NCBI GenBank assembly: GCA_023379605.1
Contig: JAMCQF010000106.1
Coordinates: 1 to 46,436, forward strand
Direction of reading: 5' to 3'
Source of the DNA: Actinomycetota bacterium
GTDB lineage: Bacteria > Actinomycetota > Acidimicrobiia > Acidimicrobiales > JAMCQF01
Length of the DNA stretch: 46,436 nt
Shown one piece after another: positions 1 through 46,436 of this stretch (position 1 is the first letter of the stretch; every line of letters begins with the position of its first letter). A model generated the notes under the pieces. The model did not search any database, was not told where the DNA came from, and worked only from the letters and a program-made list of their open reading frames with translations. The position numbers and the translations under genes were made by a program.

Positions 1-2
1 GC

Positions 3-935
3 CTGCTTCTGTCCTGGCGGCACGCCAGAGCCGAGATGCGCTCTAGGATCATGCAGGCCTGGTGTGAGAGCCTCTCTGGAGGAGCACATGTCCTCACAGT
101 GGAGCAGCTCTCGGAGCGTTTGGCCGCTACTATGGCTCCAAGTCGTGGCAACCTGCTTGGGCCGCAGCCAGGTCCTTTTTTGGCTCCCAGCTCCTGGGAG
201 CCTACCTCCCAGATTGGTTTCAGCTTTCTAAGGGCGGTGGAGCTTGAAGGAGGTCCTGGCTGGGAGGAGTTGGCCAGGGCGGCGGCGCTGCCGGATGGTT
301 CGTGGGATCCCATAGCCAGGATGATCGCTAAAGAGCCGATCCTGGCTCGATCTCTTGTGCGACCATCCTTCGGCAAAGACGCAACGACAGATTTCGGGCA
401 GCTTCTAAACGAGCTCGATGGCTTAAGGGCTAAGCTCTCTGCAAGCTTGGCTGCCATAGGGCCTGAACCGGCAAGGCGCGAAGGCTGGAGATTGGCCCAC
501 CTCGATGAGCTCCACGCTTACAGCACCCTGACAGCTAAGGCCATGGCCGAAGTAATAGGGATCGGCCAGCGAGCATTGTCCAAGCCTCCAGCAGAAGTGG
601 TGGATCAGCTTGGTTTGCCGCCCAGCGCCGGGGTTGGGCGGCGTTCTTGGCTTCTTGCTGCTGTAGCGATGGAGGTTTACCGCGAGCGCCAAGCAGCTCT
701 GCGGAGCACTCCGGAGCAGGAGCGGGCACTGGACAGCAGCTCTGGGTCGCATGTGCTGCACGCATTGGTGGTGAGAGATCATGTTGCACGAGCCTCAGCT
801 CTGCTGTCGCGCAGAGCTCGTGGGACCGACAGGGTAGACGAGCTACACCGCAGTTTTGCAAGGTTAGGCCCAAGGGAGCGCGGCATAGGTACACATCAGC
901 GCCTCGGCGGTGACAGAGGGATCCAGACCACTTAG
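3..935 (+). CDS. C-terminal part of a probable MobF/TrwC-type relaxase(-helicase); 5'-truncated by the window edge
   Basis: Frame is open from position 3 into the ATG at 36. PPAEVVDQLGLPP...RRSWLLAAVAMEVYRER resembles the LGxxP...W..AA..(V/I)..YRER segment of actinobacterial relaxase C-termini, and the ERGIG...DRGIQ ending is typical of relaxase tails. No catalytic motifs lie inside the window. Confidence 0.45.
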   Translation: MLLSWRHARAEMRSRIMQAWCESLSGGAHVLTVEQLSERLAATMAPSRGNLLGPQPGPFLAPSSWEPTSQIGFSFLRAVELEGGPGWEELARAAALPDGSWDPIARMIAKEPILARSLVRPSFGKDATTDFGQLLNELDGLRAKLSASLAAIGPEPARREGWRLAHLDELHAYSTLTAKAMAEVIGIGQRALSKPPAEVVDQLGLPPSAGVGRRSWLLAAVAMEVYRERQAALRSTPEQERALDSSSGSHVLHALVVRDHVARASALLSRRARGTDRVDELHRSFARLGPRERGIGTHQRLGGDRGIQTT

Positions 936-999
936 GCGTGCAAGGCGTGCCTGTGCCGCGGGAGATCGGAGCCGCTGTGGTTGGGGAATGGCTTTGTGG

Positions 1000-2013
1000 T
1001 CAGTATCCAGCGCTTAAGTCAACCACGTTGCGCAGAGGCTCGCCACGCGACCACCGCCCTAGCTGGTCTGCGAAGAGCTCCAGGATGCGCCCGGGAACCC
1101 TCTTGGAGGACCAGGTGTGATGTGGCAGCACTAGCACGTTGTCGCGCCGCCACAGGGGATGCTCTGGGGGCAGAGGCTCCTCGACAAATGCATCGAGCAC
1201 AGCTCCAGCGATCGCAGTCGAATCCAGGGCGGTTATAAGTGCCGACTCGTCTATGAGGGCTCCGCGCGCCACGTTTATCACCCATGCGGATGACGGGAGA
1301 GCTGAGAACACTTGCTCATCGAGCATCCCGCGAGTCTGGGAGGTGAGTGGAAGCGCACAGACGAGAAAATCAGTGTGATCAAGTCTCTCCCGCCACTGAC
1401 TAGGGCCCACAACGGAATCCACTCCTTCGGGCACGCGATCTCTAGGCCGTCTGGACACCGCAGTCACCCGCATCCCAAAGGGTCGCACCATAGAGGCGGT
1501 CAAGGTCCCAACACCACCTAGCCCAAGGATCAGCAGCCGCTTGCCCTCGAGCTCCTCCAGCTCCCCACCTCTTTTCCAGATACCGGCATCTGATTGGCGG
1601 ACGAAGCGTGCGAGCTGCTTTGACGCTGCCAGGATAGCCAGAACGCACCATTCAGCCATTGGTCTCTCGAAGTTTCCTGAGCCGTTCGACAGGATGATCT
1701 GGCGTGCCGAGAGCTCCTCTAGGGGAAGAAAGTCAATGCCTACAGCGTCCGAATGCACCCAGCGAAGCGATGGTAGGAGGGAGACGGCCCTGAGGGTCCA
1801 ATCGGAGCCCATCTGTGTCGTACGCCAGAGCACCTCAACATCCTTGAGGTCACCTGGTAGCTGAGACAGGTCATCGCTCAACGGAACTGCAATCATGCCG
1901 GGGGGCAGCATCTTCTCTGCAGCCATCCTTTCGAAGGCGGGCAGGGCACGCTCTGGCAGTCCTATTAGCACAGGAGCAGGCTTAAAATCGGCAGTTCCAT
2001 CGTTGCACATCAT
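1000..2013 (-). CDS. D-2-hydroxyacid dehydrogenase (NAD(P)-binding)
   Basis: GLGGVG Rossmann motif, INVARG, LDAFVEEPL, VLPHH, NVVDLSAGY C-terminus. Confidence 0.93.
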   Translation of the reverse strand: MMCNDGTADFKPAPVLIGLPERALPAFERMAAEKMLPPGMIAVPLSDDLSQLPGDLKDVEVLWRTTQMGSDWTLRAVSLLPSLRWVHSDAVGIDFLPLEELSARQIILSNGSGNFERPMAEWCVLAILAASKQLARFVRQSDAGIWKRGGELEELEGKRLLILGLGGVGTLTASMVRPFGMRVTAVSRRPRDRVPEGVDSVVGPSQWRERLDHTDFLVCALPLTSQTRGMLDEQVFSALPSSAWVINVARGALIDESALITALDSTAIAGAVLDAFVEEPLPPEHPLWRRDNVLVLPHHTWSSKRVPGRILELFADQLGRWSRGEPLRNVVDLSAGY

Positions 2014-2360
2014 ACTCTTAAGCCTTGGTTTGGGGTCATGATCCGCCTGCGGTGGATATTTTTCTTCTGGTCAATTTGCTCACCTGATCCCAAGATCGCC
2101 GTTGCTATTCCAAGCTTGGAACGAAGTCTACAATGTCCAAAAAGCCTGCCATATCAATGGTTTTTCGTCCATTTGCGAACTGTGCGCTGTCAATGGAGCC
2201 AATGGAGCACACACGTAGGTAACCACTTAGCCAGCCCGCAGATCGCACCATTCATGGGTAAATGCTTGACCTGGAGTGCAAAAACCTCTTTGATTGCAGA
2301 GATTCCATGTGATTATTTTCAAGAACCCGAAGAGGAGGTAGTTGGGATGGAGGGTCCGCA

Positions 2361-3209
2361 ATGAACAAGTCTGATCTGGTAAGAGCGGTTAGTGAAGCCG
2401 GAGGTGTGGCACGGCACGAAGCTGAGCAAGTGCTTGATGCGTTCGTCTCAACAGTTATGGCAGAGGTAAATGCCGGACGAAAGGTTGCGCTGATGGGATT
2501 CGGGACCTTCGTACCGTCAAAGCGTGGAGCCCGCACTGGCCGCAACCCCCGAACGGGTGAGCCGGTAACGATAGCCCCATCACGTGGAGTCCGGTTCACA
2601 ACCGGCTCGATATTCAAGTCGGTACTCAACAAAGGAGGAACTATTCCAGTGCCGCCAGCCAAGAAATCCACATCCACCGCCAGCGCCAGAAAGGCAACTG
2701 CCACAAGGGCTGGCGCGACAAAAGCCAGCGCCCGCAAGGCAACTGCCACAAGAGCTGGCGCGACAAAAGCCAGCTCCACAAGGGCCAGCGCCAGAAAGGC
2801 AACTGCCACAAGGGCCAGTGCCAGAAAGGCAACCTCTACTGCCACCAGCGCCACAAGGGCCAGTGCCAGAAAGGCAACCTCTACTGCCACCAGCGCCACA
2901 AGGGCCAGTGCCCGCAAGGCAACTGCCACAAGGGCAACTGCCACAAAAGCCAGCGCCAGAAAGGCAACTGCGACAAAAGCCAGCGCCACAAGAGCCAGCG
3001 CCACAAGAGCCAGCGCCAGAAAGGCAACTTCCACAAGGGCAACTGCGACAAAAGCCAGCGCCACAAGAGCCAGCGCCAGAAAGGCAACCACAGTCAAAGC
3101 AACTGCTGCAAGGGCTACTGCGAGAAAGGCGACATCGGCTGCAACCAAGGTTGTCGCACGCAAGGCCCCTGTTCGGAAGTCAGCCGCGAAAAGAGCTTCG
3201 TCTAGGTAA
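2361..3209 (+). CDS. hup: HU family DNA-binding protein with long basic histone-H1-like tail (HupB/Hlp type)
   Basis: MNKSDLV...GFGTF...ARTGRNPRTGE HU domain followed by a long Ala/Thr/Lys/Arg/Ser repeat tail; GGAGGG RBS upstream. Confidence 0.95.
   Translation: MNKSDLVRAVSEAGGVARHEAEQVLDAFVSTVMAEVNAGRKVALMGFGTFVPSKRGARTGRNPRTGEPVTIAPSRGVRFTTGSIFKSVLNKGGTIPVPPAKKSTSTASARKATATRAGATKASARKATATRAGATKASSTRASARKATATRASARKATSTATSATRASARKATSTATSATRASARKATATRATATKASARKATATKASATRASATRASARKATSTRATATKASATRASARKATTVKATAARATARKATSAATKVVARKAPVRKSAAKRASSR
2680..3130 (+). repeat. Imperfect tandem coding repeats (ASARKATAT / RASAT units) in the HU tail
   Basis: Recurrent gccagcgccagaaaggcaactgccacaag units, including a 45-bp duplication encoding RASARKATSTATSAT. 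Confidence 0.9.
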
Positions 3210-3269
3210 GCCAGCCAGAGCTTAGATCTCTTTGGCCAAGCATCACCGGATTTTTGGGGTGCCTGGCGG

Positions 3270-4040
3270 TCACAGGTCGTCGATGAGGTGGAAGGCCTCT
3301 CCGGCTTCCAGACCGACCAGGCGCCCTGCCGCTTCTGCAAGCGCTCTTACCCGGAGGTTGAAATCGGTGCTGTCGCCATCACTGAGAACACCCATGGTTG
3401 TTAAGTGCTGGCTTTTGTGCATGAGAAGTGAGGAGATCTTTAGCTCGACATATCCACCTGCGTCCTCTATGTGGTTCGGCTCCTCTGCCTCCCACAAGAG
3501 CAGGGCAGAGGGCCTATGGTGGCTACCACCATGTCCGGGGAAGAACATTGGGTCTCTCGCTGCAACAAGCGAATCCAAGGTGAGCAGGCCAGCATTGCGG
3601 TGATCTGGATGCAGGCGGTAGCTACGCCAGGGATCGTGTCCCAGCACCACTTCGGGACGGTAGTGGCGGATCCAAGCGCATAGCTGTGCACGCTCTTTGG
3701 TGCCAGCGCGCAGCTCACCATCTGGCCATCCCAGAAACACCGTTTCGCCTTCGGGGCAGATAAGCTTTGCAGCAGCTCTCTGCTCTCGCTGACGGCGGAG
3801 CGCGAGCCCCGCGAGATTCCCATCAGCTTCCCAGGTGCCCTTGGAGCCGTCAGTGCACACGACGTGGATGACATGACAGCCTGCTGCCGACCATTTGGCC
3901 AGTGTCGCCCCGCATCCGAACTCGATGTCGTCAGGATGAGCTCCTATTGCCATGGCGCGCCGTGGTGGAGGGATATCTATGCTGCAAGTGCTCTTAGTAT
4001 ATGGCGGAAGACGGGGCCAGAAACTGCTGGGAACGGTCAA
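3270..4040 (-). CDS. PIG-L/LmbE family deacetylase
   Basis: AHPDD metal motif, TDGSKG, RQREQ, HPDH motif; overlaps the cofC stop. Confidence 0.92.
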   Translation of the reverse strand: MTVPSSFWPRLPPYTKSTCSIDIPPPRRAMAIGAHPDDIEFGCGATLAKWSAAGCHVIHVVCTDGSKGTWEADGNLAGLALRRQREQRAAAKLICPEGETVFLGWPDGELRAGTKERAQLCAWIRHYRPEVVLGHDPWRSYRLHPDHRNAGLLTLDSLVAARDPMFFPGHGGSHHRPSALLLWEAEEPNHIEDAGGYVELKISSLLMHKSQHLTTMGVLSDGDSTDFNLRVRALAEAAGRLVGLEAGEAFHLIDDL

Positions 4041-4681
4041 GGCCTTCTCTCAAACAGATCGGTACACGGAGCGCACATTGTGGCGACGAGCTGGCTGTCC
4101 AGGGCCCACAGGTCTTCTGGGCTATCGATGTCGTGTGAGATCTCATGATCATCGAGCACAAGCACCTCCAAGCCTACACGGTGGGCTTCGATGCAGTGGC
4201 GTTGGAAGGATCCTACCCCATAGGAGAAACCAAACCCGCTTGAAGCAGGTATCGTGATCGCGTTCGTCCCGCTTCGGTGCCGATCTGGAGCGATCACCAC
4301 TATCCCCCCTGTGGCATCTCCTATCCCAGTGTCTATCATCTGCGATATCCCGCTCAGGAGGGGAAGATCGGCATGGAGCACCGTCACCCATTTGTAGCCT
4401 TGATCTGCCAGCATCTGAACGCCCTTTGTCACAGCGGCATTAAGCCCGGGGCCAGGCATCCAAGCGGGGACCGCACCGTGGGCTTCGGCCCACTTGGCTA
4501 CCTCCCTGTCATCGCAGACAACGGTGACAGGCCAGGGTCGGCATGCCATCAGGGTCCTTTCGGCCATCGCCTGCGCGAGCCGAGCACGCTCAGCTGGGCT
4601 GAGTAAACCGCCTAAGCGCGTCTTGGCTCCGATGAACGATTTCACAGGGACGAGCACCCCCCGGTCTTCGGGTATGGTCAT
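4037..4681 (-). CDS. cofC: 2-phospho-L-lactate/PEP guanylyltransferase (F420 biosynthesis)
   Basis: VLVPVKSFIGAKTRL, GLNAAV, HADLP, APDRHRSGTN, YGVGSFQRH, DIDSPEDL; start placed at ATG 4681 to avoid overlap with the divergent cyclase. Confidence 0.9.
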   Translation of the reverse strand: MTIPEDRGVLVPVKSFIGAKTRLGGLLSPAERARLAQAMAERTLMACRPWPVTVVCDDREVAKWAEAHGAVPAWMPGPGLNAAVTKGVQMLADQGYKWVTVLHADLPLLSGISQMIDTGIGDATGGIVVIAPDRHRSGTNAITIPASSGFGFSYGVGSFQRHCIEAHRVGLEVLVLDDHEISHDIDSPEDLWALDSQLVATMCAPCTDLFERRP

Positions 4682-4768
4682 CTCAGAGGTATACGGCCAC
4701 GGTCGATCTGCTCCAAGATGCCAGCTTAGGCCGGAGGCGACCGAGTTCGACAGACTTAGCGGTAGAGG

Positions 4769-6004
4769 GTGAGCAAGCACTTGACATGGAGCACGGTGGG
4801 CGATCGAGCAGATGAGCTGGCCGAGGTAAAGCAGTACCTGCGTGCCAGGGGTGCCAGCGATGAGACCGTCGAGCGAGCAGCAGCACAGGGAGTCCTTGGG
4901 CTGCTCGTGACCGAGTACGTCCTTGATCCCTCGGGGCGTAGGTACACAAGGTCTGACATGGAAGAGCTGACTGGCGTAGGTGTGGATACCCTCCTTAGGT
5001 TCTGGCGGGCTTTGGGTTTTCCCGATGTGGAGCCAACTGAAAAGGCGTTCACTGATCTAGACGTCGAGGCGATAACGATCCTTGGTCAGCTGCTAGACAC
5101 AGGACTTACTGACCTGGATTCGGCGGTACAGATGGCACGGGTCATGGGATCGTGCATGACCCGTATCGCCGAGGCAGAGCTGAGCATGGCGCGCGATGCA
5201 GTCGAGCATGTAGATGACCTGACCCAGGCGCGCCAGCTCACCGCCGCTGATGAGTCCCTCGTTCAGAGCTTCGCCCGGCTCCTCGAGTACGCCTGGAGGC
5301 GCCATCTTGCCGCTGCTACGCGCAGGAGAATGGCTCTACGCTCCCAGGATCGCTCTGGCTCACCCGCTTCGGGCTCTTTGGAGATGGCAGTGGGCTTTGC
5401 GGACATGGTGGGCTTCACGGCCTTAAGCCAGCAGCTGAGCAGGGAGGAACTTGCGAGGGTAGTCACGCGCTTTGAGGATGTGGCTCACGGCATAGTAACA
5501 GCCCTTGGTGGACGGGTGGTCAAGATGATAGGGGACGAAGCCATGTTCGTTGTAGAGGATATAGAGGCTGCAGCGCGCATGTCCCTCGACCTGGCAGAGG
5601 CATACGCTGACGACGAGCTGCTCTCCGATGTGAGGATAGGTCTCTGCGTAGGCCCTGTGCTGGCAATGGACGGTGACTACTACGGACCGGTGGTGAACAT
5701 GGCCAGCCGCATGGTCAACATTGCCAACCCAGGCTCAGTTCTCGTTTCCGACGAGGTGCACGCACGACTCAAGGACAGCGAGGAGCTCGTGTGGCGTTCT
5801 CTCAAGCCACGATATCTAAAGGATATAGGCAGAGTGCATATGTGGGCAATGATGCGGCTTGGTCGTGAAACCTCTGTGGCTCAACGGCGCCTGGGTGAGC
5901 GTTGGCAGCGAATATCGACGAACCTGACCAAGGATCTGGGTGAGCTGCGCGAGCGCGGCGAAAGGCTCCTATCTACCACCGACGAGCATCTGTCACCCAG
6001 CTGA
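4769..6004 (+). CDS. Class III adenylate cyclase with N-terminal regulatory domain (Rv1264/Rv2212-like architecture)
   Basis: FADMVGFT, VKMIGDEAM, DGDYYGPVVNMASR supply the canonical catalytic residues (D, K, D, D, N, R); N-terminal FWRALGFP regulatory segment; start uncertain (GTG 4769 or 4796). Confidence 0.9.
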   Translation: MSKHLTWSTVGDRADELAEVKQYLRARGASDETVERAAAQGVLGLLVTEYVLDPSGRRYTRSDMEELTGVGVDTLLRFWRALGFPDVEPTEKAFTDLDVEAITILGQLLDTGLTDLDSAVQMARVMGSCMTRIAEAELSMARDAVEHVDDLTQARQLTAADESLVQSFARLLEYAWRRHLAAATRRRMALRSQDRSGSPASGSLEMAVGFADMVGFTALSQQLSREELARVVTRFEDVAHGIVTALGGRVVKMIGDEAMFVVEDIEAAARMSLDLAEAYADDELLSDVRIGLCVGPVLAMDGDYYGPVVNMASRMVNIANPGSVLVSDEVHARLKDSEELVWRSLKPRYLKDIGRVHMWAMMRLGRETSVAQRRLGERWQRISTNLTKDLGELRERGERLLSTTDEHLSPS

Positions 6005-6129
6005 GCCGGTCAGATACTTGGGCAACCTGCACATGACCATTTCACCTTGACCCAGCTACTTAGCGGTTCCTTTAGATGAAGCAGCTTAAAGACGCTCGCG
6101 CGTTTCGGATTGACTGGATATCGGATCGG

Positions 6130-8820
6130 TTAGCGGCTTATCCTAGCTGTCGCTATAGCCCAGGGTCCAAGGGTGAAAGCACCTCTGAAGGGATCCAGGG
6201 GTCGCCCAGTAAGGTCCACGAGCCAGCCGCTCGCGTTGGGAATATGCACGGTCGCATCCTGCGCCTTTGGGTTAAAAACCCGTACTTCAATTGCAGAGCC
6301 GCTACGTCTAATGCAGGATACCTCGGCTCCTGAGACCTCCAGTTCGGTTCCGAAGCGGGCCCTTTTGCCGCCACCAAGGCTATAGATGCTCTCCAGTGGC
6401 AAGAAGGCGTCATCTACCATCGCGTATGGATCGATCGCCTCAGAGCACAGCGCGTAGCGTGCCACAATGGGCCCTTGCATCTGAGGTCCCACAAGAGAAG
6501 TGGTGGGACCTGCCGGTAACGGCCTGTATGACATAAAGGGCCGAGACAGCATCCCGGTGGCACGAAGAACCGTTAGTGCGATCGCATCTGCGCTGGTGAT
6601 CTCTCCATCCTCGTTCCCGCAGCGAGCTTTGGCTTGGTCAACCAGCTCGTACTCGAGCAGCCCCTCGTGTGCGACCGTAAGCCCGCCTGCGCGCACGAAC
6701 CGCCGCGAGGGCCATGTGGGAAGCCCTCGCTCATGCGGACCCCCTTCTGCTGTAAGACCTCGGTTCACGATCGCAAACGCACACTCTGCCTCGGAGAGCT
6801 GGGCTGGGGAGGGAAGAGGGAGCAGCACTCGCAAGCGGTGATCTCTGCAGTGATTGTCGAAGGTCGTGGCAACCCTTAGGAAGCGCTCTCCGGCGTGCAG
6901 CTCCAGACGGGTTCGCACAGCTACCTCTCTCTCGCCGGTCCTGGAGCTTTTCGTGGTGTCTATGAACTCCGGCCATAGGTAGGTGGACACGATCTCGATA
7001 GCAGCGCGCACAGGCCCGGCTTCACAGAGATGGACACGCACCTCCTTGGGCGTGTCCACAGTTATATTATTGCGGGGCGGGGAGTAGTTGTAGGTGTCAC
7101 CAAGATCGCCTCCATCCACCAGCCTACCCATTCCGTGGATATCACCTATTGAGAACGTTCCATCGATGGGATCTGTGCCCACTGTGATGAGGCCATTTGA
7201 CATCCTTGGTGGCCCGTCCTTGGAACCATCGCCACCTTTGACGGTGACAGGGAAATCAAGCGGGCCGGGCTCCCAGGTCGACCACCCATACCCAGGGACA
7301 TCCCGAGATCGTGCAAGAACCCGCACGCTTGGTGGCTGGTCTATGCGGACCCTTACACTGGCGTGAGGTTGTGCGCCAAGGCGAGCGTAGAGCTCCCTTT
7401 TGGCCTCATCTATAGAGAAGCCCGCACGTGCTCTGGGGCCTATGTGGACAAGCACTGAGAGGCCTTCGTCGAAGTCCTCTATATCCACGCCAGTCACGAA
7501 AGCCTCGTGCTGGATCTCCTCGCCCTGGATGGCGCCGAGCACTAAACGAGCGGTCGCTGCGTCCAAGGTCATATCCCCTGGGAGGCTGAAAGGCTGGCCG
7601 ACTTGCTGGGTTCCTTCTGGAGGTTCGGCAAGGGGAAGTGTTATCTCTATGGTTCCACATCGAGAACGGGCCGAGGTGTTGACTATGACAGGGCCAGGAT
7701 TGGCCATCTCGCCAGCTAGGGCCTCAATTGCGCGGTTGGCAAGTCCAGAGGCTATCTGGCGTGCCTCGGCGTAGCGCTCCAGCACGGCGTCAACGACTTC
7801 ATCGGCCGAGCATGCGCATACAGAGTCATGCGCGGAGTTTAGGACAAGCGCTCGCCAGGCCATCTCCATGGAAGCCTCTGGCCATCTCTCAGCGGGTAGG
7901 AAAAGCGCGCATGCCGGCTCGGCCCGACGTTCTAGCTCACGCTCGGCAAGCGCAGCGGCTCGTTTTACGTCCATCCTATTGGACACCACGCCCATTAGAA
8001 GGTTGGCGCGAGCGCCCGAGCGGAGCTCTCCTGTCCAGCTGGGCAAGCCTTCGGTCGGTCGGAGAGCAAGCTCCTCGGCCAGCGAGGTGACAGCTAGATC
8101 GAACTCGTCTTGTAAACGGTTGGTTTCTGCAATCACCCTGCCGAGCCAGGGTTGGGGGCTTTGGTGGTCGGTGCCGTTCATCAGCAGGAGCCCGTCTAGC
8201 ATGTATGAGCTCATCTCTGCGATCTGAGCCTTGAGACGTCTCAGTAGGCCTTCTGGGTGGTCGGGCAAGCTTGCCCCATTCCCGTAGCCGCAGGCAAGAT
8301 ATTCAGCTCTTACCGTAGATCCATCCGGGGACGACCACCAGAAGGCGTCCCTTTCTATGCTAGAGGGCACCCCACGCCAGACCACAGCGTGGCTGAAGCC
8401 TGCCTGGCGAAGGATCTGCGGCATCTGAGCTATGTGACCGAACATGTCCGGGAGGTAGCCCACCGGCATAGCACCCCCAAAGCAAGCAGCCCGGTTCATG
8501 CCTGTCTGGAGATTGCGAATGATGGTCTCTCCCGAGACAAGGAACTCGTCCATAAGGATGTACCACGGTCCAACCGAGAGCCTCCCCGAGACGGCCAGAT
8601 CACGGATCCGGCCTTCCTGGTGCGGTCTTATCTCCAGGTAATCGTCTACGACGGCCATTTGTCCATCGAGCATGAAACGGGCATAAGAGAGGTCGTTCTC
8701 CAAGAGCTCGAGCAGGCCATCGACCATCTCCACGAGTCTTAGGCGGAATGACTGGAACGGCTCGTACCACTCTCTGTCCCAATGGGTGTGAGGCACCACT
8801 GCCACACGTTGCGTTGTCAT
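6130..8820 (-). CDS. Glycoside hydrolase family 38 alpha-mannosidase
   Basis: VPHTHWDREWY, LDGQ, GPWY, GYLPDMFGH, NGTDH, HDSVCACSAD motifs; start set at ATG 8820. Confidence 0.93.
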   Translation of the reverse strand: MTTQRVAVVPHTHWDREWYEPFQSFRLRLVEMVDGLLELLENDLSYARFMLDGQMAVVDDYLEIRPHQEGRIRDLAVSGRLSVGPWYILMDEFLVSGETIIRNLQTGMNRAACFGGAMPVGYLPDMFGHIAQMPQILRQAGFSHAVVWRGVPSSIERDAFWWSSPDGSTVRAEYLACGYGNGASLPDHPEGLLRRLKAQIAEMSSYMLDGLLLMNGTDHQSPQPWLGRVIAETNRLQDEFDLAVTSLAEELALRPTEGLPSWTGELRSGARANLLMGVVSNRMDVKRAAALAERELERRAEPACALFLPAERWPEASMEMAWRALVLNSAHDSVCACSADEVVDAVLERYAEARQIASGLANRAIEALAGEMANPGPVIVNTSARSRCGTIEITLPLAEPPEGTQQVGQPFSLPGDMTLDAATARLVLGAIQGEEIQHEAFVTGVDIEDFDEGLSVLVHIGPRARAGFSIDEAKRELYARLGAQPHASVRVRIDQPPSVRVLARSRDVPGYGWSTWEPGPLDFPVTVKGGDGSKDGPPRMSNGLITVGTDPIDGTFSIGDIHGMGRLVDGGDLGDTYNYSPPRNNITVDTPKEVRVHLCEAGPVRAAIEIVSTYLWPEFIDTTKSSRTGEREVAVRTRLELHAGERFLRVATTFDNHCRDHRLRVLLPLPSPAQLSEAECAFAIVNRGLTAEGGPHERGLPTWPSRRFVRAGGLTVAHEGLLEYELVDQAKARCGNEDGEITSADAIALTVLRATGMLSRPFMSYRPLPAGPTTSLVGPQMQGPIVARYALCSEAIDPYAMVDDAFLPLESIYSLGGGKRARFGTELEVSGAEVSCIRRSGSAIEVRVFNPKAQDATVHIPNASGWLVDLTGRPLDPFRGAFTLGPWAIATARISR

Positions 8821-8828
8821 GGCAGGCC

Positions 8829-8838
8829 ACGCTACCGT
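8829..8838. promoter_or_regulatory. Overlapping divergent -10 elements (TAGCGT on -, TACCGT on +) for probable leaderless transcripts
   Basis: Each TANNNT hexamer lies 7-8 nt from a start codon (ATG 8820 on -, GTG 8846 on +); only 25 nt separate the starts and no Shine-Dalgarno sequence is visible. Confidence 0.55.
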
Positions 8839-8845
8839 GCATTTT

Positions 8846-9286
8846 GTGCGGATCGCCTTCGGAACCGATGAGGTCACCCCACTCACAGAGGAGCTGGTGG
8901 CAGGCTTGCCAGATCGTGGTCACCAAGTCGTCGTCGTTGGGGCCGGTGAACCCTGGCCAGAAGTTGGCCGTAGAGTGGCTCTCGCGGTCTCTAGGGGCGA
9001 AGCAGACCTTGGGCTGGTCCTTTGCTGGACAGGAACGGGCGTCTCAATAGCCGCCAACAAGGTGCCTTCTGTTAGAGCGGCTCTGTGCACAGACGCAGAG
9101 ACAGCCGCGGGGGCAAGGCGGTACAACGACGCCAATGTCCTGGCGCTGAGCCTGCGTCTGACCTCCTCGGCACTTGCTTGGGAGATGGTGGACGCCTTCG
9201 TGACAGGAGAGGTGGACCATCAAGCCCGACCGCTCATAGACCGGCTGGAGATGGCTTTGCAGCTTCCAAGCGACACCTTGGGCTGA
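8846..9286 (+). CDS. rpiB: RpiB/LacA/LacB family sugar-phosphate isomerase
   Basis: RIAFGTDE, CWTGTGVSIAANKVPSVRAALC, ARRYNDANVLALS. Confidence 0.88.
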   Translation: MRIAFGTDEVTPLTEELVAGLPDRGHQVVVVGAGEPWPEVGRRVALAVSRGEADLGLVLCWTGTGVSIAANKVPSVRAALCTDAETAAGARRYNDANVLALSLRLTSSALAWEMVDAFVTGEVDHQARPLIDRLEMALQLPSDTLG

Positions 9287-9369
9287 TCAGGCACTTGGCC
9301 CTATCCTTCGAGCCGCTGGGCCGTCTGTGATAGGGCCTTTGATTGGCGCAAGTGATATACGATCTTCAA

Positions 9370-9696
9370 ATGACCACTTTCCTCATGCTTTCCACCCTGG
9401 GACCGGATGGCGCGGCCACCTTGCGCCAGAACCCGGGCCGTACGAGGGAGGTGAACGCCGAGGTAGAGGCGATGGGGGTGAAGATCCTCCATCAGTGGGC
9501 GGTGCTTGGCCAGTATGACTTCTGCACAATCCTCGAGGCACCCGATGAGATGACTGTTGCAAAGGTCGCTGTCACCCTGGGTGCACGCGGGACCTTGAAG
9601 ACGCTAACACTTACTGCCATCCCGGTAGAGGAGTTCCTAAGTGCGATCGGAGAGACTGAGCCAGGTCCCGCAGCTCAATACCACCAGAGCCCTTGA
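9370..9696 (+). CDS. GYD domain protein
   Basis: LGQYD motif, TLKTLTLTAI; TACGAT -10-like hexamer 6 nt before the ATG suggests a leaderless transcript. Confidence 0.85.
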   Translation: MTTFLMLSTLGPDGAATLRQNPGRTREVNAEVEAMGVKILHQWAVLGQYDFCTILEAPDEMTVAKVAVTLGARGTLKTLTLTAIPVEEFLSAIGETEPGPAAQYHQSP

Positions 9697-9902
9697 CGGC
9701 GCCGCTCCTCTCTTACGTCCTCTTTTTCAAAGGGCGTCGGCAGTATGCTCCCGTCCGAGAGCCGGCGCAGGAGATAACCTCCCTCCAAGACCTCTGCCAC
9801 CTCGAACCCCTTGGACCAAGAGCCGAGGAACCTGTCCCGGACGTCTACTCGGGTGCCAACCGGCAAGATGGCATAGGGTTGCTCAGTGCCCACTGCCGAC
9901 AT
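9675..9902 (-). CDS. Small conserved hypothetical protein, probable SH3/Tudor-like beta barrel
   Basis: LPVGTRVDVRDRFLGSWSKGFEVAEV..GYLLRRLSDGS..P pattern of short beta strands; ends RRRQGLWWY; start could be 9902 or 9914. Confidence 0.7.
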   Translation of the reverse strand: MSAVGTEQPYAILPVGTRVDVRDRFLGSWSKGFEVAEVLEGGYLLRRLSDGSILPTPFEKEDVREERRRQGLWWY

Positions 9903-9979
9903 GGTATTGCCCATGGCCACTCCTTAGCTGGTTGTGCCCCCAGGCGCCCACCGGCGTGCTTGTAAGGATAGGGCATATC

Positions 9980-10693
9980 TTGGTTGGCAGGGATCGCGCT
10001 GGCAGGGGGGGCAAAACTGCAGCCGCGCATTTTCTTGACGCAGAGAGGGATTGGTGGGATGGAACCACTGCTGGTCCTATAGCCGGTGTGGACGAGGTTG
10101 GGCGAGGAGCCTGGGCAGGTCCACTGAGCGTTGGGGTGGCAGTGGTCAGGCGCTCCTTAGAGGTGCAGGGGCCCGATAAGAAAGGCCTTTGCATGGGCGC
10201 CCCTGCGGGGCTAACGGACTCCAAGCTGCTTAGCGAGCTTGCCAGGGAGAATCTGTTCGCGCCTGTCGCAAGGTGGTGCAGGGCTTGGGCCGTTGGGCAC
10301 GCCTCGCCTGAGGAGTGTGACTACCTGGGCATGTCCAAGGCTCAGCGCTTGGCAGCTCGCAGGGGCGTGTCGATTGTAGAGAAAGAGCTGGGTGTGCCGG
10401 TACAGGGCTTCATTGTGGACGGGAATTGGGATTTCGTGGGAGATGGACGTGCACAGGTGAAGATGCTTGTGGGGGGTGATCGAACTTGTGGTCCGGTGGC
10501 CGCCGCTGCGTTGCTGGCCAAGGTCACTCGTGACCGGCTCATGATTGCCCAAGCGCCTCTGTACCCTTCCTTCGAGTTCGATCGCAACAAAGGCTATCCT
10601 TCACCTCACCACATTGAGGCGCTAAAGGAGCGGGGGCCCACACCGATACATAGGACCACCTGGTCCTATATGGACCGCCTGGGACTGCGCTAA
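9980..10693 (+). CDS. rnhB: Ribonuclease HII
   Basis: GVDEVGRGAWAGP, DSK, IVDG, AKVTRD, NKGYP..H, IHRTTW; start estimated at TTG 9980 behind AGGATAGGG. Confidence 0.93.
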   Translation: MVGRDRAGRGGKTAAAHFLDAERDWWDGTTAGPIAGVDEVGRGAWAGPLSVGVAVVRRSLEVQGPDKKGLCMGAPAGLTDSKLLSELARENLFAPVARWCRAWAVGHASPEECDYLGMSKAQRLAARRGVSIVEKELGVPVQGFIVDGNWDFVGDGRAQVKMLVGGDRTCGPVAAAALLAKVTRDRLMIAQAPLYPSFEFDRNKGYPSPHHIEALKERGPTPIHRTTWSYMDRLGLR

Positions 10694-10694
10694 G

Positions 10695-10782
10695 GCATGG
10701 CTAGGTCGGCGACCCGGATGACCCCGAGAGGTGCCAACCCTCCCAGACCGCATGGGAAGGTAGCCAGCATGGCTAGGTCGGC
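10695..10782. repeat. 16-bp direct repeat (gcatggctaggtcggc) x2, period 72 bp
   Basis: Copies at 10695-10710 and 10767-10782 in the convergent rnhB/ACAD gap. Confidence 0.8.
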
Positions 10783-10880
10783 CCGTTTAGAACTGCACTT
10801 CAGGCGCCCAGGCACAACTCCAGCCCTGTGGCAACGGCGAAACAGCCCCACTTGGCCGCACAGCGCCGCTAAGGTCTGGC

Positions 10881-12128
10881 TCAGCTGAACCTGGCCGAGG
10901 GCTCCTTGGGCAACCCCAGGACTCTCTCGCCTACGATGTTCTTGAGGATCTCATCAGTGCCACCAGCTATCCGCATGGCTGGTACACCTAGGACGTACTG
11001 AGACCACGCGTAGGTGCCCCACTCCCCGCTGTCAGCCACGAGCTTCGGTCCAAGCACTGAGCTGATGAAATCACACGTTCTTCGCATGTTCTGGGTTAGG
11101 GTCAGCTTGGCTATGGACATCTCCGGGCCGGGAAGCTGACCAGCTTTTAGCTTGGCCATCGCCCGCATATTGGTGTACCCCGCGACTTTGGAGCTTATGT
11201 AGATCTCTGCAATCTGCTGGCGGACCAGAGGATCGTTGGCGCGGCCAAGATGGCGCATCATCTCCATGAGACGGCCGGTGCTCAAAGAGCCAACCCCTCC
11301 GCCTCCAGCGCCTATGGCCGCTCGCTCGTTCATGAGGGTGGTGAGCGCTACGGTCCACCCTCCATTCACCTCTCCCAAGCGGTGATCGTCTGGTATCCGG
11401 ACGTCTGTGAAAAACACCTCGTTGAAAGACGCCCCTCCTGTCATTTGCCTGAGAGGACGTACTTCGACACCAGGAGCATGCATGTCCACCACAAAGCCAG
11501 TCAGCCCCCTGTGCTTTTCCAGGTCTGGGTCGGTTCGGCAGATGATCTCACCTATGTCGGAAATCTGAGCTCCAGAGGTCCACACTTTCTGGCCGTTTAT
11601 CACCCACTCGTCTGCGTCCCTCACTGCTTTGGTCTGCAGACCTGCAAGGTCCGATCCAGCAGCGGGCTCACTGAAGAGCTGGCACGCCACTATGTCACCG
11701 CGGTAGAGGGACTTTAGGTACCGCCTTTTTACGAGCTCGGTACCATGGGCCAAGATGGTGGGAGCCACCATGCCCAAGCCGATGCCGAAGACCGCCTGCG
11801 AGGGGATCTCAAAGCGGGACTCGAGCGCGTCATAGATTCTCTTGTAGCTGCTGGGAAGGTTGCGCCCGCCGTACTCCTTGGGGCCTGTGATCCACCCGAA
11901 GCCACCGTCGAACCTGCAACGGGACCACTCCTGGGCTGACTTGAGATCTGCCATTTCCTCTTGAGCGGTGCGCTCTGCGAACAGCACTGCAGAGTCAGAG
12001 CCCTCTCCCCATGCCTTGGAGACCTCCACCCTGGGCTTGGCGTTGGACTCGAGGAACTGGAGGGCCTCTGCCTCGAAGCTCTCCTCGCTAATGATGTCTG
12101 CCATCACCCGATCGTAGCTGGATGCCAC
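10881..12128 (-). CDS. Acyl-CoA dehydrogenase family protein
   Basis: CQLFSEPAAGSDLAGL, INGQKVWTS, FNEVFF, TLMNER, IAGGTDEILKNIVGERVLGLPKEP. Confidence 0.95.
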   Translation of the reverse strand: MASSYDRVMADIISEESFEAEALQFLESNAKPRVEVSKAWGEGSDSAVLFAERTAQEEMADLKSAQEWSRCRFDGGFGWITGPKEYGGRNLPSSYKRIYDALESRFEIPSQAVFGIGLGMVAPTILAHGTELVKRRYLKSLYRGDIVACQLFSEPAAGSDLAGLQTKAVRDADEWVINGQKVWTSGAQISDIGEIICRTDPDLEKHRGLTGFVVDMHAPGVEVRPLRQMTGGASFNEVFFTDVRIPDDHRLGEVNGGWTVALTTLMNERAAIGAGGGGVGSLSTGRLMEMMRHLGRANDPLVRQQIAEIYISSKVAGYTNMRAMAKLKAGQLPGPEMSIAKLTLTQNMRRTCDFISSVLGPKLVADSGEWGTYAWSQYVLGVPAMRIAGGTDEILKNIVGERVLGLPKEPSARFS

Positions 12129-12208
12129 CTCTTCTGGCTAGCTGCTACACATCTGATGACGGATGCAGCCAAGCGTGCCATCAAAGCTCGCGGCGGTGTA
12201 GAACATAG

Positions 12209-13114
12209 GTGATGGCAATCCTGTTTGCCCTAGCTGCCTCGATCACCAACGCCTTCGCTACAATCCTGCAGCGTCTAGGCGTACAGCACGCACCCGACGA
12301 CACCTCATTTAGCTGGCAGCTCGTGATGCACGCGCTGCGCCAACCCGTTTGGCTGGCGGGCACAGCGACGATGACAGGCGGTTATGTCCTGCAGTTCCTG
12401 GCGCTCTCCTATGCCGGTCTCAGCGTGGTGGAGCCAGTGCTCACCCTTGAGCTCGTTTTCCTTGTAGCTATTCTCGGAATCTGGTTTAACCAGACGCTCG
12501 GATGGCAGGACTGGGTCGGGGCCATGGCGATCACAGTCGGTCTAGGGGGGTTCCTCTATGCAGCCTCTCCCAGTGGCGGGAACAGCATTCCTGCATCTCT
12601 CAGCTGGATCGAAGCTTTCGTGGTAGTTCTCGCAGCCGCTAGCGTCACTGCACTCCTGGCGGCCCGGGGAGGTCCGTGGTGGCGTGCGAGCCTGCTTGGG
12701 GTGTCGTCGGCGCTTTTCTTCTCGTTGGCAGCTGCGTCAACCAAGGTGGCAACGGCATATTTGAAAAGTGGCGGCTGGCTCTCCCTGCTCACGCACTGGC
12801 AGACCTACGGGATAGTGATAGCGGGCGGGGCAGGCCTGTTCGTCCTTCAGCATGCCTACCGTGCAGGACCTATTACGGCTTCTCAATCAGCTCTTATGAT
12901 TGTAGATCCGCTGGCCAGCATCTTGATAGGGGTTAGCCTCTTTGACGAGCGGGTGCGTTCTTCTGGGGCTCGTGGTCCCCTGGAGGCATTGGCCCTGCTC
13001 GGCATGTTCAGCGGGGTGATCCTGCTTAGCAAGTCGCCTGTTGTAGTGGAAGCCAAGGCAGCAGCAGAGGGCATAAGCCTCGATTCTCCACCGGCAAGAA
13101 AGGCAGCCCATTAG
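12209..13114 (+). CDS. DMT family transporter
   Basis: About 9-10 hydrophobic helices; LQFLAL...LSVVEP, LQHAYRAG, IVDPLASILIGVSLFDE patterns of actinobacterial DMT proteins. Confidence 0.85.
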   Translation: MMAILFALAASITNAFATILQRLGVQHAPDDTSFSWQLVMHALRQPVWLAGTATMTGGYVLQFLALSYAGLSVVEPVLTLELVFLVAILGIWFNQTLGWQDWVGAMAITVGLGGFLYAASPSGGNSIPASLSWIEAFVVVLAAASVTALLAARGGPWWRASLLGVSSALFFSLAAASTKVATAYLKSGGWLSLLTHWQTYGIVIAGGAGLFVLQHAYRAGPITASQSALMIVDPLASILIGVSLFDERVRSSGARGPLEALALLGMFSGVILLSKSPVVVEAKAAAEGISLDSPPARKAAH

Positions 13115-13199
13115 CCACCCATTTTCGGTCTCAATTGAGCTGTGTGTTGGGCCTCGGTGGTTTCCATCTGGGGCTGGGCTCACAGCCCTGGAGCGAGCC

Positions 13200-14267
13200 A
13201 TGGAGGTGGCCAGCGCAGCAGAGCAGGCCGGCTTTGAAACGCTGTGGGTGAGAGAGCCCCCTTTGGGAGATCCTCCCTTGGCGGCACCCCCTTTGGGAGA
13301 GACCAACGACAGAGAGGACTCCCTTGAGCCTTTCACCTTGCTTGGTGCTTTGGCTGTGAGGACTACCCGGATTGCCCTTGGGGTCGTTGCTCCTGTGGAG
13401 CAGGTGGGCAGCCCTGCCCTGCTTGCCAAGATGGCAACCACTGTAGATGTGCTCTCCTCGGGCAGGTCTCGTGTGTGCCTCGCCTTTTCTCCAGCATCAG
13501 CTCCAGCGCGACAGCGGCCAAAGCGTGCTGTCATCGAGCGCTCCAAAGGCAGGGGTGAAGCTGTTTGGGGCCAAAACGGCCCAAGGTCGGTCATGCAGCA
13601 CAGAAGCGTGGGCAGAAAAAGCGTGGGCAGAAAAAGCGTGGGCAGAAAAAGCGTGGGCACAAAAAGCTTGGGCACAAAAAGCTTGGAACGGCTTGAGGAA
13701 ACCCTCCTTGTGTGCAAAGCCGTGCTGGAAGGAGGCGCTCCCAGCTTCGAGGGCCAGTACTTCAAACTCCGCGGTGCCGCCAACCTGCCAGGCCCGGTGC
13801 AACCCGGTGGGATCCCATTGCAGATACTTCTCAAGTTGGCCCGCCCAGGCCCTTTGGCTGGATCAGTTCCCCTAACAGCCATTGACCCAGCCATAGAGCA
13901 GGCCCTGTTCCTTGCAGCTAGGTATGCAAGCAGCTGCGTGCTTGAAGGAGACGAGCTCGCGTTGGGGATGTCGCTTGCCAGCCTGGACAAGGCGTGCTCA
14001 CTTCTTGGCAGGGACCCGTCTTCGTTGCGCAGGCTTGCCGTGGTGGAGCCCGGCCATCTCCGTACCAACCTCGACGCAGCCTCTCAGCGCAGTACTAGCC
14101 ATACTGGCTCCAATAGAGCCCCTTGCGGGCTCACGATGAGCAGTTCGCTTCTCAAAGGCATAGATGGCTTGGTCCTCATGGCACCTAAGACCTACGAGCT
14201 GAGCTGGCTGGTGGCTGCCGGGGAAATCCTTAGCGGCGCTCTCAGGGCTAGTAGGCACTGCCGCTAA
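13200..14267 (+). CDS. Divergent LLM-class flavin/F420-dependent oxidoreductase (true start may be ATT at 13110)
   Basis: AAEQAGFETLWV, EPFTLLGALAVRTTRIALG, LLAKMATTVDVLSSGR, RLEE, FEGQYF, PGPVQ; interrupted by repeat insertions and has a degenerate C-terminal half. Confidence 0.7.
   Translation: MEVASAAEQAGFETLWVREPPLGDPPLAAPPLGETNDREDSLEPFTLLGALAVRTTRIALGVVAPVEQVGSPALLAKMATTVDVLSSGRSRVCLAFSPASAPARQRPKRAVIERSKGRGEAVWGQNGPRSVMQHRSVGRKSVGRKSVGRKSVGTKSLGTKSLERLEETLLVCKAVLEGGAPSFEGQYFKLRGAANLPGPVQPGGIPLQILLKLARPGPLAGSVPLTAIDPAIEQALFLAARYASSCVLEGDELALGMSLASLDKACSLLGRDPSSLRRLAVVEPGHLRTNLDAASQRSTSHTGSNRAPCGLTMSSSLLKGIDGLVLMAPKTYELSWLVAAGEILSGALRASRHCR
13604..13686 (+). repeat. 15-bp in-frame tandem repeat (aagcgtgggcagaaa) about 5.5 copies
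   Basis: Three identical units, then units drifting to aagcttgggcacaaa; encodes KSVGR/KSLGT. Confidence 0.95.
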
Positions 14268-14276
14268 TCTGTCCTG

Positions 14277-15185
14277 GTGCTTTTGGGTGCCCATGTTCGT
14301 AGCGGTCCCCAGCTGAGCTCTGCCATAGCTCATGGAGAGGAGATCGGTGCTCAGGTAGTCCAGATCTTCACGCAGAGCCCACGTGCCTGGAAACCCAGCC
14401 AGTACGCACCAGATGCCCTCCAGCACTACAGAGAGGCTCAGCATGCAAGCGCTTATATACAGGCAACGTTTTGCCATGCCACCTACCTCGTGAACCTCGC
14501 AGGAGACGATCCTGAGCTTCACGCCCGCTCTATCGCGTGTCTGAAAGATAACCTCGCAGTGGCCGCAGGCATTGGCTCAGCTGGTGTGGTCCTGCACCTT
14601 GGTAGCCACAAAGGGGCCGGCTTGAAGGCCAGATTGGACCAGATCGCTCTGGCATTGATAGAGGTGCTCGATAAGGTTTCTGGATGCCGGATCCTCATAG
14701 AGAACGCTGCAGGAGCAGGGGGCACCGTTGGCAGGAGCTTCGATGAGCTCGAAGCTGTGCTAGAGCGGGTGCAGGCTTTGGGCGGCCAAGAGGACAGGAT
14801 AGGCATCTGTCTGGACAGCCAGCACCTTTGGGCGTCTGGGGTGAACTTCGCCACTCCCAGGGGAATGGCAGATCTGATGGAGGAGATTGCCAACCGCGTG
14901 GGCATAAGTCGGCTGGGCTGCCTCCACCTCAATGACTCCAAGGTCGCGCTAGGGGCAAACCGCGATCGTCATGCCAATATCGGCGAGGGCACCATCGGTG
15001 AGCACGGATTGGCTATGCTGCTGGGTCATCCTCTGCTGAGGGATGTTCCAGCGGTGCTGGAGGTCCCTGGAGCTGGCAAAGGGCCTCGGGCGGAGGATCT
15101 AGCTGCGGCCCACAGTGCGCTTGTAGCCGGTCTGGACTTCTGGGCGCAGAGCTCCTTTGGAGGTGGCGCCTTACAGCTGCCCTGA
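14277..15185 (+). CDS. nfo: Endonuclease IV (AP endonuclease family 2)
   Basis: LGAHV, QIFTQSPR, HATYLVNL, HLGS, ENAAG, CLDSQH, HLNDSK, DRHANIG. Confidence 0.95.
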   Translation: MLLGAHVRSGPQLSSAIAHGEEIGAQVVQIFTQSPRAWKPSQYAPDALQHYREAQHASAYIQATFCHATYLVNLAGDDPELHARSIACLKDNLAVAAGIGSAGVVLHLGSHKGAGLKARLDQIALALIEVLDKVSGCRILIENAAGAGGTVGRSFDELEAVLERVQALGGQEDRIGICLDSQHLWASGVNFATPRGMADLMEEIANRVGISRLGCLHLNDSKVALGANRDRHANIGEGTIGEHGLAMLLGHPLLRDVPAVLEVPGAGKGPRAEDLAAAHSALVAGLDFWAQSSFGGGALQLP

Positions 15186-16679
15186 TCCAGAGTCGCTTGG
15201 GGCCTCGCTGGAGATAGTGCGCATGGGTCGTCTTCGCGGCTGAGCAGCTCGTGCTCGCGCTGCCGCCTTGGCTTGTAGCTTAGGTATGGCAATTAGCACG
15301 TAAGCAGTTGCGATGCAGCCGATCACAGCAACCACAGCAGCGGGGAGCACCGAGAGCCTGCTTGGGTTCGCCGGGTTGGAAAAGGCGCTGGCGAGCCCTA
15401 GAACCGCAAATATAACCATCCCTGCTACACACAAGACAGGAGCCATCGGGAGATAAAACGATCTTTTCCTTGTGTCCCGGCGTCTGAGAGCGAGCACGCA
15501 CCAGGCGGCACATGCATAGATGAGCGCTTCCAAGGTAGCGCCCACAGCGACCAAAAGTAGCCACTGACGGGTCAAAAACACTGCTGCGGCCACCAGAGCA
15601 GATGTAGCTCCTAGGACTAAGACAGGAAACCATGGAACCGCTTTTAGGTTGAGCGAGCAGAACACTCTTGGCAGGTTTCCGTCGCGTGCAGCCGCATAAA
15701 GGAACCGCGAGGCGGTGAGAAAGCCGCCATTGAAAGTGTTGATCGCAGTCAGGACAGTGGTGGCGAGCATCCACAGCTCCCCGATCTCTCCCAGAGCTGC
15801 CCGGCCGAGGAGAAGCTGTGGGTACGGGCTGTGATGAGAGCTTGCAAAAGGAACTGCGTGCGTTAGAGCCAGAGCAAAGACGGCAGTGACCACAAAGAGG
15901 ATGCCCGGGGCTATGAACAGGGCTTTGGAAGTGGTGGCAGGGGATCGCACCTCTTCTGCGGTGGTGGTCACCCACTCGAAAGCCGCGTAGAGGAACACCC
16001 CGTAAGCTACAGCCTCTATTGCATTGTGAGGACCAGCATGCAGTAGGGCAAGAGGCCGGCGAAGCGGGCCGGGCACATTGAAGATCGCGACCAAAGACAG
16101 GGCCGTGGTCGAGGCAAGCACTGTATAGGTTACGATATTCTGTACCGCTCCTGTGAGCTTGACGCCGAGCAGGTTCGCGGTTATAGCCATGCCTACAAGT
16201 ACCACGATCCATACATATGCCAAGACTGTCGGCTCATGAAGCACATGCTGGATGGCTGCGCCTATGAGGAACGCATCGGCAGCTATCACAGCCACGATCG
16301 TTGTCATGTACGCGAAGGTGACAGACAGTGCAGTGCGGTTGCCCATGGCGCGGCTCATGTAAAGCCTGATCCCAGCAGCACTTGGGTAGAGCCCGTTGAG
16401 CTCGGAGAAGATGCCAGCAACCAGGAGAGCCAAAACCCCTGCGACAAGGATCGCGAGCCAGGCAGAGGTTCCGGCCGCATAGGTGGCCACCGATACCACG
16501 GCCAGGTAATCCATCGCTGCAAATGCGAGCCCGGAAGAGGTGGCGGTTGCAGACCACAGCCCTAGAGCGCGGCGAAGCTTCGGGCCTGCAGATCCAAAAG
16601 AGCCAGCCTGTCCCGCCAGCTGCGAAGCAGCCAGGGCGCCATGAGAGCCATCATTGCCGGCCTGCTCGTAAGGGATCAT
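15171..16679 (-). CDS. APC family amino acid/polyamine permease
   Basis: About 12 TM segments; LRRALG, FSEL..YPSAAG, YAAFEW...AEEVRSP, SRFLYAAARDGNLP. Confidence 0.92.
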   Translation of the reverse strand: MIPYEQAGNDGSHGALAASQLAGQAGSFGSAGPKLRRALGLWSATATSSGLAFAAMDYLAVVSVATYAAGTSAWLAILVAGVLALLVAGIFSELNGLYPSAAGIRLYMSRAMGNRTALSVTFAYMTTIVAVIAADAFLIGAAIQHVLHEPTVLAYVWIVVLVGMAITANLLGVKLTGAVQNIVTYTVLASTTALSLVAIFNVPGPLRRPLALLHAGPHNAIEAVAYGVFLYAAFEWVTTTAEEVRSPATTSKALFIAPGILFVVTAVFALALTHAVPFASSHHSPYPQLLLGRAALGEIGELWMLATTVLTAINTFNGGFLTASRFLYAAARDGNLPRVFCSLNLKAVPWFPVLVLGATSALVAAAVFLTRQWLLLVAVGATLEALIYACAAWCVLALRRRDTRKRSFYLPMAPVLCVAGMVIFAVLGLASAFSNPANPSRLSVLPAAVVAVIGCIATAYVLIAIPKLQAKAAARARAAQPRRRPMRTISSEAPSDSGSGQL

Positions 16680-16731
16680 GCTCCCGACTCTGCAAATAGC
16701 AGCCGGTTCTGCAGGAGAGACGCCTGTCCTA

Positions 16732-17091
16732 TCACGATTCTGGCCAGATGATAGAGCTTATCGCATCCAGCCTCATGACGTCCTCCTGGCTTCCTTGGAC
16801 CTTTATCTCGCCTCGGAGGTACTTCTGAACCGGGTTCAAATCTCCCCAGAACATGTCGCAAAAGGTCTCCGAGGAGGTAGTCACGATGATGTCAGGCTCT
16901 CCCAGATGCCCAGGGAGAACCTGAGTGATCTCACCATGGTCGACCACCATAGTAAAGGTTATCTCGCTGTCATCGCATGCAAAGTGCAGCCTGCGGCTCC
17001 AAGCCCGTTGCATCTTGCGCAAGCGCTCATTGGTGTTGCACTGTACGGTGTAGTCCTGAAGAGCCTCTTGCAGCTCCTCCCAGCTTGCCAT
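16732..17091 (-). CDS. SCP2 sterol/lipid-binding domain protein
   Basis: PDIIVTTSSETFCDMFWGDLNPVQKYLRGEIKVQG SCP2 signature; GGAGG RBS upstream. Confidence 0.85.
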   Translation of the reverse strand: MASWEELQEALQDYTVQCNTNERLRKMQRAWSRRLHFACDDSEITFTMVVDHGEITQVLPGHLGEPDIIVTTSSETFCDMFWGDLNPVQKYLRGEIKVQGSQEDVMRLDAISSIIWPES

Positions 17092-17174
17092 TGAAGATCT
17101 TCCTCCCTGTTATCTCCGCATTGATCTCTCTTGCGAGCGATCTGCTACAAGCAGCACAACGCTGAACCCTTGGT

Positions 17175-18536
17175 TCAGGTAGTCCCCCCTGCAATCTGGG
17201 CTTGCCTGGCAGGACGTCTCCTTGGTCGCTTGCGGACCGGCTCATCATCTCCGACGCCGTTTAGGAGATCCTCGACCGCGTTGTAGAGAGCTTCCAGAAG
17301 AAAGTCTATCTCTGCCTCGCCTATGACGAGCGGAGGCATCAAGCGCATGACCGAGGGGGCATTTCCCGTGTAGATCGCAAGCACACCATGCCGGCCAAGA
17401 TGGTAGGACATGCGTGGACCCATAGAGTCGTCACGATATTCGATGCCTACCATGAGGCCAAGCCCTCTGACCTCAGCGAACACCTCAGGGCGGCTGTCGG
17501 CTAGCACCTCGAGACCGCCCCTCAAGCGCTCGCCTAGATGCATGGAGCGCTTTACAAGGTCCTCGTCCTCGATGACAGACAATGTTTCTAGTGCTATGGC
17601 GCAAGCCAGGTCGGATCCGCCGAATGTGGAGAGGTGGATGAAGGGATTGGGGATGAGGAACTCTCGGAGCTGATCTGTGTAGATAGCAGCAGAGATAGCA
17701 ACGAGCGATCCTCCCAGGGACTTGGCCACAGTCATGATGTCGGGGACGACCCCCCAGTGCTCGCAGGCAAACCACCGGCCAGTGCGCCCGAAACCTGTCT
17801 GGATCTCATCAATAATAAGAAGCGCACCGCTTTCATCGCAAGCCTGGCGCAGCCCTGCCAGGTAGCCGTCGGGAGGGACGACCACCCCACCCTCACCTTG
17901 AATCGGCTCGATGAGCACAGCGGCAGTCCCTGGGTCAATCTCTGCGCGAGCTGCATCCAGGTCACCGTAGGGGACCCGGGCGAACTCGCTCATCAGCGGG
18001 CCGAATGGGGCCTTGTACACGTCACGTCCCGCAGCAGAGAGGGCAAATCCAGTGTGTCCGTGATAGCCGTTTAGCGTGGAGATGATCTTGGATCGTCCAG
18101 TGACACCTCGTGCCAGCTTGATGGCGAAGTCAATGACTTCCCCTCCTCCAGTTCCAAATGTTGTGCAGCACAATCCACCCGGAGCTAGGTCGGCAAGCTT
18201 GTGAGCGAGAGCGGCCTTGTACTGTGAGCAGAGGAGGAAGTTGCCGTGATCAAGGTGCTCCACTGCCTCATGCATGGCTGCAACGATGCGCGGATGGCGC
18301 CTTCCTATGTTGAATGACCCAGCCGAGGTGAAGCAGTCAAGGAACTTACGGCCATCTACGTCCCAGACCCATGCGCCAGATCTATCTCCTTCCACGATAT
18401 CCAATCCTGCGGCTTTTAACACCCTGACCTGTTGGGGGTTCATGTACTGCGCAAAGTCCAAAAGAGCATGGGAATGAGCACAGTCGGGGTTGAGACTGCC
18501 TTTGGTTCCTGGACGCATGTTGCCCGTGCTTGTCAT
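17175..18536 (-). CDS. Class III PLP-dependent aminotransferase (putrescine/acetylornithine aminotransferase-like)
   Basis: [52 protein letters not shown]. Confidence 0.93.
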
Positions 18537-18763
18537 CTGCCCTCCGTGCTTCTCGCATCGATGTCATCTGAGGTGATGGTGGTGTCGATAGTAATGCCGA
18601 TCTCATAAAGCGGGCCATAGGCCCGCTTTATGCTCCTGTGGGAGCAATGCTTGGTTGATAGCGCGTCTGGCAGCCCAGACGGTGCCAGCCCGACTCGTCT
18701 TGGGTGCTGGTGGGGCAATCCTTGGCTGATAGAGCGCTCCAGTTCTGGGCAGGCCATGGTCAT
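18533..18763 (-). CDS. Possible 76-aa linker ORF, translationally coupled at both ends
   Basis: ATGA overlap with the upstream stop (18760-18763) and with the aminotransferase start (18533-18536); no recognisable motif. Confidence 0.25.
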   Translation of the reverse strand: MTMACPELERSISQGLPHQHPRRVGLAPSGLPDALSTKHCSHRSIKRAYGPLYEIGITIDTTITSDDIDARSTEGR

Positions 18764-19962
18764 CTGGGCAGGATCTCCACCACGCAGGAGCGGTGAGCTG
18801 TAGCCACCCAGAGCGCACCCTTGCCCAAGGTAAGCTCGCGCGGAGAGCCCGGCAGCTTGAGGGCGGGTCCGTCGGGCCGACCGGTGGCAGGATAGAACGC
18901 CCTCAGCGTGTCACCGGTCCCGCTTGCGACCCAGAGGAGGTTGTGCCATACAGCCACCTCTTCTGGGTCATAGCCAGCCTTGAAGCTGGTGGCGTCCTTA
19001 AGGTTACTTAGATCGATCCTGGTAACGGTGTTGCCAGCCGTATCTGCTACCCACACCGCTCCGTGGCCAATTGCGATTCCGATAGGGCCCTTGCCAACCT
19101 TGAGGGTGCTGTAGCGCAGCGACCCTCTTTGCGGTACAGGGTCGATTCTTATGAGCACACCTCCCTGGCCTGTAGCCCATACAGATCCTGCGCCTGTGGT
19201 GATGCGCACCGGGGCATTGGGAAGCGATACTGTAGCTACGACCTTGGCTGTGTAGGGGTCAATGCGGCTGACGGTTCCAGCTACAAGGCTGGCTACCCAG
19301 ATCGCTCCGTACCCGGCCGCAAGGCCGACGGGGTCGCTGCCCACAGCTATGGGCTCTCCGGCCTTCTCAGCTCGAGGGTTGACCGGTGTCACAGTGCTCG
19401 TAGCTACGCTTGCGACCCAGAGCTTTCCATACCCAAAGACCGAGTCTATGGGCACCCTGGGAACCTTTACCGCTCTGCCCATGAGCTGACCGTCGTGCGG
19501 GTTGAACTGCTGGGCTGTGGCGGTTAGGTCATTGGTCAGCCACGCCCCCCCCTTTTCCACCTGGAGCGAAGAGACCTCTCCGTGGCGTACGACCTGAGCC
19601 ATAGCTGGAGGCGATACAGCGCTCTGAGCGGACAGCGGTCCGATGACCCCAGATGCCAGCAGGATCCCCGTTACGATCACCGCTGTCAGACCAACACCTA
19701 TGGCGGTGCGGCCAGGGGTGATCCGGTAGTGTCTACCAGTAGGCCGGTGGCTTGCCTGGGGTGGATGTTTCCTGGCTCTGGGTGGCGCGCTATCTCTCTT
19801 TGCCGTCAGTATCTGGCTCCTTGCAGAGCGGTGGCGCTTTGAGGGACGCCTTGGGGCGGGCGAGGCCGAGCGTGATTTGGACGGACTCCGGCTGCCCGAG
19901 GCCTTGGCAGCCATCACCTGGAGGTTCCTGGATCTAGTCCCATCTACCGTGCTCCTTGTCAC
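18760..19962 (-). CDS. Membrane-anchored beta-propeller protein (YncE/Vgb-like repeats)
   Basis: Basic N-terminus, one TM segment, then repeats such as VGSDPVGLAAGYGAIWVA...GTVSRIDP and VGKGPIGIAIGHGAVWVA...NTVTRID. Confidence 0.8.
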   Translation of the reverse strand: MTRSTVDGTRSRNLQVMAAKASGSRSPSKSRSASPAPRRPSKRHRSARSQILTAKRDSAPPRARKHPPQASHRPTGRHYRITPGRTAIGVGLTAVIVTGILLASGVIGPLSAQSAVSPPAMAQVVRHGEVSSLQVEKGGAWLTNDLTATAQQFNPHDGQLMGRAVKVPRVPIDSVFGYGKLWVASVATSTVTPVNPRAEKAGEPIAVGSDPVGLAAGYGAIWVASLVAGTVSRIDPYTAKVVATVSLPNAPVRITTGAGSVWATGQGGVLIRIDPVPQRGSLRYSTLKVGKGPIGIAIGHGAVWVADTAGNTVTRIDLSNLKDATSFKAGYDPEEVAVWHNLLWVASGTGDTLRAFYPATGRPDGPALKLPGSPRELTLGKGALWVATAHRSCVVEILPR

Positions 19963-20092
19963 TCCTGGTTAGACGTTGCTGCTGGAATAGCCAGCTCCCC
20001 GGGAAACCCAGCAGGAACCACCCTTGAGAAGAACTCCCTGTGTGGCAAAGACTTGCGCATGGTTCAGGCCATCAAAGGATTTGCAAACGGGT

Positions 20093-20119
20093 TAAGCACC
20101 ACCTGCGTTTAGCCGATAA
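20093..20119 (+). promoter_or_regulatory. sigma28 (FliA/WhiG-type) promoter TAAG-N15-GCCGATAA
   Basis: Exact GCCGATAA -10 element at 20112-20119 and TAAG at 20093-20096 with a 15-nt spacer, versus the TAAA-N15-GCCGATAA consensus. Confidence 0.8.
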
Positions 20120-20125
20120 CAGAAA

Positions 20126-21514
20126 GTGGTGTTTTATAGTGAAGATGGCGAGCGGAAAGCCAGGCAGGCGGAGGAGACGAGTCGATTGACCACAAAGCTC
20201 ACGCAGATCAAGTCAAGGTCCCCTACGTGGTGGACCCTTGCCTCCCTCCAAGACCCACCGCCAAAGGGGGCACAAGCTCAGGCACCCCTGCAGAGGATCT
20301 TCGGGCGCTCTGGGCCAGCGAGGAATGATCCACTGGAGATGCCTGGCACCGGGCCGGGCCAAATGGCAGATGAAGTTGAGCAGCTCCCGCTCTTGGCGCT
20401 CATGATGGATGCAGATCGGGGCGAAAGGTCAAAGACGGACCAGAAGGGATCTGTGGCTGATTCGCCAGGACCGCTTGTCTCATTTGTGGCTGAGCAGCGG
20501 CAAAGTAACCAGAGCAGCAGCCGTGCAGAGGTGCTGGCCCTTTTGTGGCTGGCCGGTGGGCTTTTGGCGCTTGTAGGGCTTGCCCTGCCGCAAACCGACG
20601 GTGTGAACCGCCTTGGCAACGATCTCACCGCACTCATGGGCATTCCCGCCGCTCTGGGTTTGGTGGTGTTACGCCGGAGGCTTCCCTCATGGAGCTATCA
20701 CGTGATCCTTGCAGCGGGCACCATAGCGGTAGGATGTGGGATCTTCTTTGAAGGCGGCGGCATAGGCTCTATCGCCGCGTCGGCGATCTTCGTCTGGGTG
20801 GCCCTCTATGCTGGTTACTTCTTTGCGCCGTGGCAGCTGGCAGTTCAACTCTCCCTGATGATCGCAGTGGATATTGGAGCGCTTCAGGCCCACATGCACA
20901 CCGGTGAGGCAGCAGGTGCAGCGGTGGTGCTCGGGGTAGCAGTGGTGGCAGGTGGGGTGGCTTCCTACTTGAGCGGCAAGCTCCGGCGCCAAGCCATCAC
21001 CGACCCGTTGACCGGAGCGCTGAACAGGCAAGGTTTTGCCCTGCTCCTTGAAGCTGAGATCAACAGAGCGGCGCGCTCCAAAGAGCCGCTCAGCCTGGCT
21101 GTGATCGATCTCGATTCTTTTAAGTATGTAAATGACTCCTACGGCCACCAGGTGGGCGACCGTTTGCTTGCATCGCTGGTAGAGCGGTGGCGGCCTGGCC
21201 TTAGGAAAGTAGATGTCCTTGCGAGATATGGTGGAGACGAGTTCGTGGCTATACTGCCCAACTGCGATCTCGACCGAGCGCGAGGCGTGATGGAGCGCTT
21301 GTCCAAAGAGGGTGGATATCCCTGCTCGATCGGCCTTGCACAGTGGCAATCCAATGAGGACTCAGAGTCCCTGGTCAGCAGGGCTGACCAGGCCCAGCGT
21401 GCGGCCAAGAGCACCGGCAAGGCAAGAGTAGCTACAGCCGAGCTAAGCTCTCCAAGCCCCCGGCTCGGCGCGAGCTCCCTGGCTGGCACGAGCCCAAGCA
21501 CATTCTGTAGTTGA
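20126..21514 (+). CDS. Membrane-bound diguanylate cyclase (GGDEF)
   Basis: About 6 TM segments, then TDPLTGALNR, IDLDSFKYVNDSYGHQVGD, RKVD (RxxD I-site) and RYGGDEF; start uncertain. Confidence 0.92.
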   Translation: MVFYSEDGERKARQAEETSRLTTKLTQIKSRSPTWWTLASLQDPPPKGAQAQAPLQRIFGRSGPARNDPLEMPGTGPGQMADEVEQLPLLALMMDADRGERSKTDQKGSVADSPGPLVSFVAEQRQSNQSSSRAEVLALLWLAGGLLALVGLALPQTDGVNRLGNDLTALMGIPAALGLVVLRRRLPSWSYHVILAAGTIAVGCGIFFEGGGIGSIAASAIFVWVALYAGYFFAPWQLAVQLSLMIAVDIGALQAHMHTGEAAGAAVVLGVAVVAGGVASYLSGKLRRQAITDPLTGALNRQGFALLLEAEINRAARSKEPLSLAVIDLDSFKYVNDSYGHQVGDRLLASLVERWRPGLRKVDVLARYGGDEFVAILPNCDLDRARGVMERLSKEGGYPCSIGLAQWQSNEDSESLVSRADQAQRAAKSTGKARVATAELSSPSPRLGASSLAGTSPSTFCS

Positions 21515-21563
21515 AGTTGTATGGAGGGCTCGGCGCGAGCTCCCTGGCTGGCACGAGCCCAAG
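21462..21563. repeat. Two identical 37-bp palindromic direct repeats separated by a 28-bp spacer (REP-like)
   Basis: ggctcggcgcgagctccctggctggcacgagcccaag at 21462-21498 and 21527-21563; GGCTCG...CGAGCC stem in each copy. Confidence 0.9.
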
Positions 21564-21633
21564 GTTTTGCACCGAAGAGCCAGGCGCTTATGGCTGAAGC
21601 CGTCGCAGGCAAAGACCGTTGGTAGGTGCCCCT

Positions 21634-23394
21634 TTAGTAGACAGAGACCAGGGTGCCCATATGCACCTGGGGAAATACCTGGGCAGCTACTGGAACGGGC
21701 AGCTCCACGCACCCAAGGCTCTGGGGAAAGCCGTAAGAGGCCCTTACGAAGCCGTGCACTGCGTCGCCACCGTTGAAGTAGTTGATCCAGTGCACAGGGT
21801 CGTGATAGTAGGTCCCGTTGGGGTTGTAGCCGCTCATGTAGTTGAAGGCAAAGCGCTCGTATATAGGATATGTGCCAGGTGCGGTGGGGGACTGTGGGAT
21901 GCCTGTGTTGGCAAGGCTGGTGAGCACTACCTTGCCGTTGCTCCACAGCCAAAGCCTCTCAGGCAGCGCCATGGAGACCTGTATCCATGTATAGGGATAC
22001 GGGTCCATCTTGTGGGCGAGCACGGCCTGGATGAGGCTTGGCCACAGCAGCGGGTTGGCCAGCCCGTCTGGGTCCAAGCCGTCCACCTGCTCAAAGGCCA
22101 TCACCGCGCCTTTTGTGACAACGCTGTACTGGCCAGGTGCCCAAAGAGAGGTGAGCTCTGTGGGAAAGCTCCACTTCCAGGCAAAGCTTCCAGGCAATGG
22201 AGCCTCTATGAGTGAAGCTTGTCCTGAAAGGGTTGAAGGCTCCACTACAGAGGGGCTAGCAGACCAGCTGAGGGGAAGATACCCAAGGGTCGCAAGCATC
22301 TGCTGGAGCCTGAGCGTGGAGCCGGGGGCGCCTTGGATGACAACGCTGGTGGTTGTGGAGCCAGCCCCACTGCCAGCCCCGCCGGCTGAAAAGCTGACCG
22401 GATCGGGTAGCTCCATGCGAATTTGCTCACCTGGCCAGAACTGAGGGCCTGAGGGAGTGAACTCCAAGGTGTAAGGGGTGGGATCCGACCAGGTCCCTTT
22501 TGGCACAAGGGCTCCTTTGACAACAGGGACAAAGCTAGGGAGCTTCTTGCCGAAGACCTTTGCAACAGGTTTCGACAGCGTGAGCTCCAAAGGAGAGGAG
22601 ACCCCTTGGGCCGCTGTTGCCACAGAAGGGCTGAGGATCGCCATGGTGGTGGCTTTGTGCAGCGTTGCAAAATAGACCAGGTGTGCTGGTTTGGGCAGGG
22701 CCTCCCAGGTATCTGGAACAGCCGAGATGCTCACAGTGCCAGCCTGGCCTTTTGAGAGGCTCGGGAGAACCTTTATAGCTGTTGCGGGCTCGGCAAGCTT
22801 TATGGTCGGATCTGATCTAGGGGTCGCTACCGAAACCTCACGCACAGCCACGTTGAACTTGGCGACAACCGCCTGGCCTGGCCGGGCAAGCACCACCGGG
22901 TTGACTAGGTGGGCATAAGGGGTTCTCACCTGCTCGCTTAGCTCCTGTGTGGTTCCTGCCAGCCAAGATATCCAAGAAGGCCTTTGGACCTCAGCTGCAA
23001 CATGGACTTCGGTGTCCACAGGAAGTGGGCATGTAGGCAGGAGGCTGCCAGAGTGGTCCAAAAGGGTCACCTCATGGTCGGAGTAGCTCGCATAGGCGTG
23101 CACGAGATGGCCACCTGCACCTCCGAGCTGCAGATCCGCCAGCGCCACAGAGGATGGCTTGAAGCTCGCTTTTGGCCAGGCAAGCAGCCAGAACGCCACC
23201 CCGAAGGCCACCAGCACGCCAAGAGCTGCCAGTGAGATGAAAAGCGCACGCGGGTGGGGACGTGAGGGATCTTTGTGCGAGTGGGCGTGGGTGCTTTGGG
23301 GATGCCGATTAGCTTTGTCAACGGCTCTTCCAAGCATCCGCAACCGTGAGAAGGCGGAGAGCTCAGAACTTGAGGAGTCAGTCATCTTTCCCAC
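21634..23394 (-). CDS. L,D-transpeptidase (YkuD domain) with N-terminal TM anchor and peptidoglycan-binding segment
   Basis: LRLQQMLATLGY and TKGAVMAFE..DGL.PDG peptidoglycan-binding pattern; catalytic HGFVRASYGFPQSLGCV; alternative start ATG 23385. Confidence 0.9.
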   Translation of the reverse strand: MGKMTDSSSSELSAFSRLRMLGRAVDKANRHPQSTHAHSHKDPSRPHPRALFISLAALGVLVAFGVAFWLLAWPKASFKPSSVALADLQLGGAGGHLVHAYASYSDHEVTLLDHSGSLLPTCPLPVDTEVHVAAEVQRPSWISWLAGTTQELSEQVRTPYAHLVNPVVLARPGQAVVAKFNVAVREVSVATPRSDPTIKLAEPATAIKVLPSLSKGQAGTVSISAVPDTWEALPKPAHLVYFATLHKATTMAILSPSVATAAQGVSSPLELTLSKPVAKVFGKKLPSFVPVVKGALVPKGTWSDPTPYTLEFTPSGPQFWPGEQIRMELPDPVSFSAGGAGSGAGSTTTSVVIQGAPGSTLRLQQMLATLGYLPLSWSASPSVVEPSTLSGQASLIEAPLPGSFAWKWSFPTELTSLWAPGQYSVVTKGAVMAFEQVDGLDPDGLANPLLWPSLIQAVLAHKMDPYPYTWIQVSMALPERLWLWSNGKVVLTSLANTGIPQSPTAPGTYPIYERFAFNYMSGYNPNGTYYHDPVHWINYFNGGDAVHGFVRASYGFPQSLGCVELPVPVAAQVFPQVHMGTLVSVY

Positions 23395-23630
23395 CAGAGC
23401 AGTCTTATGCAGTCAGTCAGCTCATTGGAGGACCTGCATCTTAGAAGCTGCCTCGAGCGGCACAAGGAAAAGCTGATGGGCGTGTCTAGCATCCGCCCCC
23501 TGCTTGCGCTCCCGCTGCCAAATCGAGCAAGTTCCATTACAGGTCTCCTCCACTCACCATGATGGCCTAGCTGAGAGCAGATGCGCGCGCGGGCCAATCA
23601 GATGTGGATACGAAACCCGGTGTCCCACAC

Positions 23631-25415
23631 CTACCAGGGAAGATTCTGAGCAACGCGCTCTGTGCTGTAAAGCATTCCTTCCTTCAGGTGCATGAGCCTG
23701 TCTGCTTCGCGGATGTCTGCTCTGCGGTGGGTGACCAGCAGCACTGCCTTGCCCTGGGTTGCGTTGACAAGATCGTCTATGAGCGCATCTGCAGTAGCAC
23801 TATCCAGGCTTGCAGTAGGCTCATCGAGCAACAGCACCGGAAAACCTCCAAGTAATATCCTAGCAAGAGCTAAACGCTGCCGTTCACCGCCAGATACTTC
23901 GGCTCCACGTTCTCCCACGTAGGTTGCCAGGCCCGCAGGCAGAGCTCCCACCCACTGTTCAAGCTGGGCTACAGACAGCGCTGTTGTGAGCTCCTCGTCG
24001 GTCGCATCGGGCTTTGCTACTCGAAGGTTCTCAGCTATTGAGGCGGAGAAGAGATAGGCGCGCTGATCGAGAGCTCCTATCAACCTTCGGATATCATCCC
24101 CTCTTAAGTCATCAAAGGCCGTACCGCTCAAATACGCGCTACCGCCATATAGTGGCCAGAACCGCAGGAGCAGGTGTACAAGGCTCGTCTTGCCCGATCC
24201 GCTGCGACCCATGATCGCCACCCGCTCGCCTGCTGGGAGCTCCAAGTCGATCCCGCTCAGCACCTGGCGAGTAGAGCTCGGGTAGCGAACCGCTGCATTT
24301 TGCAGAGATACATCTGGTGCCCCCAGAGGGATGACGAGCTGGCGATCAGGCTCCTTGACCGGTGGTGGCACGCGTTCCAGCTCAAAGAGCCTTCTTGCTG
24401 CCTGGATGTCCCTTTGGAGCTCCAAGAGCGCACTGGGCAGGTTGGAGACCATATCCATAGCAGCCAGCCCGAGCACCGGAAGGATCGCCAGATCGACTCC
24501 AGGTAGGTGTGCCCCTTGGACGTAGGGGATCGCGACGGCGAGCATGCCGAGCGCGGTACCACCGTTTGCGGCCAGGCCCAGCGCTTCGACCAGCCCCCTT
24601 CGTCGTGCCCTTGCCTTCTCCAAAGAGGCCACCTTGGCGTCTAGATGCAAGACATGGTCGTTTAGCTCGCCGGCCCGGCCCCAGGCAGCCAGCTCGAAGG
24701 CACCCTGGAGGATATCGACAACATCGGCAACAAGCCGGGCAGAGCTATGAGCCAGCTCTTTTGCCTTTGAAGCGCCCAGCTGCGAAGCGAGAAATGGAAT
24801 GAGCAATCCCCCCGAAACCAGCCCAGCTGCCAGGATCAGCCCCGCCCAGGGCACGAAGAACCAGGCAAGGGCGATTGCGAGGACAGAAGCGATAGTTGAC
24901 ACTGCAATGGGCTCGAGCACACGCAGGTAGAAGTTCTGGAGTATGTCCACATCAGCCACGCAACGGGCCAGGAGATCCCCACTTCTCGCGCCACCTAGAG
25001 CTCCTGGCGATAGGGGCTCTAGAGCTTCAAAGCTGAGCACCCTCAGCTTTGAGAGGACGCGCATGGCGCGGTCATGGCTGGTGAGCCTTTCGGCATAGCG
25101 GAGCCCGGCTCTACCCAGGGCGAAGAGCTGCACGGCCCCGATCACAGCCGTGAGGCTCAGCACAGCGGGGTGCTGAGAGGCGCGATCGAGGAGCCAAGCT
25201 GAAGTGCTGGCGAGCCCAATAGCGCACAGCGACGCCCCGGCCCCCAGAGCCACAGCAGCACAGCTCTGGCGCGACAGGGGCGCAGCCAGGCGGGTGAGCC
25301 TGACCAGGATGGCGGGTGTAGTGAGCTCTTTCGCTGTTGGATTGAGGTCGAGCCCTGCTGTGATGGAGTCCCAGCTTGCACTTGGATCGGGCTCTTTCAT
25401 TGGGGAGTCAACCAT
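23631..25415 (-). CDS. cydC: Thiol reductant/heme ABC exporter subunit CydC
   Basis: SAWLL, RYAERLTSHD, SGDLLAR..D.D, Walker A GRSGSGKT, SGGERQR, LLDEPT. Confidence 0.93.
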   Translation of the reverse strand: MVDSPMKEPDPSASWDSITAGLDLNPTAKELTTPAILVRLTRLAAPLSRQSCAAVALGAGASLCAIGLASTSAWLLDRASQHPAVLSLTAVIGAVQLFALGRAGLRYAERLTSHDRAMRVLSKLRVLSFEALEPLSPGALGGARSGDLLARCVADVDILQNFYLRVLEPIAVSTIASVLAIALAWFFVPWAGLILAAGLVSGGLLIPFLASQLGASKAKELAHSSARLVADVVDILQGAFELAAWGRAGELNDHVLHLDAKVASLEKARARRRGLVEALGLAANGGTALGMLAVAIPYVQGAHLPGVDLAILPVLGLAAMDMVSNLPSALLELQRDIQAARRLFELERVPPPVKEPDRQLVIPLGAPDVSLQNAAVRYPSSTRQVLSGIDLELPAGERVAIMGRSGSGKTSLVHLLLRFWPLYGGSAYLSGTAFDDLRGDDIRRLIGALDQRAYLFSASIAENLRVAKPDATDEELTTALSVAQLEQWVGALPAGLATYVGERGAEVSGGERQRLALARILLGGFPVLLLDEPTASLDSATADALIDDLVNATQGKAVLLVTHRRADIREADRLMHLKEGMLYSTERVAQNLPW

Positions 25416-27321
25416 CTGCTGGTTCCCTAGGCATCTGCATCTGGGGGTTTCCGAGCTCGAAGGTGCAGTCGGCACCTTGGACGAGGATGGGGCGGTGGGT
25501 CATGACCAGCACGGTCCGGCCAGCTAGGTAGCTCCATAGCGATGAAGCAACCTCCTGCTCGGTCTCTGCATCCAGGTGCTCTGTGGGCTCATCAAGCACG
25601 TAGAGCTTTGCTGGTCGCAGTAGGGCACGTGCCAGCGCGAGCCGCTGGCGCTGGCCGGCAGAGAGTCTCCAGCCACCCTCGCCCAAGACCGTGTCCAAAC
25701 CATTCGGGAGAGCGTTCACCACCTCAGTTGCCCCGGCCGCATCGAGCGCAGCGGCGATCTCTTCACCGCCCGCCTTCGGGGCGGCAAGGCGAAGGTTCTC
25801 GGCCACGCTGGCAGAGAAGATGGTCGGTTCTTGTGGAAGCCAGGAGACCTGCTCTCTCCAGCTCTTGATCGCGATGGTTACCAACCTCTCGCCATCCACT
25901 AGAAGCTGACCGGCATCTGGCTGGACGAAGCCCAAGACAAGCAGGCCGAGCGTGCTCTTTCCCGATCCGCTGGGGCCGACAATGGCGAGGTGGCTACCTG
26001 CCTCGACGGATAGATCCAGCTCAGACAGAGCCGGCTTTTGCCTGCCTGGCCAAGTAAAGCTCACATGCTCCATATGCAGTGACACAGAGCTGGTTCCAGC
26101 TCGACCCAGCTCAGCTGGCTCTGGCAGCACGAGTTGCGGCTTTAGGCGAGAAGGTGAGCTCTCATCAGGGCTCATCTCAGCTATATGTGGGGGGAAAGGC
26201 GCCGCATCGATAGAAATGGCCTGCCTATCGGGTTCCAGGGGTGGTTGCGCAATATGGCCAGGCAGCTCAAGCAGGTCCAGGATCCGCCCAGAGGCCCCCA
26301 CCCCTTCTGCGGCTGAATGGAACTGGCTGGAGGCCCTACGCAGCGGCAGGTACACCTCAGGGGTGAGGAGAAGTATCGCAAGGGCCGGTGCAAGCGATAT
26401 CTGGCCAGAGATAAGCTTCAGACCGAGCACTAGGGCCACCAGAGCCGTGGAGAGAGATGCGAGCAGCTCAAGGACCAGCGAAGAGAGAAACGCGTAGCGA
26501 AGCGTCTGCATGGTCTCCTCGCGCAATTCGTCTGTGATCCTGGCTATGGTTCGTGCCTGGGCCTTTGCACGGCCGAAGAGGCGTAGCGTCGGGAGGCCCT
26601 GGACTACGTCGAGGAAGTGACCGCTCAGCCTCTCGACCCGCTCCCACTGGCGATCCATCCGGCTACGAGCTTCCTGCCCGAGCAGGAACATGAACACGGG
26701 TATAAGCCCAAGGGTGACGCACAGGATCAAAGCCGAGAGCCAGTCGGCTGTGATGACCCAGGCAACTATCACAGCCGGTGCCACCACGGCCAGTATGAGC
26801 TGGGGCAGGTACCGTGCGAAGTAGCCGTCCAGCCCGTCCAGCCCGTGCGTGGCTGTAACGGCGATCTGGCCTGTACGCTCCCCAGCTAGCCAGACCGGCC
26901 CGCGCTCTGTGATGGCTCCAAGCAGCCGCCTGCGAAGCGAGCTTTTGACCTTTGAGCTGCCATCTTGGGCTTGCACCTCTCCAAGCTGGGCGAGAAGGGC
27001 CCTACCTACCACGGCGATCCCCAAGGTCATAAAATCTCCACCAGTTGCGAGCAACCCGCGGTTGCCCAAGAAGACCTTGGTGACAATGGAGGCCAGGGTC
27101 ACGGCTTGGACGACGAGAAAGGCTGTTTGCCCAGCGCCTATGGCACCTGCTGCCAAGACAGCCAGACGTGCCGGTGCTGCCTCACGCAGGAGCCTCCTGT
27201 CAAGGGTGGAGCCACGGCTCGACTGCGGTGGCTGCGAAGCGGTCTTGCCCGTGGGGAGATGGTTGTCCCTGTCAAGGGTTGAGCCACGGCTCGACTGCGG
27301 ATCAGCCTTGGGAGTGCTCAC
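25408..27321 (-). CDS. cydD: Thiol reductant/heme ABC exporter subunit CydD
   Basis: LDRRLL, YFARYLPQ, FLDVVQGLPTL, TMQTLRYAFLSS, PEVYLPLR...FH, GPSGSGKS, LSAGQRQR. Confidence 0.93.
   Translation of the reverse strand: MSTPKADPQSSRGSTLDRDNHLPTGKTASQPPQSSRGSTLDRRLLREAAPARLAVLAAGAIGAGQTAFLVVQAVTLASIVTKVFLGNRGLLATGGDFMTLGIAVVGRALLAQLGEVQAQDGSSKVKSSLRRRLLGAITERGPVWLAGERTGQIAVTATHGLDGLDGYFARYLPQLILAVVAPAVIVAWVITADWLSALILCVTLGLIPVFMFLLGQEARSRMDRQWERVERLSGHFLDVVQGLPTLRLFGRAKAQARTIARITDELREETMQTLRYAFLSSLVLELLASLSTALVALVLGLKLISGQISLAPALAILLLTPEVYLPLRRASSQFHSAAEGVGASGRILDLLELPGHIAQPPLEPDRQAISIDAAPFPPHIAEMSPDESSPSRLKPQLVLPEPAELGRAGTSSVSLHMEHVSFTWPGRQKPALSELDLSVEAGSHLAIVGPSGSGKSTLGLLVLGFVQPDAGQLLVDGERLVTIAIKSWREQVSWLPQEPTIFSASVAENLRLAAPKAGGEEIAAALDAAGATEVVNALPNGLDTVLGEGGWRLSAGQRQRLALARALLRPAKLYVLDEPTEHLDAETEQEVASSLWSYLAGRTVLVMTHRPILVQGADCTFELGNPQMQMPREPADG
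27196..27300. repeat. 33-bp direct repeat x2 (1 mismatch), period 72 bp, in the cydD 5' end
   Basis: cctgtcaagggt(g/t)gagccacggctcgactgcgg at 27196-27228 and 27268-27300; encodes PQSSRGSTLDR twice. Confidence 0.9.
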
Positions 27322-27342
27322 GCCTTTGGCGGCCTGGGCGCG

Positions 27343-28500
27343 TCAGGATCCTTCTGCGGGCGCCATGGGATCAGCCTTGTCAGGCACCGGTCCGACCTTT
27401 TCGCTGGATGGCACGGTGGTGGCCACACCGCCAGGTGGTGGCCCAGCGGCAGCGGATGTGCCAAGCGGTGGTTGCTCTGTTGGCCGCATCACCCGCTTGC
27501 GGAACACCCAGTAGGACCAGCCCTGGTACAGCAGGACTATGGGAGCGAAGATACCTGCAACTATGGTCATAACGACCAGGGTGTAGTGAGCCGACGCTGT
27601 GTTGACTATCGTAAGGTCATAGGCTGGCGAGACGCTCGATACCATGACACGCGGGTACAGGTTCAACAGCAGCGTCCCTACCGTCAAGATGATGGCGAGC
27701 CCGGTGGAAAGGAAAGCCCAACCATCCAGGTGCTCGCTCACGAGCCACGCTGTTGAGATCACCGCCACGATGGCAAGAAGCGGGATGAATGATGGCACTA
27801 TGCCTGTGTCATGAGCCCCGATGGCATTGGAAAATGTCCACGACAGAAACGCTATCACAGCAGCTATTGCAACTGGTGCGATACGCCTAGCAGCGCTTCG
27901 AGCGCGCTCGCGTAGGTCTCCTGTAGTCCTAAGCGATACGAAAGTGGACCCATGCAGGCAAAACAGTGCCAATAGGGTTATCCCGCCCAGGATCGAGTAC
28001 GGGGTAAGCAGGTGCCAGAACCCGGCTACATAGCGGCCGTCCTTGCCTATCGGGACCCCAGCTACGAAGTCGGCAAATGCCACGCCCCAAAGTATCGACG
28101 GCAATAGGCTTCCCCAGAAGATCGCACGGTCCCATGAAGCCCGCCAGGCAGGGGCACGGTTGTGGTTGCGGAACTCGAAGGCGACCCCTCTTACTATAAG
28201 GGCGAGCAGGATCAAAAGGAGCGGAAGGTAAAAGCCCGAGAAGAGCAGGGCATACCAGCGGGGAAATGCAGCAAAGGTCGCCCCGCCCGCCACTATTAGC
28301 CACACCTCGTTGCCATCCCAGACCTGCCCAAAGGTGTTAAGCAGCACCCTACGATCGAGATCGTCCTTGGCAATGAACGGGAGCAGGATGCCCACTCCGA
28401 AGTCGAACCCTTCGAGGAAGAAGTACATGAGCCACATGACGCCTATGAGCATGAACCAGAAGACCTGGAGTGTCCCAGGATGGATTGCACCTACAACCAT
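27343..28500 (-). CDS. cydB: Cytochrome bd quinol oxidase subunit II
   Basis: LEGFDFGVG, WDGNEVWL, FAAFP, RGVAFEFR, YQGWSYWVFRKR. Confidence 0.96.
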   Translation of the reverse strand: MVVGAIHPGTLQVFWFMLIGVMWLMYFFLEGFDFGVGILLPFIAKDDLDRRVLLNTFGQVWDGNEVWLIVAGGATFAAFPRWYALLFSGFYLPLLLILLALIVRGVAFEFRNHNRAPAWRASWDRAIFWGSLLPSILWGVAFADFVAGVPIGKDGRYVAGFWHLLTPYSILGGITLLALFCLHGSTFVSLRTTGDLRERARSAARRIAPVAIAAVIAFLSWTFSNAIGAHDTGIVPSFIPLLAIVAVISTAWLVSEHLDGWAFLSTGLAIILTVGTLLLNLYPRVMVSSVSPAYDLTIVNTASAHYTLVVMTIVAGIFAPIVLLYQGWSYWVFRKRVMRPTEQPPLGTSAAAGPPPGGVATTVPSSEKVGPVPDKADPMAPAEGS

Positions 28501-28542
28501 GGCGATCATCCCTTCCCTTGAAGGTGTCCTTGGCAAGCGGTC

Positions 28543-29961
28543 TTAGTAGACAAGCTCTGGGACCTCTGTGCGCGTGCCTGTCTCGCTACCGGCCTCAGGC
28601 TCCTTGGGCTCATCTGGGGGAGTCTTGGCAGTTTTCACCATAAGGCCTATCTCTACTACAGCGAGTATGGAGTACACGCCGGCAAATACAGCAAAGCTTG
28701 TCCCGATATATCCTGTACCGATGTGTGATACAGCCTTTGAGGTCTTGAGCAGACCGTAGACCACCCAGGGTTGGCGACCCATCTCCGTGAAGATCCAGCC
28801 GAAGGTATTGGCGAGGAACGGCACCGGAATGCACCAGACCAGCGCCCAGAGGAACCAGCGCTTCTTCTCCAGGCGCTTTTTCTTGAGCAGCCACAGTCCC
28901 CATAGCCCTACTCCCAGCATCAAGAACCCAAGGCCCACCATGAGGCGGAAGGTCCAGTAGGTGACCCAGATGATCGGCTCGTAGTTGCCTGGGCCGTACT
29001 TCTTCACCTCTGCGGCCTGGACGTTGTCTATGCCGAGCACCTTTCCGTCCCAGGAGCGGTCTGCCAGCACCGAGAGCAGATGGGGCAGGCGGATCTGGAA
29101 GATGGGCTGGCCCGAAAGGTTGCCGATGGTTAGCAGCGAGAAGCTGGCACCGTCCTGGGTGTGGTAGAGAGCCTCGGCCGAGGCCATCTTCATTGGCTGC
29201 TCCTTGGTCATCAGCTGGGCCTGGCTGTCACCGAACCAGATAGTGCCCAGGATCGCGATGAACCCGACCACCAGTGCCACGCGCAACGAGCGGCCGAAGA
29301 TCTCCTGGGAGCGGTTGTGCAGGAGCTGCCATGCGCTCACGCCGAGGACGAAGAACGCACCCGTAGTGTAGGCTGCGAGGACCACGTGGGTGAACTGGCC
29401 GAGCAGGGTTGGGTTGGTCATGACCGCCCAGAAGTCCACCATGACAGCTTGGTGGGTCTTGGGGTCTATCTTGTAGCCCACAGGATGCTGCATCCAGGCG
29501 TTGGCAGAGAGGATGAAGTAGGCAGAGACCGTAGTGCCAAAGGCCACCAGCCATATGGAGATGAGGTGGATCCTGGGCGAGACACGCCCGCGCCCGAAGA
29601 TCCAAATTCCAATGAAGGTGGACTCCAAAAAGAATGCCAGCAGCCCTTCCATGGCCAGAGGTGGCCCGAAAATATTGCCCACAAAGGTTGAGAAGTGCGA
29701 CCAGTCCATGCCGAACTGGAATTCCTGGACGATGCCAGTGACCACGCCGATTGCAAAGTTGATGAGGAAGAGCTTTCCCCACCAGCGCGCCATGGAATCC
29801 CAGTGGGGCTTACCGCTGCGGTAAGCGGCTGTCTGCATGATCGCGACTATGAGAGCCAGGCCGATGGTGAGCGGGACGAAGAGGAAGTGGTAGATGGTGG
29901 TAACACCGAACTGCCACCGTGCCAGGGTCACCGGGGCTACGCCGGCAGCAAGCGGGAGCAT
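28543..29961 (-). CDS. cydA: Cytochrome bd quinol oxidase subunit I
   Basis: LARWQF...HFLFVP, GIVQEFQFG, EGLLAFFLES, QPMKMASAE, TEMGRQPW. Confidence 0.97.
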   Translation of the reverse strand: MLPLAAGVAPVTLARWQFGVTTIYHFLFVPLTIGLALIVAIMQTAAYRSGKPHWDSMARWWGKLFLINFAIGVVTGIVQEFQFGMDWSHFSTFVGNIFGPPLAMEGLLAFFLESTFIGIWIFGRGRVSPRIHLISIWLVAFGTTVSAYFILSANAWMQHPVGYKIDPKTHQAVMVDFWAVMTNPTLLGQFTHVVLAAYTTGAFFVLGVSAWQLLHNRSQEIFGRSLRVALVVGFIAILGTIWFGDSQAQLMTKEQPMKMASAEALYHTQDGASFSLLTIGNLSGQPIFQIRLPHLLSVLADRSWDGKVLGIDNVQAAEVKKYGPGNYEPIIWVTYWTFRLMVGLGFLMLGVGLWGLWLLKKKRLEKKRWFLWALVWCIPVPFLANTFGWIFTEMGRQPWVVYGLLKTSKAVSHIGTGYIGTSFAVFAGVYSILAVVEIGLMVKTAKTPPDEPKEPEAGSETGTRTEVPELVY

Positions 29962-29993
29962 GGCGGAGCTGTAGCGTGTTTGGACGGCGATGG

Positions 29994-30013
29994 CTAGGGT
30001 CCAAAGTCCCTAA
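29994..30013. promoter_or_regulatory. DosR/DevR-type binding site upstream of cydA
   Basis: CTAGGGTCCAAAGTCCCTAA matches the mycobacterial DosR consensus TTAGGGACTAAAGTCCCTAA at 17 of 20 positions; centre is 42.5 nt from the cydA ATG. Confidence 0.8.
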
Positions 30014-30126
30014 CAGGGTGCCTGATAGGCCACAGGCTCTGGGTGCCGGTGCGCCGCGAGGGATCTGTATCCTTTTTCCGTACTTGATCGTCTTAGTTGT
30101 GTAACTCGATCAAGGAGGTTGGAGAG

Positions 30127-30399
30127 ATGAAGATCACAAAGAATGTAGGAACTGCAGATCGCCTGCTCAGGACTTTCGTAGTGACTCCTGCGGCAATAGC
30201 AGGGGCATTGGTTCTAGGAGCAGGATCTGCTGGCGGCATCGTCTTGTGGGTGGTTGCAGGTGTGATGCTTGCTACTGCTGCGAGCGGCTACTGCCCAGCT
30301 TTTGCAGTTTTCGGTATAGATACCTGTGGAAAGCGGGGATGCAATCCTGGTGGCAAGGATGCCAAAGACGCAAAGAGCCAGCTTAGGCACGCAGCGTGA
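30127..30399 (+). CDS. DUF2892 (YgaP-like) small membrane protein
   Basis: KNVGTADRLLR, two TM segments, GYCPAFAVFGIDTC; AGGAGG RBS. Confidence 0.88.
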   Translation: MKITKNVGTADRLLRTFVVTPAAIAGALVLGAGSAGGIVLWVVAGVMLATAASGYCPAFAVFGIDTCGKRGCNPGGKDAKDAKSQLRHAA

Positions 30400-30466
30400 G
30401 GTTATGCCAGTTGTAGGCTCCCAGTCATGATGAGAGCAGGACAACTTGACTGAAGAGGACGTGGGC

Positions 30467-31330
30467 ATGGCTGGAGAAGTTGGTCGGCTGCCTACGTCCT
30501 CTTTGGCGTGCGGGGCCTGCGGAATTGAAGTTGACCAGCTGGCTCAGCTGGCTGTCGATTATTCCGATTCGCTGTATCGCTTTGCGCGCTCGCTTGTGCG
30601 GTCATCTGAGCAGGCCGAAGATCTGGTGCAGCAGACCTTTGAAAGGGCACTTGTCCACCGGGACCAGTTCAAGGGTGGCTCGGCGATCAGCTGGCTTAAG
30701 AAGATACTCCACAATCTCGTCATAGATTCAGCGCGCCATTCGAGCTTTGAAATGCCAGTTGAGGGCGAAGCGCTTGCTTCTCAAGTCGAGGCACACTGGA
30801 TGGATAGCTCCTATAGCGTGGATCCCCAGGTGGTACTCGAGCGAGCAGAGGCAAAAGACCGCCTTGAGGAAGCGCTGATCAGGGTTCCTTACGGCTATAG
30901 GGCGGTCGTGGTGCTCCATGACGAGGAGGGATTAACGCTCAAGGAGATAGCAGATCTCATGAGCCTTGGCCTTCCTGCTGTCAAGCAGCGATTGAGGAGA
31001 GGAAGGATGATGGTGGTTAGCGCACTTGCTGAAGGAGACGAGCGTAGAGAGGCGCTAGTTGATGTCCCTATGACATGCTGGTCTGCCAGGCATGAGGTTT
31101 CTGACTACATAGATGGAGACCTTGGCTCCAGCGAACGGCTTCGCTTGGAGGCTCATCTTGCGCAGTGCCCGACATGCCCACCACTGTACGCGGCCCTGGT
31201 TGGGGTCAAAGCAGAGCTCGGGCGGCTGAGGGATCCAGACAGCGTCATCCCGCCACAGATGGCTGGAAAGTTGGCAGAGAAGATAAGAGCTGAGGGAAGC
31301 TCAAGGTCGCAGCCAGCCGAGCACGGGTGA
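30467..31330 (+). CDS. ECF sigma factor with fused C-terminal zf-HC2 (ZAS-like) domain
   Basis: AEDLVQQTF, WLKKI..N..ID, region 4 LKEIA...VKQRLRRGR, then CWSARHEVSDYIDGDL...HLAQCPTC (HxxxCxxC). Confidence 0.88.
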   Translation: MAGEVGRLPTSSLACGACGIEVDQLAQLAVDYSDSLYRFARSLVRSSEQAEDLVQQTFERALVHRDQFKGGSAISWLKKILHNLVIDSARHSSFEMPVEGEALASQVEAHWMDSSYSVDPQVVLERAEAKDRLEEALIRVPYGYRAVVVLHDEEGLTLKEIADLMSLGLPAVKQRLRRGRMMVVSALAEGDERREALVDVPMTCWSARHEVSDYIDGDLGSSERLRLEAHLAQCPTCPPLYAALVGVKAELGRLRDPDSVIPPQMAGKLAEKIRAEGSSRSQPAEHG

Positions 31331-31370
31331 GCCAGCGGTATGCCAGCCAGAGGTTGGAGCGCTGGAGGTG

Positions 31371-32789
31371 TTATCCAGCTACTGCGCGTGCGGCGCGCGA
31401 GATGCCCTCTGCTGCCATCGGGTGCTGATCGGCAAAGCGTGCCATCTCGTAAGCGCTCATCCCCATCGCAACTGCGATGCCTATCTCGCCTACCAGCTGG
31501 GCAGCGTCTATTCCCACCACCCAGCCCCCTACAAGGCGCAGGCTGTGCTCTTCGAAGAAGAGCCGTATCTCGCCGTAAGTTTCATCAAGGATCTGAGCAC
31601 GCGAGTCCACCTCGAGAGGATAGGCGCTCTCCACAACCGATATAGCGTTCTTTTTGGCGCTGGCCCGGGTCAGCCCTACATAGGATCCTTCCGGGCTGGT
31701 GAAGATCGTGGTAGGAACTGAATTGAAGTCCATGCGGTCCACCGCACGATCACCTGCAAGGATGTTATGGGCAGCGACCAGTGACTGGCGCACTGCTGAG
31801 TGGAAGAGCATGGACCTGCCGTTCACGTCTCCTGGGGCATAGATGTGGCTGAGAGCTGTCTGCATGGTCGGCTGTACACCCAGGCCATGTCCTTCCAGCG
31901 TGAGGCCTATCTCAGCTGCTCCCTGAGGGATCACCGGCTGCCGGCCCACCGCCATCAGCACCTGATCAGCATCTAGGTAACTCGCAGCGCCGTTGTGCTC
32001 GTAGGAGACCTTGAAGCCGTCTCTCGATGACTGGATCGCAGAGACCTTCGCCCCGAGCTCCACTTTGATCCCAGGATCGAGGCCCGCTACCAGCAGGCTT
32101 GTGAAGTCAGGGTCCATCCCGGAAAGGAGCTCATCCAATGCCTCCAGGATGGTCACCTCGCTTCCAAGAGCATGGAACATGCAGGCCACCTCCAAGCCAA
32201 TATAGCCCCCGCCTATTACCGCCAACCGGTGTGGCAGCGAGGTGACCGATGCACCGAGCTTGAATATATCGTGACTTGTCACACATAGCTCCGCTCCGGG
32301 GATCTTGGGGACCAGTACGTCACTGCCAGTTGCCACTATTAGATGGTCTGCACGAAAGAGCTCCTTGCCAGATGGGCCGTCAATCTCCACCGTATGTGGA
32401 TCGATAATCCTGGCCGTTCCTCCCAGGAGCTGGAGGTGGTCGGATAGCTCTGCCAGCTCAGCATCGTGCTGGCGATAGCGAGTCTGCTGTACATGGTCCT
32501 TGTGCTCGAGCACTGCCTTGTAGTCGACCACACTGCCACCACCTGCCCGGTTCGCACCCAAGAGAACCGGGTCAAGGCCGATGCGACTCGCGCCGGCTAT
32601 GGAGCGCCTGCGGAGCTCTGCCACCTCCCTTACGGCTTTGGATGGTACGCACCCTTCAGCCAGGCAGTTGCCGCTCATGACCCCCTTTGTGTCCGCCATT
32701 ACCACTTGATGCCCTGCTCGTGCCAGTGCGAAGGCCGCAGGGTAGGCGCCTCCTCCGGCTCCAAGGGTGAGAGTGTGTACTGTCTTCAT
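31371..32789 (-). CDS. Dihydrolipoyl dehydrogenase-like pyridine nucleotide-disulfide oxidoreductase
   Basis: GAGGGAY FAD motif, GNCLAEGCVPSK redox disulfide, IGGGYIGLE, C-terminal HPMAAE; AAGGAG RBS supports a start at 32789 or 32795. Confidence 0.9.
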   Translation of the reverse strand: MKTVHTLTLGAGGGAYPAAFALARAGHQVVMADTKGVMSGNCLAEGCVPSKAVREVAELRRRSIAGASRIGLDPVLLGANRAGGGSVVDYKAVLEHKDHVQQTRYRQHDAELAELSDHLQLLGGTARIIDPHTVEIDGPSGKELFRADHLIVATGSDVLVPKIPGAELCVTSHDIFKLGASVTSLPHRLAVIGGGYIGLEVACMFHALGSEVTILEALDELLSGMDPDFTSLLVAGLDPGIKVELGAKVSAIQSSRDGFKVSYEHNGAASYLDADQVLMAVGRQPVIPQGAAEIGLTLEGHGLGVQPTMQTALSHIYAPGDVNGRSMLFHSAVRQSLVAAHNILAGDRAVDRMDFNSVPTTIFTSPEGSYVGLTRASAKKNAISVVESAYPLEVDSRAQILDETYGEIRLFFEEHSLRLVGGWVVGIDAAQLVGEIGIAVAMGMSAYEMARFADQHPMAAEGISRAARAVAG

Positions 32790-33077
32790 TTGCAACCGCT
32801 CCTTGTTAGTGCCATCAAGTGACACCCGGCTGGCGGAAACGAACTTAGCCAGTCCGCGAGCCGCTGCGCCGGATGGATCTGCCTGTTGTGAGGCTAGCTG
32901 GTCGCTTCCGCTGGATCTATCCGCAAGGCCCAAGAGTGAAGGGAACCCCACGGTTAAAACAGCGGAACTAGCCTGACAAAAGTGGGAAGCTCTCACTTGC
33001 TGGCAGCACAGCTGCTTAAGTGAGGCTATGGGACTGCTCAACTGTGAGATCGGTTCAATTGGGAAGATGGGAGAGGA

Positions 33078-33773
33078 ATGCCAAGCGAAGATCCCCCTAT
33101 AACAGGTGGAGCAAGTTCAGATGATCCAGGAGACCTTGGACGGCGTGTGGCGGAGCGGAGGCGTGAGCTGGGGCTGAGCAGGGAGGAAGTTGCCCAAAGG
33201 GCAGGGATGGACCCTACTTATGTGGCATACTTAGAAGGCCAGCCCAGCGCCCGCCCAGAGCACTCGACGCTGTTTCGCTTGGCTGTGGCACTTGAGACTA
33301 CGGTGCCAAAGCTCCAGGGTGCAGGGACGGGTTGGCCACCGGGAGCTTCCGTCCTTCCAGCAGGCACTCCCGTCTTCGAGGTCATGACAGACCAGGAGTG
33401 CATGGGCCATATCCGTCTCGGAGGAATAGGACGGCTCGTGTTCGACGACGAGCGTGGCCCTGTGGCACTGCCTGTCAACTTCAGGATGCTCGGAGACGAC
33501 CTGGTGTTTCGCACAGGTGAGGGTTCGATCGCTGCTGGGATCAGAGCGGGGAAGAAGGTCAGCTTGGAGGTAGACCACCTAGATGATGCCCTAGGAGAGG
33601 GATGGAGCGTGCTCATCACAGGAAAGGCTTATGAGGTAACCGACCCCAAGGAGATAGGTCAAGTTAACGAGGTGGGCATAGAGCCATGGGCTGGAGGAGA
33701 TCGTCACGTCGTGGTTCGCTTGGTGCCAACACAGATCACAGGCCGAGAGATCCGTCGTAGGCTCCAAGCTTGA
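33078..33773 (+). CDS. XRE-family HTH fused to pyridoxamine 5'-phosphate oxidase-like (split-barrel flavin-binding) domain
   Basis: RRELGLSREEVAQRAGM...YLE HTH, then GIGRL...PVN..VFRT...EVD...GWSV...PW...ITGR. Confidence 0.88.
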   Translation: MPSEDPPITGGASSDDPGDLGRRVAERRRELGLSREEVAQRAGMDPTYVAYLEGQPSARPEHSTLFRLAVALETTVPKLQGAGTGWPPGASVLPAGTPVFEVMTDQECMGHIRLGGIGRLVFDDERGPVALPVNFRMLGDDLVFRTGEGSIAAGIRAGKKVSLEVDHLDDALGEGWSVLITGKAYEVTDPKEIGQVNEVGIEPWAGGDRHVVVRLVPTQITGREIRRRLQA

Positions 33774-33799
33774 GCAGAGCTCTAGCAGGTTTCAGGGGC

Positions 33800-34882
33800 T
33801 CAGGACCCTTTGGGTGGGGCGCGCTCTGGAGATCTCGCACCTTTGGCGGTCGGGTAGGACCGGTAGTAATCGCGCCAGACAAGCCGGTGGAGCGGTATGA
33901 GCCGAGGGAGATCCCGTATGCCAGGGATGAATGGCGCGAAGAGCAGGGCCAAAGAGCACACTGTCATGATCGCCAAGACCTCTATGTCGCCGTTGTTGGA
34001 GGTAGACATGGGTGGGATCTGGTACCACATCGTGTACAGCCATAGCCACGGCTGCCCAGGCCAGGATCCGGTCTCGTTCATCACGCCCCACTGAGACCCA
34101 GCCATGTTCTGTGCTGTGACGATCTTTCCCCAGTAGCTCGCGCCGTGCTGGGCTTTCCAGGAGTCCCCAATGAACAGGATCGGGTTGGTGTAGTTGGTTA
34201 GATAGAAAGAGGAGTGCTCAACGAGGGCTGTGTCCAACCCACCCGATCGTGCCATCGCCAAGAGGGCGCTCATCATCTCTGCGACAGGTCCGTAGCGAGC
34301 CTTGGGTACCACGAGCCGGCCTGAGGATACCCGGGCCTTTCCGAGCGCTCTTCCGTAGGCGGCATCCCATGCCATCTGCCTGTTGTGGCTCGCAGCCTTG
34401 TAGCGGTCGAGGGCAGCGGTGAGGGCCGGCTGGCCTGATACGGTGCTCAGTGGGTCGAGTATGAAGTCAGTTGCGGGGTTGATCGGGTCTGTGACACCGA
34501 TGGCATTTTGGATCGAGAACCCCCAGAGATTTTGCACAAAGCCGGACTGGTGGTTGTAGGGGGGGCCGTAGGTGGCGGAGTTGCTGGTGCCGTTGAGCTC
34601 AGATAGGGCTATCTCGGTGAACCCCTTTGGTTGGGCAGATGCCCATGCCTGGAGCGTGACCGGAGGGACATCAGGTGAGGAGAACAGCACTGCCAGCAGG
34701 ACCACCAGCACGGTCACCACCAAAAGGGCTATGGTCGCCTCTTTTAGGATGTCATAGCGCCGCTGCGGACCACGCCATGGAGCTGCCTCAGCCGCTCGGC
34801 GCCTTCTTTTCAGCTCGCGTGGGGCAGCTGCGTACTCCTGGCGGCTTGCAGTGCCGGCGGATGGCCCCGTTGGCGTGCTCAC
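33800..34882 (-). CDS. Membrane protein partner of the cytochrome b; resembles cytochrome b6 subunit IV (PetD) with a large extracytoplasmic insertion
   Basis: YDILKE + TM helix, about 200-aa hydrophilic insert, then QPWLWLYTMWYQIPP (PEWY-like position), TM ending LLFAPFIP; 4-nt overlap with the upstream cytochrome b. Confidence 0.6.
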   Translation of the reverse strand: MSTPTGPSAGTASRQEYAAAPRELKRRRRAAEAAPWRGPQRRYDILKEATIALLVVTVLVVLLAVLFSSPDVPPVTLQAWASAQPKGFTEIALSELNGTSNSATYGPPYNHQSGFVQNLWGFSIQNAIGVTDPINPATDFILDPLSTVSGQPALTAALDRYKAASHNRQMAWDAAYGRALGKARVSSGRLVVPKARYGPVAEMMSALLAMARSGGLDTALVEHSSFYLTNYTNPILFIGDSWKAQHGASYWGKIVTAQNMAGSQWGVMNETGSWPGQPWLWLYTMWYQIPPMSTSNNGDIEVLAIMTVCSLALLFAPFIPGIRDLPRLIPLHRLVWRDYYRSYPTAKGARSPERAPPKGS

Positions 34883-35883
34883 AGCACCTCAGAGCTCGGG
34901 GGGGCATATGGGCTGGACATCTCGGTTGTACCGGAGCTTGCTGGCTCATGTCCGACAAGGGTACCGGCCAGTGACATATCGCCAGGGATTCCCGCCGTGC
35001 TGGCAGCTGCCGGCTCATGGAGGGCCTCACTGGCAGGAAGGGAGTGCTCCTCAAGAGCGTCTATGGGGTGCACCACGCCACGCACGCGCACCATGAGGAT
35101 GTGCATAGCCACGATTGCCACAAGCACCAGCGGGACAAAGACTATATGGAGCATGAGCGCCTGACCGAAGTTCATTGTATTGAAGAACGCACCTATGCCC
35201 CCTCCGTTCATGGCATCTTTTGCCTCGAATGCTACCCACTGCGAATCGAAGTTGGTCTGGGAGAGATAGCCGGTGAAGGCCTCGAAAACCGACACGAGAA
35301 AGGCCAGGGCGCCCGTCATCCACGTAAGGGCTCTCCTGCCCCTCCAGGCTGCCATCCAGAACTTGCCCCAGAGGTGGATAGCCATGAAGCCCATGAAGCA
35401 CTCCACGCTCCAGAGATGCAACGAGTTCACAAAGTGCCCCACGGTGCTGGTGTGCCACCATACCGGTCCTTCGAGGGCCAGCACAAGGCCTGAGAGTATG
35501 GCCAGTACCAGCCCCGCCAGGGTGAGGACGCCGAAGACGTAGATCCACGATGCCACATAGGCTGGCTGGCTGTCTGGGAGCAGCTTGGAAGGTGGCAGGG
35601 CTTTTAGCCACATGCGCCTTAGAGCTGCAGTCCACAGCCCGGCCTCGCCCGCGCTGTCCTCAGTGGCATCTGCGGTTTCGCCCTGACTGGGCTGTAGCGG
35701 AAGCGGAGCTTGAGCTTGAGTCTCGTGGGATTTGCGCCTGGTATGTATGAAAGGGACGGTGAGCGCCGCTACGAACAGCACGAGCATAGCCACGATCACA
35801 AGCAGGTTCGCAAGCGATATGAGGATGAAGCCCCAGTGTATGTAGTGGTCTCTCGAGTTCAGCTGGACTATCGCTCCGAGCAC
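34879..35883 (-). CDS. Cytochrome b N-terminal (b6-like) di-heme membrane protein
   Basis: WIYVFG, SLHLWS...AIHLW, TWMTG, GYLSQ..FDSQW, LHIV...MHI give four heme-ligating His; start set at GTG 35883 (TAGCAT hexamer 7 nt upstream). Confidence 0.88.
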   Translation of the reverse strand: MLGAIVQLNSRDHYIHWGFILISLANLLVIVAMLVLFVAALTVPFIHTRRKSHETQAQAPLPLQPSQGETADATEDSAGEAGLWTAALRRMWLKALPPSKLLPDSQPAYVASWIYVFGVLTLAGLVLAILSGLVLALEGPVWWHTSTVGHFVNSLHLWSVECFMGFMAIHLWGKFWMAAWRGRRALTWMTGALAFLVSVFEAFTGYLSQTNFDSQWVAFEAKDAMNGGGIGAFFNTMNFGQALMLHIVFVPLVLVAIVAMHILMVRVRGVVHPIDALEEHSLPASEALHEPAAASTAGIPGDMSLAGTLVGHEPASSGTTEMSSPYAPPSSEVL

Positions 35884-35916
35884 GGAGGCGATGCTATCAA
35901 GCCGTAAGTGCTTGAA

Positions 35917-35936
35917 AAAGGGGCTAAAGGCCCGAA
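35917..35936. promoter_or_regulatory. DosR/DevR-type site upstream of the cytochrome b pair
   Basis: AAAGGGGCTAAAGGCCCGAA; core matches GGGACTAAAGTCCC at 12 of 14; centre 43.5 nt from GTG 35883. Confidence 0.7.
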
Positions 35937-36116
35937 TCGGTCCGAAACAGGTACCGATGGCCAAAGAGCACCGATGGCAGGGTCAGACCCACATGGCCCC
36001 TGACAGGGGCCGCCACGGCGGATGATTTTCCCACCACAAAGCGCGAATCATCACCTCAGATCTTCGGGCCATAGGCGTTTTGTGTCGCTCAAGCCACTCT
36101 GGCGGCTTGAGCTGGC

Positions 36117-36542
36117 TTAGTGCACCACAACCACCGGGCAGGTGGCATGGGCAGCGCAGTGCTGGCTCACGGAGCCGAGCAGCATGCCCTTGAAGCCCCC
36201 ATGGCCCTGGCTTCCCACCACCAGCAGGTCTGCGCCCTGCGCTGCTCCGAGCAGCGCAGGGACCGGATGGGATTCGATCACCCTCAGGCTCACCTCCATC
36301 TCCGGGGAGGGCCCGAGGGCCTCGGTAACCGTCTCTTTCAATGACTTCTCCGCCTCGGCCTCTGGGTCGAAGTGCTCCGGGACCGGTGAAAAGCCCCATG
36401 ACGCCGGAAGCTCCCAGGCGGTTATCACCTCCAGCGCCGCGCCGGTCAAGCTGGCTTGGCGTGCTGCCCAGCGAAGGGCGGCCTTTGACTGCTCCGAGCC
36501 GTCTACGCCCACTACGATACGACTGGCTTGGGACTGTGGCAC
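36117..36542 (-). CDS. Universal stress protein (single USP domain)
   Basis: RIVVGVDGS..SKAALRWAA, ADLLVVGSQGHGGFKGMLLGSVS..C..HA.CPVVVV; AAGGAG RBS before GTG 36542. Confidence 0.95.
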   Translation of the reverse strand: MPQSQASRIVVGVDGSEQSKAALRWAARQASLTGAALEVITAWELPASWGFSPVPEHFDPEAEAEKSLKETVTEALGPSPEMEVSLRVIESHPVPALLGAAQGADLLVVGSQGHGGFKGMLLGSVSQHCAAHATCPVVVVH

Positions 36543-36673
36543 TTCCTGCTCCTTTGGTAGTCGCTCCTGGTATTGACATCCTCCCCATGGCAGCGCGTTC
36601 GCGCCAACACACCATGGCTCAGCCTGGGGTGGCTTGACCACTTTCACGCTCAAGCCAAGCTACCAGGGCGAGC

Positions 36674-37234
36674 TCAAATGCGTGGGGTACCGCTCTTACG
36701 GCTTGGGGGATCTGTGTTGGGCTTTCCGCCAGGTCCGCCGCATAGATCTACAGCCACCGCGACCTGGTCTTTGACTACATCCAAGGCCTCCAAAACTAGG
36801 TCGTGAACCGTGCAAGGTCCCCCTGGAGAAGCACACTGTGCCAGCTCGCCCTCGCCCGTGAGGACCTCCGCCTCCCTGGCGAAGAGCTCTATGGCCTGAA
36901 CTGCGCGCACTACCAGGATATTGGTGGGCAGCTCCTCAGGGACCTGCCAGGGACCGGTATCACCTATGGGGGCCACAAATGCCGTCTCCAGCCCCGCGCT
37001 GTCTTCTACTCGCCTGATCCTGTGCCCGAGCGCAGTCAGGGTGTGGTCGAGAGTGGAGAGCGCATCGCGAAGGATCCACTCGCTTGGAGCAAAGCCAGCC
37101 GAGGTCCCACCTTCCTGGCTTGGCGAAGAGCCCCTTTCACCCGCTGTCGCCCACAGCTCTTCGGCTAACGCTCGCATCATCTGGGCCGCTTCTGCAGCAG
37201 AGATCCAGCTTGTGGGGGGAGGTACTGCCATCAC
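36674..37234 (-). CDS. Hypothetical helical protein (possibly degenerate DinB-like)
   Basis: Open frame upstream of the USP gene; PSEWILRDALSTLDH..ALGHRIRR loosely resembles DinB-type helical bundles; start GTG 37234 fits the DosR-box geometry. Confidence 0.45.
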   Translation of the reverse strand: MMAVPPPTSWISAAEAAQMMRALAEELWATAGERGSSPSQEGGTSAGFAPSEWILRDALSTLDHTLTALGHRIRRVEDSAGLETAFVAPIGDTGPWQVPEELPTNILVVRAVQAIELFAREAEVLTGEGELAQCASPGGPCTVHDLVLEALDVVKDQVAVAVDLCGGPGGKPNTDPPSRKSGTPRI

Positions 37235-37267
37235 CTGCATCATTTTGGTGCATGTGGGCCTTGCAGT

Positions 37268-37287
37268 ACAGGGTCCAATGGCCTGTT
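37268..37287. promoter_or_regulatory. DosR/DevR-type site upstream of the hypothetical-USP unit
   Basis: ACAGGGTCCAATGGCCTGTT; centre 43.5 nt from GTG 37234, CAAAAT hexamer in register. Confidence 0.6.
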
Positions 37288-37469
37288 GCCATTGCGACCC
37301 AGCTCAGGCCATCCAAGTGCTCGCGCCGCTTGGTCTCTTACAGGGCACCAGATGCTAAAGAAAGAGATCTCCACTCAAGACACATGCTGGGAGCTGTTGT
37401 AGCAGTACTGTGACTTATTCGAGGTAGTGGGTCCGTGGGTGCTGCGACCTCGACTGCCAGAGAGGTCCG

Positions 37470-38781
37470 ATGGATACCAGCCAACCGAGCAAGCTGCACG
37501 CCATACTGCGCCCACCATGGGTCAACAGAACGCTCACGCTGGTGTGGTCTGCGCGGGTGTCTATGAGCGCAGGTCGGGCGCTGGCTGGGGTCATCGCTCC
37601 TTTGTACTTAGCTGAGCTTGGCTTCAGCGGGTTGCGGCTGGGGGAGATGTTCGTAGCGATAGCGCTCCTGTCGGCTTTGATGTCAGCGAGCGTGGGCATT
37701 CTCTCCGACCGGGTTGGACGAAAACCGTTCCTTATCATCTTCCCGATCCTTACCTCTGCTGCGGCAGTTGTCTTTGCCACCATGCACTCGATCCCGGTGC
37801 TCTTTGTGGCGGCGGCCGCGGGGAGCTTCGGGCGTGGCTCAGGAGCTGGAGCAGGCGCTGTAGGGCCTTACCAGCCTGCCGAATCGGCTCTGGTGACCGA
37901 GGTGACGCCGTCCTACTGGCGCAACGCGGCGTTCGGCCGACTCCAGTTCGGCTCCTCTCTTGGAGCCCTGGCTGGATCGCTGCTCGCCATCCTGGCTCAC
38001 AGCTCCCATGGAGCAAGCGCGCAGTCTGCGTTGGCTGCTTTCAGACTGGCCTTTCTAGCGACGGCCCTGGTGTCTTTGATCGCAGGGGTGCTTGCGGTGT
38101 GGATCTCTGAGCCGGTGCGCTCCTCTCGGCCATCACGGGCCAAGGGACGTCCCAGGTTGCCGGTCAAGTCACGCAGCCTGCTGCTTAGGCTGTGGGCTAC
38201 CAACTCTGTGAATGGCTTGGCGGTGGGGATGATCGGTCCGTTCCTCACGTACTGGTTCTACAGGCGCTTTGGGGCAGGTCCCGAGGAGATCGGCTTATTG
38301 TACGCTGCGGTCAATGCCGTAAGCATGAGCTCGACGCTCTCTGCTGCCGGGCTTGCCAGAAGGTGGGGACTGGTCAAAACCGTAGCCGTGGTAAGGGCGC
38401 TCACGGCCGGTTCTCATAGTTCCCATGGTGCTGGCTCCTACGTTCATCCTTGCCGGGGTCGCCTACATGCTTAGAATGGTGGTCCAGCGTGCGGGAATGC
38501 CGCTTAGGCAGTCCTATGTGGTGGCGATGGCAGATCCGCAGGAGAGGTCCTCGGTGGCAGCGCTTTCGAACGTGCCCAGCCAGGTCGCCATGGGGCTAAG
38601 CCCGCTTGCTGCCGGCTACTTGATAGACGAGGTCAGCTTGAGCCTGCCCTTCGAGATAGCTGGGGTCTTCCAGCTTCTAAACGGCGCCATGTACTGGTAT
38701 TTCTTCCGCAACATGCCCCCGGTGGAGGAGACTGAGGTAGTCGTAGCCCTCGGTGCTGACGAGCAGAGTGGCGCTGCCTGA
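37470..38781 (+). pseudogene. MFS transporter with one frameshift near 38410 (or a sequencing error)
   Basis: GILSDRVGRK motif A; removing one G from ggccGgttctc fuses ORF 37470-38474 to ORF 38425-38781 (ALTAVLIVPMVLAP...), giving a full-length MFS protein. Confidence 0.8.
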
Positions 38782-38861
38782 GCGCAACAGCCATGCCGGA
38801 TCGCAAGGCTGCAGTGATGCTGTCTGGGCCAGAGCAGATCGAGCCATGGCCGCCGAGTTGA

Positions 38862-38922
38862 GCAGCCGGGTCGGGTCTCCTTGATGAGCGGTCATGGCAG
38901 CCGGGTCGGGTCTCTTTGATGA
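38862..38922. repeat. 26-bp direct repeat x2 (1 mismatch), period 35 bp
   Basis: gcagccgggtcgggtctc(c/t)ttgatga at 38862-38887 and 38897-38922, abutting the DosR-type box. Confidence 0.85.
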
Positions 38923-38941
38923 AAGGGACTTTCAGCCCTGG
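38922..38941. promoter_or_regulatory. DosR/DevR-type site upstream of the por operon
   Basis: AAAGGGACTTTCAGCCCTGG with a perfect GGGACT half-site. Confidence 0.65.
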
Positions 38942-39025
38942 AAAATGCCCGCTTGGAGGCAGAAGATAACGCGTGGGCTCAAATCTGTCCTCGATGAGGT
39001 GAGCGAGCTCGAAGAGAGGTGAGTG

Positions 39026-39467
39026 GTGTTCCAGGTGCGCATTCATGGTCGCGGTGGCCAGGGAGTGGTTACCGCGGCAGAGCTGCTCTCAGTCGCAGCT
39101 TTCGAGCAGGGGCTCTATGCCCAGGCTTTCCCTGCTTCGGCTCGGAGCGCATGGGCGCTCCGGTGGCGGCATTCTGCCTGCCAGCGAGATCGCGACAAGG
39201 CTCCTTGGGCGAGCTATGCCCAACTCCGCGTTGCTCGGGGCCCTGTCTGGGCTAACCGGCATTATCTCCATCGATGCGCTCGGTTAGGCGCTGCGCAAGC
39301 GCTTTACTCTTGAGGTCGCGCAGGCGAACCTGCATGCAGCCAGGGATGGGTATGCTCAGGCGGTCGCTCGCCGCACTGAGCGCTCGGCTATGCAACCGGT
39401 GGTCGCATCCCTGGCTGGCGCAGGACCGGAATCTTTAGGAGCTGATGGGGAGCATAGCCATGCTTGA
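39026..39467 (+). pseudogene. porC: Pyruvate/2-oxoacid:ferredoxin oxidoreductase gamma subunit, disrupted
   Basis: [20 protein letters not shown]...QAFP; -1 frameshift at about 39133 ([11 protein letters not shown] continues in another frame); central part missing between AFC and LPASEIA; in-frame TAG at 39285-39287; tail ANLHAARDGY ends overlapping porA. Confidence 0.85.
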
Positions 39468-40713
39468 TCAGATCGAAGGCTCGCGAGCCGTCGCGGGCGC
39501 GGTGGCAGCTTGCAGGCCGGAGGTGATTTGCGCCTACCCGATCTCACCTCAGACCCACATCGTGGAGGACCTAAGCGTAGCGGTGAAGACCGGTGCTCTC
39601 GCGCCTTGCGAGTTCATCAACGTAGAGTCGGAGTTTGCCGCTATGTCGGTATCAATTGGAGCATCGGCAGCTGGGGCCCGCGCGTACACAGCAACAGCCA
39701 GCCAGGGCCTTTTGTACATGATCGAGGCGGTGTACAATGCTGCTGGTCTCGGGCTTCCCATCGTTATGACCTTGGCAAATCGCGCGATAGGGGCACCGAT
39801 CAATATCTGGAACGATCATAGCGATGCCATGGCCGTTCGGGACTCGGGATGGATTCAGCTCCATGCTGCGACCAATCAGGACGCGGTCGACTTGCACATC
39901 CAGGCCTTTAGGTTGGCAGAGGAGGTGTCGCTCCCGGTCATGGTGTGCATGGACGGCTATATCCTGACCCATGCAGTCGAGCGCATAGATCTTCCTTCTC
40001 AAGGGGAGGTAGATGCGTTCTTGCCTCCGTTCGTACCCAGGCAGATCCTTGATCCGTCAGAACCGGTCTCCATAGGAGCGATGGTTGGCCCGGACGCCTT
40101 CGCGGAAGTTCGGTACCTCGCCCATGCCAAGCAGCTCTTGGCGCTGGAGCGTATCCCCATTGTCGCCTCGGAGTTCAAAGAAGCATTCGGTCGTGGGTCT
40201 GGGGGCTTGGTGGACCCATACAAGCTAGATGGTGCGGAAACCTGCGTGGTTGCCATGGGCTCTGTCATAGGCACCATCAAAGACGCCATAGATGAGCTCT
40301 CTGATCGAGGTATTCCAATCGGCCTGCTCGGCATCACGGCGTTCCGTCCTTTTTCGATAGAGGCTGTGTCTGCCGCTTTGGAGGGAGTTGAGCGTGTCGT
40401 GGTCGTGGAGAAGGCCTTTGCGGTGGGGATAGGAGGGATCCTCTCGGCTGACGTAGCCACGGCACTGGGCCACAGGCCCATTCGTCGCTATGGGGTTGTG
40501 GCAGGGCTCGGAGGCCGGCCGATACCGAAAGCATCGCTTATCGGCCTTTTCGAGCAGGCCGTAGCAGATGAGCTTGAACCGCTCAGCTTTCTCGATCTGG
40601 AGAGGTCGGTGGTGGAGAGAGAGCTGGAGAGGATGAGGCTCGATCCAAGATCAGGTCCTGCTGCCGAGAATATGCTTGCAGACATAGGCATTGTTAGAGC
40701 AGGGCCGTTTTGA
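39460..40713 (+). CDS. porA: Pyruvate:ferredoxin oxidoreductase alpha subunit
   Basis: AYPISPQT, ESEFAAMS, TATASQG, NRAIGAPINIWNDHSD, DGYILTH, GLGGR. Confidence 0.93.
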   Translation: MLDQIEGSRAVAGAVAACRPEVICAYPISPQTHIVEDLSVAVKTGALAPCEFINVESEFAAMSVSIGASAAGARAYTATASQGLLYMIEAVYNAAGLGLPIVMTLANRAIGAPINIWNDHSDAMAVRDSGWIQLHAATNQDAVDLHIQAFRLAEEVSLPVMVCMDGYILTHAVERIDLPSQGEVDAFLPPFVPRQILDPSEPVSIGAMVGPDAFAEVRYLAHAKQLLALERIPIVASEFKEAFGRGSGGLVDPYKLDGAETCVVAMGSVIGTIKDAIDELSDRGIPIGLLGITAFRPFSIEAVSAALEGVERVVVVEKAFAVGIGGILSADVATALGHRPIRRYGVVAGLGGRPIPKASLIGLFEQAVADELEPLSFLDLERSVVERELERMRLDPRSGPAAENMLADIGIVRAGPF

Positions 40714-40855
40714 ACTTGGTGGTGCTTGCAGCGCTGACAGGGAAAGAACGCTTAAGTCGTTGTGGCTTGGAACCTTGCATTGGAGCTGGTGCTGCTTGCA
40801 GGGCTGGCGTTGCAGGAACCACTTGGAGGCAAAGATGGCCGGGAAGGAGAGATAG

Positions 40856-41869
40856 ATGACATATCGACCGGTCAAGTTCTACCAGACCGGGAGCTTCGCT
40901 GTAGGCAACCGGCTATTGGGCAGGGAGGGTGAGAAAGTTCAGGCAACCATAGAGCGGGCCAACTCTCTTACTCTCGGCCATAGAGCTTGCCAGGGCTGCG
41001 GTGAGGCGCTCGGTGCCCGCTACGTTCTCGATGCCGCCATGCGAGCAGCCCAAGGCAAGGTGATCGCCACCAACGCAACCGGGTGCCTGGAGGTATTCAC
41101 CACACCCTATCCTGAGACATCCTGGCAGATCCCGTGGCTCCATTCGGTCTTCGGTAACGCTGCTTCGGTTGCAACAGGTGTTGCGGCAGCGCTCAAGGCA
41201 AAAGGAAGAACCGACGTGCGTGTTGTCGCTCAGGCCGGTGACGGGGGTGCCGTCGACATCGGGCTTGCTTGCCTGTCGGGCATGTTGGAGCGCAACGACG
41301 ACGTGTTATTCGTCTGCTATGACAACGAGGCCTATATGAACACTGGCGTCCAGCGCTCCGCAGCAACCCCCCCCTGCGGCTCGCACGGCCACACCGAAGC
41401 GGTTGGAGCCGAGCCAGGCAACCCATTTGGCCAGGGCAAGAACCTCCCACTTATAGCTATGGCCCATGAGATTCCCTATGTGGCAACTGCTACGGTGGCC
41501 GACCTGGGTGATCTTGAGTACAAGGTCGAGCGGGCGATGTCGTTTCATGGGGCGCGCTACTTGCATGTCTTGGTGCCCTGCCCGCTCGGTTGGGGCTCCA
41601 AGCCGGGCGACACCATCGCTGTCGCTCGCCTGGCAAAGGAGTGCGGCCTGTTCCCAGTCATCGAGGCAACCCAAGGAGAGCTCACAGCAGTATCGCCAAT
41701 TCGTAAGCAGGTGCCGGTGCAGGAGTACCTAAGGCGGCAGAGCCGCTACGCACATATCTTCGAGCCCACTGTTCGCCGTGACATCATAGATCGCCTGCAG
41801 GCAATCGCGGATCGAAACATCCGTCGTTTCGGGCTGCTGGCCGACAATGAAGTGTCTACAGCGCTATAG
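40856..41869 (+). CDS. porB: Pyruvate:ferredoxin oxidoreductase beta subunit (TPP-binding)
   Basis: GHRACQGCG, NATGCLE, GDGG...YDNEAYMNTG.QRS, VPCPLGWG. Confidence 0.92.
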   Translation: MTYRPVKFYQTGSFAVGNRLLGREGEKVQATIERANSLTLGHRACQGCGEALGARYVLDAAMRAAQGKVIATNATGCLEVFTTPYPETSWQIPWLHSVFGNAASVATGVAAALKAKGRTDVRVVAQAGDGGAVDIGLACLSGMLERNDDVLFVCYDNEAYMNTGVQRSAATPPCGSHGHTEAVGAEPGNPFGQGKNLPLIAMAHEIPYVATATVADLGDLEYKVERAMSFHGARYLHVLVPCPLGWGSKPGDTIAVARLAKECGLFPVIEATQGELTAVSPIRKQVPVQEYLRRQSRYAHIFEPTVRRDIIDRLQAIADRNIRRFGLLADNEVSTAL

Positions 41870-42182
41870 CCCAAGCACGCTTAGTGGCTCTATGTCGGTA
41901 CGTGCTCAAGGGAGGCGGAAGCGTCTCGGATCGCGGAAAACGGCCAAGGTAGGGGTTACCCTCTCTGCCAGCTTCATGCATGGCTTGGCGCAGGAGCGAG
42001 TAAGCGCGATCCGATGCCCTCCCCCGGGGACCCAGGTAGAATGCCTGTTGGAAGTAGATCGGGTCTATCTCCTTGTGAAGCTGGGTGAAATGGATACAGC
42101 GGTCCCTTATCGCGCTATAGAGGCCAACAGCCACGTTCACGAGTCCGAAGCTCAGGTATCCTGTCCATATAGGGCGTGCCAT
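41856..42182 (-). pseudogene. ku: Ku (NHEJ) remnant with internal deletion and truncation
   Basis: MARPIWTGYLSFGLVNVAVGLYSA...IHFTQLH is joined directly to EIDPIYF..AFYLGP....AYSLLRQAM; the intervening ring segment and the C-terminal half are missing. Confidence 0.88.
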
Positions 42183-42369
42183 CGTCACCTACTTTCTGTC
42201 AAGCTGTTGGTCTGGTCAACTGGATCTTGGGTGTAGTCCCACAAGCCGGTGACGAAGAGATGCTTGGCTGCATCTCATACCTTATTCCATCTACCTAGGA
42301 TCTCGACACGCGCCGAGCTGGAAGTGAGTGGGTAGACCCGTCAATAATCACTAAAGGGCCATATCGCCC

Positions 42370-43026
42370 CTAGCGGCTGTCTCCGAAGATGCGCAGAAAG
42401 AAAAGAAAGATATTTAGCGCACCGAGAAAAATTGAGGCGGCCAGCAAGGGGGCAGAATCAAGGTTCTGCGAACGCCGTAGCCGTTGGAAGTCGAACATGG
42501 TCAACCCCGCGAAGATGACCAAACCTACCACCGAAAAGAGCAGGGAGCCGCCTGGTATGTGGATGAAGATCATCACTATGGCGAAGATGATCAGAGCGAA
42601 AAGCGCAAAGAAGCTTACACGGCCCACCATTGACAAGTCGCGCCGGGTGGCATATCCGATGCTTCCGAAGCCGGCAAGGAACAGTGCCGTAGCTCCTCCT
42701 GCCTGCCAAAGTGCCTGAGGGTTGGTGGCAGCATAGTAGGAGAGCATCGGGGCTACAGCCAGGCCCATAAGGACACCGAACCCAAACAGTAAAACAGTGG
42801 GAGCCGTCTCGGAGTGGCGCACAGCAAATCGCATCGCTATAAGGCATGCAAATGCAGCGATGAACCAAAGCAGTCCTAGCTGGTAGGCCAAGTTACGGCC
42901 CAGATAGGAGCCCAAGGCAAACAGTGCTGCGGTGGCAGCTACCAAGCCCATGGTCTGGCCGAAAAGGGTTCTGGTACGGTCTCTTACCAGTGAACCACCG
43001 CTGTCGAATGAGTATAGATTGGTCAC
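42370..43026 (-). CDS. Bax inhibitor-1/YccA family membrane protein
   Basis: About 7 TM segments; GYATRRDLS, IFAGLTMFDFQRLRR, LLAASIFL..LNIFLFFLRIFG. Confidence 0.9.
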   Translation of the reverse strand: MTNLYSFDSGGSLVRDRTRTLFGQTMGLVAATAALFALGSYLGRNLAYQLGLLWFIAAFACLIAMRFAVRHSETAPTVLLFGFGVLMGLAVAPMLSYYAATNPQALWQAGGATALFLAGFGSIGYATRRDLSMVGRVSFFALFALIIFAIVMIFIHIPGGSLLFSVVGLVIFAGLTMFDFQRLRRSQNLDSAPLLAASIFLGALNIFLFFLRIFGDSR

Positions 43027-43061
43027 TGCTTGCCCCTTACTCCTCCAGCTTGTAAGTATGC

Positions 43062-43787
43062 TCAGGCCTGAGATTCCCCGGGCAAGCCAACTTGACCGGG
43101 TGGCTCTTCGAGGCTCTCTACAAGGTGGCGGGCTGCTGCGAGCAGCTCGCCCTCGCTTAGGGCTTTGGCATCCACGCGCTGATCTATGAGGATGCGCAGT
43201 GGCAGCTCCTGCAGCTCCTTTGTGATCCTCTCCCAAACCAGCTTGGCAGCGTCGGAGTGCCCATCTCCGTGGCCAAAGATGACCACGGTATCAGCACGTT
43301 TTAGGCCGTCGGCGATGGCGCGGTAGTAGGCGGGCTCCTCGGGTGCACGCTGACCCTTGTAATGGCCCTCCATGTGATGTAGATGGCGCAGGTGTCCCTC
43401 AGGATCGTAAGGGACTATAGTCCCTATATGCTCCGCGGCCGGCTCGAACTCATAGATCGTAGCGGAGTGGTGGTTAACGACCAACAGCAGGTGCAGGCCA
43501 ATGCTGGATCTTCTCGGTTCAACACTTAAGTCCCCGAGAAAGCGCCGCAGCTTGACGACCATATCCGTGGGGATATCACCGTGATGAGGGGGGCTGAACA
43601 CCTCGGTGCGGTCGTTTATGGTCACCCGGTAGCGGTCCTTGCTCTCGACGGCGACCTCCCCCATGGCCTCGAGCAGAGCCAGCACCTGTGGCCATTTGAT
43701 GTTCGCAGGGAGTGGGTGGCCCAGGAGCTTGTGCAAAGTGCGGCGTTGCTCGCTGTCGAGGTGGTGCTGATGGGCCTGCTCTGTCAT
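43062..43787 (-). CDS. Fusion of a HicA-like N-terminal domain and a baeRF/eRF1-domain-2-like C-terminal domain
   Basis: RRTLHKLLGHPLPANIKWPQVLALLEAMG...RYRVTIN....FSPPH....VVKLRRFL (HicA-like); LLVVNHHSATIY...HLHH....YYRAIADGL..ADTVVIFGHG (baeRF-like). Confidence 0.65.
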   Translation of the reverse strand: MTEQAHQHHLDSEQRRTLHKLLGHPLPANIKWPQVLALLEAMGEVAVESKDRYRVTINDRTEVFSPPHHGDIPTDMVVKLRRFLGDLSVEPRRSSIGLHLLLVVNHHSATIYEFEPAAEHIGTIVPYDPEGHLRHLHHMEGHYKGQRAPEEPAYYRAIADGLKRADTVVIFGHGDGHSDAAKLVWERITKELQELPLRILIDQRVDAKALSEGELLAAARHLVESLEEPPGQVGLPGESQA

Positions 43788-43878
43788 GGGTGGCTGCTCG
43801 CTGTTGCCATATGAGTTTCAGGCTAGCCGATACGATCCAGAAGAGGTGCCCGGCTTTGCACTGCGGCTCGGCTCTCGA

Positions 43879-44139
43879 TCAGCCTCTGTCGTATGCTTCT
43901 AGCAAGCTTGCGATTATCCTTCGCACCTCTGCCAAGGGCTCGGTGTCCGCAGAGCGTCTGGCCGTGTAGAGCCCAGCGAGGAACGTCGTGAGAGGTGCAA
44001 GGCTGCGTTGGGAGGTCCCATGGGCCACCTCGCCGGCCAAGGCAAGAACCTCGTCCATCTCTTGCGGGCTTATGTCTCGTACTTCGAGGGCATTTACGAC
44101 CTGCTTTGTCCAGGCGATTGCCGGGTCTGTCTGCTCCAC
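43879..44139 (-). CDS. DUF6457-like small protein (domain usually linked to molybdenum cofactor guanylyltransferase MobA)
   Basis: W...V..AL....DEVLALAGEVAHG..RSLAPLTTFLAG; AGGAGG RBS before GTG 44139. Confidence 0.75.
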   Translation of the reverse strand: MEQTDPAIAWTKQVVNALEVRDISPQEMDEVLALAGEVAHGTSQRSLAPLTTFLAGLYTARRSADTEPLAEVRRIIASLLEAYDRG

Positions 44140-44622
44140 CAGTGGTGGCCTCCTGTGCTCGGGGTAGGGCTCTATATGCAACCAGCCCACCGTAGCGCTT
44201 GGGTAAGCCAACCGTGCCGGATAAGGTGGTCAGGCTCTGCTCGGCCTTGAGATCTGTGACATGTTGCAGAGCATCGGAGGCAGCTTGTCTAAGCGGCGAT
44301 CCACTGCGGGCTCGCTGCGTGGCTGGCCCACGCTGGACTATCGGGGATCTTGCCATCGACCTCTTACGGCTGGCGAGGGTTCTTCCAAGAGCCTTCTCAG
44401 CTAGGCTCCTGGAGGAGTTACCACCTTCCTCATCCACAGCGCGCACCCCACCAGGCAACTACACCCTGGTAGGCCCTCACTAGAGCCGAAAGTCACTTTT
44501 CGATGCCCAAATGCAGAAAGCTCAGAGCTTAGGACAGGCGTATTTGAGCGGTTGGCTTGAAGTGTACTCGCCCTCTACGGGCTGGTAGCAGATGCCATGT
44601 GCATCTGGCTCATATATGAGCG

Positions 44623-44642
44623 ATTGGGACCTTCGGCCCTGG
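44623..44642. promoter_or_regulatory. DosR/DevR-type site upstream of the Fe-S flavoprotein-ppsA unit
   Basis: ATTGGGACCTTCGGCCCTGG, core GGGAC-CTTC-GGCCC. Confidence 0.75.
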
Positions 44643-44733
44643 TTGAGGCGGCCCGAAGAGGCGAGGATATCAAAGCTGGGCGCGGCGAGCTAGCACATGG
44701 AGGGCTGGTAAATCTGGCAAGGAGGTGTCGGCT

Positions 44734-46359
44734 ATGGACAGGCCATTTGCAGTGACCCTAGACGTAGGGTCCAGCCGAGCCAATAAGACCGGCAGCTGGC
44801 GGGTAGAGCGACCTGTGTATGTGGACCGACTGCCGCCTTGCAACGACGCGTGCCCGGCCGGAGAGAACATTCAGGGCTGGCTCTACCATGGCGAGGAGGG
44901 AGGCTACGAAGAGGCGTGGCGCACCATCATGGCTGACAACCCTTTCCCTTCGGTCATGGGCCGGATCTGCTACCACCCATGCGAGGCCGAGTGCAACCGT
45001 GCCCGGCTCGATCAGGCAGTGGGTATCAATGCTGTGGAGCGGTTCCTCGGCGACCAAGCCATAGCCGAGGGTTGGGAGCTGCACGTGGAGGTCGCGCCCA
45101 GCGGCAAGAGCGTCCTTGTGATAGGTGCGGGTCCCGCAGGCCTCTCCGCCGCCTACCATCTCCGCCGCCTGGGTCACTCCGTGACCGTATGTGAAGCCAG
45201 CGGGGCCCCTGGTGGGATGATGATGTTTGGGATACCCAAGTATCGGCTCCCGCGCGAGGTTCTAGAGGCCGAGGTGTCGAGGATATCTGGCTTTGGAGTT
45301 GAGATGCTTTTCAACCACAAGGTCGCCGATGTGCTCCAGGAGATGAGCGAAGGTGGGTTTGACGCAGCGTTCATAGCGGTGGGTGCAGAGCTGTCCCATA
45401 GAGCTTACATACCGGCTGGGGACAGCTCCCACGTCCTGGACGCGCTGTCACTTCTTGAGTCTACGAACGAGGAAAGCCCACTTGCTCTCGGCAGGCGGGT
45501 CGTGGTCTATGGGGGCGGTGACACAGCTATGGATGCCGCTCGTACGGCGAGGAGGTTGGGGGCGACCGATCCCGTGGTGGTCTACCGGCGTACCCGTGAA
45601 CGAATGCCAGCACATCCTATCGAAGTTCAAGAAGCTCTTGAGGAAGGTGTAAAGATGCGCTGGCTGTCTACGATCAAGGACCTAAAGGGCAACAAGGTGA
45701 TCTTGGAGCGGATGGAGCTGGATGGTGACGGGATGCCCCAGCGGACCGGCGAGCTGGAGGAGCTCGATGCCGATAGCGTCGTTCTCGCACTTGGACAGGA
45801 GGTCGACATCTCCCTGGTAGAAGCCATTCCGGGCGTTGTGGTGTCCAACGGCGCAGTTCAGGTGGACAAGACTATGATGACGGGACATCCAGGAATATTC
45901 TCCGGTGGAGACATGGTGGCCGGGGAGCGTACGGTCACAAGTGCTATAGGGCATGGCAAGCAGGCCGCCCGCTTCATAGATGGATGGCTGCGTGGTGAGC
46001 CCTACCGCCATGTGGCTCGCCATGAGCTAGCAGAGTTCTCCCACCTTAACACCTGGTACTACTCGGACGCGCCGGCCACTATCGCAGCCAAGCTTGACCC
46101 GATACGGCGTCAGTCCAGCTTCGAGGAGGTCGTGCTCGGACTGGACGAGTCCACCGCTTTATTCGAGGCCCGGCGGTGCATGTCCTGTGGGAACTGCTTT
46201 GAGTGTGACAACTGCTATGGGATGTGCCCCGACAATGCTGTGGTCAAGCTCGGTGATCACAAGCGCTACCGGTTCGACTACGACTACTGCAAGGGCTGCG
46301 CGATATGTGCCACCGAATGTCCCTGCGGGGCCATCGTCATGGTTCCCGAGCAAGTCTGA
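44734..46359 (+). CDS. GltD/SudA-like NAD(P)H FAD/Fe-S oxidoreductase flanked by PorD-like (delta subunit) segments
   Basis: NKTGSWRVERPV; PPC...CP, GRICYHPCE..C, GAGPAG, GGGDTAMD; EARRCMSCG; two CxxCxxCxxxCP ferredoxin motifs ending DYDYCKGCAICATECPCGAI; AAGGAGG RBS. Confidence 0.9.
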   Translation: MDRPFAVTLDVGSSRANKTGSWRVERPVYVDRLPPCNDACPAGENIQGWLYHGEEGGYEEAWRTIMADNPFPSVMGRICYHPCEAECNRARLDQAVGINAVERFLGDQAIAEGWELHVEVAPSGKSVLVIGAGPAGLSAAYHLRRLGHSVTVCEASGAPGGMMMFGIPKYRLPREVLEAEVSRISGFGVEMLFNHKVADVLQEMSEGGFDAAFIAVGAELSHRAYIPAGDSSHVLDALSLLESTNEESPLALGRRVVVYGGGDTAMDAARTARRLGATDPVVVYRRTRERMPAHPIEVQEALEEGVKMRWLSTIKDLKGNKVILERMELDGDGMPQRTGELEELDADSVVLALGQEVDISLVEAIPGVVVSNGAVQVDKTMMTGHPGIFSGGDMVAGERTVTSAIGHGKQAARFIDGWLRGEPYRHVARHELAEFSHLNTWYYSDAPATIAAKLDPIRRQSSFEEVVLGLDESTALFEARRCMSCGNCFECDNCYGMCPDNAVVKLGDHKRYRFDYDYCKGCAICATECPCGAIVMVPEQV

Positions 46360-46380
46360 CAACAGTTAGGAGAGATATCT

Positions 46381-46436
46381 ATGGAGCCTATCCGCTGGTT
46401 TAAGAGCATTGGCCTGGGCGATGTCAGCTCAGTGGG
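46381..46436 (+). CDS. ppsA: N-terminus of phosphoenolpyruvate synthase / PEP-pyruvate-binding protein (truncated by window end)
   Basis: MEPIRWFKSIGLGDVSSVG leads into the expected VGGK motif of PpsA; AGGAGAG RBS. Confidence 0.7.
   Translation, partial: MEPIRWFKSIGLGDVSSV

Follow-up and report, generated by a model that had tools for sequence, protein, structure and literature searches.

A probable WhiG-class promoter in front of a membrane diguanylate cyclase gene of an uncultured actinobacterium

Introduction

In Streptomyces, the anti-sigma factor RsiG needs c-di-GMP to sequester the sigma28-family factor WhiG. This RsiG-(c-di-GMP)2-WhiG switch has been described structurally in S. venezuelae (structures 6pfj and 6pfv), and Streptomyces WhiG is a sporulation sigma factor. 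In the case of E. coli and Salmonella, the class 3 genes of FliA include pdeH (yhjH) and ycgR, so that c-di-GMP turnover and a PilZ brake are co-expressed with the flagellum. The co-expressed enzyme is there a phosphodiesterase, which keeps c-di-GMP low.

In Rubrobacter radiotolerans, 12 WhiG promoters were mapped; the type IV pilus cluster contains three of these, and five precede DGC/PDE genes. Feedback loops were explicitly raised in the same work (Schumacher et al., PNAS 2021; PMC8325347). According to a phylum-wide survey, no other predicted WhiG target function is as widespread as c-di-GMP metabolism (307 genes, 8 families), and DGC/PDE genes are almost never predicted WhiG targets in Streptomyces (Denis et al., bioRxiv 10.64898/2026.01.14.699351). 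The main text of this survey contains no mention of Acidimicrobiia or 'Acidimicrob'; its supplementary tables may list such genomes. Thus, WhiG promoters before DGC/PDE genes, as well as the feedback idea, have already been published for Rubrobacter (PMC8325347) and phylum-wide (10.64898/2026.01.14.699351).

Here we describe a locus for which a first-pass annotation had proposed that a WhiG-type promoter drives a diguanylate cyclase, which would give negative feedback on its own sigma factor. In view of the published precedents this idea is sound, but it is already the working model of the field. Our main reading, to which we assign a probability of roughly 0.7, is that the only sigma-28-family factor detected (WhiG2-type) has a genuine target promoter at 20091-20119, and that this promoter drives a monocistronic, membrane-anchored cyclase in one regulon with flagella, pilin, surface proteins and c-di-GMP genes. 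The product of this cyclase would most likely act back on motility.

Results

The locus and the encoded cyclase

The locus was analysed within a window of 46,436 nt, this being the whole stretch of DNA at hand. Its main features are the following.

18760-19962, minus strand: divergent neighbour, weak match to a beta-propeller/Vgb-lyase-like family
20091..20096, plus strand: −35 element GTTAAG (TAAG at 20093-20096), from the sequence and the weight matrix
20112..20119, plus strand: −10 element GCCGATAA, exact, 15 nt after the −35 pentamer TTAAG
20126..21514, plus strand: longest ORF, diguanylate cyclase, GTG start, 462 aa
20126..20509, plus strand: N-terminal part of about 128 residues, Pro/Ser/Gln/Ala-rich, without counterpart in any homologue found
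20519..20983, plus strand: hydrophobic membrane region, residues about 132-286, roughly six helices
20993..21424, plus strand: GGDEF domain (Pfam), residues 290-433
21203-21214, plus strand: I-site RKVD (RxxD), residues 360-363, five residues before GGDEF, the canonical I-site position
21230-21244, plus strand: GGDEF motif, intact, residues 369-373
21634-23394, minus strand: convergent neighbour, YkuD L,D-transpeptidase

With one divergent and one convergent neighbour, the cyclase gene is monocistronic, and the intergenic region upstream of its ORF spans 163 nt. A search of 19900-21750 found neither a sigma-70-like promoter nor an intrinsic terminator. The only Pfam domain of the 462-aa protein is GGDEF (PF00990, E 1.9e-34), and a DLDSFKYVND sequence, corresponding to the DxDxFKxxND stretch, lies at residues 328-337. 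The membrane region is common to homologues in six relatives and to a paralogue in the same genome (contig C164). Altogether, the gene product looks like an ordinary, intact membrane diguanylate cyclase, with both catalytic and I-site motifs preserved. The annotation had claimed an intact GGDEF motif and an RxxD I-site, and both are found at the residues given above. It had also placed a TAAG-N15-GCCGATAA element 6 nt before the GTG at 20126, and the sequence reads exactly so, the gap consisting of cagaaa (20120-20125). The sequence shows the motif, its class, the predicted regulon membership, both enzyme motifs and the WhiG2 marker residues; transcription from this site, the activity of the enzyme and any feedback are inferred.

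The promoter class and its regulon

Promoters of the sigma-28 (FliA/WhiG) type were defined by a −10 element GCCGATAA, in which the central CGA is invariant, and by a −35 element T(A/C)AA at the class spacing. The site at 20091-20119 carries both elements at this spacing. The flagellar-type consensus is shared with Rubrobacter, where the −35 element is TAAA and the −10 element is GCCGATAA (PMC8325347). The Rubrobacter promoters are TSS-backed, and those described here are predicted from sequence.

The −10 octamer as such is not enriched in the window (29 matches with at most one mismatch, versus 23.0 +/- 5.4 in shuffles), and 36 exact copies of GCCGATAA occur in the 2.5-Mb genome of 60% G+C. 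A spacing test was run over the whole genome, in which T[ACT]AAN was placed at a set distance, from 5 to 40, before GCCGATA. The two-part motif T[ACT]AAN-N15-GCCGATAN occurs at 11 sites in the genome, compared to 0-4 at each other spacing. With the stricter T[ACT]AAG, 9 sites were found at spacing 15 and at most 2 at other spacings. Thus, a genome scan for further promoters of this kind, as the annotation had suggested, yields ten more class sites at spacing 15. The −35 class consensus in this genome is C/G-T-[A/C/T]-A-A-G, and GTTAAG of the cyclase is the least typical −35 element among the 11 class sites.

Pfam analysis of the genes behind the ten other class sites revealed flagellar, pilus, EAL and surface or cell-wall genes.

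First gene of the flgB?-flgC-fliE-fliF-fliG-fliH-fliI-... operon: 25.8 bits
fliM: 22.5 bits
flhA: 24.1 bits (FlhA is FHIPEP, E 2e-242)
GT2/TPR glycosyltransferase gene adjoining a flagellin gene
Type IV pilin with N_methyl motif
Pilin-like protein of 343 aa without Pfam match
EAL-only protein (contig C207): 25.4 bits
GH18 protein
Two sites, before two paralogous secreted WxL-like proteins

A weaker site precedes flgN (11.5 bits). Contig C191 carries a complete flagellar cluster, and contig C100 has three T2SSE ATPase genes near the pilin gene predicted to be WhiG-driven. With the flagellar cluster and the pilin both behind WhiG-class sites, the motility/pilus regulon implied by the annotation is therefore present as far as can be predicted. 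The class is conserved before flhA in two relatives, where the highest-scoring matrix site of the flhA locus is the one upstream of this gene (23.1 bits in G001, 17.4 bits in G037). WhiG sites within flagellar and type IV pilus clusters were likewise reported in the phylum-wide survey (10.64898/2026.01.14.699351). The WhiG targets named for Rubrobacter are type IV pilus and DGC/PDE genes, not flagellar ones (PMC8325347), whereas here the class also heads a complete flagellar cluster.

Several other matrix matches were set aside. Those before RimM, MoaA-C, a CLC channel, acyl-CoA dehydrogenase and CoA-transferase, as well as those before succinyl-CoA ligase, an E1 dehydrogenase, a protein kinase, MoxR and ParB, were treated as probable chance matches. 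A divergent site at C191:8370(-) was dropped, as it leads into an ORF that looks non-coding.

Start of translation

The proximity of the −10 element to GTG 20126 makes leaderless translation from this codon possible. A second start lies further downstream.

20170..20188, plus strand: alternative start, GGAGGAG (20170-20176) followed by TTG 20186; the 442-aa protein on record fits

This SD-led TTG is an equal candidate, and either start is compatible with the promoter. A rival to leaderless expression is thus that the promoter is real and transcription begins near 20126, but translation begins at TTG 20186 and gives a protein of 442 aa. We regard the chances of this as close to even, if slightly below. 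In its favour, GGAGGAG stands 9-11 nt before TTG 20186, and the contig's protein on record (P0002), which spans 96% of the query, is 442 aa long. Between 20141 and 20230, codon usage gives the ORF frame no preference over another frame. In addition, no homologue covers residues 1-128, which speaks against a start at 20126, and other genes of the class have leaders (at least 32 nt for the pilin, about 105 nt for flgB and flhA).

On the other side stand codon usage, which from about 20260 on, upstream of all internal ATG codons, clearly prefers the ORF frame, and the geometry of the class. At 5 of the 11 class sites, a start codon that opens at least 150 aa lies 5-10 nt after the −10 element, while the same holds for 4.3% of 200,000 random positions used as control. 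The same arrangement recurs at weaker sites, with distances of 7 nt for a GGDEF-EAL gene and 8 nt each for PAS-GGDEF, NlpC/P60 and FlgN genes. GTG 20126, which follows the −10 element by 6 nt, fits this pattern.

The sigma factor

The regulon described above requires a sigma factor of the appropriate family, and the annotation's check for a sigma-28-family gene turned up a single one, of the WhiG type. Only C74:1302-2204 matches TIGR02479 (FliA_WhiG) above the curated cut-off (match at C74:1359-2036(-), 267.5 bits, cut-off 189.6); four other sigma matches in the genome fall below it. In relatives, TIGR02479 matches form two score classes, of about 250-286 and about 157-206 bits, and the single match of this genome belongs to the upper one. 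The gene order around whiG, judged by eye, is xerC-like, whiG, rpsB, which we take to resemble the actinobacterial arrangement.

The protein is closely similar to S. venezuelae WhiG (6pfj_A; 306 bits, E 2e-90), with identical contact residues. The segments LVKYVAGRV and TLYYYEGL are identical between the two proteins, and therefore K57, G61 and R62 in sigma-2 and T235, L236, Y239, E240 and L242 in sigma-4 (S. venezuelae numbering) are kept. Thus, all eight residues in contact with c-di-GMP or RsiG in the structure of the S. venezuelae complex are retained. These eight residues mark the RsiG/c-di-GMP-regulated WhiG2 clade, so that the markers in the survey are those of the WhiG described here (10.64898/2026.01.14.699351). 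We consequently refer to this sigma factor as WhiG2-like, an assignment based on its predicted protein sequence. The predicted setting differs from that of Streptomyces, being flagellar and pilus-related instead of sporulation-related. Autoregulation of WhiG was also considered and is unsupported, the best site before whiG scoring 3.1 bits.

RsiG, FlgM and PilZ

The feedback proposed in the first-pass annotation runs through RsiG: c-di-GMP made by the cyclase would arm RsiG, RsiG would sequester WhiG, and the cyclase would thereby shut off its own sigma factor. A feedback loop through RsiG is plausible; as the explanation of this locus in the organism at hand we hold this rival only tentatively, with the odds against it.

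Several observations agree with such a loop. Firstly, WhiG keeps all eight contact residues. Secondly, a two-helix RsiG homologue was found in all five relatives searched, including both genomes of the same family. These were located with the back-translated motif E(X)3S(X)2R(X)3Q(X)3D, which gave 9 pattern matches, 5 of them mutually homologous and one per genome. The homologue of one relative (G008) aligns along its full length with S. venezuelae RsiG (6pfj_T, 'AmfC protein'; E 1.3e-15) and resembles Rubrobacter RsiG weakly. Thirdly, a twin-motif RsiG is reported for three of four Acidimicrobiales species (PMC8325347). Rubrobacter RsiG is of the single-motif, dimeric kind (PMC8325347), in contrast to the two-helix RsiG of the relatives.

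Against the loop, rsiG was not found in this assembly, which distinguishes it from Rubrobacter, where RsiG is present (PMC8325347). Motif regexes, applied in two rounds to all six frames, returned unrelated proteins only, and tblastn with the RsiG proteins of five relatives gave a best E of 0.087. In the same-family genomes G001 and G002 an XRE-type gene flanks rsiG. Its counterpart here is C83:1456-1857, and at this syntenic spot rsiG is absent: the adjoining ORF encodes a different helical protein beside phaC, the PHA synthase gene. The assembly is 74% complete, so that loss of rsiG and its non-assembly are indistinguishable; together with the presence of rsiG in five of five relatives, this means that absence from the organism is not established. 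FlgM (PF04316) had no match at E up to 1 in the same incomplete assembly, in line with the survey, in which FlgM is missing from nearly all actinobacterial flagellar clusters (10.64898/2026.01.14.699351). Of the proposed feedback, then, the sigma-28 gene, the regulon and the intact cyclase with its I-site stand, and the two anti-sigma genes named for checking, rsiG and flgM, were both not found in this assembly.

An alternative route for c-di-GMP may exist within the flagellar operon, which encodes a PilZ protein of 253 aa between flhB and flgN (C191:27224-27985). This protein is a candidate receptor for the product of the cyclase, if any receptor senses it.

c-di-GMP genes as targets and comparison with homologues

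To score individual sites, a weight matrix was trained on the ten other class sites, the cyclase site being left out. The cyclase site scores 17.7 bits, which makes it the 14th best of 100 collapsed sites and the 4th best of those outside the training set. The assembly contains seven GGDEF genes and one EAL-only gene, and four of these eight have a 5' site of at least 12 bits.

Cyclase, 20126..21514, plus strand: 17.7 bits
EAL gene (C207): 25.4 bits, part of the matrix training set
GGDEF-EAL gene (C128): 12.4 bits, ATG 7 nt after the −10 element
PAS-GGDEF gene (C71): 12.0 bits, ATG 8 nt after the −10 element

At the genome rate, with 76 of 4.98 million positions reaching 12 bits, 8 x 350 nt would be expected to contain about 0.04 sites of this kind. 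The four remaining genes score −1.3 bits or lower. The 12.4- and 12.0-bit sites should be read with care, because many metabolic genes, probably matched by chance, fall into the same range of scores. The combination of pilus and DGC/PDE targets is like that of Rubrobacter, with 5 of 12 TSS-backed promoters there (PMC8325347) and 4 of 8 c-di-GMP genes here. Unlike in E. coli and Salmonella, a cyclase with an I-site is among the predicted targets, alongside EAL proteins.

Conservation of the site was then compared across homologues. No close orthologue of the cyclase was found in genome contigs, metagenome contigs or a set of 5.8 billion proteins; beyond the protein itself, these collections gave GGDEF-domain relatives only, with at most 40% identity. 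In the same-family genomes G001 and G002, too, matches were limited to the GGDEF domain. The combined membrane-plus-GGDEF architecture is present in six relatives and in the one paralogue of the same genome, at 34-39% identity, and because of this low identity the orthology of the six homologues is uncertain. The best matrix scores upstream of these genes are as follows.

G015: 12.5 bits, window P 0.005
G003: 10.3 bits, window P 0.014
G010: 6.8 bits, window P 0.049
G038: 5.8 bits, window P 0.069
G006: 5.6 bits, window P 0.073
G012: −1.1 bits, not significant
Paralogue on C164: −1.3 bits, not significant

Thus, two of the six homologues (34-39% identity) have a window P below 0.02, and the other four as well as the paralogue lack a convincing site. 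Conservation of the promoter across homologues is therefore suggestive, not decisive.

Taken by itself, this pattern could also fit a last rival, namely that the motif arose by chance and that the true promoter of the cyclase is another, unrecognised one in the 163-nt intergenic region; the unenriched GCCGATAA and several matrix matches of 13-19 bits inside or before metabolic genes, themselves probably chance, point the same way, but we consider this quite improbable, as a site as good as that of the cyclase occurs with a frequency of 2.8e-6 per position (a chance of about 0.001 in a 350-nt 5' window), lies between genes in the right orientation and immediately next to the ORF, belongs to a feature common to four of eight c-di-GMP genes, and faces no sigma-70-like alternative found within 19900-21750. 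It is very probable that a real WhiG-class promoter lies at 20091-20119.

Inspection of the homologues by eye, made after the fact, also noted a TCAAG-N15-GCCGAATC arrangement 8 nt before an in-frame GTG in G038 and a TCAAG-N15-GTCGATGA arrangement 6 nt before an in-frame GTG in G006; both have low matrix scores.

Discussion

Under our main reading, WhiG of the WhiG2 type would transcribe the cyclase gene from the site at 20091-20119, and the cyclase would be membrane-anchored and product-inhibited via its I-site. The flagellar cluster, the type IV pilin, and surface and cell-wall proteins would be part of the same regulon, as would one EAL gene and, judging by weaker sites, the GGDEF-EAL and PAS-GGDEF genes. 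When WhiG is active, motility and adhesion organelles would thus be built, and the capacity to make and break c-di-GMP would be reset simultaneously, both events coinciding because of the joint membership in the regulon. The c-di-GMP produced would most likely act back on motility, possibly by two routes. The first is the PilZ protein of the flagellar operon, whose gene is present. The second is the arming of RsiG against WhiG, provided that the organism has rsiG like its relatives. If the organism has lost rsiG, as it may have, c-di-GMP would act only through the PilZ protein.

The finding opens no new kind of mechanism. What it adds to the published WhiG/c-di-GMP pattern is a further lineage, uncultured and probably acidimicrobial, from metagenomes of the mine-drainage type. 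The regulon of 11 strong sites, with its sharp spacing signal, is moreover clean and internally controlled. Also new is that the only sigma-28 factor found is WhiG2-like and yet the sole candidate for reading the full set of flagellar promoters. This bears on a question left by the survey, namely which WhiG clade reads flagellar promoters: WhiG1 and WhiG2 regulons could not be separated there where both occur (10.64898/2026.01.14.699351), and here only a WhiG2-like sigma factor was found.

A more far-reaching proposal, which we put forward as speculative and rather doubtful, is that in this lineage one WhiG2-type sigma factor, its c-di-GMP and RsiG contact residues intact, is responsible for the entire flagellar cluster from flgB onward as well as for the pilin and half of the c-di-GMP enzymes. 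In genomes with RsiG, c-di-GMP would then switch flagellar transcription off directly via the anti-sigma factor, and the cyclase would close a negative motility loop. If true, this would join a function assigned to WhiG1 with a regulation assigned to WhiG2. The same-family genome G001 is such a case: it combines a single WhiG that retains K/G/R with an RsiG and with flhA behind the same promoter. In the complete genome G037, WhiG is likewise single and RsiG and flhA are both present, but the c-di-GMP contact positions of this WhiG are R/S/R.

Organism and strain variation

Proteins about 70% identical to this WhiG carry the source name 'WhiG [Acidimicrobiales bacterium]', and the organism is therefore probably an acidimicrobial actinobacterium, that is, placed within Acidimicrobiales by the names of its nearest WhiG proteins. 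DNA of the locus occurs in mine-drainage, tailings and sediment metagenomes from six studies, and a search of RNA runs found the locus in none of them. In a comparison of strains, four DNA runs were at least 99% identical, with a lone A>G change at 20996 in X12. Being nearly invariant, these runs give no information on whether the N-terminal 128 codons are coding. One further feature lies around the stop codon.

21462-21498 and 21527-21563, plus strand: two perfect 37-nt direct repeats, read from the sequence

In one metagenome contig, 65 nt between these repeats are missing.

Predicted targets of WhiG-class sites and the flagellar cluster

Apart from the site of the diguanylate cyclase gene, WhiG-class (sigma-28) sites, given here with weight-matrix scores, were found in the source genome assembly (G000) upstream of genes for secreted proteins and possible wall enzymes:

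C159:3105 (L011), minus strand: WhiG-class promoter, 24.8 bits, 5' of a secreted protein gene
C177:3602 (L012), minus strand: WhiG-class promoter, 24.8 bits, 5' of a secreted protein gene
C161:6592-7854: NlpC/P60 hydrolase gene, site 5', 13.0 bits
C207:6205-8523: GH18 protein gene, site 5', 19.3 bits
C154:9533-11980: GH92 protein gene, site 5', 13.1 bits

The C159 and C177 promoters are almost the same, and the secreted proteins downstream of them are paralogues with a weak WxL-like match. These paralogues are predicted to be surface proteins that share regulation with motility. The NlpC/P60, GH18 and GH92 proteins, in turn, may link wall remodelling to organelle assembly.

The flagellar cluster itself lies on contig C191 of the same assembly and includes the following elements:

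C191:9558-11153 (L013): fliF, interrupted by an in-frame TAG at 10512-10514
C191:27224-27985 (L014:8801-9562): PilZ-domain protein of 253 aa, in the flhB-flgN interval of the flagellar operon
C191:31022-31867: fliW and divergent csrA, at the end of the cluster

The in-frame TAG leaves two fliF pieces of 318 and 212 aa; the gene may be genuinely split or a pseudogene, or the stop may stem from an error in sequencing. The PilZ protein may serve as a motor brake that responds to c-di-GMP, and fliW/csrA correspond to the Bacillus-type flagellin homeostasis pair.

RsiG and sigma factor classes in relatives

Homologues of the anti-sigma factor RsiG were identified in five relatives, namely G037 (L116), G008 (L118), G001 (L119), G002 (L120) and G014 (L123). 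In these homologues from the order, the first c-di-GMP motif carries Q and the second has H or F, reading E(X)3S(X)2R(X)3[H/F](X)3D. In G001 and G002, which belong to the family of G000, an XRE-type HTH gene adjoins rsiG. The position of the relatives' rsiG is occupied in G000 by a different ORF:

C83:1873-2292, minus strand: helical, phasin-like ORF of ~120 aa, adjoining a PHA synthase gene

As to the sigma factor, FliA/WhiG matches in many genomes of the order (relatives G003-G035) fall into two score classes, about 250-286 and about 157-206 bits, which perhaps represent the WhiG2 and WhiG1 clades. G000, G001 and G002 show the upper class alone.

Repeat at the 3' end of the cyclase gene

A perfect direct repeat flanks the cyclase stop codon:

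Window 21462-21498 and 21527-21563: two copies of 37 nt

In one contig of the metagenome run X13, the 65 nt between the copies are missing; this length variant would alter the C-terminal tail of the cyclase protein.

Follow-up and report, generated by a model that had tools for sequence, protein, structure and literature searches.

A 46,436-nt contig (JAMCQF010000106.1, here called the window) of an Acidimicrobiia MAG that is 74% complete, from an uncultured lineage of mine waste and acid mine, carries 14-bp palindromes ahead of genes for cytochrome bd and for pyruvate oxidation, which raises the question of whether these palindromes are operators of a low-oxygen regulator, which regulator that would be and what it would control. 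A sequence-only reading of the region had described five such boxes, each with a -10-like hexamer toward the downstream gene, and the five 14-mers and their hexamers read as it gave them. Its count of five falls short, as the region holds six strong boxes:

29997..30010, minus strand: box 1, 16.5 bits, upstream of cydA; hexamer TACAGC at 29973-29968, final T missing
35920..35933, minus strand: box 2, 16.0 bits, upstream of the cytochrome b-like gene; hexamer TAGCAT at 35896-35891
37271..37284, minus strand: box 3, 12.2 bits, the weakest of the five, upstream of the 186-aa/USP genes; hexamer CAAAAT at 37247-37242
38925..38938, plus strand: box 4, 14.0 bits, upstream of the POR operon; hexamer GAAGAT at 38962-38967
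44626..44639, plus strand: box 5, 15.5 bits, upstream of the GltD-like gene 44734; hexamer GAGGAT at 44663-44668
43411..43424, no strand assigned: sixth box, inside the 241-aa ORF 43062-43787 (minus strand)

For the five boxes that precede genes, the position relative to the promoter is fixed. Read in the direction of the downstream gene, each box has a T directly after it, and the hexamer starts exactly 23 nt past the box end in all five cases. Judged from this hexamer spacing, in the five window sites and in independent sites, the centre of the box would lie near -42.5. Both G5 and C7 are kept in nine of the ten half-sites, the exception being the right half of box 4 with a T in place of the usual C. 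The start codons of the first three genes lie 42.5 nt (ATG 29961 of cydA, the 7th nt past the hexamer), 43.5 nt (GTG 35883, the 8th) and 43.5 nt (GTG 37234, also the 8th) from the box centres, as originally described. At box 3 the ATG of the longest ORF (37243) overlaps the hexamer, so that the fitting start is the in-frame GTG 37234. Leaderless mRNAs are probable for the cydABDC, cytochrome b-like and 186-aa/USP genes, a reading that agrees with a genome-wide signature: in 85 of 1396 genes TANNNT ends 6 nt ahead of the start codon. Leaders are expected for the POR and GltD-PorD mRNAs: the first gene behind box 4 starts near 39023, leaving about 50 nt with a Shine-Dalgarno sequence, and behind box 5 a Shine-Dalgarno sequence at 44720-44726 stands ahead of ATG 44734.

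The genes behind these promoters are the following:

23631..29961, minus strand: cydABDC cluster, behind box 1
28543-29961, minus strand: cydA (Pfam Cyt_bd_oxida_I, 4e-171)
27343-28536, minus strand: cydB (Pfam Cyt_bd_oxida_II, 2.5e-106)
25408-27321 and 23631-25475, minus strand: two cydDC-type ABC genes (Pfam ABC_tran, ABC_membrane)
34879-35883, minus strand: cytochrome b-like membrane protein (Pfam Cytochrom_B_N_2, 4e-09)
33800-34882, minus strand: 360-aa membrane protein with no family match, second gene behind box 2
36674-37234, minus strand: 186-aa protein, first gene behind box 3
within 36117-36653, minus strand: universal stress protein (Pfam Usp, 1.1e-29), second gene of the box 3 operon
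39023-39440, plus strand: porG remnant, disrupted, first gene of the POR operon
39445-40713, plus strand: porA (NCBIfam PorA, 1.5e-127), of the POR_N/TPP_enzyme_C genes of the operon
40856-41869, plus strand: porB (NCBIfam PorB, 5.9e-92)
44734..46359, plus strand: GltD/NfnB-like NAD(P)-binding flavoprotein with a C-terminal PorD (2x[4Fe-4S]) domain (Pfam Fer4_20, Pyr_redox_2)

The cytochrome b-like protein has weak NCBIfam matches only, to ExtP and cytochrome b6, and no family was found for the 186-aa protein in Pfam or NCBIfam. The POR operon (39023..41869) matches Pfam POR_N at 2e-68 and TPP_enzyme_C, with both NCBIfam matches, PorA and PorB, below their equivalog cut-offs, and its porG is broken in this strain by comparison with the intact forms in genome G001 and in runs X7 and X8. 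For the gene that follows box 5, PEP synthase had been proposed, an assignment that has to be dropped: its Pfam matches include no PEP-utilising family, and it matches NCBIfam NF009410 at 740.7 bits (cut-off 516) and PorD at residues 484-540. Two ORFs, 43823-44458 and 41847-42236, were left off the gene list; they are Arg-rich, have no family and look spurious.

One account of the palindromes would make them chance GC-rich matches, or structural elements such as hairpins or repeats, with no regulatory role. The loose pattern GGGNCNNNNNGNCC speaks for it, being no commoner in the window than in shuffles (16 found, 17.9 expected), and since it is not enriched it was replaced by a palindromised position matrix built from the five window boxes, with 100 dinucleotide shuffles as background. 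Outside the window this matrix was scanned over 483 kb of promoter zones and 1.97 Mb of coding sequence, delimited by a crude ORF caller in a MAG only 74% complete. The genome-wide scan, which had been proposed as a check on the five sites, finds enrichment over shuffles in the promoter zones of the other contigs, with 24, 12, 6 and 2 matches at thresholds of at least 12.17, 14, 15 and 16 bits (shuffle means 9.2, 2.7, 1.2 and 0.4; maxima of the 100 shuffles 20, 8, 4 and 3); at 14 bits or more, none of the 100 shuffles reaches 12. Coding sequence gives 43, 15, 7 and 2 matches at the same thresholds against 43, 11.2, 4.9 and 1.3 expected, which is no excess. The distance to the -10 hexamer behaves likewise, as nAnnnT occurs at offset +23 in 11 of 62 promoter-zone orientations, compared with 0-5 at each of 19 other offsets and with 2 of 98 orientations inside genes. 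In promoter zones 16 sites reach 14 bits or more, and seven of them have neither register nor tandem role, about three being expected by chance, and a composite search (box of at least 8 bits, T and hexamer) returns 27 sites at offset 23 and 10-28 elsewhere, too noisy to extend the regulon. Some strong matrix matches do fall inside genes, and the left 23 kb of the window, from which no boxes had been claimed, reaches no more than 11.6 bits, at the intragenic position 22978, which is less than any of the five boxes scores. Enrichment confined to promoter zones, the fixed hexamer distance, retention of the motif upstream of orthologous genes in other genera and the lack of any terminator-like context at the boxes together make a non-regulatory origin exceedingly improbable.

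The promoters themselves point to the direction of control. None of the five has a usable -35 hexamer, most have poor -10 hexamers, and none passes a sigma-70 consensus scan, features typical of activator-dependent promoters. The box would abut the -35 element with its centre at about -42.5, the activator geometry proposed at the outset and the activating position of the primary tgs1 box of M. tuberculosis according to the available text of PMC3177182. A repressor could also use such a place, the dimer by the -35 blocking RNA polymerase until a signal removes it, given that occupancy of -49 to -36 can shut out polymerase; the sixth box, which is perfectly palindromic (18.0 bits), scores highest in the whole genome and was missed earlier, could serve as a roadblock, having no -10 in register on either strand. 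Given the weakness of the promoters and the precedent for the position, repression is highly improbable, and activation remains the preferred reading. No second, tandem box is recognisable within 45 nt of the five window boxes (best flank 2.5 bits, random 95th percentile 5.6), and cryptic secondary sites near them are possible. Paired boxes occur outside the window, on contigs C117 (23 bp apart) and C218 (28 bp).

The regulator gene lies outside the window, as had been noted, and a DevR/DosS-like pair is present on contig C174:

G000:C174 772-1434, minus strand: DevR orthologue, REC plus GerE HTH, a NarL/LuxR-family response regulator
C174 1612-2820, divergent from the regulator gene: sensor kinase of 402 aa with GAF, HisKA_3 and HATPase domains

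The best PDB match of the regulator is M. tuberculosis DevR (3c3w), full length over residues 3-212 at E 5.9e-71 and with about 55% identity counted from the alignment, followed by VraR at 8e-41. It is identical to DevR at aligned positions 179, 182 and 183 of the recognition helix and at Asp54, which we take to be the DNA-contacting residues and the phospho-acceptor, respectively. The single GAF domain of the kinase matches DosT (2vzw) at 3e-46 and DevS GAF-A (2w3d) at 2.1e-41, and the protein is classed as a putative heme-type DosT/DevS-like GAF sensor. No box of at least 5 bits occurs in the devR-devS intergenic region, so that no autoregulation is visible. The window boxes are very probably operators of this C174 response regulator. 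Another NarL/LuxR-family regulator could bind them instead, as four GerE regulators were found in a genome only 74% complete, one of them, on C157, also adjoins a GAF-HisKA_3 kinase, and the DevR orthologue itself lacks an upstream box. The C157 and C2 regulators share just 41% and 38% identity with the C174 protein, and the remaining one gives no match to it at E <= 1e-30. In addition, the recognition helices of the C157 and C2 proteins, read from translations, differ where DevR makes its DNA contacts, the box matches OsdR and DevR sites described as experimentally bound in the available texts, and the presence of a cydA box tracks the DevR orthologue in the three close relatives examined. 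Control by a regulator other than the DevR orthologue is accordingly improbable.

A DosR-type regulon is an ordinary kind of system; the one predicted here also covers cytochrome bd and pyruvate-oxidising enzymes. The proposal that the boxes drive a different programme from the known one holds in that cytochrome bd, the cytochrome b-like gene and POR are boxed, and fails in that classic genes are boxed too. Besides the USP gene in the box 3 operon, boxes on other contigs precede genes for HSP20 (C5), a PRTase+DLH hydrolase fusion (C218; presumably Rv0571c-like) and an erythromycin-esterase-like protein (C218), and a PNPOx-like gene next to devR also has an upstream box; these four are classic DosR-regulon families. 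Elsewhere in the genome the programme is predicted to include phosphoketolase with acetate kinase together with such dormancy genes.

Boxes recur in DevR-bearing relatives ahead of cydA, the cytochrome b-like gene, POR and the GltD-like gene. At cydA, G015 and G037 have an upstream box and also a DevR orthologue, and G009 has neither. Among the cydA loci of other organisms, a box of at least 10 bits stands within 250 nt upstream in 31 of 79, mostly named Actinomycetota and including Amycolatopsis, Actinoplanes and Herbidospora, with 33 matches in 21.3 kb upstream compared with 29 in 315 kb elsewhere in the same loci; the hexamers of these loci peak at offsets 23 and 24 (8/31 and 10/31). For pyruvate oxidation, porG of G001 has two boxes upstream, 40 bp apart and the proximal one in the same register, with a GltD-like gene directly after porB, and G015 has one box upstream of its GltD-like gene. 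The cytochrome b-like gene has a box upstream of its orthologues in three of the seven relatives having the gene (G036, G037 and G022), paired 22 bp apart in G036, and phosphoketolase has upstream boxes in only two of seven relatives' loci.

The nearest known system is that of M. tuberculosis, with the same GGGxC...GxCCC palindrome, here at a predicted centre near -42.5, an orthologous regulator with a heme-type GAF kinase, and shared target families (HSP20, USP and the PRTase-DLH fusion). The two differ in that the kinase here has one GAF domain in 402 aa, the regulator gene has no upstream box, and the targets include cydABDC, POR with an NAD(P)-linked PorD fusion, and phosphoketolase with acetate kinase. 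They differ also in box number, since according to the available text of PMC3177182, where Rv0571c is among the listed promoters, every DevR promoter of M. tuberculosis has at least two tandem boxes, an obligatory arrangement, whereas the window sites are single. The motif had been assigned to the DosR/DevR/OsdR type, and it does match the OsdR side: the 16-nt OsdR/OsdK consensus of Streptomyces coelicolor shares its core with the window boxes, box 5 shows the same 14-nt core as the SCO5979 site in the OsdR list, and EMSA detected binding to the SCO5978-5979 intergenic probe (available text of PMC5069765). USP genes are among the targets of both systems, and the main text of PMC5069765, as available, contains no cyd or cytochrome term.

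Control of cytochrome bd has been assigned to other regulators in the model organisms. In the parts of the sources available, S. coelicolor cydAB is reported under Rex (PMC7739888), and cydA of M. smegmatis is reported to be induced through Crp and independently of DevR, with cydAB not among the 49 DevR-regulon genes (PMC7739888; PMC8125079). In M. smegmatis, too, the response to low oxygen includes induction of cytochrome bd, whereas here a Dev-type box stands at the cydA promoter. The ArcBA/FNR system of E. coli likewise places a high-affinity oxidase under oxygen-responsive control (available text of PMC7739888), with unrelated regulator families and motifs, so that the analogy is functional only. 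In the literature searched for a link of DosR/DevR to cytochrome bd or to Acidimicrobiia, the work found was mycobacterial only and keeps the two apart, and no paper pairing 'Acidimicrobiia' and 'DosR' was found.

From the sites and the regulator-kinase pair we infer binding, activation, signal and transcription starts as follows. The kinase would sense low O2 (or NO, CO or redox state) and phosphorylate the C174 regulator, whose dimer would bind the 14-bp box at a centre near -42.5, right beside a poor -35 hexamer of which the conserved T after the box may be the first T, and would recruit RNA polymerase to these weak promoters. The window programme would then comprise high-affinity respiration by cytochrome bd, a b-type cytochrome module, a stress protein, and the oxidation of pyruvate with NAD(P) coupling via the PorD-flavoprotein fusion.

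The wider proposal stands at about even odds: that Dev-box control of cydABDC is widespread and possibly ancestral in Actinomycetota, lacking in M. smegmatis (Crp) and S. coelicolor (Rex), and that the DevR of Acidimicrobiales acts from single boxes abutting the -35, often on leaderless genes, tying the change-over to cytochrome bd to an NAD(P)-linked pyruvate oxidoreductase, the delta subunit of which forms a fusion with a GltD-like flavoprotein. The prediction of a Dev box at cydA is directly testable in cultured, non-pathogenic actinomycetes. The comparison suggests that the textbook split of the DosR regulon from cytochrome bd, which is mycobacterial, fails across the phylum. For the uncultured acid-mine Acidimicrobiia, the response to oxygen limitation, with its oxidase, pyruvate-oxidising enzymes and sensor, is reconstructed at the level of sequence, and if the proposal is true it would be a respiratory and fermentative hypoxia programme instead of a dormancy programme.

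Five 14-bp palindromes of the window belong to a real regulon of the DevR/DosR type in an Acidimicrobiia MAG; its binding, activation, signal and transcription starts are predicted from sequence. All five sites described in the sequence-only reading read exactly as given there, and their shared promoter register is stricter than its range of 30.5-35.5 nt, which implied mere similarity: T directly follows the box, and the -10-like hexamer starts exactly 23 nt past the box end, in 5/5 cases.

Boxes of the window, oriented toward the downstream gene, with matrix score, hexamer and genes behind them
Box 1, 29997-30010; GGGACTTTGGACCC; 16.5 bits; TACAGC; cydABDC
Box 2, 35920-35933; GGGCCTTTAGCCCC; 16.0 bits; TAGCAT; cytochrome b-like membrane protein and 360-aa membrane protein of no known family
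Box 3, 37271-37284; AGGCCATTGGACCC; 12.2 bits; CAAAAT; 186-aa protein of no known family and USP
Box 4, 38925-38938; GGGACTTTCAGCCC; 14.0 bits; GAAGAT; porG-porA-porB
Box 5, 44626-44639; GGGACCTTCGGCCC; 15.5 bits; GAGGAT; 541-aa GltD/NfnB-like NAD(P)-binding flavoprotein

If the spacer has its usual length of 17 nt, the conserved T would open a -35 hexamer that is poor in its other bases, and the box would span approximately -49 to -36 with its centre at -42.5. A sixth site at 43411-43424, overlooked in the earlier inventory, is a perfect 14-bp Dev-type palindrome with the top score genome-wide (18.0 bits); it lies inside a 241-aa ORF of no known family (43062-43787, minus strand) positioned upstream of a Bax1-I/YccA-like gene, and no -10 is in register with it on either strand. 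Box 4 is immediately preceded by a 25-nt direct repeat (38863-38887 and 38898-38922) whose copies differ at one position, the second copy stopping 2 nt short of the box.

In the window, a loosened IUPAC pattern shows no enrichment (16 matches versus 17.9 expected). The proposed genome scan with a matrix from the five sites, palindromised and applied to the whole 2.50-Mb, 228-contig assembly including the window contig, does yield an excess in promoter zones, defined as intergenic DNA together with the opening 60 nt of the longest ORFs, with genes called by a crude codon-usage ORF picker (2052 genes, 85% of bases). The 483 kb of these zones outside the window contain 24, 12, 6 and 2 matches at ≥12.17, 14, 15 and 16 bits, compared with means of 9.2, 2.7, 1.2 and 0.4 and maxima of 20, 8, 4 and 3 in 100 dinucleotide shuffles, whereas the remaining 1.97 Mb of coding DNA contain 43, 15, 7 and 2 at the same thresholds versus 43, 11.2, 4.9 and 1.3 expected from 20 shuffles. 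The excess is thus restricted to promoter zones and does not depend on the training sites. At offset +23, an nAnnnT hexamer is found, counting from the box end, in 11 of 62 promoter-zone orientations, versus 0-5 at each of 19 other offsets tested, and in 2 of 98 orientations within genes. Among the 16 promoter-zone sites of at least 14 bits (12 outside the window and four inside), seven carry T and nAnnnT in register, box 1 carries the T with TACAGC, a tandem pair on contig C117 has its distal box at 622, and seven have neither the register feature nor a tandem role. The left 23 kb of the window, where no boxes had been noticed, has a best match of 11.6 bits, within a gene.

The proposal that the first three promoters are leaderless agrees with a genome-wide signature. 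In 85 of 1396 confidently called genes, the gap between the end of TANNNT and the start codon is 6 nt; gaps of 7, 8 and 9 nt occur in 33, 29 and 23 genes, and each remaining gap between 0 and 39 nt in 3-15 genes. The strong peak at 6 nt indicates that leaderless promoters are common in this genome. The gap from hexamer to start is 6 nt for box 1 (ATG 29961) and 7 nt for boxes 2 and 3 (GTG 35883 and GTG 37234), in line with predicted leaderless transcripts, and boxes 4 and 5 have predicted leaders of approximately 50-60 nt with Shine-Dalgarno sequences.

The regulator gene is absent from the window, as stated earlier, and the DevR/DosS-like pair sought in the genome is found on contig C174 as a DevR orthologue and a divergent GAF kinase. 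The regulator (772-1434, minus strand, 220 aa) matches M. tuberculosis DevR over its whole length (PDB 3c3w, E 5.9e-71; approximately 55% identity, hand-counted on the alignment), with VraR next best at 8e-41. Its residues are identical to DevR at position 54, which we take to be the phospho-acceptor, and at 179, 182 and 183, presumably DNA-contact residues. Four GerE-domain regulators were found in the assembly, which is 74% complete; two of the others are 38-41% identical to the C174 protein and the third has no match to it at E ≤ 1e-30. The 402-aa kinase contains one GAF domain together with HisKA_3 and HATPase domains, and the GAF matches DosT (2vzw, 3e-46) and the heme-binding GAF-A of DevS (2w3d, 2.1e-41). 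No box of at least 5 bits lies between the two genes; a PNPOx-like gene downstream of the regulator has a 13.6-bit box, and a USP gene is also on the contig.

The gene behind box 5, previously read as PEP synthase, instead encodes a GltD/NfnB-like flavoprotein (NF009410, 740.7 bits against a cut-off of 516) whose final 57 residues form a PorD-type two-cluster ferredoxin domain. As the flavoprotein gene directly follows porB in the same-family genome G001, the box-4 and box-5 operons probably specify a single enzyme system, namely an NAD(P)-linked pyruvate oxidoreductase. The porG gene (39023-39440) is disrupted in the window, with one base missing after 39133, approximately 211 nt missing at 39174-39178 and TAG at 39285-39287. 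Among the sequencing runs compared, X1 and X2 have the same form, an X8 contig has the extra A, approximately 206 extra letters and C at 39286, and the X7 main contigs have C at 39286, with both junction forms within that run; porG of G001 is intact. The MFS transporter gene at 37470-38781 is split into two ORFs, a window-specific indel or assembly error, since contigs of 4/4 runs compared have one base fewer at 38407, which would give a single frame. Elsewhere, a 294-aa ORF at 30446-31330 joins ECF sigma-70 regions 2 and 4 to a zf-HC2 anti-sigma zinc finger and may be a sigma/anti-sigma fusion or two genes joined by the ORF call, and at 33078-33773, in the stretch that separates the operons of boxes 1 and 2, a gene lacking a box encodes a fusion of HTH_31 and PNPOx-like (Pyridox_ox_2) domains.

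Candidate targets on other contigs of the assembly
C117: phosphoketolase and acetate kinase; two boxes 23 bp apart, in register
C5: HSP20; box in register
C218: PRTase-dienelactone-hydrolase fusion and divergent GT4 glycosyltransferase; two boxes in register, 28 bp apart, one proximal to each gene
C218: erythromycin-esterase-like gene; box in register
C80: TIG-domain protein; box in register
C200: Mo-hydroxylase; box in register, a weaker case

Families also known from the M. tuberculosis regulon are HSP20, USP, the PRTase-hydrolase fusion and the esterase-like protein. Rv0571c and hspX are among the DevR promoters of M. tuberculosis in PMC3177182. The esterase-like gene (C218 3477-4542, with its box at 4829) is split into ORFs of 144 and 200 aa, which a frameshift or a fault in the assembly may explain.

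The CydA sequences nearest to that of the window (59-63% identity) are from MAGs labelled Acidimicrobiaceae, Acidimicrobiales or just Actinomycetes, and these labels place the organism in the Acidimicrobiia. Near-identical DNA (≥90% of sampled words) occurs in 12 runs of 5 studies, whose sources are mine drainage, mine tailings and metagenomes without a label. Of 40 same-order genomes, 24 have a DevR match at 52% identity or more, with paralogues at or below approximately 44%, and cydA is rare (5/40). Two relatives, G015 and G037, have a DevR orthologue and a weaker box upstream of cydA (11.4 and 10.4 bits); among the three close cydA copies compared, that of G009 has no upstream box, and the best regulator match there is 35% identical. 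POR of the window type was found only in G001 among the relatives searched, where two boxes (15.1 and 14.9 bits) precede porG, the proximal one followed by T, 23 nt, GAGAGT, 6 nt and GTG. In G015 the GltD-like gene is preceded by a 12.2-bit box, its hexamer at offset 24; in G002, for which no DevR orthologue was found, the gene has no box. For the cytochrome b-like gene, 4/8 loci in 3/7 genomes have upstream boxes, of 14-16 bits, in G036 (both copies), G037 and G022, and none lies near its start in G001, G002, G019 or G038. Phosphoketolase is a weak case for box conservation: with two 5'-truncated loci left out of nine, boxes within 400 nt upstream occur only in G006 (15.1 and 11.2 bits) and G015 (10.7 bits) of 7 loci. 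In G033 (C32) and G015 (C12), phosphoketolase and the DevR orthologue share a contig at a distance of 5-9 kb. Neither phosphoketolase gene has a strong box directly upstream: G033 has none, and that of G015 scores 10.7 bits.

Beyond the order, 80 cydA loci were fetched from named genomes, mostly Actinomycetota, and 79 were usable after one 5'-truncated locus was dropped. A box of at least 10 bits lies within 250 nt upstream of cydA in 31/79 of these phylogenetically non-independent loci, with 33 matches in 21.3 kb of upstream zones versus 29 in the other 315 kb of these loci. The 31 include Amycolatopsis, Actinoplanes, Herbidospora, Virgisporangium, Nakamurella and Acidimicrobiaceae MAGs; T directly follows the box in 20, and nAnnnT peaks at offsets 23 and 24 (8/31 and 10/31) compared with 0-3 at other offsets. 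A regulator 52-67% identical to the C174 protein is present in 5/5 sampled genomes, four with the box and one, Kitasatospora, without. The box-cydA link appears widespread outside model organisms.

The OsdR paper gives a 16-nt consensus that shares the core of the window boxes, a site upstream of SCO5979 with a 14-nt core identical to box 5, and EMSA binding of the SCO5978-5979 intergenic probe (PMC5069765). The paper of Chauhan et al. describes G5 and C7 of each half-site as essential, and the window boxes keep them in 9/10 half-sites; it places the primary tgs1 box at -42.5 and describes single-box promoters as absent from M. tuberculosis, whereas the five window sites are single as far as the sequence tells, the main architectural difference (PMC3177182). 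PMC7739888 describes cydA induction in M. smegmatis as DevR-independent, its 49-gene DevR regulon as lacking cydAB, and S. coelicolor cydAB as controlled by Rex, and PMC8125079 handles the DevR regulon and cytochrome bd as separate responses. A literature search without supplements turned up no publication that connects a Dev box with cydA, a link not claimed here to be unpublished, and no description of DosR in Acidimicrobiia.

Four of the 16 strong promoter-zone sites, about a quarter of the recognisable operators, cluster in a 15-kb part of the window. The features that stand out locally are single boxes at promoters that would often be leaderless, respiratory and pyruvate-oxidising targets, and the link between the box and cydA.

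What the first reader, a model, noticed from the sequence alone, without database searches (positions are those of the whole stretch)
33800..35936. Orphan split cytochrome b module: b6-like chain plus subunit-IV-like partner with a large external insert, no Rieske or cytochrome c gene
Seen: the first gene keeps four heme His, with 13 residues between the first pair and 14 between the second (b6-type spacing), lacks the Cys that binds heme ci (WIYVFG instead of FYCLGG) and has an extra N-terminal TM. The overlapping second gene has a TM, a ~200-aa hydrophilic insert with no CxxCH, a QPWLWLY segment where PEWY would fall (no Glu) and an LLFAPFIP helix like PetD LVPFIE. Flanking genes are a USP and an HTH-flavoprotein. 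Known: actinobacterial bc complexes use a full-length QcrB in qcrCAB. Inference: a Rieske-independent, low-oxygen-induced quinone-linked transmembrane electron conduit in which the insert may dock a different redox partner. This is my best candidate for an undescribed system.
Basis: partly seen in the sequence, partly recalled or inferred. Interest (0 to 1): 0.82.

Follow-up and report, generated by a model that had tools for sequence, protein, structure and literature searches.

The report
Stand-alone split cytochrome b module
Two overlapping genes encode a two-heme membrane cytochrome b and a partner with a large outward-facing domain; the pair is widespread, never sits beside the usual iron-sulfur or cytochrome c partners, carries a dormancy-type control site, and its job is still unknown.

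Summary
On the minus strand, a b6-like diheme cytochrome b (34879-35883/35964) overlaps by 4 bases a 360-aa partner (33800-34882). The partner has 2 TM helices and a ~234-aa external loop, with no Pfam, NCBIfam or PDB sequence match.

The pair is a conserved unit: both genes were found in 81 of 81 loci, cytochrome b first. About 10 loci have them fused, and 651 fused proteins of 631 aa or more were found. QcrA-type Rieske genes lie nearby in 0 of 81 loci and cytochrome c in 1 of 81.

In fused relatives the partner's start (YDILKE plus TM1) aligns to the helix E start of solved long cytochromes b. The PEWY and helix F equivalence rests on motifs only; profile scores do not beat reversed controls.

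A DevR/OsdR-type palindrome lies upstream in 35 of 78 loci, at -50 in the window. Neighbours are dormancy-regulon types.

Every genome tested also has a canonical Rieske/cytochrome b pair elsewhere, so Rieske independence is not proven.

Verdict: a new, uncharacterised variant of the cytochrome b family, probably a non-bifurcating quinone-linked electron conduit expressed when respiration is limited. Its redox partner is unknown.

The parts
34879..35964 (-). Cytochrome b6-like diheme gene. The ORF runs from TTG 35964; the likely true start is GTG 35883 (334 aa). Layout: extra N-terminal TM, variable cytoplasmic linker, helices A-D.
   Evidence: PF13631 E 4e-9, 37.1 bits vs cut-off 27. 46-sequence alignment with invariant H183, H197, H273, H288, G145, G159. 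Start inferred. Best solved relatives are 6kls_B at 7.9e-12 and 1q90_B at 9.5e-9.
35770..35826 (-). Extra transmembrane helix (TM0), preceded by the invariant HYxHWGF segment.
   Evidence: Hydropathy peak 3.01 at residues 20-38 of the 334-aa protein. Y41, H43, S50, N53 (361-aa numbering) are invariant in 46 sequences. TM0 is absent from one fused subfamily.
35374..35418 (-). Helix B heme ligands, His-13-His.
   Evidence: Translation HLWSVECFMGFMAIH; both His invariant.
35101..35148 (-). Helix D heme ligands, His-14-His (b6-type spacing).
   Evidence: Translation HIVFVPLVLVAIVAMH; both His invariant. Aligned without gaps to b6 helix D.
35920..35933 (.). DevR/OsdR-type palindrome. Minus strand reads ttcGGGCCTTTAGCCCCttt. 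It has 1 mismatch to GGG[AC]C-N4-G[TG]CCC and lies about 50 nt upstream of GTG 35883.
   Evidence: The same box class is present upstream in 35 of 78 loci, at fixed offsets. The consensus was checked against passages of PMC5069765.
33800..34882 (-). Partner gene (360 aa). GTG start overlaps the cytochrome b stop by 4 bases. Candidate cytochrome b C-half.
   Evidence: ORF. No Pfam or NCBIfam hit and no PDB sequence hit at E<=10. 3772 homologues and 991 representatives. Always follows the cytochrome b gene; fused forms.
34739..34756 (-). YDILKE motif on the cytoplasmic side. It aligns to PYxxxK(D/E) at the start of helix E of long cytochromes b.
   Evidence: Translation. D44, K47, E48 conserved in at least 90% of sequences. 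HMMER alignments to 6kls_B and 2qjp_A.
34682..34738 (-). Partner TM1 (proposed helix E).
   Evidence: Hydropathy 3.12 at residues 49-67. Alignment continues into helix E of solved cytochromes b.
33980..34681 (-). External loop of 234 aa (residues 68-301), including the conserved ATYGPPYN motif. No cofactor-ligand motif.
   Evidence: Topology. 24 of 195 columns in residues 68-262 are at least 90% conserved. No conserved His, Cys or Met.
34013..34096 (-). Trp-rich segment SQWGVMNETGSWPGQPWLWLYTMWYQIP, the most conserved part of the partner. Candidate ef-loop/PEWY equivalent, not proven.
   Evidence: Translation. 10 of 28 columns at least 90% conserved; P275, W279, Y287 invariant. Weak hhalign match to KAPWYF, not above reversed controls.
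33923..33979 (-). Partner TM2, ending in PFIPG (candidate helix F).
   Evidence: Hydropathy 2.28 at residues 302-320. P317 and P320 invariant. Motif-level likeness to QcrB WPFLE only.
36117..36653 (-). Universal stress protein gene upstream on the same strand.
   Evidence: PF00582 E 1.1e-29. A USP lies near the module in 9 of 81 loci.
33078..33773 (+). HTH_31 + Pyridox_ox_2 (PNPOx-like) gene, convergent with the partner.
   Evidence: The same family lies near the module in 13 of 81 loci.

Best explanation
The locus encodes a stand-alone member of the cytochrome b superfamily, split here into two translationally coupled genes.

The first protein is a b6-like four-helix bundle that should hold hemes bL and bH. 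It has no heme cn. It carries an extra N-terminal helix.

The second protein supplies the C-half. A cytoplasmic YDxxKE segment and TM1 correspond to the start of helix E, the N-side quinone-pocket region of canonical cytochrome b. A ~200-aa conserved, cofactor-free external domain follows where the short ef loop normally is. Then come a Trp-rich segment and one more helix.

The module is not encoded with a Rieske protein or a cytochrome c. It is preceded by a DevR/OsdR-type operator, so it is most likely made when aerobic respiration is limited.

Inferred mechanism: it passes electrons one at a time across the membrane through the two b hemes, between the menaquinone pool and a second site, without Q-cycle bifurcation.

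Shown: family membership of the N-half, the obligate pairing and fusions, helix E correspondence, lack of linked Rieske or cytochrome c genes, and operator enrichment.

Inferred: heme binding, quinone use, direction of electron flow, hypoxic induction, and the role of the external domain.
For: - N-half: PF13631 scores above its cut-off. Four invariant heme His with 13/14 spacing and two invariant helix A Gly. b6-like C-terminus MVRxRGVVxPI aligned to MIRKQGISGPL.
- Unit: cytochrome b and partner found in 81 of 81 loci, same strand, cytochrome b first. 38 loci have a 4-base overlap and 10 are fused. 651 proteins of 631 aa or more hit the partner at E<=1e-10. All 120 listed carry only PF13631 or PF00033.
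- Helix E: the junction profile from 9 natural fusions hits long cytochromes b through helix E (6kls_B E 3.9e-6, 30.3 bits; Rhodobacter 2qjp_A 1.1e-3). b6 chains and QcrB, matched on helix D only, get 13 bits. Full fused profile alignments reach chain residue 266-268. With the partner N-part HMM alone, 4 of the top 7 non-family hits are subunit IV-like sequences.
- Topology follows the positive-inside rule.
- No linkage to usual partners: QcrA-type Rieske 0 of 81, DoxD-Rieske fusion 2 of 81, cytochrome c 1 of 81. Pfam on 149 neighbour ORFs of 27 loci gave 1 Rieske fusion and 0 cytochrome c.
- Operator: exact boxes at 0.417 per kb upstream, against 0.033 per kb for the rest and 0.062 per kb for other intergenic DNA. 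Present in 35 of 78 loci; offsets -64/-65 recur in 13 loci. An unguided 7-mer count recovers GTCCCTA.
- In the own genome the box also precedes HSP20, phosphoketolase, Zn-ADH, PNPOx and cydA.
- Neighbours: WS/DGAT 18, NarL-type regulator 18, GAF-HisKA_3 kinase 13, PNPOx 13, ADH 10, USP 9, each of 81 loci.
Against: - No expression, heme or quinone data. No RNA holder was listed.
- The partner has no significant sequence similarity to PF00032 or subunit IV. PF00032 hits 0 of 54 members, PDB gives 0 hits, and hhalign scores of 17-26 fall within the reversed controls of 14-25.
- The C-part HMM shows no enrichment for cytochrome b C-halves.
- The partner has 2 TM helices, not 3-4, and no acidic residue at the PEWY position.
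- All 10 module genomes hold Rieske genes. 6 of 6 checked hold a canonical Rieske/cytochrome b pair, so a shared Rieske protein is not excluded.
- The window's own box has a mismatch, and boxes across the window as a whole are not above chance (11 found vs 14.4 expected).
- 43 of 78 loci show no box with at most 1 mismatch.
- Loci come from related genomes, so enrichment statistics overstate independence.
Confidence: 0.55

Rival explanations
1. Alternative (stress or hypoxia) cytochrome b isoform. It assembles with the cell's canonical Rieske protein and cytochrome c, encoded elsewhere, and runs a normal or modified Q cycle.
For: Every module-bearing genome examined has Rieske genes (10 of 10). 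A canonical Rieske-cytochrome b pair is present in 5 of 5 tested genomes plus the window's own genome. The N-half keeps all heme ligands.
Against: The module is never linked to a Rieske gene: 0 of 81 loci, and none on the module's contig, or within 300 kb where they share one (G225), in 10 genomes. A branch of 4.88 substitutions per site separates it from QcrB and from short b6-like cytochromes of the phylum. Helices G and H are missing. The Qo motif is not recognisable. A ~200-aa domain sits where the Rieske head would approach; this last point is inference from the known architecture.
Confidence: 0.15
2. Diheme membrane anchor of a redox loop, working like NarI or like the B. subtilis SdhC-type anchor. 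Its catalytic partner is encoded elsewhere. The partner could be cytoplasmic, or it could be an external acceptor such as soluble Fe(III).
For: Two hemes across the membrane with conserved cytoplasmic segments: VRxRGVVxPI, WRGPxRRYDxxKE, RLIWRxYYR. The named isolates that carry the module (Aciditerrimonas ferrireducens, Ferrimicrobium acidiphilum, Ferrithrix thermotolerans) all grow by anaerobic Fe(III) reduction (tables of PMC8790237). The window's organism occurs in mine tailings and drainage metagenomes.
Against: No conserved neighbouring redox enzyme: the most frequent neighbour families reach only 18 of 81 loci. The family also occurs in soil, bog and fen Acidimicrobiaceae, Solirubrobacterales, Streptosporangiaceae and Ca. 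Dormiibacterota MAGs. No metal or heme ligand is conserved in the external domain.
Confidence: 0.15
3. The partner is not a cytochrome b C-half. It is an unrelated 2-TM ectodomain protein recruited to a b6-like cytochrome, for example for sensing, heme handling or cell-envelope work. In that case the helix E likeness is convergence or alignment drift.
For: The whole-partner profile finds nothing in PDB or Pfam. Profile-profile scores equal the reversed controls. Only 2 TM helices are present. The Trp-rich external loop superficially recalls heme-handling WWD loops; that resemblance is recalled, not tested.
Against: The junction profile gains about 17 bits over the helix D-only matches, exactly along helix E of solved cytochromes b, with Y-x-x-x-K-(D/E) aligned. 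Order and topology are those of cytochrome b. Subunit IV-like sequences are enriched among the top hits of the N-part HMM. No heme-handling family matched among 54 members at E<=1.
Confidence: 0.15

Closest known systems
Cytochrome b6 (PetB) with subunit IV (PetD) of b6f-type and Firmicute-type split complexes
   Same: Split into an N-half with four helices and a separate C-half gene directly downstream. His-13-His and His-14-His spacing. The C-terminal motif M(I/V)RxxG(I/V)xxP(L/I) is shared. Solved b6 chains are among the best PDB hits (1q90_B 9.5e-9).
   Different: No heme cn Cys: Val at that place. NCBIfam b6 model scores 34 bits against a cut-off of 325. The partner has 2 TM helices rather than 3, a ~200-aa external insert, no PF00032 match and no PEWY Glu. 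No Rieske or cytochrome f/c genes lie nearby. An extra N-terminal TM is present.
Long cytochrome b of bc1 complexes (for example Aquifex 6kls_B, Rhodobacter 2qjp_A) and actinobacterial QcrB
   Same: The fused relatives are single long proteins with the same domain order. Helix D, the linker and the helix E start align, with PYxxxK(D/E) matching RRYDILKE. The QcrB motifs FGPYVP, AQPDWY and WPFLE have colinear look-alikes YGPPYN, GQPW(L)W and PFIPG (motif level only).
   Different: NF050120 QcrB model scores 22.5 bits against a cut-off of 500. A long separate branch divides them. No helices G and H. The own genome has a normal qcrC-qcrA-qcrB cluster elsewhere. The module is not in a qcr operon.
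Cytochrome b groups of unknown role noted in surveys: 'subfamily H' (large proteins containing cyt b domains) and 'K' of Dibrova et al. 2017 (PMC5600118, section 8 read); the 'PDWF-FeS' clade without Rieske and the 45 unpaired N-terminal sequences of Kao and Hunte 2014 (PMC4122944, passages read)
   Same: These are precedents for cytochrome b homologues that lack a linked Rieske protein or a recognisable C-half, with function stated as unknown.
   Different: Whether this family is one of those groups could not be checked. Their figures and supplementary tables were not available. None of the passages read describes the partner, its external domain or a dormancy-type operator.
DevR(DosR)/OsdR dormancy regulons of Mycobacterium and Streptomyces
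   Same: The box fits the 16-nt palindromic OsdR consensus quoted in PMC5069765 (passages). USP, Zn-ADH, PNPOx and enoyl-CoA hydratase are listed as OsdR targets there. Alpha-crystallin, WS/DGAT and the GAF-HisKA_3 kinase/NarL-type regulator pair are recalled from the mycobacterial regulon.
   Different: No cytochrome b is listed among the OsdR targets in the passages read. The regulators here match only generic NarL/MadR models, below their cut-offs. Induction is not shown.

Membership tests
Cytochrome b/b6 N-terminal domain (PF13631 / PF00033) | Profile match above the curated cut-off | tested here: met
   PF13631 scores 37.1 bits vs 27. PF00033 scores 19.9 vs 27.2, which is below. PF13631 is listed for all 120 listed homologues.
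Cytochrome b/b6 N-terminal domain (PF13631 / PF00033) | Four axial His on helices B and D | tested here: met
   H183, H197, H273, H288 are invariant in 46 of 46 sequences. Translations.
Cytochrome b6 of b6f-type complexes | CxGG motif with the Cys that binds heme cn | tested here: not met
   Family yvfGv aligns to YCIGG of 1q90_B.
Cytochrome b6 of b6f-type complexes | NCBIfam PRK03735 score above cut-off | tested here: not met
   34 bits vs 325.
Rieske/cytochrome b complex (bc1, b6f, qcrCAB) | Encoded with a Rieske iron-sulfur protein (and usually a cytochrome c or f) | tested here: not met
   QcrA-type 0 of 81 loci and cytochrome c 1 of 81 within +-8 kb. Only 3 of 1149 ORFs carry a CxH..CxxH motif. 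No Rieske gene lies on the module's contig, or within 300 kb where they share one (G225), in 10 genomes.
Actinobacterial QcrB (NF050120) | Model score above cut-off; clusters with QcrB | tested here: not met
   22.5 bits vs 500. Separated by a branch of 4.88 substitutions per site, support 100/100.
Cytochrome b C-terminal half / subunit IV (PF00032) | Profile match to PF00032 | tested here: not met
   0 of 54 partner sequences at E<=1. Note that the own genome's genuine QcrB also gives no PF00032 match, and Kao and Hunte report the same for actinobacterial QcrB (PMC4122944 passages).
Cytochrome b C-terminal half / subunit IV (PF00032) | Profile-profile similarity above controls | tested here: not met
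   hhalign scores 26.2 and 17.4, against reversed controls of 13.8-24.6. The positive control scores 69.4.
Cytochrome b C-terminal half / subunit IV (PF00032) | Helix E follows helix D, with the conserved PYxxxK(D/E) start | tested here: met
   The junction profile of natural fusions aligns through helix E of 6kls_B (30.3 bits, E 3.9e-6) and of Rhodobacter cytochrome b. D44, K47, E48 are at least 90% conserved.
Cytochrome b C-terminal half / subunit IV (PF00032) | Qo motif (PEWY and variants, Trp most conserved), then helix F | tested here: inconclusive
   An invariant W279 lies in GQPW(L)W, followed by a TM ending in PFIPG. There is no significant alignment.
Cytochrome b C-terminal half / subunit IV (PF00032) | Three (subunit IV) or four (long cyt b) helices after helix D | tested here: not met
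   Two hydropathy peaks only.
Cytochrome b C-terminal half / subunit IV (PF00032) | Fold superposes on helices E-G against the N-half | not testable with these tools
The Atlas holds no model.
DevR/DosR/OsdR-type regulon | Palindromic operator GGG(A/C)C-N4-G(T/G)CCC in the promoter region | tested here: met
   35 of 78 loci have a box with at most 1 mismatch. Exact boxes are 6.7-fold over other intergenic DNA. Offsets are fixed. The window's box has 1 mismatch, at -50.
DevR/DosR/OsdR-type regulon | Induction by hypoxia, NO or CO through the cognate two-component system | not testable with these tools
   No RNA holder was found. A GAF-HisKA_3 kinase with an adjacent NarL-type regulator exists in the own genome.

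The most novel reading that the evidence does not exclude
The module is a Rieske-free and cytochrome c-free terminal quinol oxidoreductase of Gram-positive Acidimicrobiia and their relatives, switched on by a dormancy-type regulator when oxygen runs out. Menaquinol would be oxidised at the b6-like core. Electrons would leave on the outer face, under the ~200-aa cap, to an external acceptor such as soluble Fe(III) in acid waters or humic quinones in bogs. That would give these bacteria a minimal two-heme route for anaerobic iron respiration, whose enzymes are unknown.
Probability: 0.1. Interest if true: 0.85.

Novelty: new variant of a known kind. Interest (0 to 1): 0.62.

Why it matters
Cytochrome b is normally read as a marker of Rieske/cytochrome b complexes and Q-cycle energy conservation. 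Here is a large, conserved family: 991 representatives at the 50% identity level for the partner, and hundreds of fused forms. It keeps the diheme core and the helix E start, replaces the ef loop by a 200-aa external domain, loses helices G and H, and is never encoded with Rieske or cytochrome c genes.

If it works alone, it is a new way of using the cytochrome b scaffold. Genome-based respiratory predictions that count it as 'complex III' would then be wrong; UniProt names one Ferrimicrobium member a bc1 subunit.

The dormancy-type operator makes a concrete hypothesis testable in culturable hosts (Ferrimicrobium, Ferrithrix, Aciditerrimonas): what keeps the quinone pool and membrane potential going when oxygen is gone, and possibly how acidophilic actinobacteria reduce Fe(III).

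Tried and rejected
- **Structure tools.** The Atlas had no model for the partner or for homologue P0031. It listed only unannotated look-alike clusters, one auto-named 'Cytochrome B6'. So there was no fold test and no binding test.
- **Partner sequence searches.** The whole-partner profile against PDB gave 0 hits at E<=10. Pfam on 54 members gave nothing relevant.
- **hhalign of partner against cytochrome b C-halves.** The apparent colinear matches (E 0.0014-0.0016) were rejected as evidence once reversed controls scored as high.
- **C-part HMM.** No enrichment.
- **Acyl-CoA dehydrogenase as a conserved neighbour.** The first count of 27 loci was an artefact. My greedy ORF caller picked antisense ORFs over the module. 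The recount by tblastn gives 10 of 81. The idea of an acyl-CoA:menaquinone anchor was dropped.
- **Eight long 'partner' ORFs.** L073, L074, L077, L081, L060, L039, L011 and L031 are out-of-frame N-extensions, not fusions.
- **Third external heme on H43 and H171.** Weak, since TM0 is absent from a fused subfamily and H171 is Gln in two of its members.
- **Mutual information on 131 fused sequences (Neff 45).** Top pairs are dominated by variable linkers. Only a faint cd-loop/external-domain signal appeared (6 of the top 60 against 2.0 expected). Not used as evidence.
- **Sequencing runs.** No RNA holder was listed. In the one metatranscriptome laid, only 24-47-nt pieces of diverged relatives matched. 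DNA contigs of other runs confirm the stretch.
- **Plasmids.** No match.
- **Promoter and terminator consensus scan.** 0 sites.
- **Literature searches for a description of this family**. None was found. One search (cytochrome b + Rieske + Acidimicrobiia) returned 0 papers. Dibrova et al. 2013 is not held.
- **Pfam on neighbours.** Run for 149 of the 357 ORFs within 3 kb (27 loci). The other 208 were covered only by the motif scan and tblastn.


Full report
**What is there**

The finding covers two minus-strand ORFs. The first runs 34879-35964 and is 361 aa from a TTG. The second runs 33800-34882 and is 360 aa from a GTG that overlaps the first gene's stop by 4 bases.

The first ORF matches Pfam Cytochrom_B_N_2 above its cut-off (37.1 vs 27 bits) and PF00033 below its cut-off. 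The best NCBIfam hits are far below their cut-offs: ExtP 37 vs 290, b6 34 vs 325, QcrB 22.5 vs 500.

Homologues start at the position of an in-frame GTG at 35883, and the closest one is 335 aa. The real product is therefore probably 334 aa.

The partner has no Pfam or NCBIfam match.

The flanks are a USP at 36117-36653 (-) and an HTH_31+Pyridox_ox_2 protein at 33078-33773 (+).

The wider window holds:
- cydABDC at 23631-29961
- an ECF sigma/anti-sigma fusion
- a dihydrolipoyl dehydrogenase
- an MFS gene
- pyruvate:ferredoxin oxidoreductase genes
- a GltD-like flavoprotein

**The cytochrome b half**

In 46 aligned homologues the four heme His are invariant, with 13 and 14 residues between them. 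Two helix A Gly residues 14 apart, the TGY motif of helix C, and the post-helix D segment VRxRGVVxPI are also invariant or nearly so (translations).

A profile of the family finds solved cytochromes b only distantly: 6kls_B at 7.9e-12, Chlamydomonas b6 1q90_B at 9.5e-9, and mycobacterial QcrB at about 3e-5. In the b6 alignment the heme cn Cys is Val.

The extra N-terminal helix is conserved, with invariant Y41 and H43 just before it and polar S50 and N53 inside it.

In a tree with 14 QcrB and 15 short b6-like cytochromes of the same phylum, the family lies across a branch of 4.88 substitutions per site with 100/100 support. One QcrB row was mis-trimmed by me. Rows from unpublished genomes G001, G018 and G048 are among the controls.

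The own genome carries a normal qcrC-qcrA-qcrB cluster on contig C50, and its QcrB has QPDWY.

**The partner**

It has two hydropathy peaks, at residues 49-67 and 302-320. Basic residues are dense before the first peak (11 of 48) and after the second (9 of 41), and sparse in the 234-aa loop (13). This fits an N-in, loop-out, C-in topology.

The most conserved parts are:
- WRGPxRRYDILKE before TM1
- ATYGPPYN early in the loop
- the Trp-rich QWGVMNETGSWPGQPWLWLYTMWYQIPP
- PFIPGxRxxPR after TM2

The loop is constrained: 24 of its first 195 columns are at least 90% conserved. No His, Cys or Met is conserved above 76% apart from the start Met, and there is no CxxCH.

**One unit, often one gene**

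The partner has 3772 relatives at E<=1e-3 among the 8000 candidates scored, all 120 listed without a Pfam domain. It has 991 representatives at the 50% level.

A scan of one genome per species found 389 relatives. The best 80 are mostly Acidimicrobiales and Acidimicrobiaceae, including Aciditerrimonas ferrireducens at 78% identity, Ferrimicrobium and Ferrithrix. Conexibacteraceae, Solirubrobacterales and Ca. Dormiibacterota, a separate phylum, also appear.

tblastn of representatives against these 80 loci plus the window (+-8 kb) finds both genes in 81 of 81. They always share a strand, cytochrome b first. 38 loci have the 4-base overlap, 10 are read as one frame, and 15 could not be resolved by my heuristic.

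Nine clear fusions were inspected. Four keep the extra helix and five lack it.

Among longer database proteins, 651 of 631-2000 aa hit the partner at E<=1e-10. All 120 listed carry PF13631 or PF00033 and no other domain. The fused forms without TM0 sit nearest the outgroup in the tree, which hints that the split form is derived. There is a long-branch caveat.

Distribution is patchy: 10 of 401 sampled genomes of the phylum carry it (this includes unpublished G088). No plasmid carries it.

**Is the partner the C-half of cytochrome b?**

Direct tests were negative:
- PF00032 hits 0 of 54 members.
- PDB gives 0 hits at E<=10.
- hhalign against 30 subunit IV-like regions and against QcrB C-halves scored 26.2 and 17.4. 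These are no better than reversed controls (13.8-24.6). The positive control scored 69.4.

One test was positive. I built a profile of only the junction of nine natural fusions: helix D, linker, YDILKE and TM1. Long cytochromes b then outrank b6. Aquifex 6kls_B scores 30.3 bits (E 3.9e-6), aligned through 'fhPymtlKEgayvmw'. Rhodobacter 2qjp_A scores 22.5 bits (1.1e-3), aligned through 'fwPYfiiKDvfalavv'. Chains matched on helix D alone get 13 bits. The full fused profile likewise aligns to residue 266-268 of Rhodobacter and Paracoccus cytochrome b.

With an HMM of the partner's residues 33-72 alone, 4 of the first 7 non-family hits are subunit IV-like sequences, with E between 0.3 and 1. The database held 45 positives, 45 reversed positives and 1236 neighbourhood ORFs.

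That K-(D/E) pair belongs to the N-side quinone site in bc1 complexes; this point is recalled, not tested here.

For the Trp-rich segment and TM2 there is only colinear motif likeness to QcrB (FGPYVP / AQPDWY / WPFLE against YGPPYN / GQPW(L)W / PFIPG). The HMM shows no enrichment.

Kao and Hunte report that even genuine actinobacterial QcrB C-halves escape the profile HMM, and that the Qo Trp is the most conserved residue (passages of PMC4122944). The own QcrB also gives no PF00032 match. A negative sequence test is therefore weak evidence against.

The fold test could not be run.

**No Rieske or cytochrome c linkage, but no proof of independence**

Within +-8 kb of the module:
- QcrA-type Rieske: 0 of 81 loci
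- DoxD-Rieske fusion: 2 of 81 (L046, L073)
- cytochrome c: 1 of 81 (L032)

Pfam on 149 neighbour ORFs from 27 loci gave that one Rieske fusion and no cytochrome c. A motif scan of 1149 ORFs gave 3 with CxH..CxxH and 3 with CxxCH.

All 10 module-bearing genomes of the phylum sample hold Rieske-domain genes. Nine never have one on the module's contig; in G225, a single-contig genome, the nearest lies over 300 kb away. Five of five tested, plus the own genome, have one canonical adjacent Rieske-cytochrome b pair. A borrowed Rieske protein cannot be excluded.

**Regulation and context**

I searched for the DosR core, at first from memory. I then checked it against the OsdR paper, whose 16-nt consensus AGGGCCGATCGGCCCT is said to conform to the M. 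tuberculosis site (passages of PMC5069765).

Upstream regions were anchored on the tblastn-projected start (-300..+10) in 78 loci:

| Region | Exact GGG[AC]C-N4-G[TG]CCC boxes | Density per kb |
|---|---|---|
| Module upstream (23,955 nt) | 10 | 0.417 |
| Rest of the loci | 36 | 0.033 |
| Other intergenic DNA | 8 | 0.062 |

35 of 78 loci have a box with at most 1 mismatch. Offsets recur: -64/-65 in 13 loci, -96 in 3, -137 in 3. An unguided 7-mer count independently recovers GTCCCTA and TCCCTAA (15 observed vs 0.8 expected).

The loci come from related genomes, so these ratios overstate independence.

The window's box (ttcGGGCCTTTAGCCCCttt, 35933-35920) has one mismatch and lies about 50 nt before GTG 35883. 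Across the whole window the boxes are not above chance (11 found vs 14.4 expected). Several are promoter-proximal, however:
- 36 nt before cydA
- about 98 nt before the ORF that leads the PFOR cluster
- 99 nt before the GltD-like gene (exact match)

Genome-wide there are 25 exact boxes. 6 are intergenic and 4 have a target ORF within 200 nt; two of those four are in this window. Other targets of exact or 1-mismatch boxes include HSP20/alpha-crystallin, phosphoketolase (two boxes), a Zn-ADH, a PNPOx-like protein next to the GAF-HisKA_3 kinase and NarL-type regulator, and an NDH-2-like flavoprotein.

Around the module in other genomes the recurrent neighbours, each of 81 loci, are:

| Neighbour family | Loci |
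|---|---|
| WS/DGAT | 18 |
| NarL-type regulator | 18 |
| AMP-binding enzyme | 15 |
| GAF-HisKA_3 kinase | 13 |
| PNPOx-like | 13 |
| Acyl-CoA dehydrogenase | 10 |
| Zn-ADH | 10 |
| USP | 9 |

None is constant, so no operon partner exists.

USP, Zn-ADH, PNPOx and enoyl-CoA hydratase are listed OsdR targets. Alpha-crystallin and triacylglycerol synthase as DosR targets are recalled.

**Habitat**

Near-identical DNA stands in mine tailings, mine drainage and sediment metagenomes of six studies, one of which may be the source. Contigs of other runs confirm the stretch.

**Reading**

The best-supported account is a stand-alone cytochrome b-family module, made when respiration is limited. It moves electrons singly through two b hemes between the menaquinone pool and another site. 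Its direction and its partner are unknown.

Three rivals remain open:
- a stress isoform that uses the canonical Rieske protein and cytochrome c
- a NarI-like anchor for an enzyme or external acceptor encoded elsewhere
- a partner unrelated to cytochrome b

The boldest reading not excluded is a minimal quinol:Fe(III) or extracellular-acceptor reductase. The three named isolates that carry the module all grow by anaerobic Fe(III) reduction (tables of PMC8790237). The family's presence in many non-acidophilic soil lineages argues against iron specificity.

**Novelty**

Databases name the first protein 'cytochrome b N-terminal domain-containing protein' or, wrongly as far as I can see, 'bc1 complex cytochrome b subunit'. 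They name the partner 'hypothetical'.

Seven literature searches found no description. [quoted passage not shown] These may include this family. Their figures and supplements were not available to me.

Noticed in passing
window 23631-29961 and 29997-30010: A cytochrome bd oxidase cluster: cydA 28543-29961, cydB 27343-28536, and two CydDC-like ABC genes at 23631-27321, all on the minus strand. A DevR/OsdR-like box (GGGTCCAAAGTCCC) lies 36 nt upstream of cydA.
   Followed up: partly
window 38925-38938, 39445-41869, 43411-43424, 44626-44639, 44725-46359: Pyruvate:ferredoxin oxidoreductase genes and a GltD-like Fer4_20+Pyr_redox_2 gene are each preceded at about -98 by a box (1 mismatch and exact, respectively). 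An exact palindrome GGGACTATAGTCCC at 43411 has no clear target. Two of the genome's four promoter-proximal exact boxes lie in this window.
   Followed up: partly
window 30446-31330: A single ORF joins ECF sigma regions 2 and 4 to a zf-HC2 anti-sigma zinc finger.
   Followed up: no
window 37470-38781: The MFS transporter is read as two overlapping ORFs (334 aa and 118 aa, both PF07690). This may be a frameshift or an assembly error.
   Followed up: no
G000:C5:3333-3764, C117:803-3160, C92:16625-17647, C174:212-757: Elsewhere in the same genome the box precedes an HSP20/alpha-crystallin gene (exact, 67 nt), a phosphoketolase (two boxes), a Zn-ADH, and a PNPOx-like gene beside the GAF-HisKA_3 kinase and NarL-type regulator. 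This looks like a dormancy-type regulon in an acid-mine Acidimicrobiales MAG.
   Followed up: partly
L073:4532-5872 and L046: Two loci carry, near the module, a protein that fuses DoxD/DoxX membrane domains to a Rieske [2Fe-2S] domain.
   Followed up: no
run X22 on window 34070-35550: Metatranscriptome contigs of 490 and 1045 nt match only short conserved pieces of both genes, with diverged sequence between. One contig touches both genes. They look like transcripts of a relative's homologous pair.
   Followed up: no
L024:7042-8966 and L024:10006-11640; G135 contigs C8 and C16: Some genomes carry two copies of the module. In L024 a split copy and a fused copy without TM0 lie 1 kb apart.
   Followed up: no
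P0325 (477 aa), P0250 (575 aa): Two partner relatives carry extra C-terminal sequence. One has a patatin-like domain; the other has 220 aa with no Pfam match. They may be read-through gene calls.
   Followed up: no
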